Assembly: GCA_022703625.1 (NCBI GenBank)
Contig: JAKLDH010000001.1
Location: 12,157-76,156 of the forward strand
Length of the DNA stretch: 64,000 nucleotides
DNA from: Cyanobacteriota bacterium
GTDB taxonomy: Bacteria > Cyanobacteriota > Vampirovibrionia > Gastranaerophilales > UBA9971
Reading direction: 5' to 3'
Part shown: piece after piece, positions 1-64,000 of the stretch
Layout of the letters: every line of letters begins with the position of its first letter
Numbering within the stretch: position 1 is the stretch's first letter
Program-made: the position numbers and the translations under genes
The notes under the pieces: model-generated
The model's database searches: none
The model's input: the letters and a program-made list of their open reading frames with translations, nothing else
What the model was told of the DNA's origin: nothing

Positions 1-15
1 ATTATCTCAATATCA

Positions 16-753
16 TCAGGAGAGAACGTGTTTAGCCCCTTTATTATTTTCAAAACTCTGTCTTGATTCATTTTTGAAGATCTCCTTTATTATGTTTTCG
101 TCTAATATTTTGATATTGTTAGTAGCTGCAACCGCTTCTATTTTAGTAATAAGCCTGACAATCTGCCTAAACCTGTTTGCCTGTGCGTGGATTAAATTAA
201 TTGCGGATTCTGTTATTTCCACTTCGCAAAGCTGGGTGATTATTTCCCTGACATCATTTATTGAAAATGCTTTAAACTGAACGATATCAGATAATCTGTC
301 ATAAAGATGTCTATATCTTTGTAATTTTTTCTGTGCAAGTGTCATTCCGACAAAAATAATCGGGACATTCGTCTTGTCGTGAATGTCCCGAATTGTTTCT
401 ATTGTTTTTTGATCGCTTGCAAGATAGTCTATCTCATCTATTATTATCATCTGAGGCTTTTCAGTTAATTTATTCACGCATTGTTTAAATAAATCAGAAG
501 TCCAGTAACGAGGTATTTCATCAAGTTCTTCTGTAAGCTCTTCAAGAAACCATCTGCCGGTCATAAGGTTTGTACTTCGGATATAAATCGCATCATTTTG
601 TGCAGCAAGCCAGAGAGCTGTTCTTGATTTTCCAAGTCCCGGCTCTCCATAAACCAGAGCCATCTTTGAAACACCGTCAGGTTTATTCTGGAGATTATTT
701 ATCAAGGTTATAAAATTTTTCACATTTTGCGTTTTAACAAAAACTTTCCGCAT
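16..753 (-). CDS. MuB-like AAA+ ATPase (transposition helper / target-DNA activator)
   Basis: 245-aa ORF with Walker A 'GEPGLGKS' and Walker B 'MIIIDEID'. It starts 2 nt after the transposase stop. Size and N-terminal 'FVKTQNVKNF' region resemble B proteins of Mu-like prophages. Confidence 0.7.
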   Translation of the reverse strand: MRKVFVKTQNVKNFITLINNLQNKPDGVSKMALVYGEPGLGKSRTALWLAAQNDAIYIRSTNLMTGRWFLEELTEELDEIPRYWTSDLFKQCVNKLTEKPQMIIIDEIDYLASDQKTIETIRDIHDKTNVPIIFVGMTLAQKKLQRYRHLYDRLSDIVQFKAFSINDVREIITQLCEVEITESAINLIHAQANRFRQIVRLITKIEAVAATNNIKILDENIIKEIFKNESRQSFENNKGAKHVLS

Positions 754-755
754 TT

Positions 756-2810
756 TTATTCCTCATAAATTTGTTTATATTCATCACTGTTTTTATATTC
801 AGCAAGCCACTTACGCTCTTCCAAGGAGGTGCACCCGTTTCTCATCAGCCATTCATAGCGTTCATAATTGTTTAAAAATACAGGTCGCAGTTTATCAGGA
901 ACAGCGATTGGTTCTTTTTTTATCTCGTGAACAGGAATTTCCTCTGCGGGAATATTTTCTTCCATCATTTGAGTTTCTAAAAATTTAATATCTTCTTTCG
1001 GGAGATAATTTTTAATTGCCCGCAGGGTTCTGTTTCTTAATTTTTGAGGCTTTTTGATTTTTTGGATAAAATCTTCTCTGTCTTTAACATCGCCAAGATG
1101 ATAAGCCATCGGGTGCGTGCCTATAACTCTTTTTGCCGTGCATAAATACTCGCCTTTGGTTGAATAGACCTTGATTCTAGACAAATCAAACAGACTGTAT
1201 CTAATCATTACCCTGTCTTTTAATCCATATAATGCATCATTGTTATAATCGGTATTTAAAAACCTGATACCATTGCGGTTTATTGTTTTTACTTCATGCG
1301 CCATCATCAGCTCATCAAGTTTGTTTATGTCTATGTTTTGTTTATCTCTGGAATCAAAAACTTCTTTTATACTTCTGGTTCGATCATTCGGGCAAGGCTG
1401 TGAATGCCTGTAGCTTAACCATGCATTAATGAATCCGATTGTTTCTTCTATTGTTGGAATATATCCTTGATTTATTTTGTCATAAAGTTCTTTGTGCAAC
1501 TTTTCATTGCGTTTCATGTGAGCTGGCTTATTAGAGATATTACTGCCAGTGTATGTTGGCAACAATTTTTCAAATTCTTCCTGGAATTCCCTGAAAAATC
1601 TTTCTATAACTTTTGCTCTGGCATTATATGGCTTTGCGTAAACCGGTTTTATTCCAAGATTAGAATAAATTCCGTTAAATCCTAACTCATTAAAGTCATC
1701 ACATTTTGAAAAGTATTTGGCTTTAAAGGCTTTACCGTTATCCTGATAAACAATTCTTGGAATCATATCTAAAGTTATTATTGCCATACGCAGGGCAGAA
1801 GCAATGCACTGGGTATTCTCTTCAAGCATTATTTCATATCCGACTAAATAACCGGACTTCCAGTCAAGAAATCCGACTAAAACAGCCCTTACAGGTCTTC
1901 CTGTAAACGGGTTAATTACAAGGAAGTTTAATTTATGTCCGTCTGCTACAAGAACATCTCCGACTTCTATTTTTGAAATATCTCTTGATAGGTAAGGTTC
2001 TACCTTATCCCGAAGGGCTTTTTCGCCTTCTCTCATTAAAATCCACTTATCATAATTATTTCTTCTGAAGTACTCAGCATATCTTCTAAATGTTACAGGC
2101 TGAGGAATATTTTCATATCCACGTTTTTCCAGAATATGAGTTGTCAGCTTTATTGCTTTGCCTATGCTGAATTGGTTTGGATGCAGAAGAAGTTTTAAAA
2201 ATATTCCGATTTCTTCTTCAGACAGGATTGTGCGATATTCGTTAAAACTTGAATATTTGTATTGCGGGACAAGAATTTCCCAGCTTTCATGTTCAGAGTA
2301 ACTTTTATACCAGCGTTGCAAACTGCCACGGGATGTTTTTCCGATTATGGCAAAAATGTTTTTGAGATATTCACCTGAATTATACAGATCAAGAAATATC
2401 TTGTCCCCTTTATGCTTCGGAGATTGTTTATCCCTGAACTTTTGCCATTCTAAAATTAAATCAACACGAGCCAGAGCAATTGTTTTTGCGGTTTCAGGAA
2501 TAAAACCTGATTCTGTTTCAACAGGTTTTTCAACTGGGAGCATAATTTCATGATCGACTGCTTCAATAATTTCCCTGTAGTATGTGTTTTTGTAAATCTC
2601 CTGTGTTTTTTCATCAAGCGAAGAAAGGAGTATCTCATAACTTTTTCCTCCCTGACCTGTGGTTTCTCGATAAACGTATTTACCTTTAGGAAAAGCAAGT
2701 CTTATGGCTCTTGATGTTATTCCTTTTATTTCTGCAACTGTTTTGATGTCGACCCAGATTGCGGGAGTGATGCTTGCGAACTCATTCTTATCGTTATTAT
2801 TCATTATCAT
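756..2810 (-). CDS. Mu-type DDE transposase (MuA-like)
   Basis: ORF is open to 2885; likely start is the ATG at 2810 (MIMNNNDK...). N-terminal HTH-like 'IKTVAEIKGITSRAIR'. Catalytic-core pattern 'VADGHKLNFLV' ... 'YQDNGKAFKAKYF' ... 'AKVIERFFREFQ' (D, D, E), i.e. the DGH type of transposable phages rather than the DHT type of TnsB/TniA. Confidence 0.8.
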   Translation of the reverse strand: MIMNNNDKNEFASITPAIWVDIKTVAEIKGITSRAIRLAFPKGKYVYRETTGQGGKSYEILLSSLDEKTQEIYKNTYYREIIEAVDHEIMLPVEKPVETESGFIPETAKTIALARVDLILEWQKFRDKQSPKHKGDKIFLDLYNSGEYLKNIFAIIGKTSRGSLQRWYKSYSEHESWEILVPQYKYSSFNEYRTILSEEEIGIFLKLLLHPNQFSIGKAIKLTTHILEKRGYENIPQPVTFRRYAEYFRRNNYDKWILMREGEKALRDKVEPYLSRDISKIEVGDVLVADGHKLNFLVINPFTGRPVRAVLVGFLDWKSGYLVGYEIMLEENTQCIASALRMAIITLDMIPRIVYQDNGKAFKAKYFSKCDDFNELGFNGIYSNLGIKPVYAKPYNARAKVIERFFREFQEEFEKLLPTYTGSNISNKPAHMKRNEKLHKELYDKINQGYIPTIEETIGFINAWLSYRHSQPCPNDRTRSIKEVFDSRDKQNIDINKLDELMMAHEVKTINRNGIRFLNTDYNNDALYGLKDRVMIRYSLFDLSRIKVYSTKGEYLCTAKRVIGTHPMAYHLGDVKDREDFIQKIKKPQKLRNRTLRAIKNYLPKEDIKFLETQMMEENIPAEEIPVHEIKKEPIAVPDKLRPVFLNNYERYEWLMRNGCTSLEERKWLAEYKNSDEYKQIYEE

Positions 2811-3008
2811 TGCCTTTACAGATTTAATAACTCCGTATAAGCATATTAACTCTGTCTGCACATAAATGAAGTCATTTTCCTGCAAATGTGTCTGTTTTGA
2901 ATCATTACTAAACTTAAAATCAAATTTAACTATGAATTTTAGGGAATAAGTTTATCTCAATATGAATGATAACAGCTAATTCTCTTCCGGCTTCTTCCTT
3001 CTTCCCTT

Positions 3009-3528
3009 GTTTTTCTTCCTGCTTCGATGGTTTTTAGCAATAATTTCACGCCGACACAGAGAAAAAAATATAATTGCCTTAATATTAAAGTACAGTGTGT
3101 GTTTTCAGGATTAACAAAAATGTATTTTTGCTGCACGTAAAAAGTTTATGCATGGCAAAAACATATAACTGCAAATCTTGAATATATGTACACCATGCAG
3201 GTTTTAGGCTGTTTAATAATATTTTTCTCACTGCACCATAGGGCAAATCTTTAAATTTGCGGAGTTTTTCGGTAATTTTCTTGTTTTGAAGGTGCGGTTT
3301 TCTCTGTTTTCATCAGAAAAAGCGGTAGAAACAAGCCGTTTTCTTCCTGCCTTATACGCTTATTTCATAGGTATTGTAGACAGTTTAAAAAATTAAGCTC
3401 GGTAAAATTGCAAAAATAACGGTATAAAAACAGTAATAAAAGTAATTTTTGGAAGTTTTTGGAAAACCGTCTCAGACCTCAACCTGTGCCTGAAAGCCTT
3501 ACTGCATGCGGTTTTTGTTTTTACTTCC
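3009..3528 (-). repeat. Candidate transposase-binding repeats in the non-coding leader
   Basis: Minus-strand GGAAGTAAAAAC (3528-3517), GGAAGAAAACG (3347-3337) and GGAAGAAAAAC (3019-3009). Also ATGAAAA...AAAACCGCA twice (near 3500-3540 and 3290-3315). Function inferred only. Confidence 0.25.
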
Positions 3529-3604
3529 GCCTTTTCATTTACCGAATAAATATATACGCTCCAAATGGATACAGGCTTTGTTTCTTATGTCTATAAAAAC
3601 AAAA

Positions 3605-3677
3605 TGGAGGTGAGGAGACTCGAACTCCTGACATCTTACGTGCAAGGCAAGCGCTCTACCAACTGAGCTACACCCCC
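3605..3677 (-). tRNA. tRNA-Ala (anticodon UGC)
   Basis: Hand-folded 73-nt cloverleaf: GGGGGTG acceptor with the G3:U70 Ala identity pair, anticodon loop CTTGCAC, T-loop TTCGAGT. CCA is not encoded. Confidence 0.93.
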
Positions 3678-3721
3678 ATGTTCAGGTTTATATTGGGTTT
3701 TTCTTGTATTCAAGGTTTATT

Positions 3722-3795
<74 letters not shown>

Positions 3796-3957
3796 TCTTT
3801 GTCTGAAGGTGAATACATTTCTATTAGAATATTCACTCTTTATTTCCAGTCTTTATATTTTTAACATGGAAAAATTTATCTTACAAGTCTTAAGGCTATT
3901 GAAATTTTATAAATTGCGTTTTCGCTTCTTATATCTAATGCTTGAATCAATTATATA

Positions 3958-4287
3958 TTAGTCGGAAAGTAGCGTTTCCAGCTCATTATCATCGCCTAAT
4001 GCCTTTTTCTGAATGTTATGCATAATTGTGTCAACCAAATGATTAAACGATCTTAAATTTTGAATTTTTGGCGAAAATTCTCGTATTAATGATTGCTCAA
4101 TTAATTTCCTTAAACTTTCAACAGGATTTGACTCAATTTCGCTTTTTTTATCGCCGGTAGGACAAATTAAATCAATATAATCTGATGTTAATTTTAAATC
4201 CTGCATTTCAGTAAACAAAAACCATTTGAGTTTTGGTCCTATTCTTTTAAGTTCGTTAGTAAATTTATGATTCTTTTTTTCTGTCAT
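3958..4287 (-). CDS. hypothetical protein (109 aa)
   Basis: Isolated ORF with a clean intergenic context. No motif I recognise. Confidence 0.5.
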   Translation of the reverse strand: MTEKKNHKFTNELKRIGPKLKWFLFTEMQDLKLTSDYIDLICPTGDKKSEIESNPVESLRKLIEQSLIREFSPKIQNLRSFNHLVDTIMHNIQKKALGDDNELETLLSD

Positions 4288-4463
4288 CGTTTCACGCTCA
4301 CAACCTTTATTAGTATTTAGTTACTTCCCAAATTTTGTATTTTCTACATAATTTAAAACTAGAGAAAAAAAAAATTTGCTTTTTAAAAAAATTATTTACA
4401 AAACTTAGCTCTTTAAATAAATATTATAATGAATAAATTAGTATTTAGCCATTAAGTAACGAT

Positions 4464-4808
4464 TTATTTATTTAAAGATTCTTTTAGCGCTGTTTCGAGG
4501 GTTTGTATTTTTGATTCCAGAGCTTTAACTTTATCCTGGCTTTCTTCAGATTCAATTGAGGATTTTTCTGTTTTTCTTCTGACTTTTTTAAGTTCGTCTT
4601 TTAAAGAAATTATTTTTGCGCCGCTTAATAAAATCCCGCCAATTAAACCGTATATGCCCATAAATAAATAAAGCATGCCGGATTGTATTTGAACATCGCC
4701 GATCAGGGGTTTGTAGTTTATTATAAGAGTATAGCCCTGATTTAGGTAAGAAAAATAGCCGATATCAAGAACAATTAAAATTCCGAGAATAAGAAAAAAA
4801 TATTTCAT
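4464..4808 (-). CDS. small membrane protein, LapA/DUF1049-like (two TM helices plus C-terminal coiled coil)
   Basis: Hydrophobic segments 'FFLILGILIVLDIGYF' and 'LYLFMGIYGLIGGILLSGA' followed by a charged coiled-coil tail. Confidence 0.45.
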   Translation of the reverse strand: MKYFFLILGILIVLDIGYFSYLNQGYTLIINYKPLIGDVQIQSGMLYLFMGIYGLIGGILLSGAKIISLKDELKKVRRKTEKSSIESEESQDKVKALESKIQTLETALKESLNK

Positions 4809-5016
4809 GCTTTTATTTCCTTTATGCTAAAATCCGAAATTCCTTTTAGGAACGGTATAGAAGATTTATGTTTTTTGGGATAATTTATAACTTAATATAC
4901 TATAATTATTTTATAGAATAATTTTATATTTATCAAATAATGTTTACATATACAATTTTAAACATGCCGATAAAAAAATGACCTGGATTTACATTATCTA
5001 AAAGGGATCAGAAAAC

Positions 5017-6078
5017 ATGCCAAATTTTTTAATATATACAATTATTTTCATTTTTTTAACAGGCGTTATTTCATTTTTAATATACTTTTTTAATAAAAAG
5101 AGAAGGTATGAAATAGAATATAATAAAGGGATTGAGGCATATCAGGCAGAAAACTTTGATGAAGCTATAAGTTTTTTTAATAAAGCCACGATAATTAACC
5201 CTGAAAAACCGGATGGGTTCTATAATTTAGGACTGGTTTACATGGCGATTGAAAAAAACGCTTTGTCGGAAAAAAACTTTATGAAAGCAATACAATTGGG
5301 ACCCAACGACCCTGATTCCTATTATAATCTTGCGTTGCTTTATTTAAACATGGAAAATTTTGATTCGGCATTAAAACAATTGTCAAAAGTTTTAACTCTT
5401 AATCCTGAAGAGTCAGAATCCCTTTATTTAAGCGGGCTTATTTTAAAAGAACAGGATAAATTTGATGATGCGTTGGAATTTTTAAAAAAAGCCGTTAAAG
5501 TTTCTCCTAAAAATACGGATTATATTTTTGCGCTTGGCGAAACTTATGACAAAAGAGGGGTCATTGAACAGAATATTAAAGACCTGGATAAAGCCGTTGT
5601 TTTTTACAAAAAAGTTATTGAAACGGATGAAAATAATGAGAACGCCAATTATGCCCTTGCAATTTGTTCCGCTAAAAAGGGATTATGGGAAGATTGCGTT
5701 AAATATTGCAAAAGAGTTCTGGAAATAAATGATAAATCAGCGAGAGCATATAATCAAATGGGTCTTTCGATGTACTGCAACAGCGATTACGACGCTGCAA
5801 TTTCCATGTATCAAAAAGCCGTTGAAGTTAATCCTGAATTTTTTGAAACTTACAATAATTACGGATTTGTTTTGGAAAAGCAGGGGGATTTTGAAAAAGC
5901 GGTTGAAATGTTTAAAAAATATGTTAATTTGCTCGATACGCTGGAAGCAGACAAAAAAACTTTTAAAACCCGCCTTAGAGAGCTTAATGAGCATGAAGAA
6001 AGCGTAAAATTAAAGAGAAAAGTTATAAAAGACCATATAAAACAGCTTGAAGACAGCATAAAGCTGAAAAATCAATAA
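5017..6078 (+). CDS. membrane-anchored TPR-repeat protein
   Basis: N-terminal TM helix, then repeated A..Y/F..A..P TPR-like 34-aa units. Confidence 0.75.
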   Translation: MPNFLIYTIIFIFLTGVISFLIYFFNKKRRYEIEYNKGIEAYQAENFDEAISFFNKATIINPEKPDGFYNLGLVYMAIEKNALSEKNFMKAIQLGPNDPDSYYNLALLYLNMENFDSALKQLSKVLTLNPEESESLYLSGLILKEQDKFDDALEFLKKAVKVSPKNTDYIFALGETYDKRGVIEQNIKDLDKAVVFYKKVIETDENNENANYALAICSAKKGLWEDCVKYCKRVLEINDKSARAYNQMGLSMYCNSDYDAAISMYQKAVEVNPEFFETYNNYGFVLEKQGDFEKAVEMFKKYVNLLDTLEADKKTFKTRLRELNEHEESVKLKRKVIKDHIKQLEDSIKLKNQ

Positions 6079-6084
6079 TCAGCC

Positions 6085-7473
6085 ATGGAAAACAAATCGG
6101 AAAAAATAAAAAGAAAAATTATAAATTTTCTGGAAAAATATAAGCTTTTATGGAGCGAAAACTTTTTGCTCGTCGGATTTTCAGGCGGAGCGGATTCTTT
6201 GTGTTTGCTTGACAGCCTGCATAAAATCAGCGGCAATTATGCTTTTAAAGTTGCGGCGGCTCATTTAAACCACAACTGGAGAGGCGAAGACTCTTTGCGG
6301 GAAGCTAAAAAGGCGGAACTATACTGTAAAAAGGCAGGAATTGAATTTTTTACAGAAACTCTTTCCTCAGAATTACCGCAAACAGAAGATGAAGCCAGAA
6401 AACAGCGTTATATTTTTTTCAACAAAACTGCGAAAAAAATATCCGCAATCTCGATTTTAACTGGACATACCAGAACAGATAATGCTGAAACCGTTTTATA
6501 CAGAATAATTAAAGGAACAGGTTTGATTGGACTTAAGGGAATACCTGAAATCAGAAAGCAGGAAAACGGAATTTCAATATACAGACCGCTTCTTAATGAT
6601 ATTTTAAGAAAGGATTGCATTGATTATTGTAATGAAAACTTTTTATCTCCAAGCTTTGACGCAAGCAATTTAAATGAAAAATACTTGAGAAACAGGATAA
6701 GACACAGCCTGTTGCCGGAATTAAGAACTTATAATAAGGCTGTAGACGATTCTATATTAAGATTATCTTCTATAGCAAAGGAATCAGAAGAAATTATAGC
6801 AGAATATATTGATTTTAAGAGTAAGAATCTTTTTTTAGAGGAGAATATAATAAGCGCAGAGAACTTTTTAAAATTATCAGAACCTCTAAAAAGACGTATG
6901 CTCTTAAATTTTTTACATAAAAATGAAATTGAACATACATTTGAACGAATTGAGGATTTATATAATTTTATAAACGAAAATACAGCGTCAAAATCAGGCA
7001 AAACCTTTTCTCTGGGGGAAAATTCCTGGTTTTTTGTATCCTCGAAGGAATTAAAAATAATTGATCATACAAAAGGGAAGAAGACCGCTGTAACTGTTCC
7101 TGTAAGCTTTGAAAAAAAGATTTTCCATCCTGATTTAAAAGTAAGTATAAAAATAGAAAAATGGACTGAAGGCATGCCGCAAAAATTTCCTCCCGATGTT
7201 TCATATACTGTTTATGCGGATTTAAGCCGAATTAAAGGGGATTTGTTTTTTAGAACGAGAAGAGAAGGCGATATTATACAGCCTTTTGGAATGCGGGAGA
7301 AGACAAAATTAAAAAAATATCTTATCAATCGAGGAATACCGGAATATACAAGAGATGAACTTCCTTTACTTGCAACTGAAAAAGAGATTTTATGGGTTGC
7401 AGGAGTTGGAATCAGCGAATTGTTAAGAGTAAACAAAAAACCTTCGCATATAATTAAACTATGCTTTACCTAA
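6085..7473 (+). CDS. tilS: tRNA(Ile)-lysidine synthase
   Basis: PP-loop 'GFSGGADSLCLL', typical length (462 aa) and C-terminal TilS substrate domain pattern. Confidence 0.9.
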   Translation: MENKSEKIKRKIINFLEKYKLLWSENFLLVGFSGGADSLCLLDSLHKISGNYAFKVAAAHLNHNWRGEDSLREAKKAELYCKKAGIEFFTETLSSELPQTEDEARKQRYIFFNKTAKKISAISILTGHTRTDNAETVLYRIIKGTGLIGLKGIPEIRKQENGISIYRPLLNDILRKDCIDYCNENFLSPSFDASNLNEKYLRNRIRHSLLPELRTYNKAVDDSILRLSSIAKESEEIIAEYIDFKSKNLFLEENIISAENFLKLSEPLKRRMLLNFLHKNEIEHTFERIEDLYNFINENTASKSGKTFSLGENSWFFVSSKELKIIDHTKGKKTAVTVPVSFEKKIFHPDLKVSIKIEKWTEGMPQKFPPDVSYTVYADLSRIKGDLFFRTRREGDIIQPFGMREKTKLKKYLINRGIPEYTRDELPLLATEKEILWVAGVGISELLRVNKKPSHIIKLCFT

Positions 7474-7581
7474 GGAGGTAACAAAAAACAATCAAAATAT
7501 AAAAAGGCGGTTTTTAAGCAGTATAAAAAAACTTGTTTTGAAATCAGCATACTTTTTGCCGCTGTCAAATTTTTAATTTTA

Positions 7582-7609
7582 TTGACAAAAGTTTTATATT
7601 AAATAGAAT
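7582..7609 (+). promoter_or_regulatory. sigma70-like promoter for the yceD-rpmF-plsX-fab operon
   Basis: TTGACA (7582-7587), 16-nt spacer, TAGAAT (7604-7609), about 35 nt upstream of the yceD ORF. Confidence 0.4.
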
Positions 7610-7642
7610 AAAATCAAAGATATAAAGAAAATATAAAGATTT

Positions 7643-8206
7643 TTGAATTTTTATAATTCGGGGTGTAAGAATAAATTGAAAATTAATATAGAAGATATCA
7701 AAAAAACGTCTGATAGATGTCTGATTATAAACTTTTTTGATTATATTGCGGAACTAAACCTGAAAGACAGAGTTTTAGCCAATCTTACCGTTCAGGCAAC
7801 TGATTATGACATTAATATAAGCGGAAATATAAAAGCCGGTCTTGTTTTAGAGTGTGATAGATGCCTGGAACCTTATATTTACAATATGGATATAGAAATA
7901 AACGAGCAATTTATAAACGAAAAGATCGTTTCTGGCAATAAAAAAGAGCATGAGCTTACAGAAGGCGAGTTTGTGGAGGAATTAGGCGACAGCAAAGAGC
8001 TTGATATCAAGGATTTGATTTATCAGTCAATTATTCTTGAACTTCCAAATAAAAATCTTTGCAATCCAAATTGCCTTGGCATAAAAGAGTTTCAAGGAAT
8101 AAACGTTAACAGTTCAGAAGAAAATATTGATGAAAGACTTGAAGTATTTAAGCGTTTTTCGGAAAATAGATTTGATGAAAAATTAGAAATAGGAAAACAG
8201 GTATAA
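7643..8206 (+). CDS. yceD: DUF177/YceD-family protein (23S rRNA accumulation protein)
   Basis: 'ECDRCLEPY' and 'CNPNC' metal-binding pattern and the conserved position just upstream of rpmF. Start codon is uncertain (alternative TTG near 7675). Confidence 0.8.
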   Translation: MNFYNSGCKNKLKINIEDIKKTSDRCLIINFFDYIAELNLKDRVLANLTVQATDYDINISGNIKAGLVLECDRCLEPYIYNMDIEINEQFINEKIVSGNKKEHELTEGEFVEELGDSKELDIKDLIYQSIILELPNKNLCNPNCLGIKEFQGINVNSSEENIDERLEVFKRFSENRFDEKLEIGKQV

Positions 8207-8210
8207 AAAA

Positions 8211-8387
8211 ATGGCAGTACCAAAGAAGAAAACAGGCAAATGCGCGCAGGCGCACAGAAGAGCTAAGTGGAAAGCAACAATTCCTACAGTAGTTCAATGT
8301 CCAAATTGCAAAGAAACAACACAACCTCATACAGTTTGCGCTTCTTGCGGATTTTATGGCGGCAAACAGGTAATAGACAAAGATTAG
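8211..8387 (+). CDS. rpmF: 50S ribosomal protein L32
   Basis: 58-aa ORF, below the ORF-track cut-off: MAVPKKKTGKCAQAHRRAKWKA...CPNC...CASCGFYGGKQV. Classic L32 N-terminus and zinc ribbon, in the canonical yceD-rpmF-plsX position. Confidence 0.9.
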   Translation: MAVPKKKTGKCAQAHRRAKWKATIPTVVQCPNCKETTQPHTVCASCGFYGGKQVIDKD

Positions 8388-8440
8388 TTTGTTTTAAAAC
8401 AATATAGTGAATATTAAGCATAAGGAAAATCAGGAATAAA

Positions 8441-9448
8441 ATGTCAGTCAAAGTTACCGTTGACGCAATGGGTGGAGATTATGCTCCTGAAGAAATAGTA
8501 AAGGGGGCAGTTCTTGCCGCCCGTGAATATAAAATACCTATTCAGCTCGTTGGAAAACTTGAAAAAATAAGAGCTGAGCTTGGTAAATATGACATTAAAG
8601 GACTAGAAATTGAGCTTGTAAGAGCTGATGAAGTCATAGAAATGGGAGAATCTCCAAGCAGCGCCTTAAGGAAGAAAAGAAATTCTTCAATAGTAATAGC
8701 AGTAGACCAGGTAGCTAAAGGGCATTCTCAGGCGCTTGTTGCGGCTGGCAGTACCGGAGCTGCAATGGCTGCAAGTTTATTTGGGCTTGGCAGACTGCCC
8801 GGAATTGATCGACCTGCAATTGGCGTGCTTTTGCCGACGATGGACAAACCTGTTTTAATGCTTGATGCTGGAGCTAACAGTGAATGTGAACCTGAAATGC
8901 TTCACCAATTTGCTATTATGGGAAGTTCCTTTTCTTCAGCAGTATTAGGAGTAGAGAATCCAAGAGTTGGAATTCTTAACATCGGCGGTGAATCAGGTAA
9001 AGGCAATATTCTTGCTCAAAAAACATATAAAATCCTTGAAGAAAAACAGGATCACCTAAACTTCATAGGCAACGTTGAAGGGCGGGAAATGTACATGGGC
9101 ATTTGTGATGTTGTTGTCTGCGACGGTTTCGTGGGAAATGTAACCTTAAAAGTTACTGAAGGCGTTGCTAAAATGGTTTTCGAGCTTTTTAAAAGTGAAA
9201 TTAATAAATCGCTTTTGGCAAAAATCGGCGCCTTTATTGCTAAACCGGCTCTTAAAGGCATGAAGAAAAGAACTGACGCCGATGAATACGGAGGAGCTCT
9301 TTTGCTTGGAATAAAAGGAACATGTGTTATTTCACACGGAAGCAGTAAAGCTTTTGCAATAAAAAATGCTATTCGACTAGCCAAAGAATCAGTCGAAAAA
9401 GATGTAAACGGAAAAATATCCAGATTATACGAGTTAAGTAAAGCATGA
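8441..9448 (+). CDS. plsX: phosphate acyltransferase PlsX
   Basis: 'VDAMGGDYAP' N-terminus and full-length PlsX-like sequence in the fab cluster context. Confidence 0.93.
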   Translation: MSVKVTVDAMGGDYAPEEIVKGAVLAAREYKIPIQLVGKLEKIRAELGKYDIKGLEIELVRADEVIEMGESPSSALRKKRNSSIVIAVDQVAKGHSQALVAAGSTGAAMAASLFGLGRLPGIDRPAIGVLLPTMDKPVLMLDAGANSECEPEMLHQFAIMGSSFSSAVLGVENPRVGILNIGGESGKGNILAQKTYKILEEKQDHLNFIGNVEGREMYMGICDVVVCDGFVGNVTLKVTEGVAKMVFELFKSEINKSLLAKIGAFIAKPALKGMKKRTDADEYGGALLLGIKGTCVISHGSSKAFAIKNAIRLAKESVEKDVNGKISRLYELSKA

Positions 9449-10443
9449 AAACAAATTTATACCCTGTAACGATTGCCGGAATTGGAAAATATACGCCGGA
9501 AACAGTCATAACAAATAATGATCTTGAAAAAATCCTTGATACAAGCGACGAATGGATAACAACAAGGTCCGGAATAAAAGAAAGAAGAATTGTAAGCGGA
9601 AATGAAACAGGCGCAAGTCTTGCAGTAAAAGCAGGACGAGAAGCTCTTGAATATGCGGGGATTGATCCAGAAGAGATTGACCTTATAATTTGCGCGACAT
9701 CAATTCCTGACAACTTATATCCCTCAACGGCATGTGAAATTCAAAGAGATTTAGCATGCTCAAATGCCGCCGCCTTTGATATAACAGCGGCATGCAGCGG
9801 TTTAATTTACGGTTTAAATGTAGCCAGGAGTTTTATCGCTTCAGGCATTTACAAAAAAGTTCTGTTGGCTTCTGTAGATGTGCATTCCAGGTTTTTAAAC
9901 TGGGAAGACAGAGGCACTTGTGTGCTTTTTGGTGATGGAGCAGGAGCTATGGTTCTTACCAGAAGCGAAGATGAACATGATGACATTTTATTTATCGATA
10001 TAAAAGCTGACGGCGCAAAAAGTGAAGAACTGAAGATTCCTCTTAGCGGCAAAAATTGCCCGCTTGTTGAGCCGAACACATTTAAATTACCGCATGTAGA
10101 GATGAATGGAAAAGAAATTTACAAATTTGCAATAAATACAGTTCCTGAATCGATAAAAAAAGCTGTTGACAGCGCCGGAATAAACCTTAATGATGTTGAT
10201 TGTTTTGTGTTGCATCAGGCTAATATAAGAATTATTGAATCAATATCCTCTAAACTGGGCATCAATAGAGAAAAATTCTTTGTTAATCTGCATAAATACG
10301 GGAATACATCGTCAGCGTCAATTGTAATAGCCTTATCAGAAGCCATAAAAGAAGGATATATAAAAAGTCCTTCAACGCTTGTTTTAAGTGGTTTTGGAGC
10401 GGGCTTGACCTGGGGAACAGCTGTGATAAAATGGAGAGGTTAG
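9445..10443 (+). CDS. fabH: 3-oxoacyl-ACP synthase III
   Basis: Active-site 'AACSG', 'HQAN' and 'GNTSSAS' motifs. Overlaps the plsX stop by 4 nt. Confidence 0.93.
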   Translation: MKTNLYPVTIAGIGKYTPETVITNNDLEKILDTSDEWITTRSGIKERRIVSGNETGASLAVKAGREALEYAGIDPEEIDLIICATSIPDNLYPSTACEIQRDLACSNAAAFDITAACSGLIYGLNVARSFIASGIYKKVLLASVDVHSRFLNWEDRGTCVLFGDGAGAMVLTRSEDEHDDILFIDIKADGAKSEELKIPLSGKNCPLVEPNTFKLPHVEMNGKEIYKFAINTVPESIKKAVDSAGINLNDVDCFVLHQANIRIIESISSKLGINREKFFVNLHKYGNTSSASIVIALSEAIKEGYIKSPSTLVLSGFGAGLTWGTAVIKWRG

Positions 10444-10504
10444 CCGCCTAGCTTGAATAAATGAATGTTTGGGGGATGAAAATTAATCAGGAGATGATCA
10501 TAAA

Positions 10505-11449
10505 ATGAATAAAATTGCATTTATATTTCCAGGACAAGGATCTCAGCATACAGGGATGGGCAAAGACCTTTATGACAATTATGATAATGCAAAAGAATTT
10601 TTTAATAATATAGATGAAATATCAGGTAGAAGCGTGTCAAAACTTTGTTTTGAAGGCAGTGAACAAGATTTAAAACAAACAGTTAATTCACAACCGGCTA
10701 TATTAACCGTTTCTATGGTTGCATACGAGATTTTAAAGAAAGAAACCAATCTTACGCCTGATTTTGTTGCCGGACACAGTCTTGGCGAGTATTCAGCGTT
10801 ATATGCCGCAGGAGTTATAAAAGCAGGTGAACTTATAAAGCTTGTTCAGAAAAGAGCCGAGCTTATGAATAATGCCCCATCCGGCGGCATGACAGCAATT
10901 TTAGGAATGGATGACGCGCAAATCAGCGCTTTAATTCAGGAATCTTCGTCAGAAGGCATTATTTGCGCCGCAAATTATAATACTCCCGACCAAACAGTTA
11001 TAAGCGGCGAAATGAAAGCAATAGAAAAAGCTAATAAATTAGCTAAACAGTTTGGAGCAAAAAGAGTTATTTCTCTTGCAGTGAGTGGAGCTTTCCATTC
11101 GCCTTTAATGCGACCAATTTCAGAAGCTTTTACCAAATATATCAATGACACAAATATAAATGACGCTGAAATTCCAATTGTAACAAATGTTGACGCCAGA
11201 TCAACGATCGATAAAGCAGAACTTTCTTCAAAAATGATCAAACAGATGTATTCATCCGTTTACTGGAAACAATCTATAAGTTACATGGTGGATGCAGGCG
11301 TAAACACATTTATTGAAATTGGGCCTGGAAAAGTGTTATCAGGAATGATTAAAAAAATATCAAAAACCGCAAATGTTTATAATGTTTGTGATAAAGAGTC
11401 GCTGGAAAATGTAAAGCAAACAGTCGCTTCGTTTGTAAGTGCCTGGTAA
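10505..11449 (+). CDS. fabD: malonyl-CoA:ACP transacylase
   Basis: 'FPGQGSQ' and the 'GHSLGEYSA' nucleophile elbow. Confidence 0.93.
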   Translation: MNKIAFIFPGQGSQHTGMGKDLYDNYDNAKEFFNNIDEISGRSVSKLCFEGSEQDLKQTVNSQPAILTVSMVAYEILKKETNLTPDFVAGHSLGEYSALYAAGVIKAGELIKLVQKRAELMNNAPSGGMTAILGMDDAQISALIQESSSEGIICAANYNTPDQTVISGEMKAIEKANKLAKQFGAKRVISLAVSGAFHSPLMRPISEAFTKYINDTNINDAEIPIVTNVDARSTIDKAELSSKMIKQMYSSVYWKQSISYMVDAGVNTFIEIGPGKVLSGMIKKISKTANVYNVCDKESLENVKQTVASFVSAW

Positions 11450-11467
11450 GGATAGAGGAGTTTGTTT

Positions 11468-12211
11468 ATGAGTGATGATGTAAAAAGAATAGCCTTGGTT
11501 ACAGGCGCATCAAGCGGAATTGGAAAAGTATGCGCTGTAGAGCTTGCAAAAGAAGGATTTACAGTTATTATAAATTATTATCCCGTTCCTCCATGTGAAG
11601 CTGATGCCAATAATGTTGTTAAAGAAATTGAAAATATTGGAGGAAAAGCAAAAGCCATCGGTTGTGATGTTACTAACAGCAACGCTGTTAATGGAATGGT
11701 CGATGAAATTGTTAAAGAATTCGGTAGAATTGACGTTCTGGTAAATAATGCGGGCATTACAAGAGATGGATTGCTCATAAGAATGTCTGATGACGACTGG
11801 GAAAAAGTTGTTGCGACAAATTTCAACAGCGTTTTCTATGTAACAAGACCTATTGCTAAAGTGATGATGAAGCAAAGAAGCGGAAATATAATTAATATGG
11901 CAAGTATTACCGGAGTATACGGCAATGCGGGTCAGGCAAATTATGCGTCAACAAAAGCGGGCGTTATTGGATTCACTAAAACAATCGCCAAAGAACTGGC
12001 TTCAAGAGGAATTGTCGCTAACGCAATAGCTCCAGGGTTTATTGAAACACCGATGACAGAAAAACTGGATAAAGAAAAAATCGCCTCAAATATACCTCTT
12101 GGCAGGTTAGGAAAGCCCGAAGACATTGCAGATGTTGTTAAATTTCTTGCAAAACCCAATTTATACATAACAGGTCAGGTCATAGGAGTTGACGGAGGAC
12201 TTGTTATTTAA
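11468..12211 (+). CDS. fabG: 3-oxoacyl-ACP reductase
   Basis: SDR motifs 'TGASSGIG', 'NNAG' and 'YASTKAG'. ATG at 11468 is preceded by GAGGAG. Confidence 0.92.
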   Translation: MSDDVKRIALVTGASSGIGKVCAVELAKEGFTVIINYYPVPPCEADANNVVKEIENIGGKAKAIGCDVTNSNAVNGMVDEIVKEFGRIDVLVNNAGITRDGLLIRMSDDDWEKVVATNFNSVFYVTRPIAKVMMKQRSGNIINMASITGVYGNAGQANYASTKAGVIGFTKTIAKELASRGIVANAIAPGFIETPMTEKLDKEKIASNIPLGRLGKPEDIADVVKFLAKPNLYITGQVIGVDGGLVI

Positions 12212-12336
12212 AAAAATATTATTTTGTAACATAATTTTTTAGAAGGATAGACAAAATAATATTATTTCAATAAATATATATAAATATATTCATTTTATTA
12301 GTATGATCAAAGAGAATAATTTAAAAGGAGAAAAAA

Positions 12337-12579
12337 ATGAGTGAAACATTTGAAAGAGTAAAAAAAGTAATAGTAGAGCAATTAAGCGTGGAAGCATCGG
12401 AAGTAACTCCTGAAGCTAATTTTACAGCTGATTTAGGAGCAGATTCCCTTGATACAGTTGAGCTTGTAATGGCGTTTGAAGAAGAATTCGGCGTTGAAAT
12501 TCCTGATGAAGAAGCTGAAAAAATCCTTAAAGTTCAGGATGCTGTTGAATATATACAAAAACAAAAAGTAAGCAATTAG
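12337..12579 (+). CDS. acpP: acyl carrier protein
   Basis: '[19 protein letters not shown]' phosphopantetheine-attachment motif. Confidence 0.95.
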
Positions 12580-12602
12580 TATTTGTTTATTAAATTATTA
12601 TC

Positions 12603-12663
12603 CTGAGCATAGCGAAGGGTCAAAGTATTTTATGATTAATCAGATTCTTCGCTTTTAGCTCAG
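12603..12663. repeat. family-D-like hairpin in the acpP-fabF spacer
   Basis: Arms CTGAGCATAGCGAAG (12603-12617) and CTTCGCTTTTAGCTCAG (12647-12663) pair as two 6-bp helices. The sequence word (CTGAGC.AGCGAAG) matches the D-type hairpins elsewhere in the window. Confidence 0.5.
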
Positions 12664-12727
12664 AAATATTTTGAATTATAATTATGTTTAAGTAGGAAAA
12701 GTTTAAAGTTATAAAAGGGAATTATTG

Positions 12728-13978
12728 ATGGTAAATAAATCCAGAAGAGTTGTTGTTACCGGGATGGGAGTCGTAACTCCGTTTGGAGTCGGTGTGGACT
12801 TGTTCTGGGAAAATCTTGTCAAGGGAAACAGCGGAGTTAAAACGATTACTCAAGTTGACTTGAGTAAGCATGACGTAAAAATTGGCGGTGAAGTAACAGA
12901 TTTTGAGCCTGGTAAATATCTTGATCAAAAAGAAGCGAAAAGAATGGATAGATTTACTCAGCTTGCAATGGTTGCCGCTCAGGAAGCTATGCGTGATTCA
13001 GGGCTTGATATGGAAAAAACTGATCCGACCAGAGTTGGAGTTATTGTAGGCAGCGCTGCCGGCGGTATGGCTACAATAGAAAAAAACCATGAAGCTATTA
13101 TGCAAAAAGGACCTTCAAAATGCAGTCCTTTTACAGTGCCGATGATGATCGTTGATATGGCTGCCGGAAGAATTTCCATAATGATTAACGCTAAAGGACC
13201 CAATAAAGCGATTGTAACGGCTTGCGCAACAGCTTCTCATTGTTTGGGAGACGCTTTTAGAACAATTTCATACGGAGATGCGGATGTCGTTTTTGCCGGA
13301 GGTTGTGAAGCTCCTCTTACTACTCTTGCAATGGCAGGTTTTACCAGCGCAAGAACTTTATCAAGACGAAATGATGAGCCTGAAAAAGCAAGCAGACCTT
13401 TTGATAAAGATAGAGATGGTTTTATTATGGCTGAAGGCGCAGGAATTTTTGTTCTGGAAGAACTAGAGCATGCTCTTGCAAGAGGAGCAAAAATTTATGG
13501 CGAATTTGTCGGCTATGGCGCAAATGCCGACGCAAATGATATAGTCGCTCCATGCGCTGACGGAGAAGGCGCTGCAAGAGCCATGAGGCTTGCTTTAAAT
13601 GATGCTGGACTTGAACCTCAAAAAGTTAAATATATAAATGCTCATGGAACAAGCACTTCGTTAGGAGATATTGCAGAAACAACAGCAATTAAAACTGTTT
13701 TTGGAGATTATGCTAAAAACGGACTTCTTGTAAGTTCAACAAAAAGCATGACCGGACATACATTAGGCGCTGCCGGAGCAATAGAAGCCATTGCTTGTTT
13801 AAAAGCGATGGAAACTAATATAGTTCCACCTACAATAAATCTGGATAATCCTGATGAACATTGCGATCTTGATTATGTGCCGCATACAGCAAGAAAAGTT
13901 GAAAATCTTGACGTTGTAATGTCAAATTCATTTGGATTTGGAGGACATAACGCTTCTTTAGTGTTTAAAAAATATTAA
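12728..13978 (+). CDS. fabF: 3-oxoacyl-ACP synthase II
   Basis: Active-site 'ACATASH', 'NAHGTST' and 'GHTLGAAG' motifs. Confidence 0.93.
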
Positions 13979-13997
13979 AATTTATAAATTCTTAATT

Positions 13998-14038
13998 AGC
14001 GGACGATTCGCCAAAGGCGAATCGTCCGCTAATTTTTT
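13998..14038 (+). terminator. rho-independent terminator after fabF
   Basis: Perfect 15-bp stem AGCGGACGATTCGCC/GGCGAATCGTCCGCT with an AAA loop, followed by AATTTTTT. Confidence 0.75.
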
Positions 14039-14092
14039 ACGCAATCCGCATCCACTTATAGTGATCTGTAAAAGGTTTTTGGAACTTAATAA

Positions 14093-14456
14093 TACCAAGT
14101 TGCAATCAATGTATACCAATCGAAATAAGTTTTCGTTAATTTATTAAAAAGCTGATACCTACAGCCCGCGCCGCCTTGCGGGCGGCGCGGACTGAGTAAG
14201 GATATAGCGAGTGTTTTGTAGCGCAAGCGGGAGTTTTAACTCATTCATGCTGCCGAAGGCAAAACACCCGTAAATTAAAGATTTACAAAAACCATCTTTT
14301 TTATTTAACGGTTTTTTAAATTAATTGGTATAGTATTAAATCTCCCTCCCCCTGCCCCCGCCCCAAGGGCGGGGAAGAAGAGTTGATAAGGGTTTTGCCG
14401 GTTACGCCGGCAAAACCCTTATCAAAAAATAATACTCTTTTGATTGCAACTTGGTA
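14093..14456 (+). mobile_element. family-A MITE (TIR TACCAAGTTGCAATCAA) carrying a nested family-B MITE
   Basis: Terminal inverted repeats at 14093-14109 and 14440-14456, flanked by TAA (14090-92) and TAA (14457-59). Collinear with the 53006 copy except for the B insertion. Confidence 0.8.
14114..14330 (+). mobile_element. family-B MITE (TIR TACCAAT...ATTGGTA), long subtype, nested in A
   Basis: Flanked by TA (14112-13) and TA (14331-32), while the paralogous empty site at 53025-26 has a single TA. Carries hairpins CAGCCCGCGCCGCC/GGCGGCGCGG and GTGTTTTG.../CAAAACAC, the latter with a ~35-nt loop insertion. Confidence 0.85.
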
Positions 14457-14460
14457 TAAG

Positions 14461-14511
14461 GATACAGCGGCTGGCTTCGCCAGCCGCTGCGACAAATATA
14501 AAATTATTTAT
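14461..14511 (-). repeat. family-F fragment (GGCTGGCTTCGCCAGCC hairpin plus AAATATAAAATTATTTAT tail)
   Basis: Matches the reversed F core seen at 60550-60604. Its tail overlaps the sepF stop codon (14508-14510). Confidence 0.6.
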
Positions 14512-14975
14512 CTGGCTTGATTCCACAAAGCTTCTTTAAGAACTTTTGCTTTTTCTGTTTCAGCTGAAATAGAAACATTTCTTGGGGTAAAAATAAATAC
14601 ACCCTCGCCGATTCTTTGCTGATGTCCGTCAACAGCATGAGTTGCGCCTGATATAAAATCCACAACCCTTTGAGATTGTTCTGCGTCAAGCAAATGTAAA
14701 TTTAAAATAATGGATTTTCTATCTCTAAGATTGTTTACAATATCAAGAGATTCTTCAAAAGTTTTTGGCTCTGTAACCATAACTTCAAACTGGTAACTGC
14801 TTTGATGAGCAACAACTTTTAAATTGGATTTACGTTTTTTGGGAGCTTCCTGAAGCTCTTCTTCTTCCTCAAACTGTTCTGCTCCGCCAAAGATTCCATC
14901 GTAATCAAAATCATTTTCGCCGATTTCCGGTTCAATTCCAACCCATTGTTTTAATTTGTTAACTATACCTGACAA
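14508..14975 (-). CDS. sepF: cell division protein SepF
   Basis: C-terminal DUF552 pattern 'SIILNLHLLDAEQSQRVVDFISGATHAVDGHQQRIGEGVFIFTP'. Adjacent to yggS as in ylmE-sepF clusters. Confidence 0.88.
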   Translation of the reverse strand: MSGIVNKLKQWVGIEPEIGENDFDYDGIFGGAEQFEEEEELQEAPKKRKSNLKVVAHQSSYQFEVMVTEPKTFEESLDIVNNLRDRKSIILNLHLLDAEQSQRVVDFISGATHAVDGHQQRIGEGVFIFTPRNVSISAETEKAKVLKEALWNQAR

Positions 14976-15018
14976 TTTATGTCCTCCCTATATTTCTTTA
15001 CTTAATTTTTAATCAGTT

Positions 15019-15669
15019 TTAACCAAATATTGCCTGTCCAATTCTCACCATAGTAGAACCTTCTTCACAGGCTGTCGTGTAATCATTGCTCATTCCCATT
15101 GATAATTCGGGAATATTAACTTTATATTCTGTTTCCAAATAATTTCTCAAATCTTTCAACCCTTTAAATACGCTCTTTTGAAGTCCCCTGTCTTTTGTGA
15201 ACGGAGCCATTGTCATAAGTCCTATTATTTCCAATGATTCCAGATTTAAAATTTCTTTAAAAATTTCTTTTATTTCGTTTATTTTAAATCCGTATTTTGT
15301 TTTCTCCTCCGCTATGTTTACCTGTAAAAGTATTTTTTGTTTTATCCCTTTTGATGAAGCCTCTTTTGATAAACTTTCAGCTAATTTAAAAGAATCTACC
15401 GAATGAATATACTCATAATTTCCCGCTACTTTTTTAACTTTATTTGTTTGTAGATGTCCCAAAAAATGCCAGTTTATATTTTTATTGATTTCTTCCGGAA
15501 GTTCGGCTCTTTTTTTTTCGGCGTCCTGAATTTTATTTTCTCCAAAATCTTTTATACCAGCTTGATACGCTTCTATAATCTTTTCGGAATTTACATATTT
15601 TGACACCGCAATAATTCGAGCGCCGGGTATTTTATCCTGAATTCCTGAATAATTCTCCTTTATTCCCAT
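15019..15669 (-). CDS. yggS: YggS/YlmE-family PLP-binding (PLP homeostasis) protein
   Basis: 'IIAVSKY' lysine motif, 'WHFLGHLQTNK' and 'LSMGMSNDY'. Confidence 0.9.
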   Translation of the reverse strand: MGIKENYSGIQDKIPGARIIAVSKYVNSEKIIEAYQAGIKDFGENKIQDAEKKRAELPEEINKNINWHFLGHLQTNKVKKVAGNYEYIHSVDSFKLAESLSKEASSKGIKQKILLQVNIAEEKTKYGFKINEIKEIFKEILNLESLEIIGLMTMAPFTKDRGLQKSVFKGLKDLRNYLETEYKVNIPELSMGMSNDYTTACEEGSTMVRIGQAIFG

Positions 15670-15897
15670 TTTTAAATAACTGATATCACTCCTGATTAAT
15701 ATAAGAATTCAAAACAATTTTTATATTTAACATTAAATCAAAATAATTATATTAAAAGAAATTGAATAATACAAATAATTGTTTAGTAATCATTCAAATA
15801 GATGGGTTTATTGTTGCGCAAGCGTTTTATATTGCGTTGCCAAGCTTGCAATGGCTAGAGATTATTATTTGCCGGACAGAGTGTTGCCAGTAATTTT

Positions 15898-15927
15898 TCT
15901 AACTTAAGTTAGAGAAATTTCTAACTT
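15898..15927. promoter_or_regulatory. operator-like palindrome upstream of flagellin 1
   Basis: Perfect 16-bp palindrome TCTAACTTAAGTTAGA (15898-15913) plus a third half-site TTCTAACTT (15919-15927), about 140 nt upstream of the ATG. Confidence 0.3.
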
Positions 15928-16062
15928 TATATGAATTTAAACAAGGCTTAACAAAGCTTAACATATATATTACAAGCGTGAAAATTTAATTTTACCAGGG
16001 TTAATTTTCAGATACGCCTTATTGTACGCAAGGAAGTAGTAATAGATAAGGAGAATCTTATT

Positions 16063-16914
16063 ATGAGTATTATTATCAACACAAACGTAAGCTCAATTTT
16101 AGTTCAAAGAAGTTTATCAACATCAACCCACAACATTCAGTCATCATTGGAAAAACTTTCAACAGGTTATAGAATCAACAAAGCCGCTGATGATGCGGCA
16201 GGTTTAAGCATATCCGAAAGCTTGAAAGCGCAGGGGCGTGGCGCTCAAGTAGCTTCAAACAACGCTCAAACAGGTATTAACCTTTTGCAAACAGCAGAAG
16301 GCGACCTTGCGATCATTCAGGAAAACTTGCAAAGAATCAGAGATCTTGCTATTCAGGCGGCAAACGGAACAAACGGTTCTGCTGAAAGAACAGCAATCCA
16401 GGCTGAAGTCCAACAGCGTGTTACAGAAATCGACAGACTGGCAGAGTCATCCGCATTTAACGGAATAAAACTTTTAGACGGATCAACAACTTCTGATCTT
16501 AAAATTCAAATCGGCGCAAACAGTAATCCGTCATTAAACTCAATCAGCCTTACAGATGGAGAAAATCCGCTGGAAAGCGCAACAGCTTCTTCTCTTGGAA
16601 TGACAACAGCTTTAGCTACAGCGTTTGGAACTACAGGCGCCGCGGCGAGTTTCATTTCTCAGATTGATGATGCTATTTCAAACGTGTCTTCAAGAAGATC
16701 AACAATAGGTTCTATCCAAAATAGATTAGAATCCGCAATTCAGAGTTTAAATATTCAGTATGAAAACATGTCAGCGTCTGAATCCAGAATCAGGGACGTA
16801 GATGTTGCTGACGAAGCCGCAAACCTCACCAAAAATCAAATATTGCAACAGGCTTCCGCTTCTCTGTTAGCTCAGGCTAACCAGGCGCCGTCGATTGCTC
16901 TAAGTTTAATATAA
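16063..16914 (+). CDS. flagellin (short, 283 aa)
   Basis: Flagellin N-domain 'MSIIINTNVSS...YRINKAADDAAGLSISE' and C-domain 'ILQQASASLLAQANQAPSIALSLI'. The central region is only about 60 aa. Confidence 0.95.
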   Translation: MSIIINTNVSSILVQRSLSTSTHNIQSSLEKLSTGYRINKAADDAAGLSISESLKAQGRGAQVASNNAQTGINLLQTAEGDLAIIQENLQRIRDLAIQAANGTNGSAERTAIQAEVQQRVTEIDRLAESSAFNGIKLLDGSTTSDLKIQIGANSNPSLNSISLTDGENPLESATASSLGMTTALATAFGTTGAAASFISQIDDAISNVSSRRSTIGSIQNRLESAIQSLNIQYENMSASESRIRDVDVADEAANLTKNQILQQASASLLAQANQAPSIALSLI

Positions 16915-16933
16915 AAAATCAATCACCCTGGTT

Positions 16934-16966
16934 GAGAGGCTTATCGGAGATAAGTCTCTCCTATTT
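16934..16966 (+). terminator. hairpin terminator after flagellin 1
   Basis: GAGAGGCTTATC-GGA-GATAAGTCTCTC (12-bp stem, one G.U) followed by CTATTTAAAAAAA. The T-tract is weak. Confidence 0.5.
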
Positions 16967-16991
16967 AAAAAAACAGTCCTTATTTCCCCCC

Positions 16992-17018
16992 TAAAGTTTC
17001 AAGGATTGAGTTCATAAA
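16992..17018 (+). promoter_or_regulatory. possible sigma28 (FliA)-type promoter for flagellin 2
   Basis: TAAAGTTT (16992-16999) matches the 8-nt -35 consensus exactly. The -10 region TTCATAAA (17011-17018) is only a partial match to GCCGATAA. Confidence 0.3.
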
Positions 17019-17041
17019 AAAAAGATAAGGAGAATCTTATT

Positions 17042-17893
17042 ATGAGTATCATTATTAACACGAACGTAAGCTCAATTTTAGTTCAGAGAAGTTTATCGAC
17101 TTCAACACACAACATTCAGTCATCATTGGAAAAACTTTCAACCGGTTATCGAATCAACAAAGCGGCTGATGACGCGGCAGGTTTAAGTATTTCCGAAAGC
17201 TTGAAAGCTCAGGCTCGTGGCTCTCAGGTAGCGGCAGCAAACGCTCAAACAGGCATTAACCTTTTGCAAACAGCAGAAGGCGACCTTGCGATCATTCAGG
17301 AAAACTTGCAAAGAATCAGAGATCTTGCTATTCAAGCGGCAAACGGAACAAACGGTTCTGCTGAAAGAACGGCAATTCAATCTGAAGTTCAACAGCGCGT
17401 TACTGAAATTGACAGGCTGGCAGATTCATCCGCATTTAACGGGATAAAACTGTTAGACGGTTCAGCAACTTCTGATCTTAAAATTCAGATCGGCGCAAAC
17501 AGTAATCCGTCATTGAACTCAATCAGCATTACTTCCGGAGAAAACCCTCTGGAAAGCGCAAGCGCATCTTCTCTTGGAATGACTACAGCTTTGTCTACAG
17601 CGTTTGGAACTGCAGGATCAGCGGCGAGTTTCATTACTCAAATTGATGATGCGATTTCTAACGTATCTTCAAGAAGATCAACAATAGGTTCTATTCAAAA
17701 CAGATTAGAATCCGCTATTCAGAGTTTAAATATTCAGTATGAAAACATGTCAGCGTCTGAATCCAGAATCAGGGACGTTGATGTTGCTGACGAAGCCGCA
17801 AAACTCACCAAAAATCAAATATTGCAACAGGCTTCCGCCTCTCTGTTAGCTCAGGCTAACCAGGCGCCGTCAATTGCCCTAAGTTTGATATAA
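17042..17893 (+). CDS. flagellin (short, 283 aa), tandem paralog
   Basis: Same length as flagellin 1, with about 20 substitutions clustered in the central region. The leader AGATAAGGAGAATCTTATT preceding the ATG is identical. Confidence 0.95.
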   Translation: MSIIINTNVSSILVQRSLSTSTHNIQSSLEKLSTGYRINKAADDAAGLSISESLKAQARGSQVAAANAQTGINLLQTAEGDLAIIQENLQRIRDLAIQAANGTNGSAERTAIQSEVQQRVTEIDRLADSSAFNGIKLLDGSATSDLKIQIGANSNPSLNSISITSGENPLESASASSLGMTTALSTAFGTAGSAASFITQIDDAISNVSSRRSTIGSIQNRLESAIQSLNIQYENMSASESRIRDVDVADEAAKLTKNQILQQASASLLAQANQAPSIALSLI

Positions 17894-17908
17894 AAATCAA
17901 GGCTTTTT

Positions 17909-17936
17909 AGAGGGGAAGAAAACTTCCCCTCTTCTT
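17909..17936 (+). terminator. hairpin terminator after flagellin 2
   Basis: AGAGGGGAAG-AAAA-CTTCCCCTCT followed by TCTT. Confidence 0.55.
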
Positions 17937-18160
17937 AGCTTAAGAGCTTAAAACAAACAGACAAGATTATTAAGAAGAAAAAATCAAGTAAGGTTTAATA
18001 AAACCTCTTTGTTTAAATTTTGCTCCAATCACCATCAGGAATGCGTTAAAGGGAAAATGAACCACAACTTACGTATCGTCGTTAATAATACTTAAATTCC
18101 AATTTTTGCTTAAACCGCGATACAAATGTTTAAACAAAATTGGAATTTCTTTATTAATAT

Positions 18161-18247
18161 AATAAAAATCATTAATATGTCCGCATTTAACGAGTTTCCC
18201 TTTATCCCGCAAGCAATTCATGTAATGAGTATTGTCGTTTAATATAC
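18161..18247 (+). repeat. conserved 85-nt 5'-element, copy 1 (upstream of the STAS-like ORF)
   Basis: AATAAAAATCATTAATATGTCCGCATTTAACGAGTTTCCCTTTATCCCGCAAGCAATTCATGTAATGAGTATTGTCGTTTAATATA aligns over its full length with 42691-42778 and with the reverse complement of 55571-55658. Confidence 0.7.
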
Positions 18248-18258
18248 CGGGAGTTTTT

Positions 18259-18627
18259 ATGATTTTTACAGTTAAAAATATTAAAAATACGGATATAATT
18301 AATATTCAGAATAAAAAATACAGTATATTTGAAATGGCGCTTTTATTTAAAACAATAATTAAATTAGCCGAGCAAAAAAACAGGCATGTAATAATAAATT
18401 TCAATCAGAAACAGGTTTTAAACAATTTATTTATAGAAACCCTTATGTCCGCCCAAAAATATTGTGACCGGACAAACAGCGTTCTTTCTTTGTGCGGGAT
18501 GAGGTCAGATACATTATGCGTTTTTTATTTACTTAAACTTGATAAACATTTTGAATTTTATGAAAATCAGTTTGACGCTGTAATAAGAGAAAACAGGCTT
18601 ATTAGAAGAAGGCTAAAAGCCGTTTAA
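18259..18627 (+). CDS. hypothetical protein, possible STAS-domain (anti-sigma-factor-antagonist-like) fold
   Basis: 122 aa from the ATG at 18259 (GGGAG Shine-Dalgarno upstream). The pattern 'HVIINFNQKQVLNNLFIETLMSAQKYC...VLSLCGMRSDTLCVFYLLKLDKHFEFYEN' resembles the STAS layout, but the usual phosphorylatable Ser position is not conserved. Confidence 0.35.
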   Translation: MIFTVKNIKNTDIINIQNKKYSIFEMALLFKTIIKLAEQKNRHVIINFNQKQVLNNLFIETLMSAQKYCDRTNSVLSLCGMRSDTLCVFYLLKLDKHFEFYENQFDAVIRENRLIRRRLKAV

Positions 18628-18754
18628 TATTTTTTTATTTAAAATTATCGTATAGCAATTTTTATACAATTTTTGTTTTTAATACTTTGGAAGGTCAATT
18701 TTCGTTTGTTTAAAAAACAGAAAATTTTTATCCGGTCAGGAGCAGTAAGAAGTT

Positions 18755-19171
18755 ATGTCAGAAGTCTATTTTCCTATTTATAACGATCTTTTACATAAAT
18801 TAAACAATCTGTCAGAAAAATCAGAAAATCTGACGGAAGAATTAAAGCGCAGTAATGGAAAATTAGACAATTTAAAAAATATCAAAGAAAGTATCCTGTT
18901 GAAAATACAAACATTTAAGGGCATACCTGCCGATCAACAGCTCACTCATAATTGGAAGCATGTTTTACAGGAAATAAGAAAAACTCAACAGCAAATATCT
19001 AGTCTTCAGGCTGAAAGAGATAAATTAGGAAAAAAAGAAGAAGTTTTAGAAGGCGCAAGACAACTTGCGTTTAATCAGTTTAAAAACAAAAAACCCCGAC
19101 CAAAATCCATTTTAGGTTTTGGAAATGATTCGTTGTGGGATAATAATTCTGACTCACAATCAATTTATTAA
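18755..19171 (+). CDS. hypothetical coiled-coil protein (138 aa)
   Basis: Heptad-rich, charged sequence. No recognisable motif. Confidence 0.5.
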   Translation: MSEVYFPIYNDLLHKLNNLSEKSENLTEELKRSNGKLDNLKNIKESILLKIQTFKGIPADQQLTHNWKHVLQEIRKTQQQISSLQAERDKLGKKEEVLEGARQLAFNQFKNKKPRPKSILGFGNDSLWDNNSDSQSIY

Positions 19172-19191
19172 AAAATTAAAGGCAAATTAAT

Positions 19192-19731
19192 ATGATAAAT
19201 ATCGAAAATTCATTAATCCTGATAATTGATATTCAGGAAAAACTTGTAAATATGCTGCAAAAAGATACTATATCAAATAAAGCCGCTAAATTGCTTAATG
19301 CCGCAAAAATTCTTGACATTCCGAGTATCGTAACAGAACAATACCCAAAAGGACTTGGAGCAACAGTAAACGAACTAAAACAGGAAGCAACAAATAAAAC
19401 AATATTTTTTGAAAAAACTTCTTTCAGCGCATGTCGGGAAAACGGCTTTAAAGATATTTTAGAAGGATTTAAAAGAAAAAATATACTTATATGCGGAATT
19501 GAAGCTCATGTTTGCGTTTATCAGACAGCAGCAGACTTGATCACGCAAGATTATGAAGTTCATTTATTTCAGGATATAATTTCTTCACGAAATGAATTTG
19601 AACTTAATATAAGCGTCGAGAAAATGAAATCATTAGGAGCAAACATGACTTCTTTTGAAATAGTTCTTTTTGAGCTTTTAAAAACTTCAAAACACCCTAA
19701 TTTTAAAGAAATACAAACTTTGATTAAATAA
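19192..19731 (+). CDS. isochorismatase-family cysteine hydrolase
   Basis: 'LIIDIQEK' N-terminus and the catalytic-Cys region 'ILICGIEAHVCVYQTA'. Confidence 0.8.
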   Translation: MINIENSLILIIDIQEKLVNMLQKDTISNKAAKLLNAAKILDIPSIVTEQYPKGLGATVNELKQEATNKTIFFEKTSFSACRENGFKDILEGFKRKNILICGIEAHVCVYQTAADLITQDYEVHLFQDIISSRNEFELNISVEKMKSLGANMTSFEIVLFELLKTSKHPNFKEIQTLIK

Positions 19732-19746
19732 TTGCATTAAACAGAA

Positions 19747-21069
19747 ATGAAAAAAGTAGCGTTACAAACCCTGGGATGCAGAGCCAATCAGCTTGAATCC
19801 TCAATAATAATCGATAAATTCTTGAAATTAGGCTGGGAAGTCGTTAATTTTAACAGTTTTGCTGATATTTACATAATAAATACATGCACTGTAACCGGAA
19901 AAAGCGACAATTCTTCTTTGTCTTTTGTTAGAAAAGCTAAAAAGATTAATCCTGCGGCAAAAATTATAATTGCAGGTTGCTATCCTCAGGTCGCCGCCGA
20001 AGAAATAGCCAAAATTCAGGACATTGATCTTGTTATAGGCAACGCAGAAAAACTTAACCTGCCTGAATTATTAGAAAAACATGATGTTTTTAATGAGAAC
20101 TCAGGCAAAATTTATGTTTCAGACATAATGAAAGAAGAAAAATTCAGGGACGAAACGGTTTTATCTGCTTCAGGAAGAGTAAGAGCAAATATTAAAATAC
20201 AAGATGGCTGCAATTACAGATGTTCATACTGCATAATCCCCTATGCAAGAGGAAAAAGCAGAAGCAAAGAGCTTTACGGAACAATTGAACAGATTAAACA
20301 AATTACAGACAAAGGTTTTAAAGAAATTGTCCTGTCCGGAATTCATCTGGGACAATGGGGACTTGATTTAAATCCGCAAAAGACGTTGTTAACGCTTTTA
20401 GAAGAAATTGAAAAAATATCGGAACTTAAAAGATTCAGGTTAAGTTCTTTAGACCCCATGGAACTTAATGAAGAAATGATAACCTTTCTTGCAAATTCCG
20501 AAAAGTTTTGCAGGCATTTGCATATTTCTCTTCAAAGCGGCAATAATGAAGTTTTAAAAAGGATGAACAGGCGTTATACCGTTGAATATTACTCTGAATT
20601 AATAAATTCCCTTGTTGAAAAAATCCCTTTTATAAATATAGGCAGTGATATAATAGTAGGATTTCCCGGAGAAACAGACGCTAATTTTGAAAACACTTAT
20701 GAAAACCTGAAAAAACTTTCTATTGGTTATATACATATATTTCCGCATTCCAAAAGAAAAAACACTCCTGCCGCCATAATGCGGGATCAGGTAGACGAAA
20801 AAGTTAAAAAATATAGAGCCGCAAGACTAAAAGCGCTTGCAGCGGAGAAAAGTCTTGAATTCAGAGAAAAACTTGTGGGTAATGAGTTTGAAATTATTGT
20901 GGAAAATACTCGTGATAAAAATACCGGACTTTTAAAAGGAATGACCGATAATTTTATTTCCACGCTGATTGCAGGAGATAATGAGTTAAAAAATCAGCTT
21001 GTAAGAGTAAAAATAACCTCTACTGATGAAAAAACTACTTTTGGTCAAAGCAATTCAAGCCTATATTAA
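19747..21069 (+). CDS. mtaB: MiaB-like radical-SAM methylthiotransferase (MtaB type)
   Basis: N-terminal UPF0004 'TLGCRANQLES...NTCTVT', radical-SAM 'CNYRCSYCIIP' and a C-terminal TRAM-like region. Confidence 0.85.
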   Translation: MKKVALQTLGCRANQLESSIIIDKFLKLGWEVVNFNSFADIYIINTCTVTGKSDNSSLSFVRKAKKINPAAKIIIAGCYPQVAAEEIAKIQDIDLVIGNAEKLNLPELLEKHDVFNENSGKIYVSDIMKEEKFRDETVLSASGRVRANIKIQDGCNYRCSYCIIPYARGKSRSKELYGTIEQIKQITDKGFKEIVLSGIHLGQWGLDLNPQKTLLTLLEEIEKISELKRFRLSSLDPMELNEEMITFLANSEKFCRHLHISLQSGNNEVLKRMNRRYTVEYYSELINSLVEKIPFINIGSDIIVGFPGETDANFENTYENLKKLSIGYIHIFPHSKRKNTPAAIMRDQVDEKVKKYRAARLKALAAEKSLEFREKLVGNEFEIIVENTRDKNTGLLKGMTDNFISTLIAGDNELKNQLVRVKITSTDEKTTFGQSNSSLY

Positions 21070-21153
21070 ACTAAAAAAGTTTTCGTTAATTTGCTAAAGA
21101 GCTGATATCTATAGCCCGCAAGCTAAGACTTTACAAAAATCGCCTTTTTTATT
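21070..21153 (+). repeat. family-B element, internally deleted, left end degenerate
   Basis: AAGTTTTCGTTAATTTGCTAAAGAGCTGATATCTATAGCCCGCA joined directly to GACTTTACAAAAATCGCCTTTTTTATTTA. Both GC hairpins are missing. Begins right after the mtaB stop (21067-69). Confidence 0.6.
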
Positions 21154-21155
21154 TA

Positions 21156-21487
21156 TACCAATTTAAATAAGTTTTCGTTAATTGGTAAAAAAGCTAATAT
21201 TTACAGCCCGCGCCGCCCTGCGGGCGGCACGGGCTAGGTAAGGGTATAGCAGGTGTTTTGCCTTCGGCAAAACACCTGCTAATTAATACCAAGTTGCAAT
21301 CAAACAATTACTATTTCTTTGATGTGGTTTTCGCCGGCAAAGCCGGCGAAAACCACATCAAATCTTCTCCCCCTCCCTTCAGGGAGGGGTTAGGGGGAGG
21401 GTGATTTCATACTACATTGATTGCAACTTGGTATAAGGATTTATAAAAATCATCTTTTTTATTTAACGGTTTTTAAATTGATTAGCA
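21156..21487 (+). mobile_element. family-B MITE interrupted by a family-A MITE
   Basis: TACCAAT at 21156 preceded by TA. The right end is the degenerate ATTAGCA (21481-87) followed by TA. Body matches B1/B4/B8 on both sides of the A insertion. Confidence 0.75.
21287..21433 (+). mobile_element. family-A MITE nested in B (different hairpin cargo)
   Basis: TIRs TACCAAGTTGCAATCAA / TTGATTGCAACTTGGTA flanked by TAA (21284-86) and TAA (21434-36). Cargo is the hairpins GATGTGGTTTTCGCCGGC/GCCGGCGAAAACCACATC and CTCCCCCTCCC/GGGAGGGG. Confidence 0.8.
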
Positions 21488-21506
21488 TAAAATCAATGTA
21501 GGTCTT

Positions 21507-22820
21507 TTATAAAATTTCATAATTTAATAACCGGCTTATCCAGCTAAAAAGCGTCATTAACTCATAAGGTTTCGGTATATAAAGATCAGCTCCGGTATTT
21601 AAGATTTTTTCCTTTGCGCATTTAACAGTTGTAACTATAAGCCTAATATTAGAATGATTTTTCTTTATATTATCGCATATTTCAAGTTCATTTTCTGTAT
21701 TTTCCATCCCTGTGTCAAAAATTACAAGATGAGGTTCGGTTTTCTGTATTGTTTCAATGACTTGATCGCTTGAACTTATCGCTTCCACAACATAACCCTG
21801 CATTTCAAGGGTTGTAACCAACAGGTACGTTAAAGCGGCATCGTTTTCAACAATTAAAATTCTTTTAACATAATCTTTTTTTTCTTCGCTTCCTGAAATT
21901 TTAAGCCTGTCGCTAATCCAGTATGAGCCTGTTTTAAATTTTGCAATCCTGTGAACATCCATAGCGTTGTTAACAAGCTCTTCAAAACTTTCAAAAGTCT
22001 TATGCTTGTTTGATACAATCCCAATACTGACTGACACAAAAGGAATTCTCCTTCCAAGTTTTTCATCGCCGTTTAAAATAAGGTATCCTCGGTTAATATC
22101 CTCATTTGTATAAAACTTTTGCGCAACCATGTCAAAGGAATAACTAAGAAAAACAGCTATTTTTTCAGCTTTTTCAGGCGAAGTGAATATTACAAACTCG
22201 TCCATTCCGACTCTGCCTAAAAAATCGTTGTCATTAAGAGCGGTTCTGATTATGGCTATAAAAGTTTGCAAAAGCCTGTCAGACGCTATATGCCCGTAAG
22301 TTTCCCTGTAAGGCTCAAAATTATCTATGTCAATATACATTAAAGAATATTTAGCGCCGGAATCCATTTCAAATTTTCTTTTTAAAATCCGGTATGAAAC
22401 AGTTGCGCCGAACAATTTAGTGGAAGGATCTGTTAATTCTTCCATACGTCTTCTTAGATGAGCAAATATCCTTAAAGAAAGCTCTTTTGCGTCTATTGAT
22501 TCATGATGATAATCATCTGCTCCGGCTTGTAGAATTTCTATTTTTCTTTCAACAGATTCAACGCCGGATAAAATCATAAGAACCGGTCTGTATAAACTGG
22601 TTTTTTGTCTTATTTTAGAGCAAATTTGGGTTATATCTTCCTTAAAATTATCGTGAACAATTATTATATCCGGTTCAAATTTTTCAATTGTTTCAAAACC
22701 CTCAGGCAAATTATCCGTATTCAGGATGCGGACAAAGGAATCATTCTCAAGAACGCTTTTTATATAAGCAGTTTGTTCTTTTTTAGCGTCAAATATCATT
22801 ATAAACTGCATTAAAAACAT
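21507..22820 (-). CDS. response regulator: pseudo-receiver - degenerate GGDEF - canonical receiver
   Basis: The ORF track starts at 22859, but the first 13 codons lie in the E-type repeat. The ATG at 22820 has GAGGTG 5 nt upstream. Central 'RVGMDEF' replaces GGDEF. C-terminal REC has 'ILIVEND', 'LVIFDTGM' and 'YIPKP'. Confidence 0.75.
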   Translation of the reverse strand: MFLMQFIMIFDAKKEQTAYIKSVLENDSFVRILNTDNLPEGFETIEKFEPDIIIVHDNFKEDITQICSKIRQKTSLYRPVLMILSGVESVERKIEILQAGADDYHHESIDAKELSLRIFAHLRRRMEELTDPSTKLFGATVSYRILKRKFEMDSGAKYSLMYIDIDNFEPYRETYGHIASDRLLQTFIAIIRTALNDNDFLGRVGMDEFVIFTSPEKAEKIAVFLSYSFDMVAQKFYTNEDINRGYLILNGDEKLGRRIPFVSVSIGIVSNKHKTFESFEELVNNAMDVHRIAKFKTGSYWISDRLKISGSEEKKDYVKRILIVENDAALTYLLVTTLEMQGYVVEAISSSDQVIETIQKTEPHLVIFDTGMENTENELEICDNIKKNHSNIRLIVTTVKCAKEKILNTGADLYIPKPYELMTLFSWISRLLNYEIL

Positions 22821-22983
22821 TAAGGCACCTCTAAAAACTAACTTTTTTGAAATTTTCATAAAATTTGACTGGGGTTTGTTGTAGGGGCTTCGCCCCTACA
22901 CACAAACTTCTCCCCCCTTTGAAGGGGGGTAGGGGGGTAGATATAAAAAATAAAATTCTTTTGTTTTTAGAAACTCCCATTAA
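22820..22983 (+). mobile_element. family-E MITE (164 bp) filling the kinase-regulator spacer
   Basis: Aligns end to end with the reverse complement of 42457-42620. Ends are TTAAGGCACCTCTAAAAA ... TTTTTAGAAACTCCCATTAA. Hairpins GTAGGGGCTTCGCCCCTAC and CCCCCCTTTGAAGGGGGG. Confidence 0.75.
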
Positions 22984-24068
22984 TTATGCTCCTGAAATCT
23001 TTGTTGAGCCTGCATTTCAGCAGAAGCAACCGGCAGGGTCAATTTAAAAACAGAACCTTTATCGTTGCTTGTTGCTGTGATATCGCCTTTCATGCTTTTT
23101 ACAAGAGATTTTGTAATATATAAACCAAGCCCTGTCCCTTGAACCTGACGAGTAAGAGGATTATCAATTCTTGAAAATTTAGTGAAAATTTTTGTTAAAA
23201 ACTCCTCCGGAATTCCAAAACCCTGATCTTTAATTTTTATTTCTATTTTATCAGTGTTGTTTTGAGCAAAACCAGCCTCAATAGTAACAATGGTTGCGGG
23301 TTTTGAGTATTTTAGAGCATTATCAACAAGATTCATCATAACTTGTTCAAGTTTATCGGAATCTCCCCATATAGGAGGCAGATTGGGAAGGATATTCACT
23401 TCTATTTTATGCTCTTTTGCTTTATGCTGAAGGTTGTTCAGAATAGTGTCTATCATTTCTTTACTATTTATAGCCTTATAAATAGTTTTAGAGCTTTTAG
23501 CTTCAAGCTTTGAAACTGTAAGCAGATTTTCAACAAGTCTTGCCAGTCTGTCTGTTTGACTTTTAATGATGCTTATAAATCTTATGCGTTGTTCTTTGGT
23601 TAAATTATCTCCGGCGGCAAGCAGGGTTTCGGCAAAACCTTTTATGCTTGTCAGAGGAGTTCTTAACTCGTGGCTTACTGTGCTGACAAAATCCAGATGA
23701 GCCTGATTTAAAAAAACTATGTCAGAAAAGGGAATTACCAGATAAATAATATAATTTTCTTTTATTACGGTTTTATTTATTCTTACACAGTTTAGTTTTT
23801 CATTTTTATCTTTTAATTCTCCGAGCTGATAGGTCAAATTTGTCTGATCTTCCTGCTCGTTCATTTCCTGACAAACGGCGCAGGCTTCTTTTGAAGAAGG
23901 TCTTATCACTTCAAAAACATTTTTATCTACAAGTTCTTCTTTTAAATAACCTGAAATTTTCTCAAATTTAGCGTTTACCTCTATAATTTTATGTTCAGAG
24001 TTGCAAATTGCTACTCCTTCAGGCAAATTTTCTATAATTTTTTTATAAAAATCTTTTTCAGTATACAT
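22980..24068 (-). CDS. PAS-domain sensor histidine kinase
   Basis: H-box 'SHELRTPLTSI', N-box 'NLVDNALKYS' and G-boxes 'DQGFGIP' / 'GTGLGLYI'. N-terminal PAS-like region. Confidence 0.88.
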   Translation of the reverse strand: MYTEKDFYKKIIENLPEGVAICNSEHKIIEVNAKFEKISGYLKEELVDKNVFEVIRPSSKEACAVCQEMNEQEDQTNLTYQLGELKDKNEKLNCVRINKTVIKENYIIYLVIPFSDIVFLNQAHLDFVSTVSHELRTPLTSIKGFAETLLAAGDNLTKEQRIRFISIIKSQTDRLARLVENLLTVSKLEAKSSKTIYKAINSKEMIDTILNNLQHKAKEHKIEVNILPNLPPIWGDSDKLEQVMMNLVDNALKYSKPATIVTIEAGFAQNNTDKIEIKIKDQGFGIPEEFLTKIFTKFSRIDNPLTRQVQGTGLGLYITKSLVKSMKGDITATSNDKGSVFKLTLPVASAEMQAQQRFQEHN

Positions 24069-24136
24069 TTTAAAAACTCCACCTAAATTATATCAGGTTC
24101 ATAGCAATCGATAAAAAAATTAAGTATTTTATAATA

Positions 24137-24829
24137 TCAGAAAAGAAAAGCTTGAATTATTTTAAAATCTTCTTCAGTTGTTATTTTTATGTTTTTATAA
24201 CTTCCTTCGCTGACAAAAACCTTATATCCGGCTTTTTCCATAAGAGCAGAATCGTCTGTCAGGTTTTCGCCTTCAAAAAGCTCGTGGGCTTTTAAAATCT
24301 CCGCAAATCTAAATGCCTGCGGAGTTTGTATCTGCCAAAGTTCCTGCCTGTTTAACGTTTCAATAACCTCTCCTGTTAAATTATTAACTCTTTTTATAGT
24401 ATCTTTAACAGGAACAGCGGTTATGCAGGCATTTTTTTCAAGTGCGGTTAAAATTGTGTTTTTTATTACATCAACAGAGATTAAGGGTCTTGCTCCATCA
24501 TGAATTAAAACAAAATCAGGCTTTTTATCGGGTTCTATTAGCTTATTAAGCTCTTTTAGTCCTTTAAAAACAGATTCCTGACGCGTTTTTCCTCCTAAAA
24601 TAATTTTTTTTACTTTTAAAACATTATTTTTCTTAACCTCTTCGGAAATTTTTTCTATTAAATCCAAAGATGCGCAAATAATTATGTCTTCGATCTCTTC
24701 GACTGCGCTAATAGCGTTAATGGTATGTATAATTACAGGTATACCGTTTACTTCCTCTAAAAGCTTGTGTTTAAAGGAACTATATCTTTCTCCAGAGCCT
24801 GCGGCGGGTATTATTGCTGATATTTTCAT
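24137..24829 (-). CDS. ispD: 2-C-methyl-D-erythritol 4-phosphate cytidylyltransferase
   Basis: 'AIIPAAGSGERY' N-terminus and full-length IspD-like sequence. Confidence 0.9.
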   Translation of the reverse strand: MKISAIIPAAGSGERYSSFKHKLLEEVNGIPVIIHTINAISAVEEIEDIIICASLDLIEKISEEVKKNNVLKVKKIILGGKTRQESVFKGLKELNKLIEPDKKPDFVLIHDGARPLISVDVIKNTILTALEKNACITAVPVKDTIKRVNNLTGEVIETLNRQELWQIQTPQAFRFAEILKAHELFEGENLTDDSALMEKAGYKVFVSEGSYKNIKITTEEDFKIIQAFLF

Positions 24830-25839
24830 TTTTTAATCTGCCTAAAATGCTGAAACGCGCTGGAATTCAAAGTTTTGGAGTCTATTTTTAAACTTTTTCC
24901 ATCTTTAAATTTAACATAAGCGCCCGATTTTTCGTCAACTGATTTAACCGCGCCAATTTTTTTAACAAAAATTTCTTTTTTTAATTTTTCGTAAATTTCC
25001 TCAGAAACAGTTGCGACAAGTTCATAATCTTCTCCACCAAATAAAACCCGATTTATAACGGTGTTTTCATCGGCAAAAACTTCCCAAATATCCTTATCAT
25101 AAGGAATTTCTTCAAAATCAATTTCCATGCCGACATTGCTGGCTTGGCAAATTTTGTAAAGAGCGTCGCCTAGCCCGTCGCTTGAGTCCATCATCGCCGG
25201 TTTGTCAGCAAGTTTAAGGATTTCTCTGCCTTCTGCGATTCTGGGAACGGGATTTATATGAGAATTAATAAATTTTTTCTTTATTTCCTCTGAAATTTCT
25301 GAAATAGCGACTGTTTCGTTAAAAATTTCTTCCAACAAGCTAAGCCCTGTTGCGCTTGAACCGAAATTGCCGGTAACTATAATCACATCGCCGGGCTTGG
25401 CGGTTCTTCTGGAGGCAGGGATTAGTCCTTCCCCTGAGCCGACAGCGCATATACTTATGCTAATTTCTTTTGCCGCTGTTAAATCTCCGCCGATTACTAC
25501 GGTGCTATATTCCTGACATATCGAATTAACTCCTTTATAAAACTCTTTTATAAAGCTTTCATCTGTATTTTCAGGCATAGATAAAGAAATTAGGATATAT
25601 TGCGGGATTCCTCCGGAAGCCGCAATGTCGCTTAAGTTCACTGCAACTGACTTTCTGCCTAAATAATACGGATTTATGGTATTATGTCTGAAATGCACGT
25701 TTTCTATAAGTGTATCCTGCGTAAGGATAAGGTCTTTTTCAGGAATATACGCCGTATCATCGCCTATATACTTTACCGATTCAGGCAAAATACTTTTAAT
25801 TATATTTAAAAAAGTTTCTTCTTTCATAAAAAATTCCAA
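24826..25839 (-). CDS. thiL: thiamine-monophosphate kinase
   Basis: 'IGDDTAYI' and an AIR-synthase-related N/C domain pattern. Overlaps ispD by 4 nt. Confidence 0.85.
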   Translation of the reverse strand: MEFFMKEETFLNIIKSILPESVKYIGDDTAYIPEKDLILTQDTLIENVHFRHNTINPYYLGRKSVAVNLSDIAASGGIPQYILISLSMPENTDESFIKEFYKGVNSICQEYSTVVIGGDLTAAKEISISICAVGSGEGLIPASRRTAKPGDVIIVTGNFGSSATGLSLLEEIFNETVAISEISEEIKKKFINSHINPVPRIAEGREILKLADKPAMMDSSDGLGDALYKICQASNVGMEIDFEEIPYDKDIWEVFADENTVINRVLFGGEDYELVATVSEEIYEKLKKEIFVKKIGAVKSVDEKSGAYVKFKDGKSLKIDSKTLNSSAFQHFRQIKK

Positions 25840-25855
25840 AAGTTAAATTATATGC

Positions 25856-26806
25856 TTAAAAGAGCGGTCGGAAAACAGAAATGCCAAAATACACTGTAAA
25901 TAAAAACAAAAACAGCGAAATTAGGCTGAAAATTGCTGTTATTTCCGTTTTTTGTTCCTCAAGAGAAAATGCCTCAGTTTTTAATTCTTTGTAAATATTT
26001 CTAAAATCATTTTTAGTTTTTGCTCTAAAATATTTTCCGCCGGTAATGTTGGCTATTTCAAGAAGAGTTCCTTCGTCCAGCGCAGTAAGGTATCCGCCGC
26101 TGACATAAGCTCCTTTTTCGCTTCCTATGCCGACAGTATACACTGTAATTCCTTCTTTAGCCGCAATTTTCGCCGTACTAAGAGGAGAAATTCCCTGATT
26201 GCTTTCCCCGTCGGTAAGAAGAATTATAACAAGTCTATTGTCTTTTTCGCCGCCAATAGCTAACGCATTAACTGCCGCATCTATCGCTGATCCTATAGCC
26301 GTTCCTGGATTTAAATCCTTAATCGTAAGCTCTGAAAGGGAGGAAAGTATTTTTGAATGGTCTTCATTTGGCGACATCACAACTTGTGAGCTTCCATAAA
26401 AGTATTCAAGCCCTATTTTAATATTTTTTGGCGATTTTTTTATAAATTCAACAGCAGTGTCTTTTGCCGCTGTTAGTCTGTTTGGCGGCATATCGTCCGC
26501 TTCCATGCTTATAGATGTGTCAAAAACAAGCATTAATCTTACCGGATTAACAGGTATCTGTATTGATATATATGGTCTTGCAACAGCCAAAACCCCTGCT
26601 GTCACAGCAAATACAAATAAAATCATAAAATATTTTCTTTTATAATCAGGGGTATCGAGCATAGCTTTTTCTAAAAGCTCGATTCTGCTGAATTTCGCGC
26701 CTTTTACTTGCCTTTGTTCCGCAAAATGTCTTTCCAGATATCTAAATAAAGGCAAAATTAATATTAAAATCAGCGCAAATGACCATTCAAAGCCAAAGTT
26801 GCCCAA
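25856..26806 (-). CDS. VWA-domain membrane protein (BatA-like)
   Basis: N- and C-terminal TM helices. MIDAS 'VFDTSISM' ... 'LLTDGESN'. Confidence 0.8.
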   Translation of the reverse strand: MGNFGFEWSFALILILILPLFRYLERHFAEQRQVKGAKFSRIELLEKAMLDTPDYKRKYFMILFVFAVTAGVLAVARPYISIQIPVNPVRLMLVFDTSISMEADDMPPNRLTAAKDTAVEFIKKSPKNIKIGLEYFYGSSQVVMSPNEDHSKILSSLSELTIKDLNPGTAIGSAIDAAVNALAIGGEKDNRLVIILLTDGESNQGISPLSTAKIAAKEGITVYTVGIGSEKGAYVSGGYLTALDEGTLLEIANITGGKYFRAKTKNDFRNIYKELKTEAFSLEEQKTEITAIFSLISLFLFLFTVYFGISVFRPLF

Positions 26807-26808
26807 AA

Positions 26809-27705
26809 TTACCTCCTGCTTTTATTCATGTAATTAATTAAAACTTCCGCAATATCAGAGTTAGTATAAATTTTAACAGGTTTAAGCTTTAACAGGGAAA
26901 AAATTTCATTTAGTTTTTCGTTTTCTTCATTTAACAATTCCTGATATTTCGCTGTAACCGCTGGATTTGAAGAATCAAAAATCAAATTTTTGCCGGTTTC
27001 AGGGTCATAAAGATTTATATACCCGACAGAAGGCAGTGTTTCCTCCACAGGATCAAGAATTTGAATCGCCTGAAAATCATTTTTTATAACTAATTCGCCA
27101 AAATTATTTTTTCGGGAAAGGTTTGGGAAAATAAAATCTGATATGAAAAATATAAAATTTTTTCGCCCAATAATATTTTCCAGACTGGAAAAATCTGTTT
27201 CATAACTGTTATTTTCTTCCGGTTTATACTCTAAAAGCTTTTTAACAATTTTATAAATTTGTTTTAAGCCTTTTTCAGGGGGAATAATCTCTTTAATCTT
27301 GTCATCAAAAAGAATTGCTCCTGTTTTATCTCTTCTTTTGTCTGCAATATAGCCGATTAAAGCTATAATTTTAACAAGAATGTCTTTTTTTGATATTAAA
27401 GCCGAACCAAAATCCATAGAAGAGCTGACATCAAGAATAAGCCAAACCGTATTATTTCTTTCCTCTTCGTAAATGCGTACATGTGGCTTTCCTGTTCTTG
27501 CTGTTACGTTCCAGTCAATGTTTTTAATGTCATCGTTAATCGAATATTCTCTAATTTCCTTATAATCAAGCCCATGCCCCTGAAAAAAAGACAAATAACT
27601 TCCCTGAAGAGGGTTTTCCACTTTTCTTAAAGTTTTTAACCTTATTTTTTGCAGAATTTTTTCTGCAATTATAAAAGACTCTTCGATTTTTGATTTAGTT
27701 TTCAT
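26809..27705 (-). CDS. DUF58-domain protein
   Basis: 'YSINDDIKNIDWNVTARTGKPHVRIYEEER' signature. Paired with the VWA gene as in MoxR/Bat clusters. Confidence 0.8.
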   Translation of the reverse strand: MKTKSKIEESFIIAEKILQKIRLKTLRKVENPLQGSYLSFFQGHGLDYKEIREYSINDDIKNIDWNVTARTGKPHVRIYEEERNNTVWLILDVSSSMDFGSALISKKDILVKIIALIGYIADKRRDKTGAILFDDKIKEIIPPEKGLKQIYKIVKKLLEYKPEENNSYETDFSSLENIIGRKNFIFFISDFIFPNLSRKNNFGELVIKNDFQAIQILDPVEETLPSVGYINLYDPETGKNLIFDSSNPAVTAKYQELLNEENEKLNEIFSLLKLKPVKIYTNSDIAEVLINYMNKSRR

Positions 27706-27726
27706 TTAAAAATTAATTTTTAAAGA

Positions 27727-28815
27727 TTAAGTTGTTGTTGATTCAGCGAGTTTTTCAATTTTTGCTTTCTGGTCAGCCTGCATAAGCTCATTGAGAAGAT
27801 CGTCGAGATCACCTTCAATTACCGTCCATACATTGAAATTTGCCCCGATTCTATGGTCAGTGCATCTTCCCTGCGGGAAATTATAGGTTCTTATTCTCTC
27901 GCTTCTATCTCCTGTGCCGACTTGAGAACGTCTAAGATCGGTTATTTCCTGCATCTGCTTTTGAGCTTCAAGGTCATAAAGCTTTGTTTTTATAAGATTC
28001 AGAGCGATTTCCCTGTTTTTAAGCTGGCTTCTTTCTTCAGTACAGTGAACCATAATTCCTGAAGGCTTATGAACTATTCTGACGGCTGTTTCAACCTTAT
28101 TAACATTCTGCCCGCCTGCTCCGCCTGACCTTGCGGTTGTAATTTCCAAATCTTCCGGCTCAATATCTATTTCAACGTCTTCAACTTCAGGCATAACCGC
28201 AACAGTGGCTGTGCTTGTATGAACTCTTCCCTGAGATTCAGTAACAGGAACTCTTTGGACTCTGTGAACGCCTGATTCGTATTTTAACCGGCTATAAACA
28301 GCATCTCCGTGAATGGAAATAACAACTTCGCTGATCCCGCCGACGCTACCCTCTGACATGCTTATAATATCGTTTTTCCAGCCTTGTTTTTCGGCGTATC
28401 GCATATACATTCTCATTAAATCCGCCGCAAAAATGTTTGCTTCATCGCCTCCCGCGCTTCCTCGGATTTCCAGCATAATGTTTTTATCGTCATTAGGATC
28501 TCTTGGCAAAAGCAGGACTTTCATTTTTTCTTCGTATTTAACGATTTTTTCTTCCGCATTATCAAGTTCCAGCTGAAGAAAACCTTTCATTTCAGGATCA
28601 GTTTCTCCTTTTAGCATTTGCAGGGCTTCTTGTTTTGCGTCAAGAGCCTCTTGCCAGGCATGATAAATTTCAACGGTTTCTTCCATTGATTTTCTTTTTT
28701 TGGATAAAGTCCTAAAATCCTCGTAATCCTTAATAATTTCAGGATCACTAAGCTTTTCGCCAATTTCTATATAATTTTGTTCAATGCTTTTAATTTTATC
28801 CAGCATGTCTTTCAT
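27727..28815 (-). CDS. prfA: peptide chain release factor 1
   Basis: '[14 protein letters not shown]' GGQ motif and the RF1-type 'PVT' tripeptide. Confidence 0.93.
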
Positions 28816-28910
28816 AAAATATATCCTTATGCTGCTTACTTTACTTTATAAATTTGCCATTTGTTCACACAGAGGCATTTCAGCCTAGCTACCTTTTGTA
28901 TGTTCTTTTT

Positions 28911-29621
28911 TTATTCAACCTTTTGAGGAAAGCGTCCGCAACTTTTTATTTCATCGCAAAAACCGTTTTTTTCGCATTTTGGAACAAGGTATTCTCCAAG
29001 CCACGGCTCTTTTTTAACCACAAGATCACACATTTTTTTAACAAGTTTTCTTATTTCATGCTGAGCGCTTACGCAAAGCCTTAAATTAGCTAAATGTATC
29101 ATTTCTCTTAAATTTAAACTTGCAACAAGAGAACTGGTGGCGGCGTTTGGAAGTATAAACCTTGCATCTTCGGCTGGAATTCTTTTTTCTATCATTTTAT
29201 CATAAAATTCAGCGGTATTCTTCATAAAAACATGGTATTCATCTTCAAAACCTGCGTTTTTAATTGTTTGCGGCGTTATATATTCAAATTGCCCTTGTTC
29301 AACAACATATCTTTGGGATTTTTGAGAAAAAGACATGTGCCGATGTCTGACAAGCTGATGCGTGCAGGCGCGGCTTACTCCGCTGATTGTAAAAACATAT
29401 TGACAATGTTCAATTGTGCTGTGATGACCTGATTGAAGAACTTTTTTAACAAGTTTAAGCATTTTAGCGTCATCAACATCTTTTTCCCAGATGTTACAAG
29501 GATAATCAGCGGAATAGCAGGTTCTGCATGCAAGATAGATTGTCTTTAAAGGATTTTCAGGAGCGTTTATTAAGCTCACCATTGGAAATTCTTTATTTTC
29601 TGTCATTATTTTTTCCTGCAT
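28911..29621 (-). CDS. thyX: FAD-dependent thymidylate synthase
   Basis: ThyX signature 'RHRHMSFSQKSQRY'. Confidence 0.92.
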   Translation of the reverse strand: MQEKIMTENKEFPMVSLINAPENPLKTIYLACRTCYSADYPCNIWEKDVDDAKMLKLVKKVLQSGHHSTIEHCQYVFTISGVSRACTHQLVRHRHMSFSQKSQRYVVEQGQFEYITPQTIKNAGFEDEYHVFMKNTAEFYDKMIEKRIPAEDARFILPNAATSSLVASLNLREMIHLANLRLCVSAQHEIRKLVKKMCDLVVKKEPWLGEYLVPKCEKNGFCDEIKSCGRFPQKVE

Positions 29622-29635
29622 TACTCATATTTAAA

Positions 29636-29663
29636 CAACATAAACCGCAGGCGTACTGCGGCT
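29636..29663 (-). terminator. hairpin terminator after rpmE
   Basis: Minus strand: CCGCAG-TACGC-CTGCGG followed by TTTATGTTGTTT. Confidence 0.45.
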
Positions 29664-29688
29664 TATTGTAAAATGAAATATTAAAAAG

Positions 29689-29898
29689 CTATTTTTTGTT
29701 GACGTTAGCGTAACGTTTTTTGAATTTTTCAACTCTACCCTCAATATCCAGAATTTTTTGAGTTCCGGTAAAGAAAGGGTGGCAAGCATTACAAATTTCA
29801 ACTTTTAATCCGTCTTCCAGAGACGAGGTTTCAATTACATTGCCGCAAGCGCAGTTAATTGTGGTTTTTTTATACTTGGGATGGATGTTATCTTTCAT
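29689..29898 (-). CDS. rpmE: 50S ribosomal protein L31
   Basis: 'MKDNIHPKY...CACG...[10 protein letters not shown]' L31 pattern with zinc-binding cysteines. Confidence 0.93.
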
Positions 29899-29969
29899 TT
29901 TTGAGAAATTCCTCTTGTTGTGTTATTAAAACATGCTTCTATTAAATAGCTTTTAATTTAAAATCAAAA

Positions 29970-30051
29970 TGTCGAGAGTGGGACTTGAACCCACATAGAT
30001 TGCTCCACACGGCCCTCAACCGTGCGCGTCTACCAATTCCGCCATCCCGAC
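29970..30051 (-). tRNA. tRNA-Leu (anticodon GAG)
   Basis: Hand-folded 82-nt type-II tRNA: GTCGGGA acceptor, anticodon loop TTGAGGG, long variable arm, T-loop TTCAAGT. Confidence 0.88.
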
Positions 30052-30200
30052 ATGTTGGGTCTTTTTGCCACTTAATTTTAAGACGCTTAAAACTTAATTT
30101 TTGTTTCCTTAAAACTAAATGGTATCTATTAATATTAATTCGCTAAAAACTTTCATGTCAACATGTTTAGCATTTATAGTTCAAGATAAATTTTTGCTGA

Positions 30201-30250
30201 TATTTACAAAAACCATCTTTTTTATTTACGTCAATGTTAAATTATTGTAA
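30201..30250 (+). repeat. family-B right-end remnant
   Basis: TATTTACAAAAACCATCTTTTTTATTTACG matches the B tail (AGATTTACAAAAACCATCTTTTTTATTTAACGG). Confidence 0.55.
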
Positions 30251-30290
30251 CATGTTTACAGGGTTTAAAAGAATCGGATTCGTTATATTC

Positions 30291-30319
30291 TTGACAATAA
30301 ACCCTACATATAGTGTAAT
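30291..30319 (+). promoter_or_regulatory. sigma70-like promoter upstream of smc
   Basis: TTGACA, 17-nt spacer, TGTAAT, about 120 nt upstream of the smc ATG. Confidence 0.3.
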
Positions 30320-30439
30320 TCTGTTATATGTTCAGTAACAGAAATGTTAAAGAAACACAAAGTCGCGGCATTTTAAAACGTTTAAAAGTACCAATTTACT
30401 AGAATCAGGAAGTCAGATTTTATCTGAAAAAATTTGTTG

Positions 30440-33400
30440 ATGCACATCAGTAAAATAGAAATAGACAATTTTAAGTCTTTTGCCAACCCCACGGATATCC
30501 CGTTTCTGCAAGGTTTTACAACCGTATCAGGACCGAATGGCTCAGGCAAAAGCAATATAATTGACAGTATACTGTTCTGTCTTGGGCTGTCATCCTCTAA
30601 AACACTCAGGGCTGACAGACTTTTTCATTTAATAAATACTCATAACAAAAAAAATGAAGCTTCTGTAAAAGTCTGTTTTTCAAACGGGACTGGGCAGGAA
30701 AACCTTTCTGTTAAAAGAAAAATTAAAAAAACATCAGCCGGATTTATCAGTAATTACTACTTAAACGATAAAACATCAACATTAAATGAAATCCACGACG
30801 AGCTTTCAAAGCATAATATTTCCCCTGGCTGTTATAATGTAATGATGCAGGGCGATGTAACAAGCATAATCAACATTAGCGCAACGGAAAGACGGAAAAT
30901 AATTGATGAAATTGCAGGTGTTGCAGACTTTGACAGAAGAATAGAACAGGCAAAGAAAGAACTGGAAACAGTTGAGCAACGTGTCGAAAAATCCGGCGTA
31001 ATTCTTGGAGAAATCGAGTATAGGCTTATTCAGCTTGAAGAAGAGAAAAATCATGCGCTAAAATACCAGAAAATACGAGATGAAAAACAGGAACTGGAAA
31101 AGAAACTTCGTGTTGTAAGATATTTTGAGATTAAAAATTCCTTTGAAAGGCTTCATGAGAGCATACTTGAGGCAAATAAAAACAAAAAGGAAGAAGACAA
31201 AAAGCTTTCAGAGCTTGTTATTAGGCTTGAAGAAACGCATAAAAAGCAATTAGAGCTTTCTGAACAAATAAAAAACAAGGGCGAAGACGAGCAAATTGAA
31301 ATAAAAAAACAGATGGAATCGCTAAAAGGACTTATTGCTCGCAAAAAAGACAGTTTAAGACTGTCAGAAAAACAGGCTCAAGACAATTTAAAAGGAATTG
31401 AAACCGCAAAATATAATATAGAGAACTTAAAACAGAAAATAAAGGACTCTTCACACAGAATTAACCTAAAAAATGAAGAGATAGAATCTATTGAAGAAAA
31501 AATTAAATTTGAAAAACAAAAGCTTGAAAACCTTTTACAGGAAGTGTCAGGAGTAAATAAAGCCGCAACAGAACAATTGGAAAAAAGAAACAGCCTTAGA
31601 AAACTTTTTGAGAACAAAAAAGACGAAGAAAATGCTCTTTTAAAAGAAAAATTAACTTCTGAAGAAAGGGTTTCAAGGTTACAAAAAACTATAGATGAAG
31701 CTAATTCGGTAATAATAGAGGCAGAAGGTTTCAAAAATTCAAATACTGAAAGAAGAAACGTGCTGGAAACACAAATAAATGAGCTGTCAAAAGAGCTTAA
31801 GGATTATGAAATAGTACAAAAGAATAATCTTGAGTATCTTGACAAATTAAAAAACGAAATTAGCGATCATAACTATAATATTAATGCCGCATACAGAAAA
31901 ATAACCCAGCTGGAAGCAACTAAAAGGGCATCTGAAGAAGCAGGATTCGGCAGAGCAATTGATACAATAATGAATTCCGGAGTTAAAGGGATCCATGCGC
32001 CGCTTGCGCAATTGGGAAAAGTCAATCAGGAATACTCAACAGCCCTTGAAATAGCGATGGGCGGAAGAATGAGATGTATTGTTGTAGATGATGATGAGGT
32101 TGCAAGAGTTGCAATAGAGGTTCTTAAGTCATCTCAGGCTGGAAGAGCTACTTTTCTTCCCTTAAACAAAATGAATTCCAAGCCTTGGGGAATGAAAGTT
32201 CCGAAAGAGCCTGGCGTTATAGATTTTGCCATAAATCTTATCGAGTTTGACAATGTTTATGAATCAACGTTTTACTATGCTCTTGGGGATACACTTATAG
32301 TCGAAGACCTTATTTCATCGAGAAAACTGGCGGGCAAATACAGGATGGTAACGGTTGACGGCAGTTTGGTGGAAAAGACAGGGGCAATGACAGGAGGATC
32401 AGTACATAAATCAGGATTAAAGTTTGCGCAATCCCAAGATGATGAGCTTAATACACTGAAAGAAAGATTCCAAAAACTCCAAGATAAAGCCACAGAGCTT
32501 GATAAGAAGAAACAGGAAACTGAAAATAAGCTTGATAACGTTAGGCGGGATTATTCGGATGCCTTGAATGAGTTTAACAGAAAGAAATTTGAGCTTGAAA
32601 ACTTCGATAAAAACACTAAAGATGCCGAGTTAAAAATAATAAAAAGTCATGAGCTTTTAGAAATAAAAATGCCTGAACTTTTAGAAGCTCAAGATCATTT
32701 CAACATAAAGGGTTTAGAACTTGATAATATATCAAAACAAATAGCAGAGCTTGCGGAAGAAATTGAAAAAGTTGAAAAATCACTGCCAGAAAACGAACTT
32801 ACAAAATTGAATAATCTTTCACAAAATATCGAAAAGGAAATAAAAACTTGTGAATCAAGTCTTTCAGCTTGTCAAAACGACATAAAAGCCGTCAAAATGG
32901 AAATAGAGTTTAATGAAAACTCAATAAAGATTCATAATGAGCGAATTGAACAATTATTTGGAGAAAATATAAACCTTGACAAGGAAAAAGAGGTGTTTGC
33001 GGCGGAAATTATCCAGACTGATGAAAGATTGAACGAATTACAAGATAAGATTAACGAGATTGGTACTGAATTAACGACGCTTCAATCGGAAAGAGACGGC
33101 TTAAATGTTGAGCTTACAGGACTAGAAAGAAACAAAGTCGGCTTTGAAACAAGGATTGAGAGGCTTATTGAGCAGGTAGAAGCTTTTAAAACAAGACGAA
33201 AAGAACTTGAACCGGAGCTGGATGAAATCAGGCAGGAGCTTATTCAACAGGGATATGAGGTTTCTCAGCTAAAACCAACGGAAGTTTCACTTGATGAAGT
33301 GAATAAAGCAATAACAAAGCTGGAAAAAAGAATGACTGAAATGGAACCGGTCAATATGAAGGCTTTAACAGAATATGACGAGGTAAAAACCAGAAAAGAA

Positions 33401-33934
33401 GAGCTTGAAAGCAGGATTAACACGTTAACAAACGAAAAAAATCAAATTATAGACAAAATGAATAGCTATGAAGAGCTGAAAATAAAGTCTTTTAGGGAAA
33501 CTTATGACCAAATCAACACTAATTTCAAGGTTATTTTCAATCAATTATCAGATGGAGAAGGAAGAATAGTTCTTGAAAACGATATAAATCCACTTGCAGG
33601 CGGATTGACAATAGAGGCTCAGCCAAGAGATAAGAAAATGCAACGTCTTGAGTCCATGAGCGGCGGAGAAAAGTCTTTGACGGCGCTTGCCTTTGTTTTT
33701 GCCATACAGCGGCATATGCCCGCTCCTTTTTATGCTTTTGACGAGGTGGATATGCATCTTGACGGAATTAATTCGGAAAAACTTGCTCATCTTATAAAAT
33801 CCCAGTCTTCAAATGCTCAATTTATCGTAGTATCTTTAAGAAAGCCCATGATAGAAGCGGCAGACAGAACAATAGGCGTAACACAGAAAAATAGCGGTAT
33901 TACTAAGGTTACAGGAGTAAGATTACATGGATAG
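30440..33934 (+). CDS. smc: chromosome segregation protein SMC
   Basis: 'MHISKIEIDNFKSF...GPNGSGKSN' head, long coiled coils, central hinge, C-terminal 'LSGGEKSLTALAF' and 'FDEVDMHLD'. ATG at 30440 is preferred over the TTG at 30434. Confidence 0.93.
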   Translation: MHISKIEIDNFKSFANPTDIPFLQGFTTVSGPNGSGKSNIIDSILFCLGLSSSKTLRADRLFHLINTHNKKNEASVKVCFSNGTGQENLSVKRKIKKTSAGFISNYYLNDKTSTLNEIHDELSKHNISPGCYNVMMQGDVTSIINISATERRKIIDEIAGVADFDRRIEQAKKELETVEQRVEKSGVILGEIEYRLIQLEEEKNHALKYQKIRDEKQELEKKLRVVRYFEIKNSFERLHESILEANKNKKEEDKKLSELVIRLEETHKKQLELSEQIKNKGEDEQIEIKKQMESLKGLIARKKDSLRLSEKQAQDNLKGIETAKYNIENLKQKIKDSSHRINLKNEEIESIEEKIKFEKQKLENLLQEVSGVNKAATEQLEKRNSLRKLFENKKDEENALLKEKLTSEERVSRLQKTIDEANSVIIEAEGFKNSNTERRNVLETQINELSKELKDYEIVQKNNLEYLDKLKNEISDHNYNINAAYRKITQLEATKRASEEAGFGRAIDTIMNSGVKGIHAPLAQLGKVNQEYSTALEIAMGGRMRCIVVDDDEVARVAIEVLKSSQAGRATFLPLNKMNSKPWGMKVPKEPGVIDFAINLIEFDNVYESTFYYALGDTLIVEDLISSRKLAGKYRMVTVDGSLVEKTGAMTGGSVHKSGLKFAQSQDDELNTLKERFQKLQDKATELDKKKQETENKLDNVRRDYSDALNEFNRKKFELENFDKNTKDAELKIIKSHELLEIKMPELLEAQDHFNIKGLELDNISKQIAELAEEIEKVEKSLPENELTKLNNLSQNIEKEIKTCESSLSACQNDIKAVKMEIEFNENSIKIHNERIEQLFGENINLDKEKEVFAAEIIQTDERLNELQDKINEIGTELTTLQSERDGLNVELTGLERNKVGFETRIERLIEQVEAFKTRRKELEPELDEIRQELIQQGYEVSQLKPTEVSLDEVNKAITKLEKRMTEMEPVNMKALTEYDEVKTRKEELESRINTLTNEKNQIIDKMNSYEELKIKSFRETYDQINTNFKVIFNQLSDGEGRIVLENDINPLAGGLTIEAQPRDKKMQRLESMSGGEKSLTALAFVFAIQRHMPAPFYAFDEVDMHLDGINSEKLAHLIKSQSSNAQFIVVSLRKPMIEAADRTIGVTQKNSGITKVTGVRLHG

Positions 33935-34736
33935 TAATGTTTTAAAAAAACGCTCCGATCTGGAATTTGGCTTGGAAGAAAATATTAATACCTTTCAAAC
34001 AGACGACAAAGCTGTTGATGGCATTGAAATTCTTTTTGAAATGGCAAAAAGCGGAAAAATTGATCCGTGGAATATTGATATTGCTGATGTTACAGATAAA
34101 TATCTTCAAAAACTAGTTGAATTAAAGGCAAATAACCTAAAACTTACCGGCAGAACCTTGTTTTTTGCGGCTTTATTGTTAAGACTAAAGTCAGATGTGC
34201 TTGAGGGCATAAATGTTTTTGAAGAAAAACCTGAAGAAGCGCAGTTTTTAGATGAAATTAGTGATTTTGAAGAGGACTCAGAAAGCATAAATTATAACAA
34301 TGTAATTTCCCTGGACGAGGTTTTAGAAAGACGCACCAGCGTTCGGCTGTATAAAAATAGGGTGGTAACGCTTGAAGAGCTGGTTAAGCAACTTGAATTT
34401 TATGAAAAAATAGATAGGCGGCTGGCTTTAAGAAATAAACAGAAAAAAAGCGTCGGCAAATATCGATCTTATGAAAATTTTACGCCGGAAGATATTATTA
34501 ATATGGCTCATGACGAATATATTGAAACCAGCGTCTCTAAAATTCAACAAAGCCTGGAAAAATTGTTTGAAACAGATAGCAAAATAGAGCTAAATGAACT
34601 CATAGATGCTGGTATGGATAAAGTATCAGTGTATATAGCTCTTTTGTTTCTTGCTTCTCGCAGTAGAATAGACCTTGTGCAGGATGAATTTTACTCTGAT
34701 CTTTATATTGTTCAGGAAATTAATAATACCGTTTAA
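33927..34736 (+). CDS. scpA: segregation and condensation protein A (kleisin)
   Basis: 'IDPWNIDIADVTDKYL' ScpA N-terminal motif. Overlaps the smc stop by 8 nt. Confidence 0.88.
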   Translation: MDSNVLKKRSDLEFGLEENINTFQTDDKAVDGIEILFEMAKSGKIDPWNIDIADVTDKYLQKLVELKANNLKLTGRTLFFAALLLRLKSDVLEGINVFEEKPEEAQFLDEISDFEEDSESINYNNVISLDEVLERRTSVRLYKNRVVTLEELVKQLEFYEKIDRRLALRNKQKKSVGKYRSYENFTPEDIINMAHDEYIETSVSKIQQSLEKLFETDSKIELNELIDAGMDKVSVYIALLFLASRSRIDLVQDEFYSDLYIVQEINNTV

Positions 34737-34754
34737 AAAGGGATAAAATCAATA

Positions 34755-35300
34755 ATGACACTTAAATGTAGAATAGAAGCGGCTCTTTTTGTAATAGGTA
34801 AAGCTGTTACGGTTGAAGAAATAGCTGAAATTGTCAAAGCAAAGCCGGAAGAAGTAGAGTCAGAACTTCTTGATCTTCTTATGGATTATTCTTCAAGGGA
34901 AAGCGCTCTTGAAATCGATGATGAGAACGGTTATATAATTCAAGTGAGAGAAGAATATAAGGATATAGTTGAAAAACTGATTCCTGTGGAGCTAAAGCCG
35001 CCTGTTTTAAGGACATTATCGGTAATTGCCTTAAAAGAACCCCTAAGACAAAGCTCTTTAAAAGAGCTTAGAGGCGCAACCGCTTATGATCATATTGCAG
35101 AGCTCCTTGAAAAAGGGCTTATAACAAGAAAAAAGGATAAAAACGGCAGGTCTTTTATCCTGAAAACCACGCCCAAGTTTGCGGAATACTTCAAGCTTAA
35201 AGGCGATACCAAAGCGTTGGCTAAAATCCTTGATTTAAACAAAAAAACAAGCAAAACTATTGTCGAAAATGAGGAAACAGAAGGGTTTTCCGGCGAATAA
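34755..35300 (+). CDS. scpB: segregation and condensation protein B
   Basis: 'IEAALFVIGKAVTVEEIAEI' and a second winged-helix region 'LRTLSVIALKEPLRQSSLKELRG'. Confidence 0.88.
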   Translation: MTLKCRIEAALFVIGKAVTVEEIAEIVKAKPEEVESELLDLLMDYSSRESALEIDDENGYIIQVREEYKDIVEKLIPVELKPPVLRTLSVIALKEPLRQSSLKELRGATAYDHIAELLEKGLITRKKDKNGRSFILKTTPKFAEYFKLKGDTKALAKILDLNKKTSKTIVENEETEGFSGE

Positions 35301-35414
35301 AATGTTATATTAAAAAATAATAACTATTTTATGGCTTATGATGGACAATTGTTTGTGGACTATTATACTATATGTTTGTGTAGTAATTTTTGAAAATTAT
35401 CTTAGAAAGTGTAA

Positions 35415-36866
35415 ATGGAACACTCAATTTTAAAAGCTGATCTTAAAAAAAGCTTTGACCTGAAAACCCTTGCCCATGACGCTAAATTTCATTTTATCGC
35501 TCTGGGTGGTATCGGAATGAGTGCTTTAGCCAGAATTTTGCTCGAAGCGGGGTATAAAATATCAGGCTCAGATTTGACAAAAAACCATCTGATGGAGTAC
35601 TTTGAACAACAAAACGCTGATATTTTTGTGGGGCATTCAGACAAAAACTTGATAGATTGCGCAGTTGTTGTTAAAAGTTCCGCAATAAAACTTAACAATC
35701 CAGAGCTTCAAAAAGCTTTGGAATTAAATATTCCTGTTCTGCACCGAGCAGAGCTATTAAACGCCTTGATGCGCGGCTTAAATCAAATAGCGATAGGCGT
35801 TACCGGCACTCACGGAAAAACAACCACAACGGGAATGATAACCACAATTTTTTATGAAATGGGATTAGACCCTAGTTTCGCTATCGGAGGGGAGATTCCT
35901 CAGCTTAAAACAAACTCTGCCTTCGGTAAAGGCGGATATTTCATCTCAGAGCTTGACGAGAGCGATGGAACAATCGAATTATACAGCCCTGACATAAGCG
36001 TGATAACAAACCTTGAGCTTGAACACACTGACCACTACAGAAATGGCTTTGACCAACTTCTTGATACTATGGCAAGGTTTGTTAAAAACATTTCTGACAA
36101 TGCGAAAACAATTATTAATATTGATGATGCAGGCAACCTAAAGCTTATTGACAAGGTAAACAGCGGGAATTTCATCACATACAGTCTTGAAGATCAGAGC
36201 GCAGACTATTTTGCCGAAGTTGTCGAACCTGCGCCGAATGCGAAAATGAAAGTTTATAAAAAAGCTCAATGTCTTGGAGAAATTACCCTTGGCATTCCGG
36301 GCGTTCATAACCTTTCTGACGCGCTGGCGGCTACGGCTGTGTGTCTTGAAAAAGAGCTGGATTTTAACGGTATTTCCAACGCATTATCTAAGTTTACAGG
36401 AATGAAAAAGCGGTTTCAAACAGTAGGATTTGCAAAAGAAGCAAGAATAATTGACGATTACGCTCATCATCCTACAGAAATTAAGGCAACTGTCAAAACA
36501 GCCCGACAGGTTGTGGATTTAAGCAAAAACGACAAGGGGAACTTAATTGCTGTTTTTCAGCCGCATAGGTATACCCGTTTTGAAAAATTTTGGGGTGAAT
36601 TCTTGAAATCTTTTGATGAAGCTGATATTGTTTATGTATGTGATGTTTATTCGGCTGAAGAAGCTCCTTTAGAAAATATTAATTCTGAAGAATTCGCTAA
36701 ACAGTTGCAACATAAGTGCGCATATTATATAAAAGGCGATATGGACAAGGTTGCTGATACTCTTATAAACGCAATAAAGCCGAATGATCTGGTTTTAACA
36801 ATGGGCGCGGGTAATATAACAAAGCTTGGTCCGATTATTGTAAATAAAATAAACGGAAATAACTAA
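35415..36866 (+). CDS. murC: UDP-N-acetylmuramate--L-alanine ligase
   Basis: 'FIALGGIGMSALA' and 'GVTGTHGKTTTT' with Mur ligase middle and C domains. Confidence 0.93.
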   Translation: MEHSILKADLKKSFDLKTLAHDAKFHFIALGGIGMSALARILLEAGYKISGSDLTKNHLMEYFEQQNADIFVGHSDKNLIDCAVVVKSSAIKLNNPELQKALELNIPVLHRAELLNALMRGLNQIAIGVTGTHGKTTTTGMITTIFYEMGLDPSFAIGGEIPQLKTNSAFGKGGYFISELDESDGTIELYSPDISVITNLELEHTDHYRNGFDQLLDTMARFVKNISDNAKTIINIDDAGNLKLIDKVNSGNFITYSLEDQSADYFAEVVEPAPNAKMKVYKKAQCLGEITLGIPGVHNLSDALAATAVCLEKELDFNGISNALSKFTGMKKRFQTVGFAKEARIIDDYAHHPTEIKATVKTARQVVDLSKNDKGNLIAVFQPHRYTRFEKFWGEFLKSFDEADIVYVCDVYSAEEAPLENINSEEFAKQLQHKCAYYIKGDMDKVADTLINAIKPNDLVLTMGAGNITKLGPIIVNKINGNN

Positions 36867-36867
36867 A

Positions 36868-37797
36868 ATGACATCAATTTTAAATATTAAAAAGCTTGAA
36901 AATGAATGTTTAAAAGAATATACGACATTAAAAATAGGCGGTAACGCAGTAGAATTATATATTCCTGACAATGTCAGCGAAATATTACAGCTAAAGCAGT
37001 TATTACAAAATGAAAAAATTGTAATCTTAGGACAGGGTTCAAATATTCTTGTTTCATCTCAGGGAATTCAAGACAGAGTAATTTATACAGGCAATTTAAA
37101 AAAATATGAATTTCTTAATGAAACAACGATAAAGGTTGAAAGCGGCATTAAATCCTGGAATGTGGCGAAAATTCTTCTGGATAAAAATTTGTCGGGGTTG
37201 GAATTTCTGATAGGAATCCCCGGGTCATTGGGCGGGGCGGTTACAATGAATTCTTCAGCTCACGGTCAGGCAATTGAAGACGTTATAGAATCAGCAGAAG
37301 CGCTTGATCTTAAGACTAACGAGATTTATCTTCTTAATAAATCCGAATTGAAGCTGGGTTACAGAAATTCTTTTGTGGAAAAAAACCGTCATTTAATATT
37401 AAATGCCACTTTTAAGCTTAAAAAAGACCATCATAACAAGATTGCGGAAAGAATGGATTTCCATCTCTCTTACAGAAAAGAACGGCATCCCGCATTAACC
37501 CAGCCTAATGCCGGAAGTACCTTTAGAAACCCCGCTCAAGGAGTTTATACAGGCAGGCTCCTTGAAGAAATGGGAGCAAAAAACTGGCAAGAAGGCGGCG
37601 CCGCAATCTCTGACAAACACTGTAATTTTATAATCAATAAAGACAATGCAACTTCTCTTGATGTTTCAAGATTAATGCAAAAAATGCATAATAGCGTAAA
37701 GCAGGAATATGGCTATGATTTAATAGCTGAAATTCGGTATATCGGTAAACCGACCGAAGAAGAAGAGGAAATATGGGCGAAATTCACGGTTCATTAA
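36868..37797 (+). CDS. murB: UDP-N-acetylenolpyruvoylglucosamine reductase
   Basis: FAD-binding 'GQGSNILV' and 'AGSTFRNP'. Confidence 0.92.
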   Translation: MTSILNIKKLENECLKEYTTLKIGGNAVELYIPDNVSEILQLKQLLQNEKIVILGQGSNILVSSQGIQDRVIYTGNLKKYEFLNETTIKVESGIKSWNVAKILLDKNLSGLEFLIGIPGSLGGAVTMNSSAHGQAIEDVIESAEALDLKTNEIYLLNKSELKLGYRNSFVEKNRHLILNATFKLKKDHHNKIAERMDFHLSYRKERHPALTQPNAGSTFRNPAQGVYTGRLLEEMGAKNWQEGGAAISDKHCNFIINKDNATSLDVSRLMQKMHNSVKQEYGYDLIAEIRYIGKPTEEEEEIWAKFTVH

Positions 37798-38720
37798 AGA
37801 TAAACAAAGATTCAATTATTGGAGTTCTTTGCGGCGGAATGTCCAGCGAAAGAGAAGTTTCCCTAAGATCAGGCAAAAACTCTTTTGAAGCCTTAAAAAG
37901 GCTCGGCTATAACAATGCTTGCCTTATAGACGTCGATAAAAACATTGCAAAAACCCTGATAGACAAGAAAATAGAACTTGCTTTTATCTCTTTACACGGA
38001 AAATACGGCGAAGATGGTTGTATTCAGGGGGTTCTTGAAATTCTTGATATCCCTTACACCGGTTGCGGCGTTAAAGCCAGCGCAATTTGCATGGACAAGG
38101 AATTTACAAAAAGAATCGTGAAAACACAGGATATTCCTTTGATTCCCTCGCTTGTTGTTCGAAATTATGAGGAATTGCATAATCATTGCTCTGATCTTAA
38201 GTATCCTTTAATGGTAAAGCCTGTAAGCGAAGGCTCAAGCATAGGAATGTCAAAGGTTGATACCGTTGAAGAGCTGGAAAAGGCGGTAAAACTTGCTGAA
38301 AAATATAATACAGGCGTTATGCTGGAAGAATTTGTCGAGGGGAAATCGGTAACAATCGGCGTTCTTGATATGGCTTCAGGCGCGATTGCCACTCCCGTTC
38401 TGGAGTTAAGATCAAAAACAGGCTGGTATGATTTTGAAGCAAAGTATACAAAAGGGTTGACGGAGTTTATTCTCCCCGCTGAAATTGATGAAACAACGAC
38501 AAAATACGTTCAAAGTCTTGCTGTAAAAGCTCATAAAGCAGTGGAAGCAAGAGGAATGAGCAGAATAGATTTTATTATTACCGACAACAACGCTTATTTA
38601 CTTGAAATAAACACTATTCCCGGGATGACAGACTTAAGCGATCTTCCTGCGCAAGCTAAAGCAATGGGGATTGAGTACGATCAGCTTGTGGAGATCATTT
38701 TAAACAGCGCGTTTTTATAA
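37773..38720 (+). CDS. ddl: D-alanine--D-alanine ligase
   Basis: 'VLCGGMSSEREVSLRSG', an ATP-grasp core and 'EINTIPGMT'. Overlaps murB by 25 nt. Confidence 0.92.
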   Translation: MGEIHGSLKINKDSIIGVLCGGMSSEREVSLRSGKNSFEALKRLGYNNACLIDVDKNIAKTLIDKKIELAFISLHGKYGEDGCIQGVLEILDIPYTGCGVKASAICMDKEFTKRIVKTQDIPLIPSLVVRNYEELHNHCSDLKYPLMVKPVSEGSSIGMSKVDTVEELEKAVKLAEKYNTGVMLEEFVEGKSVTIGVLDMASGAIATPVLELRSKTGWYDFEAKYTKGLTEFILPAEIDETTTKYVQSLAVKAHKAVEARGMSRIDFIITDNNAYLLEINTIPGMTDLSDLPAQAKAMGIEYDQLVEIILNSAFL

Positions 38721-38776
38721 GCGTAAATTATAGTAATCTGAAAACGTTTTTACCCAGCCTGCGCCTCCCTTAGAGC

Positions 38777-38890
38777 GTCATTGAGAGGAGGGGCTCTGCT
38801 TCGACGCGGCAATCTAACCCTTTTAGACAAAATGCTTATATGTTGTTAGCCGGATAGATTGCCACGCTCGCTGCGCTCGCTCGCAATGAC
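38777..38890. repeat. family-D element (long inverted arms GTCATTGAGAGG.../...CTCGCAATGAC)
   Basis: Left arm GTCATTGAGAGGAGGGGCTCTGCTTCGACGCGGCAATCT. Right arm AGATTGCCACGCTCGCTGCGCTCGCTCGCAATGAC. Confidence 0.65.
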
Positions 38891-38970
38891 AATTTAAGCT
38901 ATTTTACATGATGAATTGCAAGTTCAGACCGTGTGAGAAATAAAATCTGATCCCTTAAAAAATATTAAAA

Positions 38971-39170
38971 CAATCATTTAAATACGAGGGGGTTCGGGGG
39001 CTTGCCCCTGATGGATATGTCAGTTTGTCATGTTCGTTTTTCTTTCTTTTGCTTCGTTTTCTTTCTTTTTGCGTTCAAAAAGAAAGAAAATGAAGAAACG
39101 GTAAGTATTGTAGGCTGAAAAGATGCTGAAACAAAGCCTGTCCTGAACTTGTTTCAGGATTCAGCATGAC
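38971..39170 (+). repeat. family-C element, short isoform (copy 1)
   Basis: Head ...GAGGGGGTTCGGGGGCTTGCCCCTGATGG, core TTTCTTTTTGCGTTCAAAAAGAAAGAAAATGAAGAAACGGTAAG, tail ...TTCAGCATGAC. Aligns with 43621, 46481 and the reverse complement of 48200. Confidence 0.7.
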
Positions 39171-39209
39171 AAAACGCAGCAGGGTTGCGGAAAATTTATC
39201 CTTCAAAAA

Positions 39210-40115
39210 TTAAATCTTTAATGTGGTTTTAAAGTGCAGTTTTGCTACATTTGACAGTTTTTCAAGCCCGTATTTGGCGGTAAAAATTTTTGCCTGTTTT
39301 ATTACTTCCTCAGACGCGCCTTTAGGGAAATTTACCCCGTATTCTAAAGATATTTTTTTCATTCTTTTTACAAATTCGTTTCTTGCAAGAACTGACGCCG
39401 CGGCTACTGCAATATCATCTTCCGCTTTTGTTCTTTGTTCCAGATTTATTGTTTTTCCCTGTTTTAAAAGAGCGTTCTTTATAAGAGATTCATTTCCGAA
39501 TTTGTCAGAAAGAGCATTCTGACAAGGCGTTTTTTCAAGAATGTTCTCAATCGCTCTGGCATGACCCCAGGCAAGTAAATTGTTTAAATTCCCGATTTTT
39601 TTATAAAGCTCGTTATATTTTGCGGGATTTATTACAATTACGGAAAAAACGCTGATTTTTTGAATTTCAGGCGCTATTTTTTCAATAAAACTGTCTTTTA
39701 ATTTTTTGCTGTCCTGAACCCCTAAAGTTGATAATTTGCTTAAATTGTTTTCATCCACCAGAACTCCGGCAACAACCAGAGGTCCGAAATAATCTCCTTT
39801 ACCGGATTCATCAGTTCCAATCCAGCTTTTATACGATTGAGGCAACGAAGAAGAGGCTTTAGCAACTGTTTTTAATTGAGCTTGAACATTATCAGACAAA
39901 ACAGAATTGTTTAAAAGTTTATTGACAAAGTTTTCCGCATTTTTTCCCTGAACCAAAAGTTTCCCGCTTTTATATAAAGAAACGGTAATTTCACTTTTTT
40001 GAGCCCTCCAAAGGGTGTATTCAGCCTGTTTAAAATTAAACCCGCTTTTTTCTAGCCTGGATTTTAGCTCACCTTCTTTGGAAAGGTCAATTTTTAAACT
40101 GAATGAATTAGACAT
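39210..40115 (-). CDS. rnhC: ribonuclease HIII
   Basis: N-terminal RNase HIII-specific domain plus a catalytic 'GTDESGKGDYFGPLVVAG' RNase HII-type core. Confidence 0.88.
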   Translation of the reverse strand: MSNSFSLKIDLSKEGELKSRLEKSGFNFKQAEYTLWRAQKSEITVSLYKSGKLLVQGKNAENFVNKLLNNSVLSDNVQAQLKTVAKASSSLPQSYKSWIGTDESGKGDYFGPLVVAGVLVDENNLSKLSTLGVQDSKKLKDSFIEKIAPEIQKISVFSVIVINPAKYNELYKKIGNLNNLLAWGHARAIENILEKTPCQNALSDKFGNESLIKNALLKQGKTINLEQRTKAEDDIAVAAASVLARNEFVKRMKKISLEYGVNFPKGASEEVIKQAKIFTAKYGLEKLSNVAKLHFKTTLKI

Positions 40116-40160
40116 GAACTGTTTTTATACTAAACGACATATTAATGATTTTTATTGTAT

Positions 40161-40406
40161 TTATCCGACAAGACCGCTGCCGTCAGCTTCACTGGCTTTT
40201 ACCATTATTGCATGCTGGACGGGCTTTTCTTTTTTAATAGAAGAATTGTATACAACCTCTGTATCATAGCCGAATTCATCCTGCGGCGCTTTGCGAGAAT
40301 GTTCGTCTATAAGCTTTTTCGCCAAATCTGCTATTTCATAAACAAGCTCGTATTTGTTTTCGGATTTTTCGTTTAAATCTAACGCTGTTTTTATTATTTG
40401 ATCCAT
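40161..40406 (-). CDS. rpoZ: possible RNA polymerase omega subunit
   Basis: 81 aa. 'NKYELVYEIADLAKKL' and 'KPVQHAIMVKASE' follow the omega pattern (N[RK]Y.l...a.rAk...KP...Ai.E). Confidence 0.45.
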   Translation of the reverse strand: MDQIIKTALDLNEKSENKYELVYEIADLAKKLIDEHSRKAPQDEFGYDTEVVYNSSIKKEKPVQHAIMVKASEADGSGLVG

Positions 40407-40534
40407 TATGCGCCTCTCTTTATTTAATTAAATAGATATCTTATTATATTACCTTAAATTTGTTATATCAAATATAAAAAAATGCGGGTTCATCTTATTT
40501 TTTCGTGAAATTCAATGCCCATAAGCATGGAGCT

Positions 40535-40670
40535 GTCATTGCGAGGAAGAATTTTTCCATATAATTGTGAATAAAAGCGGAAATCTTTATGAAAAATTCT
40601 GACGCGGCAATCTTTCCAGTCTTTCCGGGCTAAAAATAGATTCCCGCGTCGCTTCGCTCCTCGGAATGAC
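40535..40670. repeat. family-D element
   Basis: Arms GTCATTGCGAGGAAG (40535-) and GCTCCTCGGAATGAC (-40670), with inner arms GACGCGGCAATCT / AGATTCCCGCGTC. Translated by the spurious ORF 40490..40672. Confidence 0.65.
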
Positions 40671-40685
40671 AATTTCTAGTTTATG

Positions 40686-40710
40686 AGGGCGAACACTTAG
40701 GTTCGCCCCT
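40686..40710. repeat. GC hairpin GGGCGAAC/GTTCGCCC
   Basis: 8-bp stem followed by GCTTTTATT. Lies downstream of the DEAD-box gene on the other strand. Confidence 0.4.
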
Positions 40711-40735
40711 GCTTTTATTACCTATTTTTATTATA

Positions 40736-40791
40736 TTAAGGCTTCTCTAAAAACTCGAATGGGGCTGGGCGTAGAAGCTAAGCCTCTATTA
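40736..40791 (-). repeat. family-E fragment
   Basis: TTAAGGCTTCTCTAAAAAC terminus, then a truncated core. Abuts and overlaps the DEAD-box helicase stop codon (40789-91). Confidence 0.55.
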
Positions 40792-42321
40792 ATCAAATTT
40801 TCTTTTGTTTTTAACTCGTTTATCTGTTTTTTTCTGAAAACCCTGCTCATTTGCGTTTTTTGGTTTTTTGTTTGACGATTTATAGTTTTTTACAGGAGCT
40901 TCTGAAGATTGTTTTTTGAAAAACTTTTTCCTGTCAAACTCCCTGCCTCTTTCGTTAAATCTTTTTTTAGGCTTTAATTTATCCACTCCTGCCGGTTCAT
41001 TAAAATCAATGGTCTGGTCAAAATTCTTACTTTCTTCCTGAACAGACATTTTAATTAATGCCGCCGCCACATCAAGAGCGGTATAATCCTGACCCATTAA
41101 AAATTCGGCATGGTTTATATAATTGCTTAAATGCCCTTGTTCTAAAATTGTCTGAACTTTAGAAATAAATGTGTTTATTTTTGTTGATTCAAGATCATTT
41201 ATGCTGGGAACCTGCTGTTGAAGGATATTCATGCCATTTGCTCTTTGTATGCGGGTTAAATTGTAAATTTGCTTACCTACAACAAAGGTAAAAGCTTTTC
41301 CTGTCTTGCCTGCCCTGCCGGTTCTGCCGATTCTGTGAATATAATCCTCGTCATCTCTTGGCAAATCATAATTAAATACCGCTTCAACATCATTAACGTC
41401 AATTCCTCTTCCCGCAACATCCGTTGCGACAAGAATTTCTGTTGTTCTGTTTCTAAAGCTCGCCATAACCTTATCGCGCTGATTTTGGTTTAAATCGCCG
41501 TGTAATCCTTCCGCAAAATAACCTCTGGTTTTTAAGCTTTCCACAAGCTCGTCAACCTGTTTTTTTGTGTTGCAGAACACGAGCCCGAGTTTTATATTAT
41601 GAAGATCAATTAGTCTTGATAAAACTTCCAGTTTGGCTTTTTCCTGAATATCAAAATATACCTGTTGAATTTTTGGAGTGTCCAGTTTTTTCTGTGTAAT
41701 ATTTATGATTTTAGGGTTTGTTTGGTATTTTTTTGTTAAATCTATGATTTCTCTTGGCATTGTCGCTGAAAACATGACTGTTTGTCTGTTTTCAGGAATA
41801 TCTTTAAGGATTATTTCTATGTCCTCTCTAAATCCCATATCAAGCATTTCGTCAGCTTCATCCAAAACAATGGTGTTTACAGAATTAAATTTGATAGAAC
41901 CGCGTCGCATGTGATCCATTGTTCTGCCGGGAGTTCCCACTATAATTTGAGGTTGTTTTTTTAAAGCTTTAAACTGTCTTTCAATCTGCTGACCGCCGTA
42001 AATTGCCACAACAGAAACGTTTTCTTTATATTTGGCAAGTTTTCTAAACTCTTCCGTTACCTGAATAACAAGTTCTCTTGTCGGACAAAGAACTAACGCC
42101 TGAATTTGTTTATTGTCGAGGTCAAGATTTTCAAGCAAAGGAATAGCAAAAGCCGCTGTTTTTCCTGTGCCTGTCTGGGCTTGTCCTATAATGTCGTTTT
42201 TGCTCATAAGCAAAGGAATTGCTTCTGACTGAATTGGGGAAGCTTCTTCAAATCCCATATCTGAAACCGCTTGAAGAATCTCGTTTGAAAGAGATAATTG
42301 ATCAAATTTTAATTTATTCAT
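40789..42321 (-). CDS. DEAD-box ATP-dependent RNA helicase
   Basis: Q-motif region, 'AQTGTGKT', 'VLDEADEMLD', 'SAT' and 'HRIGRTGRAG', with a basic C-terminal tail. Confidence 0.92.
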   Translation of the reverse strand: MNKLKFDQLSLSNEILQAVSDMGFEEASPIQSEAIPLLMSKNDIIGQAQTGTGKTAAFAIPLLENLDLDNKQIQALVLCPTRELVIQVTEEFRKLAKYKENVSVVAIYGGQQIERQFKALKKQPQIIVGTPGRTMDHMRRGSIKFNSVNTIVLDEADEMLDMGFREDIEIILKDIPENRQTVMFSATMPREIIDLTKKYQTNPKIINITQKKLDTPKIQQVYFDIQEKAKLEVLSRLIDLHNIKLGLVFCNTKKQVDELVESLKTRGYFAEGLHGDLNQNQRDKVMASFRNRTTEILVATDVAGRGIDVNDVEAVFNYDLPRDDEDYIHRIGRTGRAGKTGKAFTFVVGKQIYNLTRIQRANGMNILQQQVPSINDLESTKINTFISKVQTILEQGHLSNYINHAEFLMGQDYTALDVAAALIKMSVQEESKNFDQTIDFNEPAGVDKLKPKKRFNERGREFDRKKFFKKQSSEAPVKNYKSSNKKPKNANEQGFQKKTDKRVKNKRKFD

Positions 42322-42459
42322 TTTTTCCTGCTAAAATGCCCTTTATACTTTACATTTTCCTTGAATGTATAAGGACATTTTGTTGATACATTTAAGGTTT
42401 TTATTTTAATCCACTGTTTAAATTATCATACAAATTAATATTATAAGCAAATCTCTTTA

Positions 42460-42616
42460 AGGCTTCTCTAAAAACAAAAGAATTTTATTATTTATATCTA
42501 CCCCCCTGCCCCCCTTCAAAGGGGGGAGAAGTTCATGGGTAGGGGCTTCGCCCCTACACCAAACCCCAATCAAATTTTATAAAAATTTCAAAAAATTGAA
42601 TTTTTAGAGGCGTCCT
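42460..42616 (-). mobile_element. family-E MITE, complete
   Basis: TIRs AGGCTTCTCTAAAAA (42460-) and TTTTTAGAGGCGTCCT (-42616), flanked by TTA (42457-59) and TTA (42617-19). Confidence 0.75.
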
Positions 42617-42690
42617 TTAATATTTCGGGTAATTTAATTTATCACTAAATAATTTATACTTAAAAGAAAATTATACCAATTTAGTTTTAT

Positions 42691-42778
42691 AATAAAAGTC
42701 GTTAATATGTTTACATTTAACGAGTTTTCCTCATTACCCGCAAGAAATTCATGTTAATTAGTTTTGTCGTTTAGTATA
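42691..42778 (+). repeat. conserved 85-nt 5'-element, copy 2 (ends 3 nt before the phosphoribosyltransferase ATG)
   Basis: Full-length alignment with 18161-18247. A TATACCAAT family-B-type terminus lies just upstream at 42672-42680. Confidence 0.7.
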
Positions 42779-42781
42779 ATT

Positions 42782-43438
42782 ATGAAAATAGAAAAATACG
42801 AGTCTAAAGAAGCTGCCGGTGAAATTCTTGCAGAAAAACTTTTTGAATTAAAGTTAGAAAAACCCTATATAATGGCTGTTTTAAGAGGCGGGGTTCAAGT
42901 TGCGCAAGTAATTGCGGATAAATTTAAACTTCCTGTACATCCTTTGATAGTAAAAAAACTTCCTTCTCCTGAAAATCCAGAATATGGATTTGGAGCTGTT
43001 ACAGAAGACGGGACTTTAGTTCTTAATGAAAATGCTGTTCTTTCTTTGAAACTTAGCCGGGATATCATAGAAAAAATTGCTAATACTATTGTTCTTGAAA
43101 TTCAACGCAGAAAAAATATATTTGGCGAGCTTGATAATAAAAAAATAAGCGAATCAGACGTAATTATAGTTGATGATGGCATTGCAACCGGTTATTCTTT
43201 AATTGCCGCTATAAATACAGTTAAAAAACGGCGTCCTAAATCTATTACTATAGCTGTTCCGGTAAGTTCATTAAGCGCTTATTCAGTTATAAAAAAACTT
43301 GCTGACAATATTGTTTGTCCTCTTATAAGCAGTGATTATTTTTTTACGGTCGCCGCATATTATAAAACATGGAGTGATTTATCAGAAGAAAGTCTTAAAT
43401 TTATTATTGAAGACTACAAAAATAAATATTCTGATTAA
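42782..43438 (+). CDS. phosphoribosyltransferase-family protein
   Basis: PRPP-binding loop 'VIIVDDGIATGYS'. The ATG at 42782 (MKIEKYESKEAAG) is preferred over the TTG at 42764. Confidence 0.8.
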   Translation: MKIEKYESKEAAGEILAEKLFELKLEKPYIMAVLRGGVQVAQVIADKFKLPVHPLIVKKLPSPENPEYGFGAVTEDGTLVLNENAVLSLKLSRDIIEKIANTIVLEIQRRKNIFGELDNKKISESDVIIVDDGIATGYSLIAAINTVKKRRPKSITIAVPVSSLSAYSVIKKLADNIVCPLISSDYFFTVAAYYKTWSDLSEESLKFIIEDYKNKYSD

Positions 43439-43606
43439 CTTGAATTGCTAAATAAATAATTTTATATTTGGCGTAGCGGCTGGCTTCGCCAGCCGCTACG
43501 CCGTTTTAAGGGCATGCGGCTCGCAGGCTTTGCCTGCGAGCCGCATAAAAAATTAAAATAAAATTTCAATCTATTTCAGCGTTTCGACTAATTAGCAATT
43601 CGAGTT
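43437..43606 (+). mobile_element. family-F MITE (TIR AACTTGAATTGCTAA)
   Basis: Left TIR 43437-43451, right TIR TTAGCAATTCGAGTT 43592-43606 (15/16 match). Cargo hairpins GCGGCTGGCTTCGCCAGCCGC and GCGGCTCGCAGGC/GCCTGCGAGCCGC. The PRT stop codon (43436-38) overlaps the left end. Confidence 0.75.
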
Positions 43607-43620
43607 GATTAAAATAATAA

Positions 43621-43894
43621 AATGATCTTTTGAACACAAGGGGGTTCGGGGGCTTGCCCCTGACAGTCTTGTCCCCTTGGGGTTCAGTTTTTCTTTCTTT
43701 TGCGCGCCTAAGGCGCATTAATAGGGAACTGTTACTTGGATTGTGTCCCAAGCTTCCCGCTTTGCGGGTTCTTTCTTTTTGCGTTCAAAAAGAAAGAAAA
43801 TGAAGAAACGGTAAGTCTTGTATTTACATGCTGGAAAGATGCTGTTGCGAAGCAGTCGGCGCTGTCCGCATTTCGCAAACAAATTCAGCATGAC
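43621..43894 (+). repeat. family-C element, long isoform (copy 2)
   Basis: Same head, core and tail as copy 1, plus a ~72-nt internal insert (GCGCGCCTAAGGCGC...CCCGCTTTGCGGG) between the two TTCTTTCTTTT(T)GC direct repeats. Ends 5 nt from the glutaredoxin stop. Confidence 0.7.
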
Positions 43895-43898
43895 TCTT

Positions 43899-44171
43899 TT
43901 AGGCTGGTTCTTTTAATAAAATATCCAGTTTTCCTGACTCGTTAAGTTCCTTAAGATCAGTATATCCTCCAATATGTTTACTGTTTATAAAAATTTGAGG
44001 AACAGTTGTTCTTCCGGTTGAACCAATCATTTCTCCTATTTTTTCCCTCATCTCTCCTTCATTTGAAGTTATATCAATGTTTTCAAAGTCAATTCCTCTT
44101 TCATTAAGAAGTTTCTTTGCTTTATTGCAATACGGACAATAATCAACTGTATATATAACTACTTTTGCCAT
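43899..44171 (-). CDS. grxC: glutaredoxin
   Basis: 'CPYC' active site, 'TVPQIFI' and 'GGYTDL'. Confidence 0.9.
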   Translation of the reverse strand: MAKVVIYTVDYCPYCNKAKKLLNERGIDFENIDITSNEGEMREKIGEMIGSTGRTTVPQIFINSKHIGGYTDLKELNESGKLDILLKEPA

Positions 44172-44210
44172 AATTTTCTCCTTTTTATATATATTTATTT
44201 TCGGTGGCGG

Positions 44211-44325
44211 CTAAATTCTAAACGCTAATTTTATTGGGGTTTGGTGTAGGGGCTTCACCCTTACCCATCAACTGTTCCCTCCCCTCAAGGGGAGGGTTAG
44301 GGAGGGGTGATAAAAAATCACTTCA
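44211..44325 (+). repeat. family-E variant
   Basis: TTGGGGTTTGGTGTAGGGGCTTCACCCTTACC followed by the CCCTCCCCTCAAGGGGAGGG hairpin. Confidence 0.5.
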
Positions 44326-44454
44326 TTTTTTACCACTACCTTCTTTTCTATTTTATATTATTTTTCTCTTATTTTATTGATAACTTTATTTATTTTTAAT
44401 AATTAAACAGTATACTTTTATTATCTATTAAACGATAAAGCTAATTAACTTTAA

Positions 44455-44757
44455 ATGATTATAAAAGAATTTTCAAAACATCTTCAAAAATTTAATGCGG
44501 ATATTCCTGCTTTAATTATTCTTTCAAAATGGCTTAAAGAAAAAATTTCAAAAAAAGCGGAAAATAATGTTGAGAAAATTTTACAAAAAGAAATTGTTTT
44601 GTTAAAAAACAAAAGAGGTTTATTTTTATTGCTCGCTAAATCATCTTCAGGACAAAAACTCCTTGAATCCTTATATGAATTTGCTTTAAGTTATGATAAT
44701 TACAAGTTTAACAAGTGGTTGCATAAAATAAAGGCAAGCGATTTTATTTTAGAATAA
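44455..44757 (+). CDS. hypothetical protein (100 aa)
   Basis: Isolated ORF between repeats. No recognisable motif. Confidence 0.4.
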   Translation: MIIKEFSKHLQKFNADIPALIILSKWLKEKISKKAENNVEKILQKEIVLLKNKRGLFLLLAKSSSGQKLLESLYEFALSYDNYKFNKWLHKIKASDFILE

Positions 44758-44769
44758 ACTTTATTAATT

Positions 44770-44939
44770 TACTTGAGTTTTTAAAAAAATAATTTTATAT
44801 TTGGCGTAGCGGCTGGCTTCGCCAGCCGCTACGCCTTCTTAAGGATATGTGGCTCGCAGGCAAAGCCTGCGAGCCACATAAAAAATTAAAATAAAATTTC
44901 AAGCTATTTCAGCCTTTAGACTAATTCCTAACTCAGGTA
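44770..44939 (+). mobile_element. family-F MITE, second copy (diverged TIRs)
   Basis: Core is almost identical to 43451-43590. Ends are TACTTGAGTTTTTAA and TTCCTAACTCAGGTA. Confidence 0.65.
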
Positions 44940-45030
44940 TATTAATGACTTTTATTAAAATAAACAAATTTTAATTACCGGTTTTTTATTGTAAAATTTT
45001 ATAAAGGGCATGGATTTTTTTAAAACCTCC

Positions 45031-45196
45031 TGTAGAAAACTTGTGTAAAACTTGTATAAAAGTATGTTTTTTTTGTAGAAAACAATTGTAGATAAATATA
45101 ACCTTTGTAGAAAATTCTTTAGTTTTATACAAACTTTTAACAGGTTTTGCGCAAGCAAGATTAATAGTATAAGCGTATTTTATACTGTTTTCTACA
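45031..45196. other. putative chromosomal replication origin (oriC): DnaA-box cluster upstream of dnaN
   Basis: TGTAGAAAA at 45031, 45074 and 45106, and its complement TTTTCTACA at 45188. Variants are TGTGTAAAA 45042, TGTATAAAA 45053 and TGTAGATAA 45087. An AT-rich stretch at 45221-45297 follows. Confidence 0.6.
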
Positions 45197-45315
45197 GAAA
45201 AACTCTTCCCCTACTATTACTAGATAAATAAATTAATTTTTTAAATTATTATTTAGTAAGTAAAATGATTAAGGTGAAAGAAATTTTTTAAAAAAAGTTG
45301 AGGAGTTGTTTAAAA

Positions 45316-46428
45316 ATGAAATTTTCTGTTGAAAAAAATGTAATTAATAACGCTTTAAATATTGTTTCAAAAGCAGCTGCGGCAAGAGGAATACAACCGG
45401 TACTTTCAAATGTTTTAATAGAAACTGTTGAAAATAATCAAATAAAATTATGCGCAACTGATCTTGATATTTCAATTGAAATGAAAATTGCGGCAGAAAT
45501 TTCTGAAAAAGGCAGTATTACACTTCCGGCAAAAAAATTGAATGAAATAATTTCAAAATTATCAAATGAAAAAGTAAATTTTAATATTAAAGGTGAAGAT
45601 AATGTTGTTGAAATTAAATGCGGAAGTTCAAAATTTGATATTAAAGGCATTGCGGCGAGCGAATTTCCTGTTGTGGAATATCCTGAAACAGAAGATTATA
45701 TTGATATAGTTATTGAACCTTTATTAAAAGCCGTAAAGCAAACTATTTTTGCTACCGCTACTTATGATATGAATAATGTTTTAAGCGGAGTTTTCTGTAA
45801 AATTAATGAAAACACCCTTGAAATGGCGGCTCTTGACGGAAACAGACTGGCAAGGGTTAAAGAAGAAATAGAAAATATAGAAAATAAAAGTTTTTCTGTT
45901 ATTATTCCGTCGAGAACTTTAAAGGAATTTATGAATATTTTATCCGGCGTTGAAGATGAAAAAGTGTCAATAACAGTTAGAAACGGACAAATTTTGTTTA
46001 AATTAAAAGACAGATTTATAACTTCGAGATTAATTGAAGGTCAATTCCCTAATTATGAACAGCTTATACCTTTAAGCAACAATAAAAAAGCGACAATAGA
46101 CAAAAATAAACTGATGTCTACGCTTGACAGAGTTTCTACAATGGTTAACGAAAGAACAAATATAGTTAAATTTTCATTTAACAAGGATAATTTAAAAGTA
46201 ACAGCAGATACTCCTGATCTTGGAGATTCCTGCGACGAGTTATTGGTTGATTATAAAAACGAGAGTTTTGATATAGCTTTTAATTACAGATATATTCAGG
46301 ATTTTTTAAAAATAACCGAAACAGAAAATGTTGTAGTGGAGATGGATGGTTCTCTTTCAGGCGTTTTGTATAAATCAGAAGGGGAAAAAGAAGCTGTTTG
46401 TTTAATAATGCCTGTTCAGCTTAATTAA
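45316..46428 (+). CDS. dnaN: DNA polymerase III beta subunit (sliding clamp)
   Basis: 'MKFSVEKNVINNALNIVSKAA...PVLSNVLIE...LCATDLDISIE' beta-clamp pattern. 370 aa from the ATG at 45316 (GAGGAG upstream). Confidence 0.92.
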   Translation: MKFSVEKNVINNALNIVSKAAAARGIQPVLSNVLIETVENNQIKLCATDLDISIEMKIAAEISEKGSITLPAKKLNEIISKLSNEKVNFNIKGEDNVVEIKCGSSKFDIKGIAASEFPVVEYPETEDYIDIVIEPLLKAVKQTIFATATYDMNNVLSGVFCKINENTLEMAALDGNRLARVKEEIENIENKSFSVIIPSRTLKEFMNILSGVEDEKVSITVRNGQILFKLKDRFITSRLIEGQFPNYEQLIPLSNNKKATIDKNKLMSTLDRVSTMVNERTNIVKFSFNKDNLKVTADTPDLGDSCDELLVDYKNESFDIAFNYRYIQDFLKITETENVVVEMDGSLSGVLYKSEGEKEAVCLIMPVQLN

Positions 46429-46480
46429 CGCCAAGTTTTAATAAAGATAACCGATAATATTTTTTATGTAAAAAATAAAA

Positions 46481-46691
46481 AAAAGACAAAAATCAAGCAT
46501 TTGAATACAAGGGGGTTCGGGGGCTTGCCCCTGATGGATTTGTCAGTTTGTCATGTTAGTTTTTTCTTTTCTTTTGGTTCGTTTTCTTTGCTTTTTTTCA
46601 AAAAAGAAAAGAAAATGAACAAACGGTAAGCATTGCATTGCATGCTGGAAAGATGCTGTTGCGAAGCAGTAGGTGCTGTCCGCATTTCGCA
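46481..46691 (+). repeat. family-C element, short isoform (copy 3), left bracket of the methyltransferase cassette
   Basis: AAAAGACAAAAATCAAGCATTTGAATACAAGGGGGTTCGGGGGCTTGCCCCTGATGG... The tail is replaced by an E fragment. Confidence 0.7.
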
Positions 46692-46788
46692 GCGAAGCCC
46701 CTACCTACAAACATCTCCCCCCTTCAAAGGGGGGCAGGGGGGGTAGATATAAAAAACAAAAATTCCTTGTTTTTAGAGGTGCCCATTA
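46692..46788 (+). repeat. family-E fragment
   Basis: GCGAAGCCCCTACC...CTCCCCCCTTCAAAGGGGGGCAGGGGGGGTAGATATAAAAAAC...TTTTTAGAGGTGCCCATTA. Translated by the spurious ORF 46638..46832. Confidence 0.6.
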
Positions 46789-46911
46789 CTTTTTTTATTG
46801 CAACTTTGTGTGAAAATACTCCAAATTATTGATTCAATCCGTATGATAATTAGTTATTTTATTCTTAATTAAGCATAAAAATAAAATGCGCAGAGAGAGA
46901 GTGAAATAAAA

Positions 46912-47784
46912 TTGAAAACTAAAAAAAATTCCGGCACAGAAGCTAAATTGCGACTTATTGACGGAAATACCGTTAAAAAAACCAAGCCTTATAATGATAT
47001 AGACCTTAATAACTGGAAGGAATACGATCATATAAATACCGGCACCTTATGGATGTTTAATGAAAGAGCAAAAAATAACGGTCATAAATTTGATTATCAC
47101 GGTAATTACATTCCTCAAATAGCGGAACAGCTTTATAACAGATACACAAAACCAGGCGATATTATTCTTGACCTGTTTTTGGGCTCAGGAACATCCGCAA
47201 TAGAAGCGGTTAATCTGGGAAGAAAATGCATAGGCGTAGAAATAAAACCTGATTTGACTGAAAAAGTAAGACAAAAACTTAAAGAGATTGATCAAAATAA
47301 TCTTACAGAAGTAATTTGCGAAAACAGCGCGTCAGAAAATCTTTGCCTAAAAATTAATGACGTTCTTGAAAAACTGGGAAACGAAAAAGCTCAGTTTTTA
47401 ATTCTTCACCCCCCTTACGCAGATATTATAAAATTTAGCGATAAGAAAACAGACCTTTCAAATTGCGCTTCAACGGCGGAATTTCTGGATAAGTTTGCCA
47501 TGGTTGCGGAAAACGGGTATAAATGTCTGGAAAATGGAAGATATGCGGCTTTAATAATAGGAGATAAATATTCTAAAGGTGAGCTTGTCCCGCTTGGATT
47601 TTATTGCATGCAAAAAATGAACGAGGTTGGTTTTAAAACAAAATCAATCATTGTTAAAAATATAGAAGGCAATGAGATCGGAAAGGGTAAAACAAACAAT
47701 TTATGGAGATACAGAGCGCTTGCCGGTGGATTTTATATTTTTAAACACGAATATATAATGATTTTTCAAAAAGAGAAAAAATAG
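46912..47784 (+). CDS. putative DNA (N6-adenine or N4-cytosine) methyltransferase, solitary
   Basis: SAM-binding 'ILDLFLGSGTSAIEAVNLGRKCIGVEI' and catalytic 'LHPPY', a (D/N/S)PPY variant. No nuclease or specificity gene is adjacent. Confidence 0.6.
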   Translation: MKTKKNSGTEAKLRLIDGNTVKKTKPYNDIDLNNWKEYDHINTGTLWMFNERAKNNGHKFDYHGNYIPQIAEQLYNRYTKPGDIILDLFLGSGTSAIEAVNLGRKCIGVEIKPDLTEKVRQKLKEIDQNNLTEVICENSASENLCLKINDVLEKLGNEKAQFLILHPPYADIIKFSDKKTDLSNCASTAEFLDKFAMVAENGYKCLENGRYAALIIGDKYSKGELVPLGFYCMQKMNEVGFKTKSIIVKNIEGNEIGKGKTNNLWRYRALAGGFYIFKHEYIMIFQKEKK

Positions 47785-47797
47785 ATAGCTTATACTA

Positions 47798-47980
47798 TAC
47801 CAATCATTAAAAGAAATCAGCAAATGAAAAAGATGATTTTTGTAAGTCCTTAATTTGCGGGTGTTTTGCCGAAGGCAAAACACCCGCTATACCCTTACTC
47901 AGCCCGCGCCGCTCGCAGGGCGGCGCGGGCTATAAATATCAGCTTTTTAACCAATTAATGAAAATTTATTTGGATTGGTA
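47798..47980 (-). mobile_element. family-B MITE, short subtype
   Basis: TACCAAT...ATTGGTA flanked by TA (47796-97) and TA (47981-82). Hairpins GCGGGTGTTTTGCC/GGCAAAACACCCGC and CAGCCCGCGCCGC/GCGGCGCGGGCT. Confidence 0.8.
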
Positions 47981-47985
47981 TAATT

Positions 47986-48200
47986 TCCATGTTTGTTCAT
48001 TTCTTTTTCTTTTTGCGTCAAAAAGAAAAAGAACCCGCAAAGCGGGAAACTTGGGATACAATCCAAGTAACAGCACCCTGTGAATGTGCCTTAGGCACCC
48101 AAAGAAAAAGAAAAACTAACAGGACAAACTGACATATCCATCAGGGGCAAGCCCCCGAACCCCCTCTTTTTTAAATGCATGTTTTTTGCTTTTGTCTTTT
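47986..48200 (-). repeat. family-C element, long isoform (copy 4), right bracket of the methyltransferase cassette
   Basis: The reverse complement reads AAAAGACAAAAGCAAAAAACATGCATTTAAAAAAGAGGGGGTTCGGGGGCTTGCCCCTGATGGATATGTCAG... with the same internal insert as copy 2. Confidence 0.7.
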
Positions 48201-48320
48201 AGTATTTTAATTTTTTTCAATACTTCGACTAATTAATAACTTAAACTATATAAAAAATTTTTAAATGTTTTATTATAAAAAAATTTTATTCTATAATAAA
48301 TTTAGACAAATATATTTTAA

Positions 48321-48402
48321 GGGCGAGTGGCGAAATGGTAGACGCGCTAGTCTTAGGAACTAGTAGGCAACCCCTGTGAGAGTTCGAATCTCTCCCCGCC
48401 CA
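48321..48402 (+). tRNA. tRNA-Leu (anticodon UAG)
   Basis: Hand-folded 82-nt type-II tRNA: anticodon loop CTTAGGA, long variable arm, T-loop TTCGAAT. One A-C mismatch in the acceptor stem. Confidence 0.85.
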
Positions 48403-48430
48403 TTTTTATTTTAGAAAAAATCATGCCAAA

Positions 48431-49447
48431 ATGATAAAAACGCTAATTGAAAAGTTTACAAATCCTGCCGGAAAACTGGATCGTATTCTTAAACCCATAG
48501 AAAAAGACCTGCTCTTGCTGGAAAATAATCTGCGGGAAAATATGTTCAGCGGAAACTCTGAGCTGGATAAAATGGTTGCTTATTTCTTTAAATCCGGCGG
48601 AAAAAGATTAAGACCCGCAATTATAATTCTATACAGCAGGGCTTTAAATAGAGGTTACCTTGCTGATGAGAATTTCAGGATCGCAGAAGCTGTTGAAATG
48701 ATTCATACAGCCTCTCTTGTTCACGATGACGTAATTGACGAGGCAGAAACCCGTCGAGGCTTTCAAACCATAAACAAAAAATGGGGATCAAAATTAGCTG
48801 TCATAACAGGCGATTATATTCTTTCCAGAGCCTTGAGCAAGCTTACTTCCGTCGGCATTTTAGCGGTGGAAATATTTTCGCAAACCTTAAACGCCCTGTG
48901 CATAGGCGAAATTATGCAAAAAAACCAGAGTTTTAAAGTTATTTCAATGGAAGAATATATAAATAAGTCTGAAAGAAAAACAGCTAAGCTGTTTATGGCT
49001 GGCATGGAGTGCGCGGCTTCAATTATGCCGGAAACAAACAATCTTGTTATCAACATTGCCAGAGGTTATTCCTATAATTTCGGGATCGCTTTTCAAATAA
49101 TGGACGATATACTTAATTTTACTGGTGATTCAAAAAAACTCGGCAAGCCCGCCGGAAATGATTTAAAACATGGAATTATAACGGCTCCTGTTATTTTTGC
49201 CGTTGAAGAATACGATAAAACAGGGGATTCAACCCTTAAAAACCTTATACTTGCAGGATTGAAAACTGAAAAAGATTTTAAAAAAGCTGTAAAATTAGTT
49301 ATAGATTCAAATGGAATACAAAAAGCCCAAGTTTTGGCTCAAGATTATTCCTCTAAAGCCGTAAACTGTTTAGCCAACCTTAAAGACAGCGTTTATAAAC
49401 AGTCTTTAATTGATCTGGCTAATTATTCAACAAATAGGAAATATTAA
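48431..49447 (+). CDS. long-chain polyprenyl diphosphate synthase
   Basis: First 'LVHDDVIDEAETRRG' and second 'FQIMDDILNF' aspartate-rich motifs. Confidence 0.88.
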   Translation: MIKTLIEKFTNPAGKLDRILKPIEKDLLLLENNLRENMFSGNSELDKMVAYFFKSGGKRLRPAIIILYSRALNRGYLADENFRIAEAVEMIHTASLVHDDVIDEAETRRGFQTINKKWGSKLAVITGDYILSRALSKLTSVGILAVEIFSQTLNALCIGEIMQKNQSFKVISMEEYINKSERKTAKLFMAGMECAASIMPETNNLVINIARGYSYNFGIAFQIMDDILNFTGDSKKLGKPAGNDLKHGIITAPVIFAVEEYDKTGDSTLKNLILAGLKTEKDFKKAVKLVIDSNGIQKAQVLAQDYSSKAVNCLANLKDSVYKQSLIDLANYSTNRKY

Positions 49448-49471
49448 TTTCTGTTTTAAAAGGAAAAAATA

Positions 49472-50131
49472 ATGAATACAAATAAAAAAGCGCCTGATGA
49501 AATAAAATTTGATAAAGATAAAATAAAAGCGTTTATAAAAGAGTCTGTAGAAACGATTGTAATAGTGCTTGTACTTGTAATCGCAATCAGGTCTTTGCTT
49601 GGAGAGCCTCGCTGGATTCCCACAAGCTCTATGGAGCCGACTTTGCAGATTAAGGATAATCTTATAGTTGAAAAAGTTTCTTATCGATTCTCAAAGCCGC
49701 AAAGAGGAGATATTTTAGTCTTTTATCCTCCTAATCACGAACTTGACCCTACATTGTTAGGCAAATTTGGTCGTATGATAGGTTTTTTCAGTAAAGATGA
49801 AGCTTATATCAAAAGAGTAATAGGTTTACCCGGAGATTTAATCGAAGTTGCCCCGAACGAAGGCGTTTATATCAACGGAACGCTCGTGAATGAGCCGTAT
49901 GTTAAAGAAGTTTTTAACGGAACGTGTGATGTTTTTATGATCTGCGGACCTTATAAAATCCCTCAGGGCAACTATTACATGATGGGCGATAACAGAAATG
50001 ACAGCACAGACAGTAGATATTGGGGAACGCTTCCTGAAAAAAGAATTGTCGGAAAAGCTTTTGTTAAATTCTGGCCCCCAACTCGAATGGGATTAATAAA
50101 AAGACCGGAATATAATATTAAAGACAAGTAA
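49472..50131 (+). CDS. lepB: signal peptidase I
   Basis: TM anchor, 'SSMEPTL' catalytic Ser box, 'YIKRVIGLPGD' Lys box and 'GDNRNDSTDSRYWG'. Confidence 0.92.
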   Translation: MNTNKKAPDEIKFDKDKIKAFIKESVETIVIVLVLVIAIRSLLGEPRWIPTSSMEPTLQIKDNLIVEKVSYRFSKPQRGDILVFYPPNHELDPTLLGKFGRMIGFFSKDEAYIKRVIGLPGDLIEVAPNEGVYINGTLVNEPYVKEVFNGTCDVFMICGPYKIPQGNYYMMGDNRNDSTDSRYWGTLPEKRIVGKAFVKFWPPTRMGLIKRPEYNIKDK

Positions 50132-50143
50132 TAAATAGAAATT

Positions 50144-51439
50144 ATGAATGCGAATATTCCTAAAACAGTAAATCCATTGAAAAACCCGCTTAAGGGAACA
50201 ATAAAAGTCCCTGCGGACAAGTCAATTTCTCATAGAGCGGCAATTTTTGCCGCCCTTACAAGAAAAGAAGTCTTAATCGGCAACTTTTCACTAGGCGCAG
50301 ACTGCAAAAGCACTTTGAGCGTTTTAGAACAACTCGGCGTTGAAATAAATTTTCAATCAGAAAACAACTTGAGTGTTTTAAATAAAAAAGGTTTTAAAGA
50401 GCCTAAAAACATACTTTATGCAGGTAATTCAGGCACAACTATAAGACTTATGGCGGGTATTCTTGCAACGTCATCCTTTACGTCTTCAATTACCGGCGAT
50501 GAAAGTTTAAAAAAACGCCCTATGGGCAGAATTATTAACCCTTTAAAGCAAATGGGAGCTAATATTTCCGCTGAAGACAATGATACTAAAGCCCCAATTA
50601 TTATAAAAGGTTCGAAATTAAAGGGAATTATGCATAATTCGCAGATTTCCAGCGCGCAGGTCAAGTCATGCATACTTCTTGCAGGACTAAACGCCGAAGG
50701 GAAAACGATTTTCAGAGAACCTGTCAAGTCAAGAGATCATACTGAAAGGCTTTTAGCTTATCTTGGGGCAGATATTGAAGTTGAAGACACAAAAGTTAAA
50801 ATAAAACAATCAGAGTTGCAATCCAAGCCTATATCGATTCCAGGGGATATTTCCTCCGCCGCATTCTTTATTGTTGCCGCCTGTATCATTCCTGATTCTG
50901 AAATTGTCATAGAGGGTATCGGTTTAAACCCCACAAGAACCGGAATTATAGACGTTATGAAGCAAATGGGCGCAAAAATTACGATTTTAAATCAAAGAAT
51001 TGAGTGTAACGAAGAAATTGGCGATATTAAAATTAATTACTCCAAGCTTAAAGGAATAACCATCGGCAAGGAGATGATTCCCGCTATAATTGACGAACTG
51101 CCTATAATTGCGGTTGCCGCAACACAGGCAGAAGGAACAACTATTGTTAAAGAAGCTGAAGAGCTTAGACACAAAGAATCAGATCGAATTAAAGCTGTTT
51201 GCCTCAATCTAAAAAAGCTTGGAGCCGACATTGAAGAAGCGCTGGACGGTTTTGTAGTTCATGGAAAGACGCAATTAAGAGGAAACTGCGTTCTTGAAAC
51301 TTATCACGACCATAGAATTGCAATGACAGGATATGTTGCCGGTTTAGCTTCATTAAAGCCCGTTAAAATAAATGAATTCAATTGGGTTAACATTTCTTTT
51401 CCCGAATTTACCGATATTTTCGCGAAAATAATTCATTAG
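50144..51439 (+). CDS. aroA: 3-phosphoshikimate 1-carboxyvinyltransferase (EPSP synthase)
   Basis: 'PADKSISHRA', 'AGNSGTTIRLMAG' and 'DHRIAM'. Confidence 0.93.
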   Translation: MNANIPKTVNPLKNPLKGTIKVPADKSISHRAAIFAALTRKEVLIGNFSLGADCKSTLSVLEQLGVEINFQSENNLSVLNKKGFKEPKNILYAGNSGTTIRLMAGILATSSFTSSITGDESLKKRPMGRIINPLKQMGANISAEDNDTKAPIIIKGSKLKGIMHNSQISSAQVKSCILLAGLNAEGKTIFREPVKSRDHTERLLAYLGADIEVEDTKVKIKQSELQSKPISIPGDISSAAFFIVAACIIPDSEIVIEGIGLNPTRTGIIDVMKQMGAKITILNQRIECNEEIGDIKINYSKLKGITIGKEMIPAIIDELPIIAVAATQAEGTTIVKEAEELRHKESDRIKAVCLNLKKLGADIEEALDGFVVHGKTQLRGNCVLETYHDHRIAMTGYVAGLASLKPVKINEFNWVNISFPEFTDIFAKIIH

Positions 51440-51449
51440 AATACCTCTA

Positions 51450-51568
51450 TACCAATCATTAAAAAAAAATCGGCATTTGTAAGTCCTTAATTTGCGGTTG
51501 TTTCGGCTCTGCCGAAACAACCGCAATACCCTTGCTCAGCCCGCTCCGCCCTGCGGGCGGAGCGGGCT
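51450..51568 (-). mobile_element. family-B MITE, truncated; shared hairpin between convergent aroA and ispE
   Basis: TA-TACCAAT left end at 51448. Hairpins GCGGTTGTTTCGGC/GCCGAAACAACCGC and CAGCCCGCTCCGCC/GGCGGAGCGGGCT. The element stops at the ispE stop codon (51567-69), which lies in the last hairpin arm. Confidence 0.7.
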
Positions 51569-52445
51569 AGCTTTCTTTTACCCCATAGTTTATTGATACA
51601 GCTTTAAAAACGTCATAACTGTCTTTTGAAAAGTCAATCTTTATATCATTTTCATAAATTCCGAATACAGTGGGTCCACTGCCGGACATGATTGCATTTT
51701 GACACCCTGCTTTAATTATAAGTTGTTTTACTTTATTAATTTCAGGATATGCTTGAAGAATTGCTTTTTCCAGGTCGTTATTTAAAAGCTTTGCAACGGT
51801 TTTTATATTAGTTGTTTTTTCGAGAATAACTTTTTTCATTGTGTCAAAATTTTTGATTTCCGACTTTATCGGCGACCCTGAATATTTTTGATAAGCTTCT
51901 TTTGCTGAAATAAACAGTTTAGAAGGTTTAACTATTAAAAATTTCAAATCAGGCGTGTTTATACGCTGTATTTTCTCGCCTCTTGAAGTTGCCTGGCAGG
52001 TTCCTCCGGTAAGACAAAAATTAACGTCCGAGCCTAGTTCAGAAGCTAAAAAATGTAATTGATCCGCGCTTAAAGGGTTTCCGTATAATTTATTTATCCC
52101 CCATAATGTCCCTGCGGCGTTTGAGCTTCCTCCCGCCAGTCCGGCGGCGACAGGGATATTTTTTTCAATATGAATATTTACCTTTTGATTTTTTATATCA
52201 GCGGTTTTTAAAAACATTTTCGCCGCTTTAAACGCAATATTGTTTTCATCGTAAGGGATTTGGGGATTATTGCCGCTAATTTTTATGATTTCAGCGTCAT
52301 TATCCTCTGTTTCAACAGATAAAAAATCAAAAAGGTTTATAGCCTGCATAATGCTTCGGATTTCGTGAAATCCGTCTTTTCTTTTTCCAAGAATTTCCAG
52401 TACAAGATTAAGTTTTGCAGGTGTTTTAATTTTAATTTTTTTCAT
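51567..52445 (-). CDS. ispE: 4-diphosphocytidyl-2-C-methyl-D-erythritol kinase
   Basis: 'PAKLNL' N-terminus and GHMP-kinase 'PVAAGLAGGSSNAA'. Confidence 0.92.
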   Translation of the reverse strand: MKKIKIKTPAKLNLVLEILGKRKDGFHEIRSIMQAINLFDFLSVETEDNDAEIIKISGNNPQIPYDENNIAFKAAKMFLKTADIKNQKVNIHIEKNIPVAAGLAGGSSNAAGTLWGINKLYGNPLSADQLHFLASELGSDVNFCLTGGTCQATSRGEKIQRINTPDLKFLIVKPSKLFISAKEAYQKYSGSPIKSEIKNFDTMKKVILEKTTNIKTVAKLLNNDLEKAILQAYPEINKVKQLIIKAGCQNAIMSGSGPTVFGIYENDIKIDFSKDSYDVFKAVSINYGVKES

Positions 52446-52448
52446 AAA

Positions 52449-52516
52449 ATTGGGCTGGGATTTGGCGTAGGGGGGTAGATATAAATAATAACGTTCTTTT
52501 ATTTTTAGAGGTTACC
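52449..52516 (+). repeat. family-E fragment
   Basis: ATTGGGCTGGGATTTGGCGTAGGGGGGTAGATATAAATAATAACGTTCTTTTATTTTTAGAGGTTACC, directly upstream of the ispE start. Confidence 0.55.
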
Positions 52517-52589
52517 ATAATTATTTAGTATAAGACAAAAAATATTTTGGACGTTATAATATTTATAAATTACAAAAGAGTTTTAGAAA

Positions 52590-52979
52590 ATGACAAAATT
52601 TAAAAATAAATCAACTTTTTCAAGTTTCAGATTTGCTGTAAGGGGATTGCTTATCGGCATGAAATCCCAGCGTAACTTTAGGACAGCTTTTTTAATTTCT
52701 CTGATCGTATTATTTTCTGCGGTCATGCTTAAATTCAGCTTTGTTGAAATGTCTATAATTGTTTTGGTGATAGGCTTTGTTTGCTTTGCGGAACTGGTTA
52801 ACACCGCAATAGAATATGTAATAGACACATATTTTAGAAACAAGCATTCTGAAATGGCGAGAATTTCAAAGGACGTAGCGGCAGGTTCAGTGCTTACAGC
52901 TATTTTATGCGCTTCAATAATTGGTTCTTTATTATTTTTCCCGAAAATCATTGTTTTATTGATGAATTTTTCTCATTAA
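52590..52979 (+). CDS. dgkA: diacylglycerol/undecaprenol kinase
   Basis: Three TM helices and the 'ELVNTAIEYVID' DgkA signature. Confidence 0.88.
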   Translation: MTKFKNKSTFSSFRFAVRGLLIGMKSQRNFRTAFLISLIVLFSAVMLKFSFVEMSIIVLVIGFVCFAELVNTAIEYVIDTYFRNKHSEMARISKDVAAGSVLTAILCASIIGSLLFFPKIIVLLMNFSH

Positions 52980-53005
52980 TAAATTATTTATACCAATCAA
53001 AATAA

Positions 53006-53148
53006 TACCAAGTTGCAATCAATGTAGTATTAAATCTCCCTCCCCCTGCCCCCTCCCCAAGGGAGGGGAAGAAGAGTAGATAAGGTTTTTGCCGGCGTAG
53101 CCGGCAAAAACCTTATCAAAAAAAAACTCTTTTGATTGTAAATTGGTA
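53006..53148 (+). mobile_element. family-A MITE, uninterrupted reference copy (right TIR degenerate)
   Basis: TACCAAGTTGCAATCAA...TTGATTGTAAATTGGTA. Same cargo as 14093. Contains the unoccupied TA (53025-26) where B sits in the 14093 copy. Preceded by TAA and by a B-type stub TACCAATCAAAA. Confidence 0.75.
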
Positions 53149-53152
53149 GTAG

Positions 53153-53193
53153 ATAGATTGCCGCGTCGGGGCTTCGCCCCTCCTCGCAATGAC
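53153..53193. repeat. family-D half element
   Basis: ATAGATTGCCGCGTCGGGGCTTCGCCCCTCCTCGCAATGAC, followed by an F-type terminus-like ACCTGAGTAGTTGCGG. Confidence 0.5.
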
Positions 53194-53245
53194 ACCTGAG
53201 TAGTTGCGGTATAAGTGATTAAAAAGCCGAGGAAGGGTATATCGC

Positions 53246-55069
53246 TTAGTTTTTGCCAATAAAAAATATGGGGGTTATTTTGACAAAAGTTTCTACTAAA
53301 TCTTTATCCCATTGTTTATCTGCCCCCGCTTTAAGGATTTCAAGCGCTTTCTTTTCTCCGGCGGCTTTTCTGTAAGGTCTATGGCTTATAAGGGCATGAA
53401 ATGCGTCAGCAATAGCGACAATTTTTGCTCCAAGCGGTATTTCATCGCCACGCAATCTGTCAGGATAACCTAATCCGTCAATTCTTTCATGATGATGTCT
53501 TACGGTTGGGATTAAATCTTTAAGCGATTTGATTGGTTCAAGGATTTTTTTCACGCCTATAATAGGATGCTGCTTCATTACTTCCCATTCATGATCCGTT
53601 AAAGGTCCTGGCTTCCTAAGAATAGTTTCTGAAATTCCTATTTTACCAATATCATGAAGAATTGCTCCAAGTTTTATTTGTTCAACCGTATGTTCATCAA
53701 GCTCCAGAGCTTTTGCCAGCGTTTCCGCATATTTTGACACAGACTGCGAATGACCTCTTGTGTAGGTATCCTTTGCGTCTATAGCCGCCGCAAGCGAAGT
53801 TACAATCTCCCAGGAAATTTTTGAAGTTTTATTCTCAATTTGAAACTGTTTAACCAGCTCGTCTTCATAATTAAATTTAGGGAAATTTCTTCTGTTTATA
53901 ATGGCGGAAAGAGATTCCAGAGAGGTTTTATTCCAAAAATTCACGTCATTTGAACTTAAAATTGACGAATTATTATTTTGTTGTCCTTGATTTTTTGAAA
54001 TAAGCATTGACTGTTCAGCGAGAATAAGAAGTTTTTCCTGATCCACTGCCGATGTCGGGTATGTTGATATTCCAACGCTTGCTTTAATTTTGCCTATTTT
54101 ATTAATTTGAAGTTTAAAAATGTTTGATAATATATTTTTTGCTGCGCTTTTTGCTGTTTCATTAGAAGTTTCAGGCATGATAACGACAATTTCATCGCTT
54201 CCATAGCGCGCCGCAATATCTTTTTCCCTTAAATTGGTTTTTATTTCCTTTGCAAACGCTGAAATAACCTCATCGCCTTTTGAATGTCCAAACTCTCTGT
54301 TAATTCCGGCAAGATTATTAATATCAAAAATTACGACAGAAGCCTTTTGCTTGTTTTCTTTCGCCTCTTTTAAAACTTCTGTCAACGTTTCCTGAAATTT
54401 TCCGTGTGTATAAAGTCCGGTTAAATTATCCGTTTCATTAAATAAACTGAGAGCGTCTTTAATTTTATAATTGCTTATTAAAAGAGTAAGATAACCGCAA
54501 AGAGTGTTTAAAACCTCATCTTTGTTTCGATCTCGCCTCATAGAGCCTGCCACAACCATTCCAAAAGAGTCGCCCTGATAAATAAGCGGCATTATTAGAT
54601 ATTCCATTTTTTCAGCGCAATTTATCATGAACAATTCTTTAGAAGTCGCATATTTCCTTGATTTATCCAGATAACTTTGAGTTAAATAATTATACTCATC
54701 AGAAATTAAAAATTGAAAAGAACCTTGCTCTATTTCCGAATTAAACGTTTGGACGTTTAAAACTTCTTTATTTTTATCAGGAATACATATTGCGGAAAAT
54801 TCATATCCAAGTTTTGCGGAATAAAAATTAAAGCATTTATAAATTTCGTTTAAAGATTTTTTTGTTTTAATTAGCGAACAAAAACCTGAAATAAAGTCTA
54901 AAAAGTTATTTTCAGGCTCTAAAGCTCCAAATTGAAGTTTTGAAGCGCGTTTATGAGCATGATCAAAGTCGTGTTTTGAATTTAATTTTATAATAACTTC
55001 TTTATCCATGTTCTCTGAAACATGGAGAATTTTGTCTACTTTTTTTTCGACTTCTGATTTTCTTTTCAA
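53246..55069 (-). CDS. signalling protein: N-terminal sensor (GAF-like) - degenerate GGDEF - HD-GYP
   Basis: 'RYGSDEIVVIM' in place of GGDEF. HD-GYP 'ILHDIGKIG' and 'HHHERIDGLGYP'. Confidence 0.8.
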   Translation of the reverse strand: MKRKSEVEKKVDKILHVSENMDKEVIIKLNSKHDFDHAHKRASKLQFGALEPENNFLDFISGFCSLIKTKKSLNEIYKCFNFYSAKLGYEFSAICIPDKNKEVLNVQTFNSEIEQGSFQFLISDEYNYLTQSYLDKSRKYATSKELFMINCAEKMEYLIMPLIYQGDSFGMVVAGSMRRDRNKDEVLNTLCGYLTLLISNYKIKDALSLFNETDNLTGLYTHGKFQETLTEVLKEAKENKQKASVVIFDINNLAGINREFGHSKGDEVISAFAKEIKTNLREKDIAARYGSDEIVVIMPETSNETAKSAAKNILSNIFKLQINKIGKIKASVGISTYPTSAVDQEKLLILAEQSMLISKNQGQQNNNSSILSSNDVNFWNKTSLESLSAIINRRNFPKFNYEDELVKQFQIENKTSKISWEIVTSLAAAIDAKDTYTRGHSQSVSKYAETLAKALELDEHTVEQIKLGAILHDIGKIGISETILRKPGPLTDHEWEVMKQHPIIGVKKILEPIKSLKDLIPTVRHHHERIDGLGYPDRLRGDEIPLGAKIVAIADAFHALISHRPYRKAAGEKKALEILKAGADKQWDKDLVETFVKITPIFFIGKN

Positions 55070-55396
55070 TTCGTATTCCTTTATGACTGATAAACCAAGA
55101 ATTGAATTATAAATTTTAAAAATTGGATAAAGAATTTTTCTGTTAAAATTTTAACATTTTTGAGGATTAAATAATACCGAATTATTTATCTTATATGGAA
55201 TAAAATAAATAATAAATGTTACTGATATATTATAACAAAGTTTAAATTATTTACAAAGTTTTGTAAAGACCACGGTTCATTGCGCTTTTTCGCAAAATTC
55301 AATGTTCATCGATAATTTTTAAAACTGAGACAAATTTGTGGCAACTGCAATTTTTAAGAATTTATAGAATCGTTAAAATCCTTGTAAATAAAGGTA

Positions 55397-55470
55397 TGCG
55401 CCTGACGCGATTCGAACGCGTGACCTACGGCTTCGGAGGCCGTTACTCTATCCAACTGAGCTACAGACGC
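55397..55470 (-). tRNA. tRNA-Arg (anticodon CCG)
   Basis: Hand-folded 74-nt cloverleaf: GCGTCTG acceptor, anticodon loop CTCCGAA, T-loop TTCGAAT. ORF 55336..55578 over it is spurious. Confidence 0.9.
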
Positions 55471-55570
55471 ATGGTATGTTATGGCTCGCTTTCATTGATT
55501 TGGTTTTTTGCTTCCCCTTTCCAGGCTGCTCCCCGGCGGGAACAGAAAAATTTGAAATTTATTTTGGGAG

Positions 55571-55658
55571 TATATTAAACGACAAAACTGATTAACATGA
55601 ATTGCTTGCGGGATATGGGGGAAACTCTTTAAACGCAAACAGATTAATGATTTTTATT
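55571..55658 (-). repeat. conserved 85-nt 5'-element, copy 3 (points toward tRNA-Arg)
   Basis: The reverse complement AATAAAAATCATTAATCTGTTTGCGTTTAAAGAGTTTCCCCCATATCCCGCAAGCAATTCATGTTAATCAGTTTTGTCGTTTAATATA aligns with copies 1 and 2. Confidence 0.7.
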
Positions 55659-55722
55659 ATAATATAAATATATTAATGTTTTTTATTATATACTATAAAA
55701 AATAAATCTGGAGGTTGGTCTT

Positions 55723-56766
55723 TTGGAAGTGATTTTTTCTGGAATCGAAATTTTAGTTGTGTTGATACTCATAGTGCTTGCCTGTATTGTGTTTACCAAC
55801 GCTGTTGAACATCTTGGAGAAGAACTTAATTTGTCGGAAGGAGCGGTTGGAAGTGTCCTTGCCGCAGTAGGAACAGCTTTGCCGGAAACTTTAGTTCCTC
55901 TTGTCGCTATTATTGGAGCTTATGTTGGCGGTTCAAGCATTTCAACAGGAGAAGAAATCGGTATAGGAGCAATTCTTGGAGCGCCTTTTCTGCTTGGCAC
56001 TTTAGCGTTTTTTGTTACAGGAGCCGCTGTTATATTATTTGCCCGCGCAGGAAGACGAAATAAAGACATGCCGGTTAATACCGTCATTATGTTCAGGGAT
56101 TTGCATTACTTTGCAATTGCTTATTCCGTTTCTGTTTTTAGCTCTTTTATACCTTATAAACCTTTAAAATATTTAATGGCGGGACTATTGCTGGTCATTT
56201 ATCTTATTTACGTTATCAAAACTATACGAACAGAATGTAAATCGGAAGAATGCTCATTAGAAGACCTTGAACCGTTATATTTGATTAATTTAGCGAGATT
56301 TCCCTCCAGATTTAAGCTTCAAGCCATCATTTTTCAATTTTTACTTGCCTTGGGAGGCATTATTGTTCTTGCGCATATTTTTGTTGAACACATAAAATTT
56401 ATTTCCGAAGTTTTCCATATTAACCCGCTTATTTTAAGCCTTATTATTGCTCCGATTGCAACAGAACTTCCCGAAAAATTTAATAGCGTAATCTGGATAA
56501 AAAACAAAAAAGATACTCTTGCAATGGGAAATATAACCGGCGCAATGGTTTTTCAAAGCTGTATCCCAACAGCAGTAGGTTTATGCCTTACCCCATGGGT
56601 TCTTGATTCAACGGCATGGGTAAATATAATAATCGTATATTTGTCTGTAGCCGTAGTTTATATTAATATTGTCTTGAATAAAGGAATTTTAAAACCTTAT
56701 GCGTTAATCAGCGGAGGCTTTTTCTATTTAATATTTCTTGGTTATATAGGATATAAAATTTTTTAA
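55723..56766 (+). CDS. sodium/calcium exchanger (CaCA, YrbG-like) membrane protein
   Basis: About 10 TM helices. Alpha-repeat-like 'GAVGSVLAAVGTALPE' and 'GNITGAMVFQ'. TTG start after GGAGG. Confidence 0.8.
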   Translation: MEVIFSGIEILVVLILIVLACIVFTNAVEHLGEELNLSEGAVGSVLAAVGTALPETLVPLVAIIGAYVGGSSISTGEEIGIGAILGAPFLLGTLAFFVTGAAVILFARAGRRNKDMPVNTVIMFRDLHYFAIAYSVSVFSSFIPYKPLKYLMAGLLLVIYLIYVIKTIRTECKSEECSLEDLEPLYLINLARFPSRFKLQAIIFQFLLALGGIIVLAHIFVEHIKFISEVFHINPLILSLIIAPIATELPEKFNSVIWIKNKKDTLAMGNITGAMVFQSCIPTAVGLCLTPWVLDSTAWVNIIIVYLSVAVVYINIVLNKGILKPYALISGGFFYLIFLGYIGYKIF

Positions 56767-56808
56767 AATGACTTTTATTATAAAATATACTAATCTGGAA
56801 AAATTATA

Positions 56809-58326
56809 ATGAGTAATAAACAATTTAAAAAAATCGTTGATTATTTTGTAAACAGAGGAATGCTCTATTACAATTCAGAAAATTTTGACCTTGCGCTTGA
56901 ATGTTTTAAAAAAGTGTCGCAAATTGATTCTGAATACGCATGGGCATATTTTTACGCTGGTCAGGCTTTGTATAAACTAAAACGCTTTGAAGAGTCTGTA
57001 GAAAACTTTTTAAAGGCAATAGAGCTTGATTCTTCAGAATCAGATTTCTATAAATGGCTTGCAAATACTTATAAACGAAACGAAGATTACGAAAAAGCCA
57101 TTTTTAACTATAAAAAAGCTTTCCAGCTAAACCCTAAAGACTATTGGACAAGTTATGAAATCGCAGACATAAATTATATTCTGGAAAAATACGATCAGGC
57201 ATTAATTAATCTTAGAAAAGCCATTATGATTAAACCTGATTTCCCGCTGGCATATAACAAAATTGGAGCTATTGAATATTCAAGAAGCAATTTTGAAGCG
57301 GCAATTAAGAATTTTGAAAGAGCTGTCAGCTTAAATAATCAAAACCCTGATTTTTATTATAAGCTTGGAATAAGTCATTTTCAGCTTGGGCAATTAGATG
57401 AAGCGGAGAAAAATTTTAAAAACGCGTTAATTTTTGACAGTAAAAACATTTCTTCTTACGCTTATCTTGCAAATATTGCATCTCGCAAAAATGAATTTGA
57501 CGCCGCAATAAAATATTTTAAACAAGCTATTTTGATTTATCCCGATTCCGCTTCTCTTAATTCAAGTCTTGGCAAAGTTTATTTGCAGAAAAATGAACTT
57601 CCTAAAGCGATTAAGTGTTTTGAAAAAGCGTTTAATCTTAATGATAAAGATATAAACCTTTTTTTAATTTTAGTGAATTTGTACAGCAGAACCCGTAAAT
57701 ATGAATCCGCAATCTCCCTTTCCTTTAGATTTCTGGAAAAAGACTCTAATGATTCCAATAAATTGCCTATCTATAAAAATCTTGGCTTAATTTATTTTGA
57801 AATAGCCAAATTTGAAGAAGCGGTTGAATATTTTAACAAAGCTCTGGAGTTGCAGCAGAACGATAACGGCATTATATTAACGCTGGGATTTTTATATTTA
57901 GAAAAAGAAGAGCCTGAAAAAGCGCTTGAATGTTTTAACAAGCTGGCTGAAAACAGTCCTGACGATCCGAATCTGCATATTGGTTTTGCTTGCTACTTTA
58001 CAGATACGGGAAATTTTAAAGAAGCCGTTAAATCTCTTAGAAATGCCAGAAAACTTAATTCTGAAAAAAGCGCGCTTTATTTTTATACAGGATATTATTT
58101 TCTAAAAAGAAAAAAAACTGATATTTCAGTTAAAATCCTGACAAAATCCGCATTAATAAACCCCTACAGCCATTATACATATTATTATCTGGGGCAGGCT
58201 TTTTTAAAGCTCGGCAGAGAAAGAGAAGCGTTAAAAAGTTTTGAGAAAGCTGTTTCGCTTAATAAATACAGGAAAAAATACAAATTAAGCCTTGAAAGTT
58301 TAGGAAAACCCTCAGAAATTATTTAA
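56809..58326 (+). CDS. TPR-repeat protein
   Basis: About 12 tandem TPR-like units (A..Y/F..G....A...F..A). Confidence 0.8.
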   Translation: MSNKQFKKIVDYFVNRGMLYYNSENFDLALECFKKVSQIDSEYAWAYFYAGQALYKLKRFEESVENFLKAIELDSSESDFYKWLANTYKRNEDYEKAIFNYKKAFQLNPKDYWTSYEIADINYILEKYDQALINLRKAIMIKPDFPLAYNKIGAIEYSRSNFEAAIKNFERAVSLNNQNPDFYYKLGISHFQLGQLDEAEKNFKNALIFDSKNISSYAYLANIASRKNEFDAAIKYFKQAILIYPDSASLNSSLGKVYLQKNELPKAIKCFEKAFNLNDKDINLFLILVNLYSRTRKYESAISLSFRFLEKDSNDSNKLPIYKNLGLIYFEIAKFEEAVEYFNKALELQQNDNGIILTLGFLYLEKEEPEKALECFNKLAENSPDDPNLHIGFACYFTDTGNFKEAVKSLRNARKLNSEKSALYFYTGYYFLKRKKTDISVKILTKSALINPYSHYTYYYLGQAFLKLGREREALKSFEKAVSLNKYRKKYKLSLESLGKPSEII

Positions 58327-58330
58327 CTTA

Positions 58331-58528
58331 TACCAAGTTGCAATCAAAGCCTAATCGTCATTGCGAGGCATAAAATCAGGAATATAAGTTATTAATGTAT
58401 TTTCGAAGCAATCTTCCTGCTTGGAATGATTGAAAGAAGATTGCTTCGCAAGTTAATTGCCAAAGTATACCCCTAACTTTAAGGCTCGCAATGACGGGAA
58501 AAAGTTATATATTGATTGCAACTTAGTA
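58331..58528 (+). mobile_element. family-A shell carrying family-D cargo
   Basis: TIRs TACCAAGTTGCAATCAA / TTGATTGCAACTTAGTA flanked by TTA (58328-30) and TTA (58529-31). Interior is CGTCATTGCGAGG ... GCTCGCAATGACG arms. Starts 4 nt after the TPR stop. Confidence 0.75.
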
Positions 58529-58654
58529 TTAGTATATTCCTCTGAATATATGATTTTTAAACCAACAAAGTTTTTATAAAAGCGATTAATACTAAAATAA
58601 TAATTATTTGTCTAAAATTTTTTAAAAAATCAAAACAAAAAGGGGGATATTAAA

Positions 58655-59275
58655 TTGACAAAAGTTATTGCGGCGCAAAGACTGGCGGAAATAGAAGCAG
58701 TTGCAAGCAAAGTGCAGGGCTGGCTGGCAAATCAGGCGGGACGAACTCTTTATCAAATGATAATTCAATATTCGCCTAATAATACGATTGTCGAACTGGG
58801 GGCATGGAAAGGGCGCTCAACAGTCTGGATGGCTAATGGGGTAAAAGATAGAGGCGATAACGGCTTGTTATACTCTGTTGATACCTGGCAAGGAACTCAA
58901 AATGAAGCTGTACATAAAGAAATGTTGAAAAATTATTCTGACGATCAGTTATTTGAAGAATTTTTGGCAAATATAAATAATGCGGGAATATCTGAATATG
59001 TAAAACCAATCAGGTCAACAACGATTGAAGCCGCCAAGAATTGGTCTTTGGACAAGCCTATTGGTTTGTTGTTAATAGATGCGGATCATGAATATAAAGC
59101 GGCAAGAAAAGATTTTGAATACTGGAGCCCTATGGTTGCAGACGAGGGTTTTATCGTTTTTGACGATGTTCCGGCATGGCCGGGACCGACAAAACTTATA
59201 ACGCAGTTGCCCCATTGGTATGAACAGGTTGCTGTAAGTCAGGGACAATGGATCGTTCAAAAAAGAGCTTTCTAA
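58655..59275 (+). CDS. class I SAM-dependent methyltransferase (Methyltransf_24/CmcI-like)
   Basis: 'IVELGAWKGRSTVWMA' SAM-binding loop and 'LLLIDADHEY'. The first 100 nt are 50% G+C (hand count), versus 26% for the first 100 nt of the neighbouring TPR gene. Confidence 0.7.
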   Translation: MTKVIAAQRLAEIEAVASKVQGWLANQAGRTLYQMIIQYSPNNTIVELGAWKGRSTVWMANGVKDRGDNGLLYSVDTWQGTQNEAVHKEMLKNYSDDQLFEEFLANINNAGISEYVKPIRSTTIEAAKNWSLDKPIGLLLIDADHEYKAARKDFEYWSPMVADEGFIVFDDVPAWPGPTKLITQLPHWYEQVAVSQGQWIVQKRAF

Positions 59276-59291
59276 TCGCTCAAGCGTAAGC

Positions 59292-59363
59292 GGAAGAGTA
59301 TTTAATGCAGGTTTTTGCCGGCGCAGCCGGCAAAAACCTTATCAAAAAATAGCGCTCTTTGCC
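59292..59363 (+). repeat. family-A right-half fragment
   Basis: GGAAGAGTATTTAATGCAGGTTTTTGCCGGCGCAGCCGGCAAAAACCTTATCAAAAAATAGCGCTCTTTGCC parallels 53070-53135. Confidence 0.55.
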
Positions 59364-59365
59364 TA

Positions 59366-59465
59366 TACTAATCAATTTTAAAAACTGTTAAATAAAAAGA
59401 TGATTTTTGTAAAGCCTTAATTAGCAGCTTTTTAACCAATTAACGAAAATTTATTTGGATTGGTA
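59366..59465 (-). mobile_element. family-B MITE, internally deleted (no GC hairpins)
   Basis: TACTAAT...ATTGGTA flanked by TA (59364-65) and TA (59466-67). 100 bp; both ends match B, and the middle is missing. Confidence 0.7.
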
Positions 59466-59472
59466 TAAATTT

Positions 59473-60342
59473 TTAAGGAATCATCTGATCAACAGTCATA
59501 ATAAGTATTCCGGTTGCTCCGAGCTGTTTTAGTTTATTAATATTTTCATAAAGATTTTTTTTATTAACAACAACATGTATGGCGACCTCGTCGTCGTTAT
59601 CCAGCAACCTTACAACGGTAGGGGATTTTAAGCCTGGAATTATTTGTTTAACTTCTCCAAGAGCTTGTCTTGGAATATTTGCCATGAGATATTTCTTTTC
59701 ATCAGCGTCAAGAGCTGATTTAATCGCTCTTACAAAAGCTTCCAGCTTTTCGGAATGCTCTTGTTTAAGTCCCGGTCTTGCGATTATAACAGCGTTTGAT
59801 GTCATAATTTCAGCGATAATTTTTAAATTATTGGTTTTTAATGTTGATCCGCTTGAAGTTATGTCTACAATAACATCCGCAAGCCCTAATTTTGGGGTAA
59901 TTTCAGTTGCTCCGCGCACTTCTGTCACATGAATTTTTTTATTTAATTTTTCAAAATATTTCTTTGTTATGTTAGGAAAGGAGGTAGCGATTTTAATATT
60001 GTCAGAAAGCTCTTCAGCGCTATTTACAGGGGATTCTTCTTTTGCGGCAACCACCATTTTGCAGGAGCCGAAATTAAGTTCCATAATTTCTTCAACGTCC
60101 ACGCAGCTTTCTGCGACAACGTCCTGCCCGGTAACTCCCAGATCAGCAACTCCGCTATTTACAAAGTTAGGAATATCCTGAGTTCTTACAAAAACCATTG
60201 TATAATTTCCGTCATGAGTTGTGGCATATAGTTTTCTGTCGCTTTTTGTTATTGACAAACCTGCTCTGTTAAAAAGATCAAACATGTCGTCAAAAAGTCT
60301 GCCTTTATTTGGCGCAGCAATTTTTAAACCGCATTTATTCAT
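59473..60342 (-). CDS. hisG: ATP phosphoribosyltransferase (long form)
   Basis: 'LKIAAPNKGRL' N-terminus, 'DITSSGSTLKTN' and a C-terminal regulatory domain. No other his genes are nearby. Confidence 0.9.
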   Translation of the reverse strand: MNKCGLKIAAPNKGRLFDDMFDLFNRAGLSITKSDRKLYATTHDGNYTMVFVRTQDIPNFVNSGVADLGVTGQDVVAESCVDVEEIMELNFGSCKMVVAAKEESPVNSAEELSDNIKIATSFPNITKKYFEKLNKKIHVTEVRGATEITPKLGLADVIVDITSSGSTLKTNNLKIIAEIMTSNAVIIARPGLKQEHSEKLEAFVRAIKSALDADEKKYLMANIPRQALGEVKQIIPGLKSPTVVRLLDNDDEVAIHVVVNKKNLYENINKLKQLGATGILIMTVDQMIP

Positions 60343-60411
60343 CGTTTATTATCCTTTTATGTTTTGTTTCAATAAATAATTATACATTTAAAATTAAGAT
60401 TATTAAACTTA

Positions 60412-60497
60412 TACCAATTTTAATAAGTTTTCGTTAAGCGGTTAAAAAGCTGCTACTTACAGCACATGCCGCCCTGAGCGCAACCCGTTACCCTGTT
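60412..60497 (+). repeat. family-B element, truncated and degenerate
   Basis: TA-TACCAATTTTAATAAGTTTTCGTTAAGCGGTTAAAAAGCTGCTACTTACAGC..., then loss of similarity. Confidence 0.55.
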
Positions 60498-60604
60498 AAA
60501 ACTTTTTTATGAGGCTCGCAGGCAAAGCCTGCGAGCCTCATGGTTTTTCGAAGGCGTAGCGGCTGGCGAAGCCAGCCGCTACGCCAAATATAAAATTATT
60601 TATT
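60498..60604 (-). repeat. family-F core, reversed and truncated, host of the next B insertion
   Basis: TTTTTTATGAGGCTCGCAGGCAAAGCCTGCGAGCCTCATGG...GGCGTAGCGGCTGGCGAAGCCAGCCGCTACGCCAAATATAAAATTATTTAT. Its matching F terminus TTAGCAACTCAGGTT resumes at 60826-60840, after B8. Confidence 0.6.
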
Positions 60605-60606
60605 TA

Positions 60607-60822
60607 TACCAATCTAAATAAATTTTCGTTAATTGATTAAAAAGCTGATATTTACAGCCCGCGCCGCGGGCAGGGCGGCGCGGGCAGGGTAAGGGTATAG
60701 CGGATGTTTCGTTGCGCAAGCGGGAGTTTTAACTCATTCATGCTGCGAAGCCGAAACATCCGCTAATTAAGGCTTTACAAAAATCATATTTTTCATTTGC
60801 CGATTTCTTTTAATGATTGGTA
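60607..60822 (+). mobile_element. family-B MITE, long subtype, nested near the end of the F element
   Basis: TACCAAT...ATTGGTA flanked by TA (60605-06) and TA (60823-24). Has the same ~35-nt loop insertion (GCGCAAGCGGGAGTTTTAACTCATTCATGCTG) as B1. Confidence 0.8.
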
Positions 60823-60965
60823 TATTTAGCAACTCAGGTTAATATCATAAAATAATGCACTACTTACATGATAATTAAAGTTAATTCATTTGATATAATA
60901 ATTTGAAAAGTTTATAAAAAAGTAAGTATTAACTTTTGTAACGCGCTTATAATGAGGAACCGTTC

Positions 60966-62840
60966 ATGTTTGAAAAAAATATACAGGCGATAAAAATAAA
61001 AAATCCTGAGTTTGCGGAAAAGATTAAAGGCATTGATTTTGACTTGATTAAAGATCAAATTACTGTTGCAGAAGCTGAAAGTCAGGATTTAATCATAGGC
61101 TATAAAGGAATAGCGCTTCATAGCATGGTTGATCCGATAAGAGAAGCCCGAGCTATATGGAATAAAACGGTTAAGTCAGACTTAAAAAAGACTGATACAC
61201 AGATTGTATTTGGATTAGGACTGGGGTATTTGTTTAAAAGAGCCTATTTAAACGCCAATTCAAGGATTTTCCTTATTGAACCCGTTTTGGAAATATTAAG
61301 GTTTGTTTTGGAACATGTCGATTTATCAACAGAATTAGCGGATGAAAGAGTTTATATTACTGATAATATTAAGGATGCAACAAACAGATTGCAGAAAATG
61401 TATTTACAAGGGGATAAGGTGGAATTCATTTTGCTTCCAGCGTATACTTCTTTAGCTAAAGACACCCTTGAAGAGCTTTCAGTCAAAGTGATAAACGTTA
61501 TTGAAGGCAAATCTTCTGACGTTAACACTATTTTCAAGCTTGCGCCTCGCTGGATGAGAAATTTTATAAAGAACCTCCCGTTTTTCGCTGATTTCAGACC
61601 GCTAGGCTTTTTTAAGGACAAATTTGTCGACAAAACAGCCCTAATCATTGCGGCAGGACCAAGTTTGGTCGAAAATATAGATAAAATCAAGCAAAACAAG
61701 GATAAATTCATAACCATTTGCGCGGCAAAAGCCCTTAAAACATTGGCGGAAAATGACATTATTCCTGACTTCGTAACTTTTGCGGACGCCGGAGGCTTTC
61801 AGGGGCAAGTTAAAGGCGTTGAAAGCATACTTGAAAAAACCAATATAATATTGACCTCAAAATCTGATCATACTGCAATCAAGATGAAAACGAAGTCTAA
61901 AATCCTGTATTTGCCTGAAACAGAACCGTTTTCAAATTTATTTCAGAAATATTCCAAGACAGACCCTGGAATTTATAAATCTGCAAGTAGTATATCAATC
62001 ATAAATTACTTTATTGCCAAAACCTTAGGCTTTAATAATATAGCATTTGTGGGACTTGACCTGTCTTTTCCTGACAATAAGCTTTATTCAACCGGAGAAA
62101 CGCTTGAAACAACCGAAGACGGCTTTATAAAAATGGAAGGAATGAAATCTTTCAATAGAACAGTAAAATACACAAAAGACAAAAACGGCATGGAGATTGC
62201 CACTAGGGATGATTACCTCTTGTTTATAAGACAATTTGAAGAAATTTTTGAAGAAGAAACGAGTTTATCAAAAGTTGTTAATACTTCTGTCAAAGGCGCT
62301 TATATCAATGGGATGGCTTATTTCGGTTTTGATGAATTCTTGCGGGAACTGCCTTCTCAGGCGATCAATGTTGACGAAATGCTTTCTGATAGTGATAATA
62401 GCGTTGCAAACGATTGGAATAACTGCTTGAAAGCAGTCTTTAATGAACTTTATAGTCAAAAAGAAGCTATAAATGAAGTAAAAGAAGAATCAGAGCTTCT
62501 TATCAACAGTATTCATAAGTTTATCGACATAATGGAAAAAGAAACCGGCATTTTTCTTAGAGGCGAAAAACTAAGTAAATTACAGCAAAACGTCATAAAA
62601 ATACGCAAAAAAATAATGGAAAGCTTGACTTTGCAAATTTCTCTACAAGGCATATTGTGGGAGTATTCCAAAAACTATAAAACAGATAATTTGGCGAATA
62701 AAGACGTTATGCTGAACAATTTAAAAGAAGATGAAAAACTGTTTATAAGCGCAGCCAAACATTCCGCCAAAATTTTAACTAATTTGGAAGAATCCTTTAA
62801 AATAATGGAAGAAAAAACAGCAACTTCGCTTATAAATTAA
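60966..62840 (+). CDS. maf: motility accessory factor (Maf/DUF115-type flagellin glycosylation protein)
   Basis: 624 aa. Central DUF115-like 'TALIIAAGPSL...ICAAKALKTL...' region. Size and layout resemble Campylobacter/Helicobacter Maf proteins. Confidence 0.7.
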   Translation: MFEKNIQAIKIKNPEFAEKIKGIDFDLIKDQITVAEAESQDLIIGYKGIALHSMVDPIREARAIWNKTVKSDLKKTDTQIVFGLGLGYLFKRAYLNANSRIFLIEPVLEILRFVLEHVDLSTELADERVYITDNIKDATNRLQKMYLQGDKVEFILLPAYTSLAKDTLEELSVKVINVIEGKSSDVNTIFKLAPRWMRNFIKNLPFFADFRPLGFFKDKFVDKTALIIAAGPSLVENIDKIKQNKDKFITICAAKALKTLAENDIIPDFVTFADAGGFQGQVKGVESILEKTNIILTSKSDHTAIKMKTKSKILYLPETEPFSNLFQKYSKTDPGIYKSASSISIINYFIAKTLGFNNIAFVGLDLSFPDNKLYSTGETLETTEDGFIKMEGMKSFNRTVKYTKDKNGMEIATRDDYLLFIRQFEEIFEEETSLSKVVNTSVKGAYINGMAYFGFDEFLRELPSQAINVDEMLSDSDNSVANDWNNCLKAVFNELYSQKEAINEVKEESELLINSIHKFIDIMEKETGIFLRGEKLSKLQQNVIKIRKKIMESLTLQISLQGILWEYSKNYKTDNLANKDVMLNNLKEDEKLFISAAKHSAKILTNLEESFKIMEEKTATSLIN

Positions 62841-62937
62841 TTTCAAGAGTTCTCTAAACAATTTTTCAGGGTCTTTTGTTTTTATATCTATATAAAGGGT
62901 TTTGCGGTTTTTGGAAATAGGGGAAAAACAAACTTAC

Positions 62938-63492
62938 ATGCAGCAAAAAACGACTATTTGGAATATAATTTTGGATATAATCATAAAAATTTTCGCTTAT
63001 ATTTATGATTTTCTGTTCAATTGGGAAGATGAACCCTATCAGGAAGAGGATTTTCTGGAAAAGGAGAAAGCAAAACTTTCTGCTGTAAAACAAGATACCC
63101 CTTTTTCCGGGAATACATCCGAAAATAATTTTACTGTAAGCATTAATAATCCTAATAGAAACGATTTTGAAACTTTAAAATCCGCTTTTGGCATACAAAC
63201 CGCCAATTATATTTATAAATTAAGAGAAGAAGTTGATTATCTTGTAAAAGAACATAATCTTACGCAGGAAAATTCAATAATGATAGTCATTCCTCCTGAA
63301 AAAATGAAGACAAGCCTTTTAGGTCCTGAATTTTTCGAGTCTACTTTTGAAAGAATCTATTCTCAATATGATAAAGATGTAATTTTAAAGCCGGGTAAAT
63401 TTAAAATAATACATAATAAAGCAGGCGCATTTTATGCGGAAATAAGGGTGGATGCTTATACAGTTACTCAGGAGCTTTTGGTTTCTATATAA
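62938..63492 (+). CDS. hypothetical membrane-anchored protein (184 aa)
   Basis: N-terminal hydrophobic helix 'IWNIILDIIIKIFAYIY'. Start is uncertain (ORF open from 62902). Confidence 0.5.
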   Translation: MQQKTTIWNIILDIIIKIFAYIYDFLFNWEDEPYQEEDFLEKEKAKLSAVKQDTPFSGNTSENNFTVSINNPNRNDFETLKSAFGIQTANYIYKLREEVDYLVKEHNLTQENSIMIVIPPEKMKTSLLGPEFFESTFERIYSQYDKDVILKPGKFKIIHNKAGAFYAEIRVDAYTVTQELLVSI

Positions 63493-63701
63493 TTTGAGTT
63501 GCTAAAAGTTTTTTCAATCGTCATTCTGAGGGTTTTAACCCGAAGAATCTTGTTGTATACAAGCCATGAGATGTTTCGCTTCGCTCAACATGACGCATTC
63601 ATGCCATGAGATCCTTTGCTTCGCTCAACATGACGCATTCATGCCATGAGATGTTTCGCTTCGCTCAGGATGACAGTTTTGGCTATTTAGCGACTCAAGT
63701 T
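63491..63701 (+). mobile_element. family-F shell carrying family-D hairpins
   Basis: TIRs AATTTGAGTTGCTAA (63491-63505) and TTAGCGACTCAAGTT (63687-63701). The right TIR overlaps the HD-GYP stop codon (63700-02). Confidence 0.65.
63563..63675 (+). repeat. 40-bp tandem repeat (2.8 copies) of a D-type hairpin
   Basis: GCCATGAGATGTTTCGCTTCGCTCAACATGACGCATTCAT at 63563 and 63603 (3 mismatches), and a partial copy at 63643. Confidence 0.8.
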
Positions 63702-64000
63702 AACGCAAATCATTTTCTTTAATTTCATATAAAGCGTTAACTATCACAGGGTCCCATTTGATCCCGGATTCCTGCTTTATTATTTCAAGAACTTCTTTAT
63801 TCGAAAGGGATTTTCTGTATGGTCTGTCTGAAATCATCGCCTGATATGCATCTGATACCGCAATTATTCTTGCTCCAAGAGGAATGCTCATTCCTGATAA
63901 GCCTTCAGGCACTCCTTTTCCATCCCATCTTTCTTTATGATAATGCACATAAGGGATAACTTCAGCAAGGAAATTTATTTTCATAAGCAGACTAACGCCG
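63700..64000 (-). CDS. HD-GYP-domain protein, C-terminal part (5' end outside window)
   Basis: 'HHKERWDGKGVPEGL' and 'ARIIAVSDAYQAMISDRPYRK'. The frame stays open to the window edge. Confidence 0.8.
   Translation of the reverse strand, partial: GVSLLMKINFLAEVIPYVHYHKERWDGKGVPEGLSGMSIPLGARIIAVSDAYQAMISDRPYRKSLSNKEVLEIIKQESGIKWDPVIVNALYEIKENDLR

Follow-up and report, generated by a model that had tools for sequence, protein, structure and literature searches.

The window, meaning the whole stretch of 64,000 nucleotides analysed here, belongs, according to the annotations of the window proteins, to a MAG of Candidatus Gastranaerophilales, a non-photosynthetic cyanobacterial lineage, and no transposase genes were found within it. 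Its G+C content is 34.9%, not the ~30% given for the genome in an earlier note made from the sequence alone. Self-BLAST detected repeats only from 14.1 kb, matching the onset at ~14 kb described there, and all of the listed repeat words were found where that note had placed them. Our recount of 37 element intervals (5,076 bp, 7.9% of the window) agrees near-exactly with its ~40 copies, ~5 kb and 8%. Its six families proved too few: at least eight crowd the intergenic DNA, families G and H and an A-like variant shell having been overlooked. The elements had also been called GC-rich, which is true of the hairpin cores only, the elements overall having 39% G+C. The features are as follows, MITE marking the element type that we consider probable below.

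12603-12670, no strand: degenerate D-type hairpin without outer GTCAT arms, like subtype GTCATCCTGAGCGAAGCGAAGGATC...CTCAGAATGAC (sequence reading)
14093-14456, +: A MITE, TAA duplication, split by a nested B (BLAST; A positions 1-21 at 14093-14113 and 20-143 at 14331-14456, the 2-nt overlap being the TA duplication made by B)
14114-14330, +: B MITE in its long form (34 nt inserted into the hairpin-2 loop), inside A, TA duplication
14466-14516, -: F fragment, one hairpin
18158-18244, -: G MITE, absent from the earlier list
21068-21154, +: B copy, hairpin block internally deleted (alignment)
21156-21483, +: B MITE split by a nested A (B 1-131 at 21156-21286, resuming at 21434)
21287-21433, -: A MITE, standard interior, reversed, TAA duplication (82% identity to 53006 over the full 143 nt)
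22828-22971, -: E MITE, 90% identical to the 42458 copy, flanks apparently compatible with a TAAT duplication
38777-38925, no strand: D hairpin (38777-38890) and right half of an A-like shell (AATTTAAGCTATTTTACATGATGAATTGCAAGTT), left half lost, read against the intact element in L149 (3388-3490)
38957-39200, +: C short form, the GGGGGTTCGGGGGCTTGCCCC head at 38988 being internal
40535-40670, no strand: free-standing D hairpin, homologous, immediate flanks included, to D in the F shell of L196 and L189
42460-42612, +: E MITE
42688-42776, -: G MITE, TA-flanked, 97% identical to the G reference
43437-43606, +: F MITE, GATT duplication
43610-43900, +: C long form, 63-nt internal insert
44227-44331, -: E copy, diverged (73% identity)
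44771-44957, +: F copy, then a G-type right end (ATATTAATGACTTTTATTA)
46449-46691, +: C, true left terminus at 46449, right part truncated by the adjoining E
46692-46783, -: E copy, truncated
47798-47980, -: B MITE, standard 183-bp form, TA duplication
47991-48174, -: C long form, truncated
51450-51569, -: B copy truncated at the 3' end of gene 51567-52445
52430-52510, -: E copy, internal deletion
52991-53005, +: 15-bp B left end cut by an A insertion (sequence reading)
53006-53148, +: A MITE, intact, the A reference
53151-53193, no strand: lone right arm of a D hairpin
55573-55661, +: G MITE
58331-58528, +: A termini, TTA duplication, around a D hairpin (58357-58495), without the standard A interior
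59293-59359, +: A fragment, second hairpin only
59366-59465, -: B copy without hairpin block
60412-60481, +: B 5' fragment
60503-60841, -: F copy split by a nested B at 60607-60822 with TA on both sides, the F terminus resuming at 60825-60841
63491-63701, +: F-like termini around a D hairpin with three tandem right arms

The first bases of the F copy at 43437-43606 provide the stop codon of the ORF at 42764-43438.

We further compared the window with ~0.93 Mb of digester-metagenome DNA (34% G+C) retrieved via the B terminus. Its G+C, the repeat families in common and one common source sample indicate that this DNA apparently comes from the window organism or a close relative, and none of its loci overlaps the window. 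The further copies sought beyond the window were present here, each family occurring 17-117 times, far above chance, and the families covering 7.4% of the sample. The earlier note had allowed for assembly joins, and chimeric joining of metagenome contigs at repeats would fit the short-read contigs of this population, which often end at these elements; L109 (ERZ795055 NODE_2255), for example, ends at window position 58587, just past the element at 58331-58528. However, three independent assemblies agree at 99.9-100% identity over window positions 53,809-61,326, a region carrying six elements. The elements are therefore not assembly joins, and the precise duplications, the conserved gene neighbours and the recurrence of the families across four metagenome assemblies likewise stand against an artefact, which we regard as effectively refuted.

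The suggestion that these are mobile elements bounded by terminal inverted repeats was borne out by family-specific termini and, in most families, target duplications. Among de-duplicated, full-length copies, we found a 3-bp T-N-A duplication in family A (21/26 copies), a TA duplication in B (62/67) and a 4-bp AT-rich duplication in F (28/32) and E (9/11). Families G and H duplicate TA, and the right terminus of G repeats the left one in inverted orientation only imperfectly. The head taken as the terminus of C turned out to be internal, its true termini being a 23-bp inverted repeat (GACCGATAATATTTTTTATGTAA) ~50 bp further out, and no consistent target duplication was found for this family. 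A-type elements of other phyla also carry the T-N-A duplication (44 of 59). We consider it probable, at roughly 85%, that the elements are MITEs, that is, non-coding elements with terminal inverted repeats that are moved by a transposase encoded elsewhere; such short elements would keep the terminal inverted repeats only and be cut and pasted by the enzyme in trans. The Correia elements of Neisseria are listed as MITEs, as is RUP of Streptococcus pneumoniae (PMC3184786). The mean identity within families (85-94%), together with the lack of any filled/empty-site polymorphism among 48 overlapping locus pairs, gives no sign of current activity.

For family A, a full-length partner was found elsewhere as four insertions, 1124-1137 bp long, with A termini, TCA or TTA duplications and HTH_33 and DDE_3 ORFs; it belongs to the IS630 family, its orfA encoding a helix-turn-helix and its orfB a DDE_3 domain. 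The left terminus of G matches an IS630-type element from the metagenome sample. The earlier proposal to look for autonomous elements with matching ends thus succeeded for A, and no such partner was found for B, E or F, nor for C and H, these five families presumably being mobilised by transposases absent from our data. A search of the 0.93-Mb sample gave no A-type transposase, and A may therefore be inactive in this organism or depend on a diverged enzyme. Bacterial MITEs derived from IS630/Tc1-mariner elements, Correia and RUP among them, resemble the present ones in their length of 90-220 bp, non-coding nature, terminal inverted repeats, strongly folding interiors, intergenic location and transposase in trans, and also in the TA duplication of B, G and H and the HTH plus DDE_3 partner of A and G. 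They differ in that at least eight families co-reside and nest mutually here, that the A termini are near-unchanged around unrelated interiors in many phyla, and that A and its full-length partner duplicate T-N-A, whereas the canonical IS630 duplication is TA. Nezha of Anabaena/Nostoc (Zhou et al. 2008), a 130-170 bp element described as having termini that match ISNpu3 and a suspected horizontal transfer (PMC3184786, PMC6042816), is likewise a MITE of a cyanobacterial lineage with termini matching an IS, but its 10-bp direct repeat, as far as the account in PMC6042816 goes, rules out that family A, with a 3-bp T-N-A, is Nezha.

The combination of the same termini with different hairpins had been read as a shell-plus-cassette system distinct from classical MITEs. 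A dedicated system of this kind would actively exchange hairpin modules between standard shells by specific recombination, the combinations being its functional point. Yet the family-standard interior was present in 83 of the 98 terminus pairs examined. Among the other pairs, three F copies are shortened, some hold a nested insertion that has kept its target duplication, one pair of G-like ends encloses an ORF together with F (window 44426-44957), and four copies contain D (between A termini at 58331, and between F termini in L133, in L196 and at 63491). The A shell at 14093, one of the examples listed, is an A with B inserted at TA, and the different cargo reported at 21287 reflects an orientation error, this being a standard A reversed inside B, with TAA on both sides and the empty site AATTAAGG in other B copies. 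Most mixed cases are plain nesting of this sort, in which target duplications are kept and empty sites can be reconstructed. The sites used by F, B and A are AT-rich motifs within the ends of other elements, and F sits at the same AATT of the G terminus in both orientations as well as at a second site, which demonstrates independent, target-driven insertions.

What survives of the module swapping is confined to the D-bearing sub-families: the interiors at 58331 (A termini) and 63491 (F-like termini) are indeed of D type, and the A and F termini each occur with a standard or a D interior. Exchange between shells would also accommodate D hairpins of the same subtype in the unrelated H and F shells of the sample (~90% arm identity by eye), and the interiors of A and E, which share a weak similarity (65% over 106 nt) and their hairpin order even though the two families differ in termini and duplication length. 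It would fit, too, the recurrence of A termini with other, unrelated hairpin interiors in many phyla, and the existence of 46-bp elements made of two termini alone. Given that no recombinase, conserved junction motif or empty/filled shell pair was found, we consider a dedicated exchange system improbable. For MITEs, the combinatorial look would have three causes, namely nested insertion up to three levels deep, deletion derivatives and fragments, and genuine sub-families with the same termini and a different interior, mostly the D hairpin. Elements would land in one another because their targets (TA, TNA and AATT) are built into AT-rich ends and linkers, and different interiors between the same termini are expected because only the termini would be recognised. 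MITE-in-MITE insertion is familiar from the plant Tourist and Stowaway elements, the targets TA and TNA/TAA being abundant in AT-rich MITE sequence. These plant elements share target-driven nesting and terminus-defined families with unrelated interiors, but the host here is a compact bacterial genome, and the G+C-rich hairpins of the interiors are preserved through compensatory change. The modules of BOX and BIMEs are not known to have terminal inverted repeats and fixed target duplications at their borders. Both BOX of Streptococcus pneumoniae (PMC3049150) and the enterobacterial BIMEs are modular, mosaic short intergenic repeat units, like those in the window; unlike theirs, the modularity here comes mostly from the nesting of separate transposable elements.

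D, previously counted as a terminus-defined family, is instead a long hairpin unit of 75-160 nt (GTCATTGCGAG…CTCGCAATGAC) with two conserved stem blocks, found 54 times compared with 9-11 in shuffled sequence. It behaves as an independent unit, lying inside at least four types of shell (F, A, A-like and H) and, as had been noted for the hairpins, outside them, taking the form of solitary units, single arms and tandemly duplicated arms; the subtype GTCATCCTGAGCGAAGCGAAGGATC...CTCAGAATGAC was also seen among the sample hairpins. As no shell with and without D at otherwise identical sequence was found, we infer rather than observe that D is a discrete insert. Free-standing D was found in Nostocales and Desulfobacterota, and probably occurs in Alphaproteobacteria, and D is present in >120 viral contigs. 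The suggestion that hairpin words are annotated as spurious ORFs in other phyla holds for the D word, whose translation appears in hypothetical proteins of Alphaproteobacteria and, with a weaker match, of a Bacteroidota MAG. Overall, the window combines an established element type at unusual density with an unexplained pan-bacterial hairpin.

REP, REPIN or BIME-type hairpins are moved via single-stranded DNA, and the enzyme responsible is RAYT, a domesticated tyrosine (Y1/HUH) transposase, rather than a DDE enzyme. REPIN families are generally described as being specific to one lineage and its RAYT, whereas D extends across phyla and viral contigs and sits within DDE-type MITE shells. Nevertheless, D and the GTAGGGGC-type hairpins resemble REP doublets (PMC3116915) in having two inverted arms with solitary and tandem arms nearby, and D also in its very high copy number and in the absence of a target duplication or conserved flanks around it; some A-type interiors of other phyla also begin with GTAG, like REPs. 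The head of D is GTCATT, not the GTAG of RAYT substrates, no RAYT was found here, and a weak test returned no Y1-type gene in ~1 Mb. The terminal inverted repeats and fixed-length duplications of A, B, E, F, G and H are, moreover, not made by Y1 transposition, and such an origin for the repeats is rather unlikely. D itself may be a REPIN-like mobile hairpin, or may have been captured repeatedly between termini.

The hairpins are maintained, with 98.3% of stem cells paired in 53 B copies compared with 34-46% in slid controls, and compensatory double changes in 16 of 40 pairs of the B stems compared with 2-5 in controls. These compensatory changes would also be expected of host RNA or DNA signals (terminators, mRNA stabilisers or protein-binding sites), repeated for their usefulness and not through mobility, a view with which two further observations agree: by our tally, convergent gene pairs flank 7 of the 19 intergenic regions with elements, and the D stem blocks are conserved in sequence itself, beyond pairing, which suggests protein recognition. 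However, terminator-like sites were not enriched (16 vs 12.7 ± 3.1), the element hairpins have no proper T-tails, the hairpins, D included, gave no Rfam match, the elements occur in either orientation and in divergent promoter regions, and target duplications and nesting demonstrate insertion events, which together make a host-signal origin doubtful. We infer that the hairpins are kept for transposition or host tolerance, not as terminators.

Comparison of the window with itself by BLAST revealed repeated DNA only from 14.1 kb onward, and these repeats are short intergenic stretches once one paralogous gene pair and one repeated domain are set aside. The resulting element map comprises 37 intervals covering 5,076 bp (7.9% of the window), which matches the hand tally of an earlier note on this DNA, whose listed words were all found at their positions. 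That note had put the G+C content of the genome at about 30%, whereas the window has 34.9% and the elements as a whole 39%, with only the hairpin cores being G+C-rich. The window proteins are annotated by NCBI as Candidatus Gastranaerophilales, a non-photosynthetic sister lineage of Cyanobacteria, and no transposase genes are encoded in the window. We drew on a metagenome scan with the terminus of family B (families are named by their termini), which retrieved 111 stretches (930,691 bp, 34% G+C; hereafter referred to as the sample) from a few digester metagenomes. None of the 111 stretches overlaps the window, and one of the source metagenomes (ERZ795055) also has contigs with window genes; from the G+C content, the repeat families in common and the common source metagenome, we infer that the sample derives from this organism or a close relative. 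Each family has 17–117 full-length matches in the sample, and together the families cover 7.4% of its DNA, so the absence of further copies, contemplated in the earlier note, does not apply. The same note had considered that the repeats might be assembly joins, which they are not, since the region 53,809–61,326 is 99.9–100% identical across three independent assemblies. Mean within-family identity ranges from 94% (F) down to 85% (B), and no filled/empty-site polymorphism between assemblies was detected among 48 overlapping locus pairs; these data thus give no evidence of recent activity. These repeats are a real and unusually dense MITE population with three less ordinary features, namely an IS630 lineage with a 3-bp T-N-A footprint, termini common to many phyla, and a long hairpin unit, D. 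Accounting for about 8% of the DNA, the elements interrupt short-read assemblies and give rise to spurious ORFs, and family models would clean up the annotation of Melainabacteria and many MAGs.

Family A is 143–147 bp long, with 26 distinct full-length copies in ~1 Mb, carries TACCAAGTTGCAATCAA at each terminus, and is flanked by a 3-bp T-N-A footprint in 21 of these 26 copies (de-duplicated by flanks). Nezha is a known Nostocales MITE with ISNpu3-type termini. Its direct repeat is reported to be 10 bp (PMC6042816) as against the 3-bp target duplication of A, and we rejected the identity of the two on duplication length, the feature compared. A scan of one genome per species (596 Gb) with TACCAAGTTGCAATCAA gave at least 107 loci, which among the matches listed were assigned to Nostocales, Desulfobacterota, Synergistota, Firmicutes, Nitrospirota, Acidobacteriota, Spirochaetota and others. 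The chance expectation for a 17-mer in 596 Gb is ~70. Among the matches listed, T-N-A precedes almost every terminus, many have an inverted partner 46–171 bp distant, and 44 of 59 A-type terminus pairs in other phyla have identical 3-bp T-N-A flanks, which together show that these matches are not due to chance. In a Hydrogenedentes MAG, a pair of A termini 1137 bp apart encloses two ORFs with helix-turn-helix and DDE_3 domains (PF13358, E = 5e-22; also PF13592, PF13551 and PF13384), the ORFs overlapping as in frameshifted IS630 members. Relatives of the Hydrogenedentes protein identified three more full-length insertions (1124–1126 bp) that share these termini and have TTA duplications. The autonomous element matching the A ends that the earlier note had proposed to seek is therefore represented by four full-length copies (1124–1137 bp, flanked by TCA or TTA), all of them elsewhere, and no full-length partner was found in the window or the ~0.93-Mb sample. 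The canonical IS630 target duplication is TA; it was seen at none of the four full-length copies, all of which have 3-bp TCA/TTA flanks, so that IS630 membership of the partner rests on transposase homology. Given full-length elements with A termini, a T-N-A-type duplication and DDE_3, family A is a MITE of an IS630-family lineage with a 3-bp footprint, unlike the canonical TA.

A literature search for IS630 members with a T-N-A footprint returned nothing relevant, and one for the A and D words returned unrelated primer matches only. In plasmids, the A terminus gave chance-level matches only, and a plasmid protein search found a Polaromonas relative (46% identical) with a related end, TGA followed by TACCACTTTGCATTCAA. 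The interiors of A-type elements are completely different between genomes, consisting of D-type hairpins, double hairpins starting GTAGGGGC, repeated 14-bp hairpin units, or termini only. As GTAGGGGC by itself shows no clear enrichment in the cross-phylum loci (36 matches vs ~22 expected), we relied only on complete hairpins inside elements. In the MAG 'bacterium Dive96_bin10.231' (L001, L008, L010, L014, L024, L035 and L076), A-type elements occur at 124, 138 and 152 bp, with one or two additional 14-bp hairpin units (CCGGGCTTTAGCCC) accounting for the differences, a series that looks like an internal hairpin minisatellite. A Candidatus Adiutrix MAG (L047, L049, L066, L070 and L074) has 46-bp elements made of two A termini and a 12-nt spacer, several of which are found at one end of larger A-type elements. 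One IS630-type terminus with unrelated interiors, in many phyla and with a 3-bp rather than a 2-bp footprint, constitutes a natural series that bears on what the transposase needs beyond the termini and on how such elements cross phyla.

In the sample itself we found an IS630-type element (locus L161, 557–1705; orfA and orfB; ends TACTAAGCGACATA and TACTAAACGACATA; TA-flanked), whose terminus matches ~43 distinct sites in ~1 Mb at which TA is directly followed by TACTAAACGACAAAACTAATTAAC. These sites are the left end of family G, a ~90-bp element that begins TACTAAACGACAAA with TA before it and whose right end is an imperfect inverted copy only. Family G, with termini matching a full-length IS from the sample and a TA duplication, is accordingly a MITE, and is a seventh family missed among the six of the earlier note, with three copies in the window.

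Window copies of family G, whose left terminus matches the L161 element
18158–18244, G copy
42688–42776, G copy
55573–55661, G copy

A further family in the sample, H, spans 144–147 bp (TA, then CAGTGATTCATTAATT...CACTG, then TA), and an A-like variant shell (a shell being the terminal pair of an element) is also present. A CRISPR array with a 37-nt repeat (GTTTCAATCCTGATTTTGTTGGAATAGAGGTATAAAT) adjoins the right end of the L161 element (L161 1700–2100 and beyond).

Families B, E and F have the terminal inverted repeats and fixed-length duplications that define MITEs, and no full-length cognate autonomous IS for their termini was found in the 0.93-Mb sample.

Flanking duplications in the sample, copies de-duplicated by flanks
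B, identical flanks in 62 of 67 copies, TA
F, identical flanks in 28 of 32 copies, 4 bp, mostly AATT
E, identical flanks in 9 of 11 copies, 4 bp, AT-rich

For E, a 3-bp duplication suggested by two window copies was replaced by 4 bp in the larger sample. The word AACTTGAATTGCTAA, found fused to G ends, was considered as a false F terminus; its 4-bp duplications rule this out and mark it as the true F terminus, with F nested in G. Family C, for which a G-rich 'head' had been proposed as the boundary, is instead bounded by a 23-bp inverted repeat (GACCGATAATATTTTTTATGTAA); 14 copies of 265–365 bp show these termini clearly, with no consistent flanking duplication (ATA in 4 of the 14). C occurs in a long form (43610–43900 and 47991–48174), with an extra 63-nt internal insert containing two small hairpins, and in a short form without it (38957–39200 and 46449–46691). 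Two B copies (14114–14330 and 60607–60822) carry a 34-nt insert, TTGCGCAAGCGGGAGTTTTAACTCATTCATGCTG, exactly in the loop of the second hairpin, and 11 of 68 distinct full-length B copies, matched by length, have the 216 bp of this form. Hairpin-less B copies could be viewed as 'empty shells', but their breakpoints differ between copies, indicating that they are internal deletion derivatives. Across 53 distinct copies, the B stems are 98.3% paired, compared with 34–46% when partners are slid by 1–2 columns, and double compensatory changes occur in 16 of 40 pairs vs 2–5 in the slid controls; judged by this pairing, the B hairpins are maintained.

The earlier note had interpreted the repeats as a shell-plus-cassette system in which the same termini enclose exchangeable cargo. 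We surveyed the interior of every terminus pair in the window and the sample.

Interiors enclosed by terminus pairs, window and sample
A termini, 23 pairs: 21 standard interior; 1 with a nested B at window 14093, 1 with D inside at window 58331
F termini, 42 pairs: 36 standard interior; 3 shortened copies and 3 with D inside (AATT on either side in two of these)
G termini, 33 pairs: 26 standard interior; 4 with a nested F, 1 with a nested B, 1 with an F carrying D (nested three levels deep), 1 in the window with an ORF and an F between G-like ends

In the nested cases, the duplication of the inner element is kept and the empty site can be reconstructed. The A shell at 14093, one of the examples in the earlier note, contains a nested B with its TA duplication intact (AATG-TA-[B]-TA-GTATT vs AATGTAGTATT in an intact A copy). 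At 21287, A lies within B (GCTAAT-TAA-[A]-TAA-GGATTT vs AATTAAGG in other B copies), and the supposedly different cargo of this A copy is the standard A interior on the other strand, with 82% identity over the full length. F is found in the terminus of G at the same AATT in both orientations and at a second site, which points to independent insertions drawn to a target motif; the TAATTAA stretch of B is a target of both F and A. The combinatorial appearance thus comes mostly from nesting driven by target preference, and the part of the module-swapping proposal that stands is that A and F termini each enclose two unrelated interiors, the alternative one being the D hairpin. The A and E interiors show weak similarity (65% over 106 nt) although their termini differ. 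At 44426–44957 in the window, G-like left and right ends surround a 100-aa ORF (44455–44757) and an F element. We did not adopt a passenger-gene element here, as the ORF is single-copy and has no Pfam match; the stretch may represent one G that was split, a pair of G fragments, or a passenger gene. At another retrieved locus (L187, 7241–7488), an A-like shell enclosing D has inserted into the D hairpin of an element with an F shell, giving a multi-level nest with two D units.

D has the form GTCATTGCGAG-...GAAGCAATC...GATTGCTTC...-CTCGCAATGAC, and GTCAT...ATGAC hairpins with complementary arms number 54 in the window and sample, compared with 9–11 in shuffled sequence. It is located in F, A, A-like and H shells, alone, and as single or tandem arms.

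D arms in the window
53151–53193, solitary D arm
63520–63674, tandem D arms (an arrangement also present at several sample loci)

The D at 38777 retains only the right half of an A-like shell, and for the D at 40535 the homology to a D in an F shell elsewhere extends into the immediate flanks. The 40535 hairpin is adjoined at 40687–40708 by a small hairpin, GGGCGAACACTTAGGTTCGCCC, of the GGGCGAAC...GTTCGCCC type also seen inside Desulfobacterota A-type elements (L084 and L087). Free-standing D was found in one Nostocales genome and two Desulfobacterota MAGs. Moreover, a scan of viral contigs for GTCATTGCGAG-N40-70-CTCGCAATGAC returned at least 120 contigs, where the estimated chance number is well under one. 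Among the matches listed, there are 134–137 distinct viral copies of 75–90 nt whose flanks show no conservation apart from the C and G next to the hairpin; the second stem block (GAAGCAATC / GATTGCTTC) is present in 100–132 of 137 copies, the middle segment varies with pairing kept, and the mean folding energy is -44.8 kcal/mol vs -22.4 for shuffles. A synthetic protein query built from translations of D in its three reading frames retrieved hypothetical proteins, 45–127 aa in length, annotated in Sphingopyxis, Novosphingobium and two Bradyrhizobium species. These Alphaproteobacteria proteins are 74–87% identical over a hairpin-length stretch, with E-values that are weak because the match is short, and a Tannerellaceae MAG match is weaker; the matches lend support to the statement in the earlier note that some hairpin words resemble ones annotated as spurious small ORFs in unrelated phyla. 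A limited search of CC-licensed papers and preprints found no description of D, and 12 viral loci with canonical D had no Rfam match.

D resembles REPINs in having two inverted units that form a long hairpin, in occurring as singlets and in lacking a duplication, but its head is GTCATT rather than the conserved GTAG-type head of REP. A search for a Y1/HUH (RAYT) transposase gave no match in ~1 Mb, which is a weak test. No shell both with and without D was found in the window and sample; D may insert as a unit. We consider it possible, at roughly one chance in four, that D is a self-propagating pan-bacterial and viral hairpin that prefers the centres of MITEs with unrelated termini (a parasite of parasites) and is mobilised by an enzyme that has yet to be connected with it, while in parallel the A termini would represent an IS630 sub-lineage with a 3-bp T-N-A footprint and termini essentially identical across many phyla. 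Cyanobacteriota and Desulfobacterota genomes carry D with a conserved sequence, Alphaproteobacteria have it in the form of translated small ORFs, and >120 viral contigs contain it; finding the factor that recognises it could uncover a mobility or regulatory system of wide occurrence.

Terminator-like sites (a G+C-rich stem followed by a T-run) are not enriched (16 vs 12.7 ± 3.1 expected), and the element hairpins have poor tails, without T-tails. The gene at 12725–13978 is directly followed, at 13998–14040, by a canonical and unique terminator hairpin, GCGGACGATTCGCC...GGCGAATCGTCCGC with a T-run after it, which shows that the ordinary terminators of this genome are distinct from the repeat hairpins. 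With Rfam 15 at the gathering score, the only matches in the window were tRNAs, and at a permissive threshold nothing exceeded chance for any family, including C. One of these tRNAs, tRNA-Ala(TGC), adjoins tRNA-Ile(GAT) at 3604–3795, an arrangement as in an rRNA spacer, and no rRNA gene was detected in the window. Two adjacent paralogous genes of 283 aa each (16041–16922 and 17020–17900) constitute a direct repeat of 880 bp that has no relation to the short elements. Finally, a 170-bp repeat (53325–53496 and 63771–63941) falls inside two genes with HD-type domains and represents paralogous domains, not a mobile element.

Genes holding the 170-bp repeat
53246–55069, GGDEF and HD domains
63700–63984, HD_5 domain

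Follow-up and report, generated by a model that had tools for sequence, protein, structure and literature searches.

The stretch of 64,000 nucleotides analysed here (below, the window) belongs to an uncultured Candidatus Gastranaerophilales bacterium (Melainabacteria) and carries, along with genes, several families of short repeats. The host was recognised by exact protein look-ups, its genes being annotated in NCBI under a MAG of this group (the assembly includes the proteins HSA06186, HSA06192 and HSA06384); none of the loci from the genome scan overlaps it. Among the genes are a tRNA-Ala(TGC)/tRNA-Ile(GAT) pair at 3604-3795, arranged as in rRNA operon spacers and accompanied by no detectable rRNA on either side within the window, and two tandem flagellin genes at 16041-17900, which encode 283 aa each and are ~92% identical (in the metagenome contig L001 one flagellin is called at 255 aa). 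The repeats of primary interest, families A and B, are both short and contain no ORF of any size. A elements measure about 145 bp (133-147) and in many copies possess perfect 17-nt termini, TACCAAGTTGCAATCAA; B elements are 183 or 216 bp long and begin with TACCAATY, extended by an imperfect repeat to approximately 27 nt. Subfamilies of B (216/217 bp at 14114-14330 and 60607-60822; 183 bp at 47798-47980) are told apart by 33-34 nt (TAGCGCAAGCGGGAGTTTTAACTCATTCATGCTG) inserted into the second hairpin at its loop. Hairpin folding is strong in both families (z = -10.0 for A and -7.8 for B), and a role of these hairpins as terminators was rejected after a scan in which terminator-like sites did not exceed chance. 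Nine copies or fragments of B and five of A were counted in the window (Table 1), where the motif TACCAAKT occurs 14 times against 5.2 +/- 2.3 expected. One more hairpin repeat, GTCATTGCGAGG...CCTCGCAATGAC, is present at 40530-40680, 53155-53197, 58350-58500 and 63557-63676, in the last case as three tandem 40-nt units.

Table 1. Elements of families A, B and F in the window, ordered by position.
Feature	Position	Strand	Remarks
Divergent F-like element hosting A14 (probable)	13975-14511	.	right half (14466-14511) clearly F, left half divergent
TAA duplication of A14	14090-14092 and 14457-14459
A14, left arm	14093-14113	+	terminus TACCAAGTTGCAATCAA followed by TGTA
B14, inside A14	14114-14330	+	217 bp, TACCAATCG...AATTGGTA; TA duplication at 14112-13 and 14331-32
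A14, right arm	14331-14456	+	starts with the second TA, ends in TTGATTGCAACTTGGTA
Degenerate B copy, internally deleted	21061-21155	+	immediately before B21
B21, left part	21156-21286	+	ends in the target TAA (21284-21286)
A21, inside B21	21287-21433	-	147 bp, both 17-nt termini perfect; orientation opposite to that of A14 and A53
B21, right part	21434-21487	+	opens with the second TAA (21434-21436); right terminus degenerate (ATTGATTAGCA)
Intact F copy, empty site for the B60 insertion	43434-43612	-	second copy at 44767-44945
Intact B copy	47798-47980	-	183 bp, TA/TA flanks
Truncated B copy	51450-51568	-	only right end intact; outer TA
A53, intact A copy	53006-53148	+	paralogous empty site for B14
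Element with A-type termini	58331-58528	+	198 bp, same 17-nt termini, unrelated interior, TTA/TTA flanks
A-interior fragment	59293-59360	+	GCCGGC hairpin module, without termini
Internally deleted B copy	59366-59465	-	100 bp, TA/TA flanks; one terminus TACTAAT
B left-end fragment, another copy	60412-60476	+	TA on the outer side
F element before B60	60490-60606	-	termini AACTTGAATTGCTAA, two GC-rich hairpins
B60	60607-60822	+	216 bp, TA/TA flanks, inside F element
F terminus after B60	60825-60843	-	TTTAGCAACTCAGGTTAAT

The insertion of B into A becomes evident if two A copies are compared. A53 reads ...CAATCAATG-TA-GTATTAAATCTCCC with a single TA and therefore represents the empty site, while A14 reads ...CAATCAATG-TA-TACCAATCG...AATTGGTA-TA-GTATTAAATCTCCC and is otherwise collinear with it. 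In blastn, positions 1-21 of A53 match 14093-14113 with 100% identity and positions 20-143 match 14331-14456 with 88.9% identity, the overlap of the two matches being exactly the duplicated TA; if the breakpoint is allowed to slide, the empty site is compatible with a 2-bp duplication only. A53 itself has a degenerate right terminus and non-matching flanks. The search for paralogues of the empty site was extended to 114 metagenome stretches of the host (~975 kb, 34% GC), which were retrieved with the B left end and hence cover a part of the genome with a bias to B-containing contigs; at least nine intact A copies in this sample match the reconstructed junction without gaps. The original prediction, which placed a B element in an A copy exactly at TA, assumed homology of the two A copies on both sides of the insertion point and assigned TAA/TAA flanks to the interrupted one, is confirmed in all three respects, and the TA is single in intact A copies. 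With A14 removed in silico its insertion site aligns to the F family, so that on the basis of the alignment this locus is probably a three-level nest, an F-like element being the host of A14 and A14 that of B14. In another contig (L176), at 2234-2440, one more B copy directly adjoins an A terminus at CAATG-TA, i.e. at the same site as B14, and the remainder of that A copy is absent on the other side of B; this junction could be a hotspot used again, a deletion, or a co-mobilised flank.

The reciprocal event is found in B21, split by A21 in reverse orientation, with TAA at both junctions. At the corresponding point the intact B60 reads GCTAAT-TAA-GG with a single TAA, and at least 30 intact B copies of the ~975 kb host contigs fit the reconstructed empty junction gap-free, in agreement with the predicted insertion of A into B at TAA. 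Three further independent A-in-B insertions occupy other positions (L135, L140, and L173), and one A insertion lies within another repeat (L200). From these results reciprocal nesting emerges as a general feature of the host genome. Both nested sites are covered by independent assemblies L001 and L002, which reproduce the structures of the window, and therefore an assembly artefact is not their source (identity of contigs L001-L005 to the window is at least 99.8%). Gene order departs in one contig: L004 (3221-3362) leaves the order of the window (compare 38989-39105 and 46512-46653) at a repeat of the D6/D8 family, either because the assembly switched at the repeat or because the locus is rearranged.

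For the third nest, B inside F, the outcome is less clear-cut. Elements of the F family are about 180 bp long, have termini AACTTGAATTGCTAA and contain two GC-rich hairpins. That B60 interrupts F is supported by six intact F copies, which at the B60 junction read on through into 20-30 nt more of F. However, subtraction of B and one TA from the interrupted element leaves 4 surplus nucleotides within an ATTT run, and the junction is thus not clean: either this F copy is a variant longer by 4 nt, or the duplication comprises 6 bp and is atypical. So the interruption itself holds, as originally proposed, and the junction retains four extra bases.

Flanking sequences were compared in the window and in the host sample. 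Every intact B end in the window adjoins TA, as had been stated for B copies with at least one intact end, and the 3-bp duplication TTA/TTA ascribed to the element at 58331 is confirmed for 58331-58528. A profile search of the ~975 kb collected 56 distinct B copies of full length (183 or 216 bp), 53 of them flanked by TA/TA, mostly in the outer context YTAR (T/C-TA...TA-A/G). Of 33 distinct A pairs in the same contigs, 25 are bordered by the same 3 nt on both sides (TAA in 12 cases, TTA in 9, TGA in 2, TCA and CTA in 1 each), with a chance of about 2% per pair for such identity at the base composition of the host. The duplications of the window copies (TA in B, 3 bp in A) recur on the larger scale.

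Affiliation of family A was approached via its terminus, which turned out to be widespread. Reference genomes of many phyla contain the 17-mer TACCAAGTTGCAATCAA, in total in more than 100 stretches, and in about half of these stretches a partner terminus is located 46-170 bp away. Perfect 3-bp duplications, always of the TNA type, accompany 45 of the 56 cross-phylum pairs (TAA 20, TTA 10, TCA 10, and TGA 5), and TNA adjoins 95 of 112 exact 17-mer ends. Interiors enclosed by this terminus are unrelated between lineages, and the cyanobacterial copies are MITEs of 77-155 bp with a slightly diverged second end. A-type elements are distributed over at least eight phyla, namely Cyanobacteriota, Acidobacteriota, Synergistota, Bacillota, Spirochaetota, Hydrogenedentota, Desulfobacterota/Thermodesulfobacteriota, and Nitrospirota. 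Five matches of the 17-mer (Streptococcus, Alkanindiges, Pelobium, Saprospiraceae, and Nealsonbacteria) were discarded as chance, having neither a partner terminus nor a TNA flank. MITEs of Nostoc and Brasilonema have the motif GTCATTGCGAG, known also from the hairpin repeat at 40530-40680 and elsewhere in the window, just inside the A-type terminus in common with the window element 58331.

Full-length elements with the A terminus were found in other organisms. In a Hydrogenedentes MAG (L021) A termini 1137 bp apart enclose an HTH ORF and a DDE_3 ORF and are flanked by TCA/TCA; the transposase scores 124 bits with NF033545 (cut-off 100) and also matches PF13358. At E <= 1e-20 this protein has 5,617 homologues, the majority encoded on contigs 1.1-1.5 kb in length, and four of them located on long contigs (L240, L241, L242, and L244) lie between A-type termini with TTA/TTA flanks in each case. 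Distant full-length plasmid relatives terminating in TACCAAT, TACCAAC or TACCAAA are flanked by TGA, TAA, TCA, TGA, TAA, and TAA, and those with TTCMATTTC termini by TTA and TTA, so that TNA is duplicated in 13 of 13 full-length A-type elements and relatives examined. Each full-length A-terminus element found is about 1.1 kb long and encodes an IS630-family HTH + DDE_3 transposase (NF033545, PF13358), the DDE_3 ORF following the HTH ORF in a different frame. The second D-to-E spacing, taken from the orfB alignment of a small sample (L021, L114, L115, L234, and L238 versus L136), comprises 29-31 residues in TNA-type enzymes versus 36 in the TA-type enzyme of the host. At L244 (1406-2642), in an organism other than the host, the A-type IS630 element is of full length and harbours an A-type MITE (2506-2642) within its right end. 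Judging from these sequences, the A terminus is the end of full-length IS630-family elements and not of IS5/Harbinger ones. A search of the literature gave no paper on the A terminus sequence, and the searchable literature, a scope that does not include ISfinder, gave no description of a TNA-duplicating IS630 clade. It may be proposed, tentatively and as a possibility rather than an expectation, that the terminus marks a large undescribed IS630 lineage of more than 5,600 homologues (E <= 1e-20) characterized by TNA duplication, a spacer of 29-31 residues, and a near-invariant 17-nt end (TACCAAGTTGCAATCAA) in at least eight phyla, with unrelated MITEs in each of them.

Family B has other relations. 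Its assignment to the IS630/Tc1-mariner type, proposed from the TA duplications, agrees with TA flanks in 53 of 56 copies, with the YTAR context and with ends of the "TA|TA..." kind; such "TATA" ends are typical of IS630-derived MITEs (PMC4853749). As regards its transposase, B is presumed to be a member of IS630. A search of the ~975 kb for B ends spaced by 0.6-3 kb and for DDE matches returned only an unrelated IS of the host, and no full-length element with B termini was found. This IS, a host-encoded IS630-family element of 1143 bp (L136, 5077-6219; also L164, 558-1700), has termini TACTAAGCGACAT (TACTAA ends) and TA/TA flanks, and its HTH ORF precedes a DDE_3 ORF that is read in another frame, the transposase scoring 140 bits with NF033545; plasmid relatives of it closer than ~30% identity were not detected. 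It was considered as a mobiliser of B and rejected: the termini agree only at TAC-AA, the subterminal sequences are different, and the end is instead shared, over 12 nt, with one more repeat, G. The G repeat (TACTAAACGACAAAACTAATTAAC...GACTTTTATTATAA) is about 92 nt long, TA-flanked and present in ~40 copies in ~1 Mb, and occurs at 40128 and 42685-42776 of the window; B and F also occur nested in it. G is often situated directly upstream of start codons with TATAAT at its inner end, suggestive of an outward promoter. The host IS630 element is adjoined by a CRISPR array (repeat GTTTCAATCCTGATTTTGTTGGAATAGAGGTATAAAT) starting at ~6222 of L136, whose first repeat, ...CAAGTTGCAATCCTG, has 12 nt in common with the A terminus (CAAGTTGCAATC); this match may be a coincidence.

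As predicted, no plausible transposase for A or B resides in the window, where tblastn gave nothing, nor did a cognate transposase for either family turn up in the host contigs (~975 kb); the AT-rich amino-acid bias of the host was absent from the 120 proteins most similar to the A-type enzyme. The search for a DDE ORF bounded by TACCAA termini, recommended in the original prediction, thus succeeded in other organisms (L021, L240-L244) and yielded none in the host sample. The identity of the terminal TACCAA in A and B, regarded there as a puzzle, ceases to be one, because both families are of IS630 type; TACCAA and TACTAA termini recur in this part of IS630 with either duplication length, and the shared end probably reflects common IS630 ancestry rather than one enzyme in common.

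Taken together, we consider it likely that A and B are non-coding derivatives of the IS630 superfamily, moved in trans by two distinct, related transposases of the DDE cut-and-paste kind and nesting in each other within spacers. For B a classical IS630-type enzyme would cut with a 2-bp stagger at TA, preferably in the YTAR context, and for A an enzyme of the sister lineage would generate a 3-bp stagger at TNA. Outside their GC hairpins both elements are AT-rich and would offer TA and TNA sites as targets, and insertions into spacer DNA would be tolerated. The combination of AT-rich targets with the tolerance of spacers would explain why A and B land in each other as well as in F and G.

How long ago this happened is another matter, and here the most serious alternative arises, according to which the nests are fossils, recording old bursts of two families that lost their transposases and are now immobile. 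Such a reading conforms to the missing cognate transposase (window, host contigs, and 120 best homologues), to the many copies truncated or deleted, and to the identity of B copies to their nearest neighbours, which is 92% (maximum 97.3%) and thus implies ~8% divergence, copies in the window being 10-18% apart. No presence/absence difference was seen between the samples either: all-versus-all comparison of metagenome contigs (99.96% identity) revealed no indel of at least 40 bp over ~94 kb. Yet these samples hold essentially one clone, so that the polymorphism test has little power, and the search for transposases covered a part of the genome biased to B-containing contigs. Moreover, many A copies retain perfect 17-nt termini along with perfect duplications, and their nearest-neighbour identity has a median of 96%, reaching 99.3% in the closest pair. 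By these measures A is the younger family and B the older one, and since each has inserted into the other, their periods of activity would have overlapped. The claim that both families moved recently is weakly supported: it stands in a relative sense only, and strain-to-strain polymorphisms were not seen over ~94 kb. On balance the fossil reading seems possible but rather doubtful.

The reading with two enzymes may also be weighed against a single IS630-type transposase that recognises TACCAA and moves both A and B, the duplication varying with the ends or with target choice. The identical terminal hexamer, the abundance of both families in one genome and the existence of full-length relatives with TACCAAT ends make this conceivable. 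However, how many target bases are duplicated is dictated by the way in which transposase and target are arranged in their complex, and this number is steady at 2 bp for B (53/56) and at 3 bp for A (25/33); besides, the termini of A and B diverge from position 7 inward, and full-length elements with TACCAAT ends make TNA rather than TA, so that one common enzyme looks improbable. Even less credit can be given to A as a Tourist-like MITE driven by an IS5/PIF-Harbinger (TWA) enzyme, with B of IS630 type and the common TACCAA resulting from coincidence or convergence, although this was the affiliation suggested originally. A 3-bp duplication is classical for PIF/Harbinger and some IS5 groups, and the flanks TAA, TAA, and TTA of the window copies fit TWA, but TCA and TGA are frequent (15 of the 45 duplications counted across phyla, 3 of the 25 from the host), which makes the duplication TNA, and HTH and DDE_3 proteins of the IS630 family are encoded by the full-length A-terminus elements without exception, no IS5-type ORF being associated with the terminus. 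Finally, one might dispense with transposition and invoke repeat mis-assembly, or else recombination or gene conversion between palindromic repeats of mosaic structure, given that many repeat families are intermixed in the spacers and that the metagenome contig L004 changes context at a repeat. This is hardly credible in view of breakpoints lying exactly at the element termini, precise 2- and 3-bp duplications with dozens of gap-free empty-site paralogues, and identical structures in independent assemblies.

With A and B understood as IS630 derivatives moved by two enzymes, the repeat-rich spacers of the host genome are explained as stacks of IS630-type MITEs, which calls for caution of annotators and assemblers dealing with such regions. 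The nests provide a clean bacterial example of reciprocal MITE insertion; internal empty sites for either family are available by the dozen in copies of the other. If the TNA lineage is indeed real, it would be a natural system for the study of cleavage stagger in enzymes of the Tc1/mariner type; if it is undescribed, comparison with TA relatives could show which part of the transposase spaces the target cuts; and the 17-nt A end would then mark an unusually wide horizontal spread.

Among known systems the closest is the IS630 family itself (NF033545, PF13358), with ~1.1 kb elements, HTH and DDE_3 domains, inverted repeats and T...A targets, all of which recur in the full-length A-terminus elements and in the host IS. 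Its classical TA duplication is also made by B, in the YTAR context, and by the host IS, whereas in the A lineage TNA is duplicated (13 of 13 full-length elements and most MITEs) and the second D and the E lie closer together, with 29-31 residues between them. RUP of Streptococcus pneumoniae and Correia elements of Neisseria are IS630-derived MITEs with TA duplications. B and G are likewise short, non-coding, hairpin-forming, intergenic, abundant, and TA-flanked, with the element itself starting with TA; in contrast, the sequences are unrelated, and several families coexist here and nest reciprocally. MITEs of Thiomargarita are IS630-derived too and have "TATA" ends (PMC4853749). Nezha and Chunjie are MITEs from genera that carry A-type elements as well (Nostoc and Geobacter are among the matches), and identity of A with either of them was rejected, since the direct repeats are ~10 bp in Nezha (PMC6042816) and 9 bp in Chunjie (PMC3184786) against 3 bp in A and 2 bp in B. 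Of the features by which MITEs are recognised, A and B display short length (MITEs being shorter than about 600 bp), lack of coding capacity, inverted termini, and duplications as judged against empty sites, and termini shared with an autonomous element were found for A in other organisms only (L021, L240-L244). The resemblance extends to eukaryotes: plant Stowaway and Tourist MITEs nest in one another, and the TWA family among them is driven by PIF/Harbinger. In plants, too, it is the uninterrupted copies that reveal the empty sites, and the phenomenon does not differ from the one described here, but in the Gastranaerophilales genome both partners are of IS630 type. A 3-bp duplication within the IS630-Tc1-mariner group also has a possible parallel, since Bao et al. 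are said to have reported in 2009 that Zator and the bacterial TP36 transposons make duplications of this length. These elements form a branch of that group and cluster with IS630 (PMC7386202). MITEs as such, those derived from IS630 and nested ones have all been described before; A and B are further families of a known type, and their nests are ordinary mobile-DNA biology and not a new kind of system.

Follow-up and report, generated by a model that had tools for sequence, protein, structure and literature searches.

The stretch of DNA upstream of dnaN in the 64-kb window (the window being the whole stretch that was analysed) raises the question of whether a dense group of short repeats, with no dnaA beside it, marks the site at which the chromosome begins to replicate. 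The dnaN product matches all three β-clamp Pfam domains and is 100% identical to P0001, from a Gastranaerophilales metagenome-assembled genome; its close homologues all come from Gastranaerophilales or Melainabacteria, which are non-photosynthetic and form the sister group of the cyanobacteria. The region from approximately 44989 to 45297, which abuts dnaN, is considered to be the chromosomal oriC of this Candidatus Gastranaerophilales bacterium with a probability of roughly 0.85; the cluster is very probably a standard DnaA-type origin with a lineage-specific box, TTTTCTACA. The elements of this region (Table 1) exceed chance expectation, are unique in the window, occupy the same positions throughout the order and, in relatives, lie where the skew switches. 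No paper in the searched literature described an origin for uncultured Gastranaerophilales or paired TTTTCTACA with DnaA; the papers that contain both terms are, to judge by their titles, unrelated and feature primer-type sequences.

Ten 9-bp boxes lie within 45031−45196 (166 bp); four match the consensus exactly and six depart from it at one or more bases. The original prediction, an oriC next to dnaN, had placed exact TGTAGAAAA at 45031, 45074 and 45106 on the + strand and its inverted form TTTTCTACA at 45188, and these coordinates and counts were borne out; the variants that it listed at 45042, 45053 and 45087 are also present, but its description of them as differing by a single base does not hold for TGTGTAAAA, which is two substitutions from the consensus. 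Boxes F1 (TTTTATACA), F3 (TTTTATACT, 45178−45186) and the degenerate F2 had escaped it, as had the spacing of R1−R3 at 11-bp intervals and the DnaA-trio element at 45211−45222. Its remaining observations on the surroundings stand: dnaN follows the boxes (45316−46428), mobile repeats flank the cluster, gene orientation does not flip cleanly there, and the AT-rich tract is real, with 88% AT over 45223−45297 against 65% for the window.

Table 1. Features of the putative origin region and its two flanking genes (window coordinates; conservation values from the seven-genome alignment)
Feature	Position	Strand	Conservation	Remarks
orf100	44455..44757	+		100-aa gene left of the origin, unannotated
Left-edge block TTGTAAAATTTTATAAAGGGCATGGATTTT	44989..45018		majority fraction 0.84 (0.58 further left)	conserved
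Boxes R1−R3, TGTAGAAAA ct TGTGTAAAA ct TGTATAAAA	45031..45061	-	0.95, 0.86, 0.89	0, 2 and 1 mismatches; 11-bp register
Box R4	45074..45082	-	0.97	exact
Box R5, TGTAGATAA	45087..45095	-	0.86	1 mismatch
Box R6	45106..45114	-	0.83	exact
Box F1, TTTTATACA	45123..45131	+	0.90	1 mismatch; box orientation flips from here
Box F2, TTTTGCGCA	45145..45153	+		degenerate; conserved TTAACAGG before it
Tandem pair F3−F4, TTTTATACT g TTTTCTACA	45178..45196	+	F4 1.00	adjoins the unwinding site
Spacer	45197..45210	+		14 nt, ends in G/C cluster CTTCCC
Four DnaA-trios	45211..45222	-	0.92	+ strand CTA CTA TTA CTA (CTACTATTACTA)
AT-rich tract	45223..45297			presumed DNA unwinding element; 88% AT, 45223−45262 93% AT
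15-mer TTTAGTAAGTAAAAT	45252..45266		0.95	possible dnaN −10 region
dnaN	45300..46428	+		DNA polymerase III β clamp; RBS GAGGAG 45300−45305, ATG 45316

Exact copies of TGTAGAAAA/TTTTCTACA number six in 64 kb where 1.28 are expected, a count reached in none of 100 shuffles; four of the six fall in the cluster, and the other two are at 4340 and 56997. Six boxes of the form TTTT[CGA][TA]ACA occur in 200 bp, against a maximum of three in 300 first-order Markov simulations built from the window. The general DnaA-box consensus is TTWTNCACA (PMC7561715), from which TTTTCTACA departs, by inspection, at position 6 only. The Mackiewicz definition of an oriC, quoted in the same paper, is at least three DnaA boxes with a mean spacing below 100 bp, and the ten boxes lie within it. 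A distance of 120 bp separates the end of the cluster from the start codon of dnaN, a replication gene adjacent to it. Boxes R1−R3 are 9-mers set 2 bp apart that read TTTTCTACA on the − strand, and box F4 is unchanged in all seven aligned genomes. The position homologous to F2 is occupied by TTTTGAACA or TTTTCTACA in relatives; F3 has two mismatches in the window, while the F3−F4 pair is TTTTATACAcTTTTCTACA in L008 and L002.

That the cluster is a chance low-complexity feature of an AT-rich intergenic stretch, or part of a mobile repeat, can be given almost no weight: the genome is indeed AT-rich and repeats lie 85 bp to the left of the cluster and 50 bp past dnaN, but the shuffles and simulations exclude chance, and the cluster lies outside both repeat families, which also led to the rejection of a mobile-element origin, and is kept at dnaN in dozens of genomes. 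An integrated plasmid or phage origin was likewise rejected, as there is no rep gene nearby and the position at dnaN is conserved. Three independent assemblies agree over the 1-kb region with 100% identity.

The first repeat family is an interspersed element of ~179 nt (43434−43612, 44767−44945, 60503−60606 on the − strand and 14466−14509) with two perfect G+C-rich hairpins, GGCGTAGCGGCTGGC...GCCAGCCGCTACGCC and ATGTGGCTCGCAGGC...GCCTGCGAGCCACAT, and 28-nt terminal inverted repeats; through these hairpins and termini it resembles a MITE. One copy stops 44 bp before the left block of the origin. The second family, of ~200−250 nt and carrying GGGGGTTCGGGGGCTTGCCCC, is found at 38958−39128, 43629−43877, 46480−46691 and 47991−48193 (− strand). 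Contig breaks in other assemblies coincide with the two families around the locus, and two of these assemblies break inside copies of the ~179-nt repeat. Just downstream of dnaN an N6/N4 DNA methyltransferase gene (46912−47784) is bracketed by inverted copies of the GGGGGTTCGGGGGCTTGCCCC family and is missing from the 17 relatives' loci inspected; its absence there and the inverted copies around it give the region the look of a repeat-bracketed inserted cassette. At the far left of the window a Mu-type transposase gene (rve and Mu-transpos_C domains; 756−2885, − strand) adjoins a tRNA-Ile(GAT)/tRNA-Ala(TGC) pair (3604−3795, − strand), the usual site of which is the rRNA spacer; no rRNA gene was detected in the 64-kb window. 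Rfam and tRNA scans of the window returned five tRNAs only, none of them at the origin site.

Between the boxes and dnaN is found what is predicted to be the unwinding module, which sits at the dnaN-proximal edge of the cluster. As described in PMC8287927, the basal unwinding system consists of a DnaA box with three or more DnaA-trios (3'-NAN-5', consensus 3'-GAT-5') no further than 16 bp away, and the trios are expected after a G/C cluster and before the AT-rich unwinding element (PMC7561715). Here the trios read 3'-GAT GAT AAT GAT-5' on the − strand and start 14 nt past box 45188−45196; trios, G/C cluster, AT region and tandem box pair, the sequence elements of the basal system, are all present. 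The pattern of a box, 8−18 nt and at least three [CT]TA trios occurs once in the window, with 0.01 occurrences expected. DNA stability in the region is lowest in the 40-mer that begins at 45215, which lies within the top 0.09% of the window. A scan for sigma-70 promoters and terminators gave no terminator in the region and, on the + strand, no promoter anywhere from the boxes to dnaN; the conserved TAAAAT at 45261−45266 is only a candidate −10 element.

Conservation was examined in 80 dnaN loci from one DnaN-alignment scan of GTDB genomes, all apparently from Gastranaerophilales. When 9-mers were counted without bias in the 500-bp segments preceding dnaN at 66 of these loci, TTTTCTACA proved the most enriched, at 63-fold; these segments, 32 kb in total, contain 126 copies spread over 45 loci, as opposed to 65 in the 1.07 Mb outside them. 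Next in enrichment is TTTTGAACA (45-fold, 109 copies in 39 loci), which shares aligned positions with TTTTCTACA, including the trio-adjacent box in some lineages, and differs from it in two central bases; examples are at 9901 in L030, 4375 in L058 and 9863 in L064. Box density has a median of 7 per kb upstream of dnaN, against 0.45 per kb in the rest of these loci, and the layout common to the relatives is a reverse-box array, often phased at 11 bp, followed by forward boxes, spacer, trios and AT tract; up to five boxes stand in a 10−11-bp register. Searching the window and the relatives (1.25 Mb) for the module pattern gave 35 matches, with spacers of 12−17 nt (mostly 12−15), and 27 of the 35 are on the dnaN strand no more than 1.5 kb upstream of dnaN. 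The conservation is not uniform, as boxes are sparse over the 1 kb preceding dnaN in about a quarter of the loci, and in some relatives the cluster is 1−2.3 kb upstream.

In an alignment of seven genomes with DnaN proteins 68−80% identical, the boxes score 0.81−1.00, the trios 0.92 and the 15-mer 0.95, whereas the spacers score 0.60−0.71. The box next to the trios does not vary and the trios hardly do, while spacers and gene neighbourhoods have diverged, which points to purifying selection. In L008, the closest relative, a ~200-nt insertion with a G+C-rich core (~9850−9990) lies between the AT-rich tract and the dnaN RBS, and the origin thus appears to tolerate insertions on its dnaN side. Gene order within 10 kb on either side of dnaN differs between the window and L008, L001, L002 and L004 despite 72−80% DnaN identity.

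Nucleotide skew locates the origin in the family rather than in this genome. A regression from which the coding-strand effect was removed was applied to 37 relatives' loci that extend 8 kb or more to either side; the side effect, when pooled, was +0.041 ± 0.004 for GC and −0.028 ± 0.006 for AT. The side effect was positive, which is the sign expected of an origin, in 35 of the 37 loci, and the best-fit switch point fell between 0 and +1 kb relative to the dnaN start. In the window there is no replication-side GC switch at 45 kb (β −0.007 over the whole window and 0.003 within ±10 kb); per-gene regression with a scanned switch point leaves only a coding-strand effect (α ~0.10), and the sliding skew profile tracks gene orientation only. 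L008, the closest relative with long flanks, likewise has a side effect of about zero (0.008). As neither the window nor L008 has a switch, skew supports the assignment at the level of the family and reaches this genome by homology alone; its absence from the window is uninformative rather than contrary. The divergence of gene order around dnaN fits frequent rearrangement, which may be why this clade lacks the skew signal. The origin reading, which in the original prediction depended on the box cluster, is supported, the cluster now being joined by four independent lines of support.

The same data bear on the possibility that the origin has been retained but is no longer used, with replication starting independently of DnaA and oriC at dispersed sites. 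Such replication is described for Synechocystis PCC 6803 and Nostoc PCC 7120, where it is accompanied by irregular skew (PMC7198777), and the skew that is absent from the window and L008 is present in more distant relatives. An unused origin would, however, be hard to reconcile with the purifying selection on the proximal box and trios across the seven genomes; moreover, 64 kb is too short for a weak skew to be excluded, and the interspersed repeats suggest rearrangements that would erase it. Disuse is therefore regarded as very unlikely, and an origin in service at dnaN is preferred.

The location of dnaA provides a further test of the assignment. The original prediction that none lies nearby is confirmed for the window, where neither tblastn nor the large ORFs checked revealed one; the gene is absent for 45 kb upstream and 18 kb downstream of the origin by tblastn with B. 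subtilis DnaA, a query confirmed by alignment to PDB entry 8btg. The window thus has the cyanobacterial type of arrangement, with the origin beside dnaN and dnaA elsewhere. A protein search for the dnaA of this genome gave only DnaA proteins of more distant Gastranaerophilales, and a metagenome scan with generic patterns gave mostly those of other phyla and none from samples carrying the genome; as this dnaA is unlocated, a second cluster could lie beside it. In the relatives dnaA is within 10 kb of dnaN in nine of the 80 loci (tblastn). L019, L021, L025, L026 and L032 display the classical arrangement, with dnaA upstream of dnaN and the TTTTCTACA cluster between both. In L018, L020, L025, L026 and L032, of the lineage with dnaA near dnaN, the box and trio module is on the opposite strand and faces dnaA; this module has a 12-nt spacer and TTA-rich trios. 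Ten dnaA loci without a nearby dnaN have 0−2 boxes near dnaA and no unwinding module, and dnaA loci away from dnaN lack an origin-type skew switch (four loci from three lineages).

These results weigh against the view that the cluster only regulates dnaN transcription or titrates DnaA while the true origin is elsewhere. DnaA-box clusters other than oriC are known, for example in Bacillus subtilis (PMC3245932); the presumed promoter region of dnaN overlaps with the cluster and the window has no skew switch, all of which would suit such a role. The phased box pair, G/C spacer, trios and extreme AT tract would nevertheless be needless for regulation, yet they are conserved; the skew switch maps to dnaN in relatives, and none of the ten dnaA loci has another cluster beside dnaA. 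A purely regulatory or titrating cluster is accordingly considered very unlikely; regulatory and origin roles are not mutually exclusive.

The initiator itself differs in this order at the motif expected to read the box. The DNA-recognition motif RDHTTV[IL]HA of B. subtilis and E. coli is, to our knowledge, near-universal among DnaA proteins, whereas 119 of 120 Gastranaerophilales DnaA sequences (P0121−P0240) feature KKH[PT]T[IMV]L[FY][SA]. When the residues of E. coli DnaA that contact bases (listed in PMC7561715, which cites Fujikawa 2003) are compared, R399 and H434 are kept in Gastranaerophilales; in 9−10 aligned sequences D433 is replaced by K, T435 is P or T, H439 is Y or F, and P423 is V or E. 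An altered reading head together with an altered box is what co-variation would predict. A broader proposal, that Gastranaerophilales have a re-specified initiator-origin code together with a lineage-specific accessory protein, is tentative and on balance doubtful; under it the box sequence may have changed to TTTTCTACA (variants TTTTGAACA and TTTTATACA) as three base-reading DnaA residues were replaced, and the product of orf100 may act as an origin-binding or initiation-control factor.

The gene orf100 matches no Pfam or NCBIfam family; its own family comprises 122 cluster representatives at an E-value of 1e-3 or better. In 39 of 62 relatives (e.g., L011 8929−9219 and L027 9327−9644) the gene immediately preceding the boxes is orf100, in the same orientation as dnaN, although other neighbours are not conserved; L027, L046 and L023 all have orf100 directly upstream of boxes and dnaN, and in L027, representing one lineage, dnaA lies upstream of orf100 to give the order dnaA, orf100, boxes, dnaN. 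The AF2 model (pLDDT 92.6) features three helices, a β-hairpin and a long helix; compared with the PDB it has no significant fold match, the weak matches being to MarR, PadR, RTP and DnaD-N with a best E-value of 0.24, and the protein may be winged-helix-like.

This neighbour gives rise to a further reading in which the 9-mers are iterons for another protein, such as the orf100 product, instead of DnaA boxes. The frequent presence of orf100 beside the cluster and the helix-helix-helix-hairpin order of its model, with matches among MarR, PadR, RTP and DnaD-N, would agree with a DNA-binding partner of this kind. Rich clusters are nonetheless found in L008 and L016, which have no orf100 within 10 kb; TTTTCTACA is a single substitution from the general DnaA-box consensus, the geometry from box to trio is specific to DnaA, and the fold matches are insignificant. 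Iterons are thus considered highly improbable, and the 9-mers are taken as DnaA boxes in what follows.

A mechanism can be proposed in which DnaA would bind the site, the AT tract would unwind and the origin would be used in this genome. DnaA would occupy ten 9-bp boxes of consensus TTTTCTACA, six on the − strand (45031−45114) and four on the + strand (45123−45196); strong boxes would be filled first and phased weak ones after, giving two opposed DnaA assemblies. The tandem pair at 45178−45196 is predicted to set an ATP-DnaA oligomer onto the − strand trios, 14 nt away, and the stretched − strand would lead to opening of the adjoining 93% AT tract, where the helicase would be loaded and from which forks would depart both ways. 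Transcription of dnaN would lead outwards from the origin, starting at a promoter that probably shares sequence with the unwinding region.

If correct, this assignment provides a concrete sequence-level definition of oriC for Gastranaerophilales/Melainabacteria. The signature of TTTTCTACA boxes and CTACTA trios upstream of dnaN could serve to anchor metagenome-assembled genomes, to fix the zero point of skew and of growth-rate (peak-to-trough) estimates, and to seed origin finders that now use the wrong box. Some members have dnaA, orf100, oriC and dnaN in this order and most have dnaA elsewhere; the separation known from cyanobacteria thus occurs, in part, among their non-photosynthetic sisters too. 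The altered DnaA motif beside an altered box presents a testable case of initiator-origin co-variation; the origin is otherwise of an ordinary kind and does not overturn current understanding.

Among known systems, oriC (incC) of B. subtilis and oriC2 of C. difficile have, like the region described here, a box pair, a short spacer ending in G/C, trios and an AT tract, and their module is placed directly before dnaN and is oriented in the same way. The string of trios here, CTACTATTACT, matches the start of the B. subtilis trios. It is also close to the C. difficile string CACCTACTACTATTACTACTATGA (PMC7561715) and fits the search definition of PMC8287927. The differences are that the B. subtilis and C. 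difficile box is TTATCCACA and the consensus here TTTTCTACA; that the stronger box is here nearer to the trios, with a 14-nt spacer that contains no second box; that dnaA is not adjacent; and that this locus gives no evidence of DnaD/DnaB-type helpers.

The oriC of Synechococcus elongatus PCC 7942 is beside dnaN with dnaA elsewhere (PMC7198777), and the parallel with the cyanobacteria drawn in the original prediction agrees with this literature. The S. elongatus-type cyanobacterial box is TTTTCCACA (PMC4674748); both it and the box here are T-rich at position 3, but position 6 is T here and not C, and TTTTCCACA is absent from the cluster, its only copies in the window being at 20898 and 37374. 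Unlike S. elongatus, some Gastranaerophilales keep dnaA next to the origin; the DnaA of the order has KKH[PT]T where B. subtilis and E. coli have RDHTT.

The likeness to E. coli oriC lies in the opposed box sets, the 11-bp register and an origin set apart from dnaA. E. coli oriC has two opposed sets of DnaA sites, the weaker of which are 2 bp apart (an 11-bp register). It is also separated from dnaA (PMC8287927). The region here differs from it in having no evidence of IHF or Fis sites, no GATC clusters and other neighbouring genes, and its unwinding module is far nearer to the Firmicute pattern than to that of E. coli.

Follow-up and report, generated by a model that had tools for sequence, protein, structure and literature searches.

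The methylase gene and its neighbours

The stretch of DNA that we analysed (64 kb, hereafter the window) carries a gene for a DNA-methyltransferase-like protein (the methylase, 46912–47784, +), which is preceded by dnaN, encoding the DNA polymerase III beta clamp (45316–46428, +; identified by Pfam DNA_pol3_beta domains on the identical contig L007), and followed by a gene for tRNA-Leu (48321–48402, +; ARAGORN with anticodon tag, and Rfam). The genes around it code for MurC, MurB, Ddl, an RNase HII-family protein (PF01351), a DEAD helicase, a PRTase, glutaredoxin, DnaN, a polyprenyl synthase, LepB and AroA. Upstream of dnaN, a box cluster already pointed out in an earlier note on this DNA proved to hold four DnaA-box-like copies of TTTTCTACA (45031–45196), i.e. 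four of the six matches in the window, for which 1.36 would be expected in total. GC skew over the 64 kb gave no clear origin signal.

The earlier note had recognized the methylase by the motifs LDLFLGSGTS and HPPY. This assignment is borne out by the ORF, which starts with TTG and encodes 290 amino acids, by the presence of both motifs (motif I, aa 86–95, and motif IV, aa 166–169, respectively) and by a score of 75.1 bits against PF01555 (N6_N4_Mtase, curated cut-off 26.7), the sole Pfam family for which the protein exceeds the curated cut-off. F89, G91, S92 and G93 as well as H166, P167, P168 and Y169 are invariant, with HPPY being kept across 36 homologues. Since the motif X–I region (aa ~60–95) precedes motif IV, the motif order is permuted when compared to beta-class enzymes, in which IV comes before I, and the PF01555 HMM aligns as two swapped pieces. 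The motif X–I region aligns best to the beta-class N6/N4 methyltransferases of this family (TTHA0409, M.MboIIA, M.RsrI and M.PvuII), and a weak second match pairs HPPY with their N-terminal (S/D)PPY segment. Unlike these enzymes, the methylase has its SAM-binding half first and its catalytic half second, which amounts to a circular permutation, and it is a small protein whose conserved segments at the N and C termini are left unplaced by the model. The I-then-IV order also occurs in two PADLOC models of Type II methyltransferases.

The same order is found in RsmD, Trm11 and Trm14, and the protein might instead share its fold with DNA methylases but act on RNA (m2G/m6A) or protein, in which case a defence or epigenetic framing would be irrelevant. 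In line with this, there are weak Pfam matches to Cons_hypoth95 and UPF0020, some homologues are named RsmD by JGI, the gene is conserved at core-gene level, and a Foldseek search returned generic class-I methyltransferases with RNA m2G methylases near the top (aTrm11, Trm14 and PrmA among the top matches); the RsmD labels and these fold matches also count against the explanation of the locus that we favour below. However, the RsmD-type match reaches 24.6 bits and is barely at threshold, and the fold search, owing to the permutation, cannot tell methylases acting on DNA from those acting on RNA. Besides exceeding the curated cut-off of PF01555 alone, the methylase matches a REBASE-type PADLOC Type II methyltransferase model colinearly and over its full length (334 bits, E = 1.8e-100). 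The top matches of a PDB sequence search are all DNA methylases, the best solved relatives being the beta-class enzymes TTHA0409, M.MboIIA, CcrM, DpnA and RsrI, and colinear relatives in phages carry the annotation DNA adenine methylase or ParB-methylase fusion. We infer that the substrate is DNA (N6-adenine or N4-cytosine) and not RNA, and regard an RNA or protein methyltransferase as improbable.

Conservation of the methylase and of its upstream motif

Among 7842 homologues of the methylase the nearest are 77–80% identical, which is the same range as for the nearest homologues of DnaN (77–80%), and where both proteins could be paired in one source their identities were 79% and 79% (GCA_028278305.1) or 79% and 78% (run SRR6201977) for methylase and DnaN, respectively. 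GC content, GC3 and codon usage of the gene are typical of the window, and its phage and plasmid relatives reach an identity of at most 33%. A Fusobacterium plasmid match falls in an unannotated 2.1-Mb record. The methylase is conserved clade-wide at core-gene divergence and carried by every relative; judged from sequence, it is a vertically inherited gene of this clade.

That the methylase has no nuclease, specificity or other partner gene, as the earlier note had stated, agrees with our analysis: no nuclease, specificity or transposase gene was found within ~10 kb, and no nuclease lies beside the methylase in seven contexts (this species, its four closest relatives, and the loci L003 and L146). 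The adjacent endonuclease expected of a Type II restriction-modification system is hence missing from the window and from the loci of six relatives. The absence of a cognate nuclease combined with clade-wide conservation is the pattern of regulatory orphan methyltransferases (PMC6105098, PMC6471742), and in both respects, including its retention across the whole clade at core-gene divergence, the methylase resembles the conserved orphans Dam and CcrM and those of cyanobacteria and haloarchaea. It differs from Dam and CcrM in that it is not orthologous to them (36.5 bits against the CcrM model, with a cut-off of 830), in its permuted motif order and in having HPPY in place of DPPY. Since clade-wide conservation without a nuclease partner supports a regulatory over a defensive role, the proposal that this orphan is regulatory can be retained on these grounds, but its position next to the replication origin lends no support. 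In three relatives no methylase lies within 7 kb of dnaN, and since the positions of both the methylase and dnaN differ among relatives, proximity to the origin is not conserved. The methylase is a conserved orphan, probably with a housekeeping role. Our literature search retrieved nothing specific on Melainabacteria orphan methylases or on the HPPY motif.

About 95 nt before the methylase start codon lies the motif ATACTCCAAATTATTGATTCAAT (46816–46838, +), which occurs once in the window and is found at the same distance from the methylase in all relatives with 73–80% protein identity. It accompanies the gene as a candidate promoter or operator. A promoter and terminator scan performed no better than on shuffled sequences, and Rfam returned no match for the leader or the repeats, with no family matching the C element described below.

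Two genes adjoin the methylase in each of the four closest relatives, one for 5-FTHF cyclo-ligase and a conserved HTH_3 gene. The species studied here has both intact on another contig, where an 859-aa gene follows 32 nt after HTH_3 with no repeat scar. As the methylase has parted from these neighbours, promoter and ORF would have moved as a single-gene cassette. L003 and L146 have no methylase-HTH_3 adjacency, so that the ancestral state of this adjacency cannot be demonstrated. The small HTH_3 protein, often the neighbour of the methylase, is very highly conserved. A presumed HTH_3 remnant in the window was rejected, as nothing there resembles HTH_3 or 5-FTHF cyclo-ligase.

Family-C elements and other repeats at the locus

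The methylase is bracketed by two copies of a repeat, family C, in inverted orientation. Being short, non-coding, multicopy and bounded by terminal inverted repeats, C qualifies as a MITE with terminal inverted repeats (TIR-MITE): 16 complete copies of 259–451 nt carry CGATAATATTTTTTATGTAA inverted at both ends (20-nt termini), and a span of 856 nt in L083 probably comprises two elements. More than 60 copies were found in low-GC loci, most of them solo, with no clear target duplication seen around complete solo copies. C shares its short, non-coding, multicopy and spacer-confined nature and its build from interchangeable hairpin modules with terminal inverted repeats with the mosaic intergenic MITE/REP-type repeats (PMC3184786), such as BOX, Correia and the cyanobacterial MITEs, but it is another sequence family, found on low-GC (31–42% GC) metagenome contigs including this species' own. 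On the C family or Melainabacteria MITEs we found nothing specific in the literature. The G-rich 21-mer of the C head occurs four times in the window (38988+, 43640+, 46511+ and 48144−), where none is expected, and these four copies all lie within 9.3 kb, denser than in the metagenome loci.

The left copy (46452–46691, +) has its outer terminal inverted repeat at 46452–46474 (CGATAATATTTTTTATGTAAAAA) and its head at 46511–46531 and is missing the inner terminus. The right copy (47991–48207, −) has its head at 48144–48164 and an internal insertion of ~78 nt and lacks both terminal inverted repeats; rightward of 48164, CGATAATATTTTTTATGTAA is absent at up to 3 mismatches. As the right terminus of this copy is gone, a putative unit lacks a defined outer junction at which a target duplication could be recognized. 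The inverted arrangement described in the earlier note is confirmed by complementary arms of 102 nt (46477–46578 and 48097–48198, 85%) and 44 nt (46581–46624 and 47991–48034, 75%). The copies do point head-out, but the heads are not outermost in the element, since the true ends marked by CGATAATATTTTTTATGTAA lie ~59 nt further out; likewise, the ~25 nt of homology reported beyond the heads is real, but is accounted for by these outlying ends and belongs to C itself.

Identity between the two copies is 84.8%, and when the matches of either are ranked, the other comes only 19th or 13th. Elsewhere, the left copy is matched best in L114 (92.7%) and the right copy in L030 (94.1%) and L052 (94.7%). 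The ~78-nt insertion of the right copy is common to the copy at 43640, not to its left partner, and the 5′ leader also differs. The flanking copies are diverged members of different sub-variants and would have inserted independently. Among the C pairs elsewhere, a head-out pair in L111 encloses four ordinary genes, L054 has a head-out pair with no cargo, and further pairs are direct (L052, L127 and L133) or tail-out (L093). The C variant of L054 is double-headed, with perfect ends of 83 nt, and shows that a head-out pair can make up a single element.

Further repeats lie inside the bracket. An "E" fragment (46692–~46802) abuts the left C copy and matches 42466–42551 (85%) and 22892–22985 (82%) as well as a sequence in L142. 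A B MITE copy (47792–47986) directly follows the methylase stop codon and matches 21153–21286 (90%), 60604–60824 (75%), 14112–14336 (72%) and 51447–51569 (74%). Both had been noticed previously; the B copy, then taken as complete, is however shorter than the copies of 221–225 nt elsewhere. Repeats occupy 19 of the 58 spacers in the window and stand on both sides of 10 of its 57 genes, and seven consecutive spacers (42322–48320) all bear them. From these counts, the probability that one gene in this window alone is enclosed by a head-out C pair can be put roughly at 0.1.

Origin of the inverted arrangement

We consider it likely that the methylase is a conserved orphan, probably of housekeeping function, in a MITE-saturated region, and that its inverted C bracket is coincidental. 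The enzyme would most likely methylate a short chromosomal motif for housekeeping or regulation rather than for restriction defence and would have its own conserved promoter region. MITEs have colonised every intergenic spacer in this part of the window, and the two C copies would be separate, old and partly destroyed TIR-MITE insertions, one per spacer, whose inverted arrangement would be a coincidence. No differences were found here among four assemblies of this species (100% identity), none of which has an empty site or an inversion, and thus the presence/absence variation of the 1.7-kb segment that the earlier note had proposed to look for was not seen among them. Beyond the species, no comparator exceeds 80% DnaN identity, none of six relatives has flanking inverted repeats around the methylase, and there are no C heads at the methylase loci of the relatives. 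None of the metagenome loci analysed overlaps 38–49 kb or contains orthologues of the neighbouring genes, and a DnaN search of genome contigs returned only distant Oscillospiraceae (27–30% identity).

Alternatively, homologous or illegitimate recombination between dispersed MITEs could have placed the methylase cassette beside dnaN, in which case the repeats would mark rearrangement junctions and the inverted arms could allow occasional inversion. On either side of the methylase, at about 46803 and 47792, unique sequence gives way precisely to repeats, synteny is scrambled throughout the group, dnaN included, and the run of seven repeat-filled spacers would fit as well. The shift of the cassette, together with the unique DNA ending at repeats, counts in this respect against a coincidental bracket, as do the double-headed C of L054 and the clustering of the four C copies of the window. 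However, the HTH_3 locus on the donor side carries no repeat scar, and methylase neighbours also vary among relatives without C elements, so repeats are not required. Moreover, ~100 nt at 85% identity are a poor recombination substrate, and a single orientation is found in all assemblies. Hence, we hold a repeat-mediated rearrangement to be unlikely.

Pairs of inverted non-autonomous copies that bracket a cargo gene are known as TIME-COMPs or integron mobilization units (PMC13367494, PMC11602168), and a transposase acting in trans could have moved promoter and methylase (about 46806–47784) within such a C pair into the origin-proximal dnaN–tRNA-Leu spacer, after which the ends decayed. The composite transposon or captured cargo that the earlier note had envisaged shares with these units the two inverted copies of a non-autonomous inverted-repeat element around a gene. 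Besides this head-out geometry with its intact left outer terminus, the departure of the methylase from its HTH_3/5-FTHF neighbours in this lineage, the known mobilisation of cargo by MITE pairs (PMC13367494) and the existence of a double-headed C element would agree with it, but we regard it as very improbable. In contrast to the known units, termini are completely absent from one copy here and the other has a single one, the outer terminus needed for transposition being absent on the right; the copies, at 85% identity, are not sisters but belong to different sub-variants of a common repeat; E and B pieces make the interior a patchwork; neither a second or an empty site nor, within ~10 kb, a transposase was found; and the cargo is a vertically inherited clade gene whose position varies also among relatives without C elements and which these carry without flanking repeats. 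At present the 1.7-kb segment does not form a transposable unit, and there is no indication that it did so in the past. Since evidence of a transposon is missing, the arrangement of the methylase between two C copies is most likely ordinary.

As found, this arrangement matters little, but it holds the caution that in MITE-saturated genomes an inverted repeat bracket around a gene is to be expected by chance. If a C pair had indeed moved the methylase, MITE-composite mobilisation would extend from plasmid resistance genes to core chromosomal genes, and MITEs of the Melainabacteria group could relocate a clade-conserved housekeeping gene within the chromosome. The by-products are of modest use. 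One is a TIR-MITE family, with its true termini defined, from genomes of uncultured Gastranaerophilales-type bacteria, and another is the small HTH_3 protein, very highly conserved and often beside the methylase. The third is the methylase itself, a clade-wide orphan whose motif order is permuted, whose HPPY is invariant and which is preceded by a conserved motif; it makes a reasonable candidate for epigenetic housekeeping in these non-photosynthetic relatives of cyanobacteria.

The methylase and its control region

The open reading frame that the earlier note had taken for a DNA methyltransferase gene was confirmed at 46912–47784 on the forward strand, where it starts with TTG and encodes 290 amino acids. 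Pfam PF01555 (N6_N4_Mtase) is the sole family above its curated threshold (75.1 bits, cut-off 26.7), and no NCBIfam model attains its cut-off (CcrM, 36.5 versus 830). The HPPY motif, the SAM loop and long stretches at the N and C termini do not vary across 36 homologues. Motifs X–I precede motif IV, an order that is permuted relative to beta-class enzymes and resembles that of RNA m2G methylases. This resemblance accounts for aTrm11, Trm14 and PrmA appearing among the generic Foldseek hits; the structure model has a pLDDT of 70 and a confident core. The X–I half is by sequence nearest to the DNA methylases TTHA0409, M.MboIIA, CcrM, DpnA and RsrI, a PADLOC Type II methyltransferase model gives a colinear full-length match (E = 1.8e-100), and phage relatives that are colinear with it bear the annotation DNA adenine methylase or ParB-methylase fusion. 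On these grounds the protein is very probably a DNA methylase. Residues 1–64 and 251–277 (a C-terminal loop) are strongly conserved in homologues and have low AlphaFold confidence; they may contact DNA and fold only when bound to the substrate.

Among 7842 scored homologues the closest reach 77–80% identity, as do the closest relatives of DnaN. The two proteins show 79% and 79% identity in the single MAG GCA_028278305.1 and 79% and 78% in run SRR6201977 (methylase and DnaN, respectively), and each has an identical counterpart in a "Candidatus Gastranaerophilales" MAG. In GC content (0.339 versus a window mean of 0.354), GC3 and codon usage the gene is typical for the window, and relatives on phages and plasmids do not exceed 33% identity. 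By these comparisons, the methylase is a gene of the clade and not cargo. A 22-nt motif, ATACTCCRAAWTNWTGATTYAA, which includes a TTGAnTCAA palindrome, occurs only once in the window, at 46816–46838, some 95 nt ahead of the conserved TTG start. Every relative at 73–80% identity (L001, 4902–4923; L003, 4892–4913; L004, 4170–4191; L009, 5900–5921; L013, 199–220) has it at the same distance from the methylase start, and it is a candidate for an operator or a promoter element. The methylase thus takes its own control region along with it.

Genomic neighbourhood in relatives

In the relatives L001, L004, L009 and L013 the methylase gene is convergent with an XRE/HTH_3 gene (121–127 aa; 5882–6250, 5151–5516, 6873–7238 and 1371–1754, respectively), followed by a 5-FTHF cyclo-ligase gene, while the genes upstream vary. 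The HTH_3 protein is 87–92% conserved between genera, exceeding methylase and DnaN; among these four relatives the figure is 89–92%. Both genes are absent from the window; on contig L142 of the same genome, separate from the methylase, the pair is intact (HTH_3 at 3843–4208), with a convergent 859-aa gene 32 nt beyond and no repeat scar beside it. In this lineage, therefore, the methylase cassette has been relocated as a single-gene unit. In more distant relatives it lies between PBP and Zn-ribbon genes (L003) or H+-PPase and LptC genes (L146). The neighbours of dnaN differ in every relative examined, and in none of them is the methylase within 7 kb of dnaN. Synteny is therefore generally scrambled in this group, the position of the methylase is lineage-specific and its proximity to the origin is not conserved. 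Four TTTTCTACA boxes at 45031–45196 (166 nt; six in the window versus 1.4 expected) resemble a DnaA-box cluster, with no dnaA gene adjacent; given this cluster upstream of dnaN, an origin-like site nearby is plausible.

As the earlier note had stated, the methylase is without a partner: no nuclease, specificity subunit or transposase was found near it in any context examined. The bracket of inverted repeats did not recur in the relatives, where the methylase is present without flanking inverted repeats or any C head at the locus. The independent same-species assemblies L007, L144, L145 and L008 are 100% identical over the region, with no structural variants among them.

Family C and the two flanking copies

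The 21-mer head of family C, GGGGGTTCGGGGGCTTGCCCC, has four matches in the window (38988+, 43640+, 46511+ and 48144−; none expected) and at more than 116 loci in a metagenome scan. In low-GC contigs (31–42% GC, some from a same-species sample) it is embedded in a larger conserved element, about 59 nt internal to one end. In sixteen complete copies of 259–451 nt (one, L083, spans 856 nt and probably represents two elements), (GAC)CGATAATATTTTTTATGTAA stands at each end, in inverted orientation. Family C is accordingly a TIR-MITE, assembled from interchangeable hairpin modules; no Rfam family covers it. A 451-nt double-headed variant with no cargo (L054 1021–1471 = L138 1521–1971) ends in perfect 83-nt terminal inverted repeats, each of which contains the head. 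The exact head also occurs in dozens of unrelated metagenome contigs of 48–75% GC (within L024–L139; for example L034, L043, L048, L061, L067, L072, L077 and L096), in at least five distinct conserved contexts, mostly as the palindrome TTCGGGGGCTTGCCCCCGAA; the head matches no Rfam family.

The inverted repeat around the methylase is borne out at 46477–46578/48097–48198 (102 nt, 85% complementary), with a second block at 46581–46624/47991–48034 (44 nt, 75% complementary). The homology of about 25 nt beyond the heads that the earlier note described is explained by the C element, which extends past them; the heads are internal and not the element ends. Window self-comparison places C up to 46691 and a fragment of another family at 46692–~46800 on the left, and a B-family copy at 47792–47986 followed by inverted C at 47991–48207 on the right, ahead of tRNA-Leu(tag) at 48321–48402. 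On either side, the unique DNA of the cassette stops exactly where repeats take over. Of the two termini, the left copy retains the outer one, in perfect form (46452–46474), and lacks the inner one; the right copy lacks both. About half of the C copies elsewhere lack one terminus, so terminus decay is common.

Over their common ~110 nt the arms are 84.8% identical and rank only 19th and 13th as each other's match in a sample of ~60 copies; the left is 92.7% identical to the L114 copy and the right 94% to the L030 and L052 copies. The right copy shares a ~78-nt insertion with the 43640 copy that is absent from the left, and its 5′ leader is a different sub-variant. By sequence, the arms are not a pair.

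Origin of the bracket

Repeats cover 9.5% of the window and occur in 19 of 58 spacers, and 10 of the 57 genes are flanked on both sides by spacers with repeats. All four C copies lie within 9.3 kb, and each of the seven consecutive spacers of 42322–48320 contains MITE material, making this a local MITE hot spot beside the putative origin. From these counts we estimate at roughly 0.1 the chance that a head-out C pair encloses a single gene in this window alone; genome-wide, such a bracket is unremarkable. Outside the window, C pairs occur in every orientation: direct (L052, L127, L133), tail-out (L093) and head-out (L054/L138 and L111). The L111 pair encloses four ordinary genes (dehydrogenase, flagellin and two kinase-like). 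The window has two tandem flagellin paralogues (16063–16914 and 17042–17893; 283 aa each, ~880 nt repeated), and a third, related copy in metagenome locus L111 is 95.5% identical.

The best explanation of the bracket is that two C MITEs inserted independently into a MITE-saturated, origin-proximal stretch, one on either side of a conserved orphan methylase cassette, and then decayed. That a repeat-mediated rearrangement placed the cassette here is unlikely, though its movement as a single-gene unit and the exact repeat boundaries of its unique DNA fit such an event. Both observations would also suit a decayed MITE composite that carried the cassette, a known kind of element (PMC13367494); we consider this origin very improbable. 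The composite-transposon reading of the earlier note is not supported, as the arms are not sisters, the right copy has no termini and the methylase is a clade gene.

The same note had suggested that an orphan methylase next to the origin could be regulatory rather than defensive. Its position does not speak for this, but its conservation makes a regulatory role reasonable, and the methylase matches the reported pattern of conserved orphan methylases (PMC6105098, PMC6471742).
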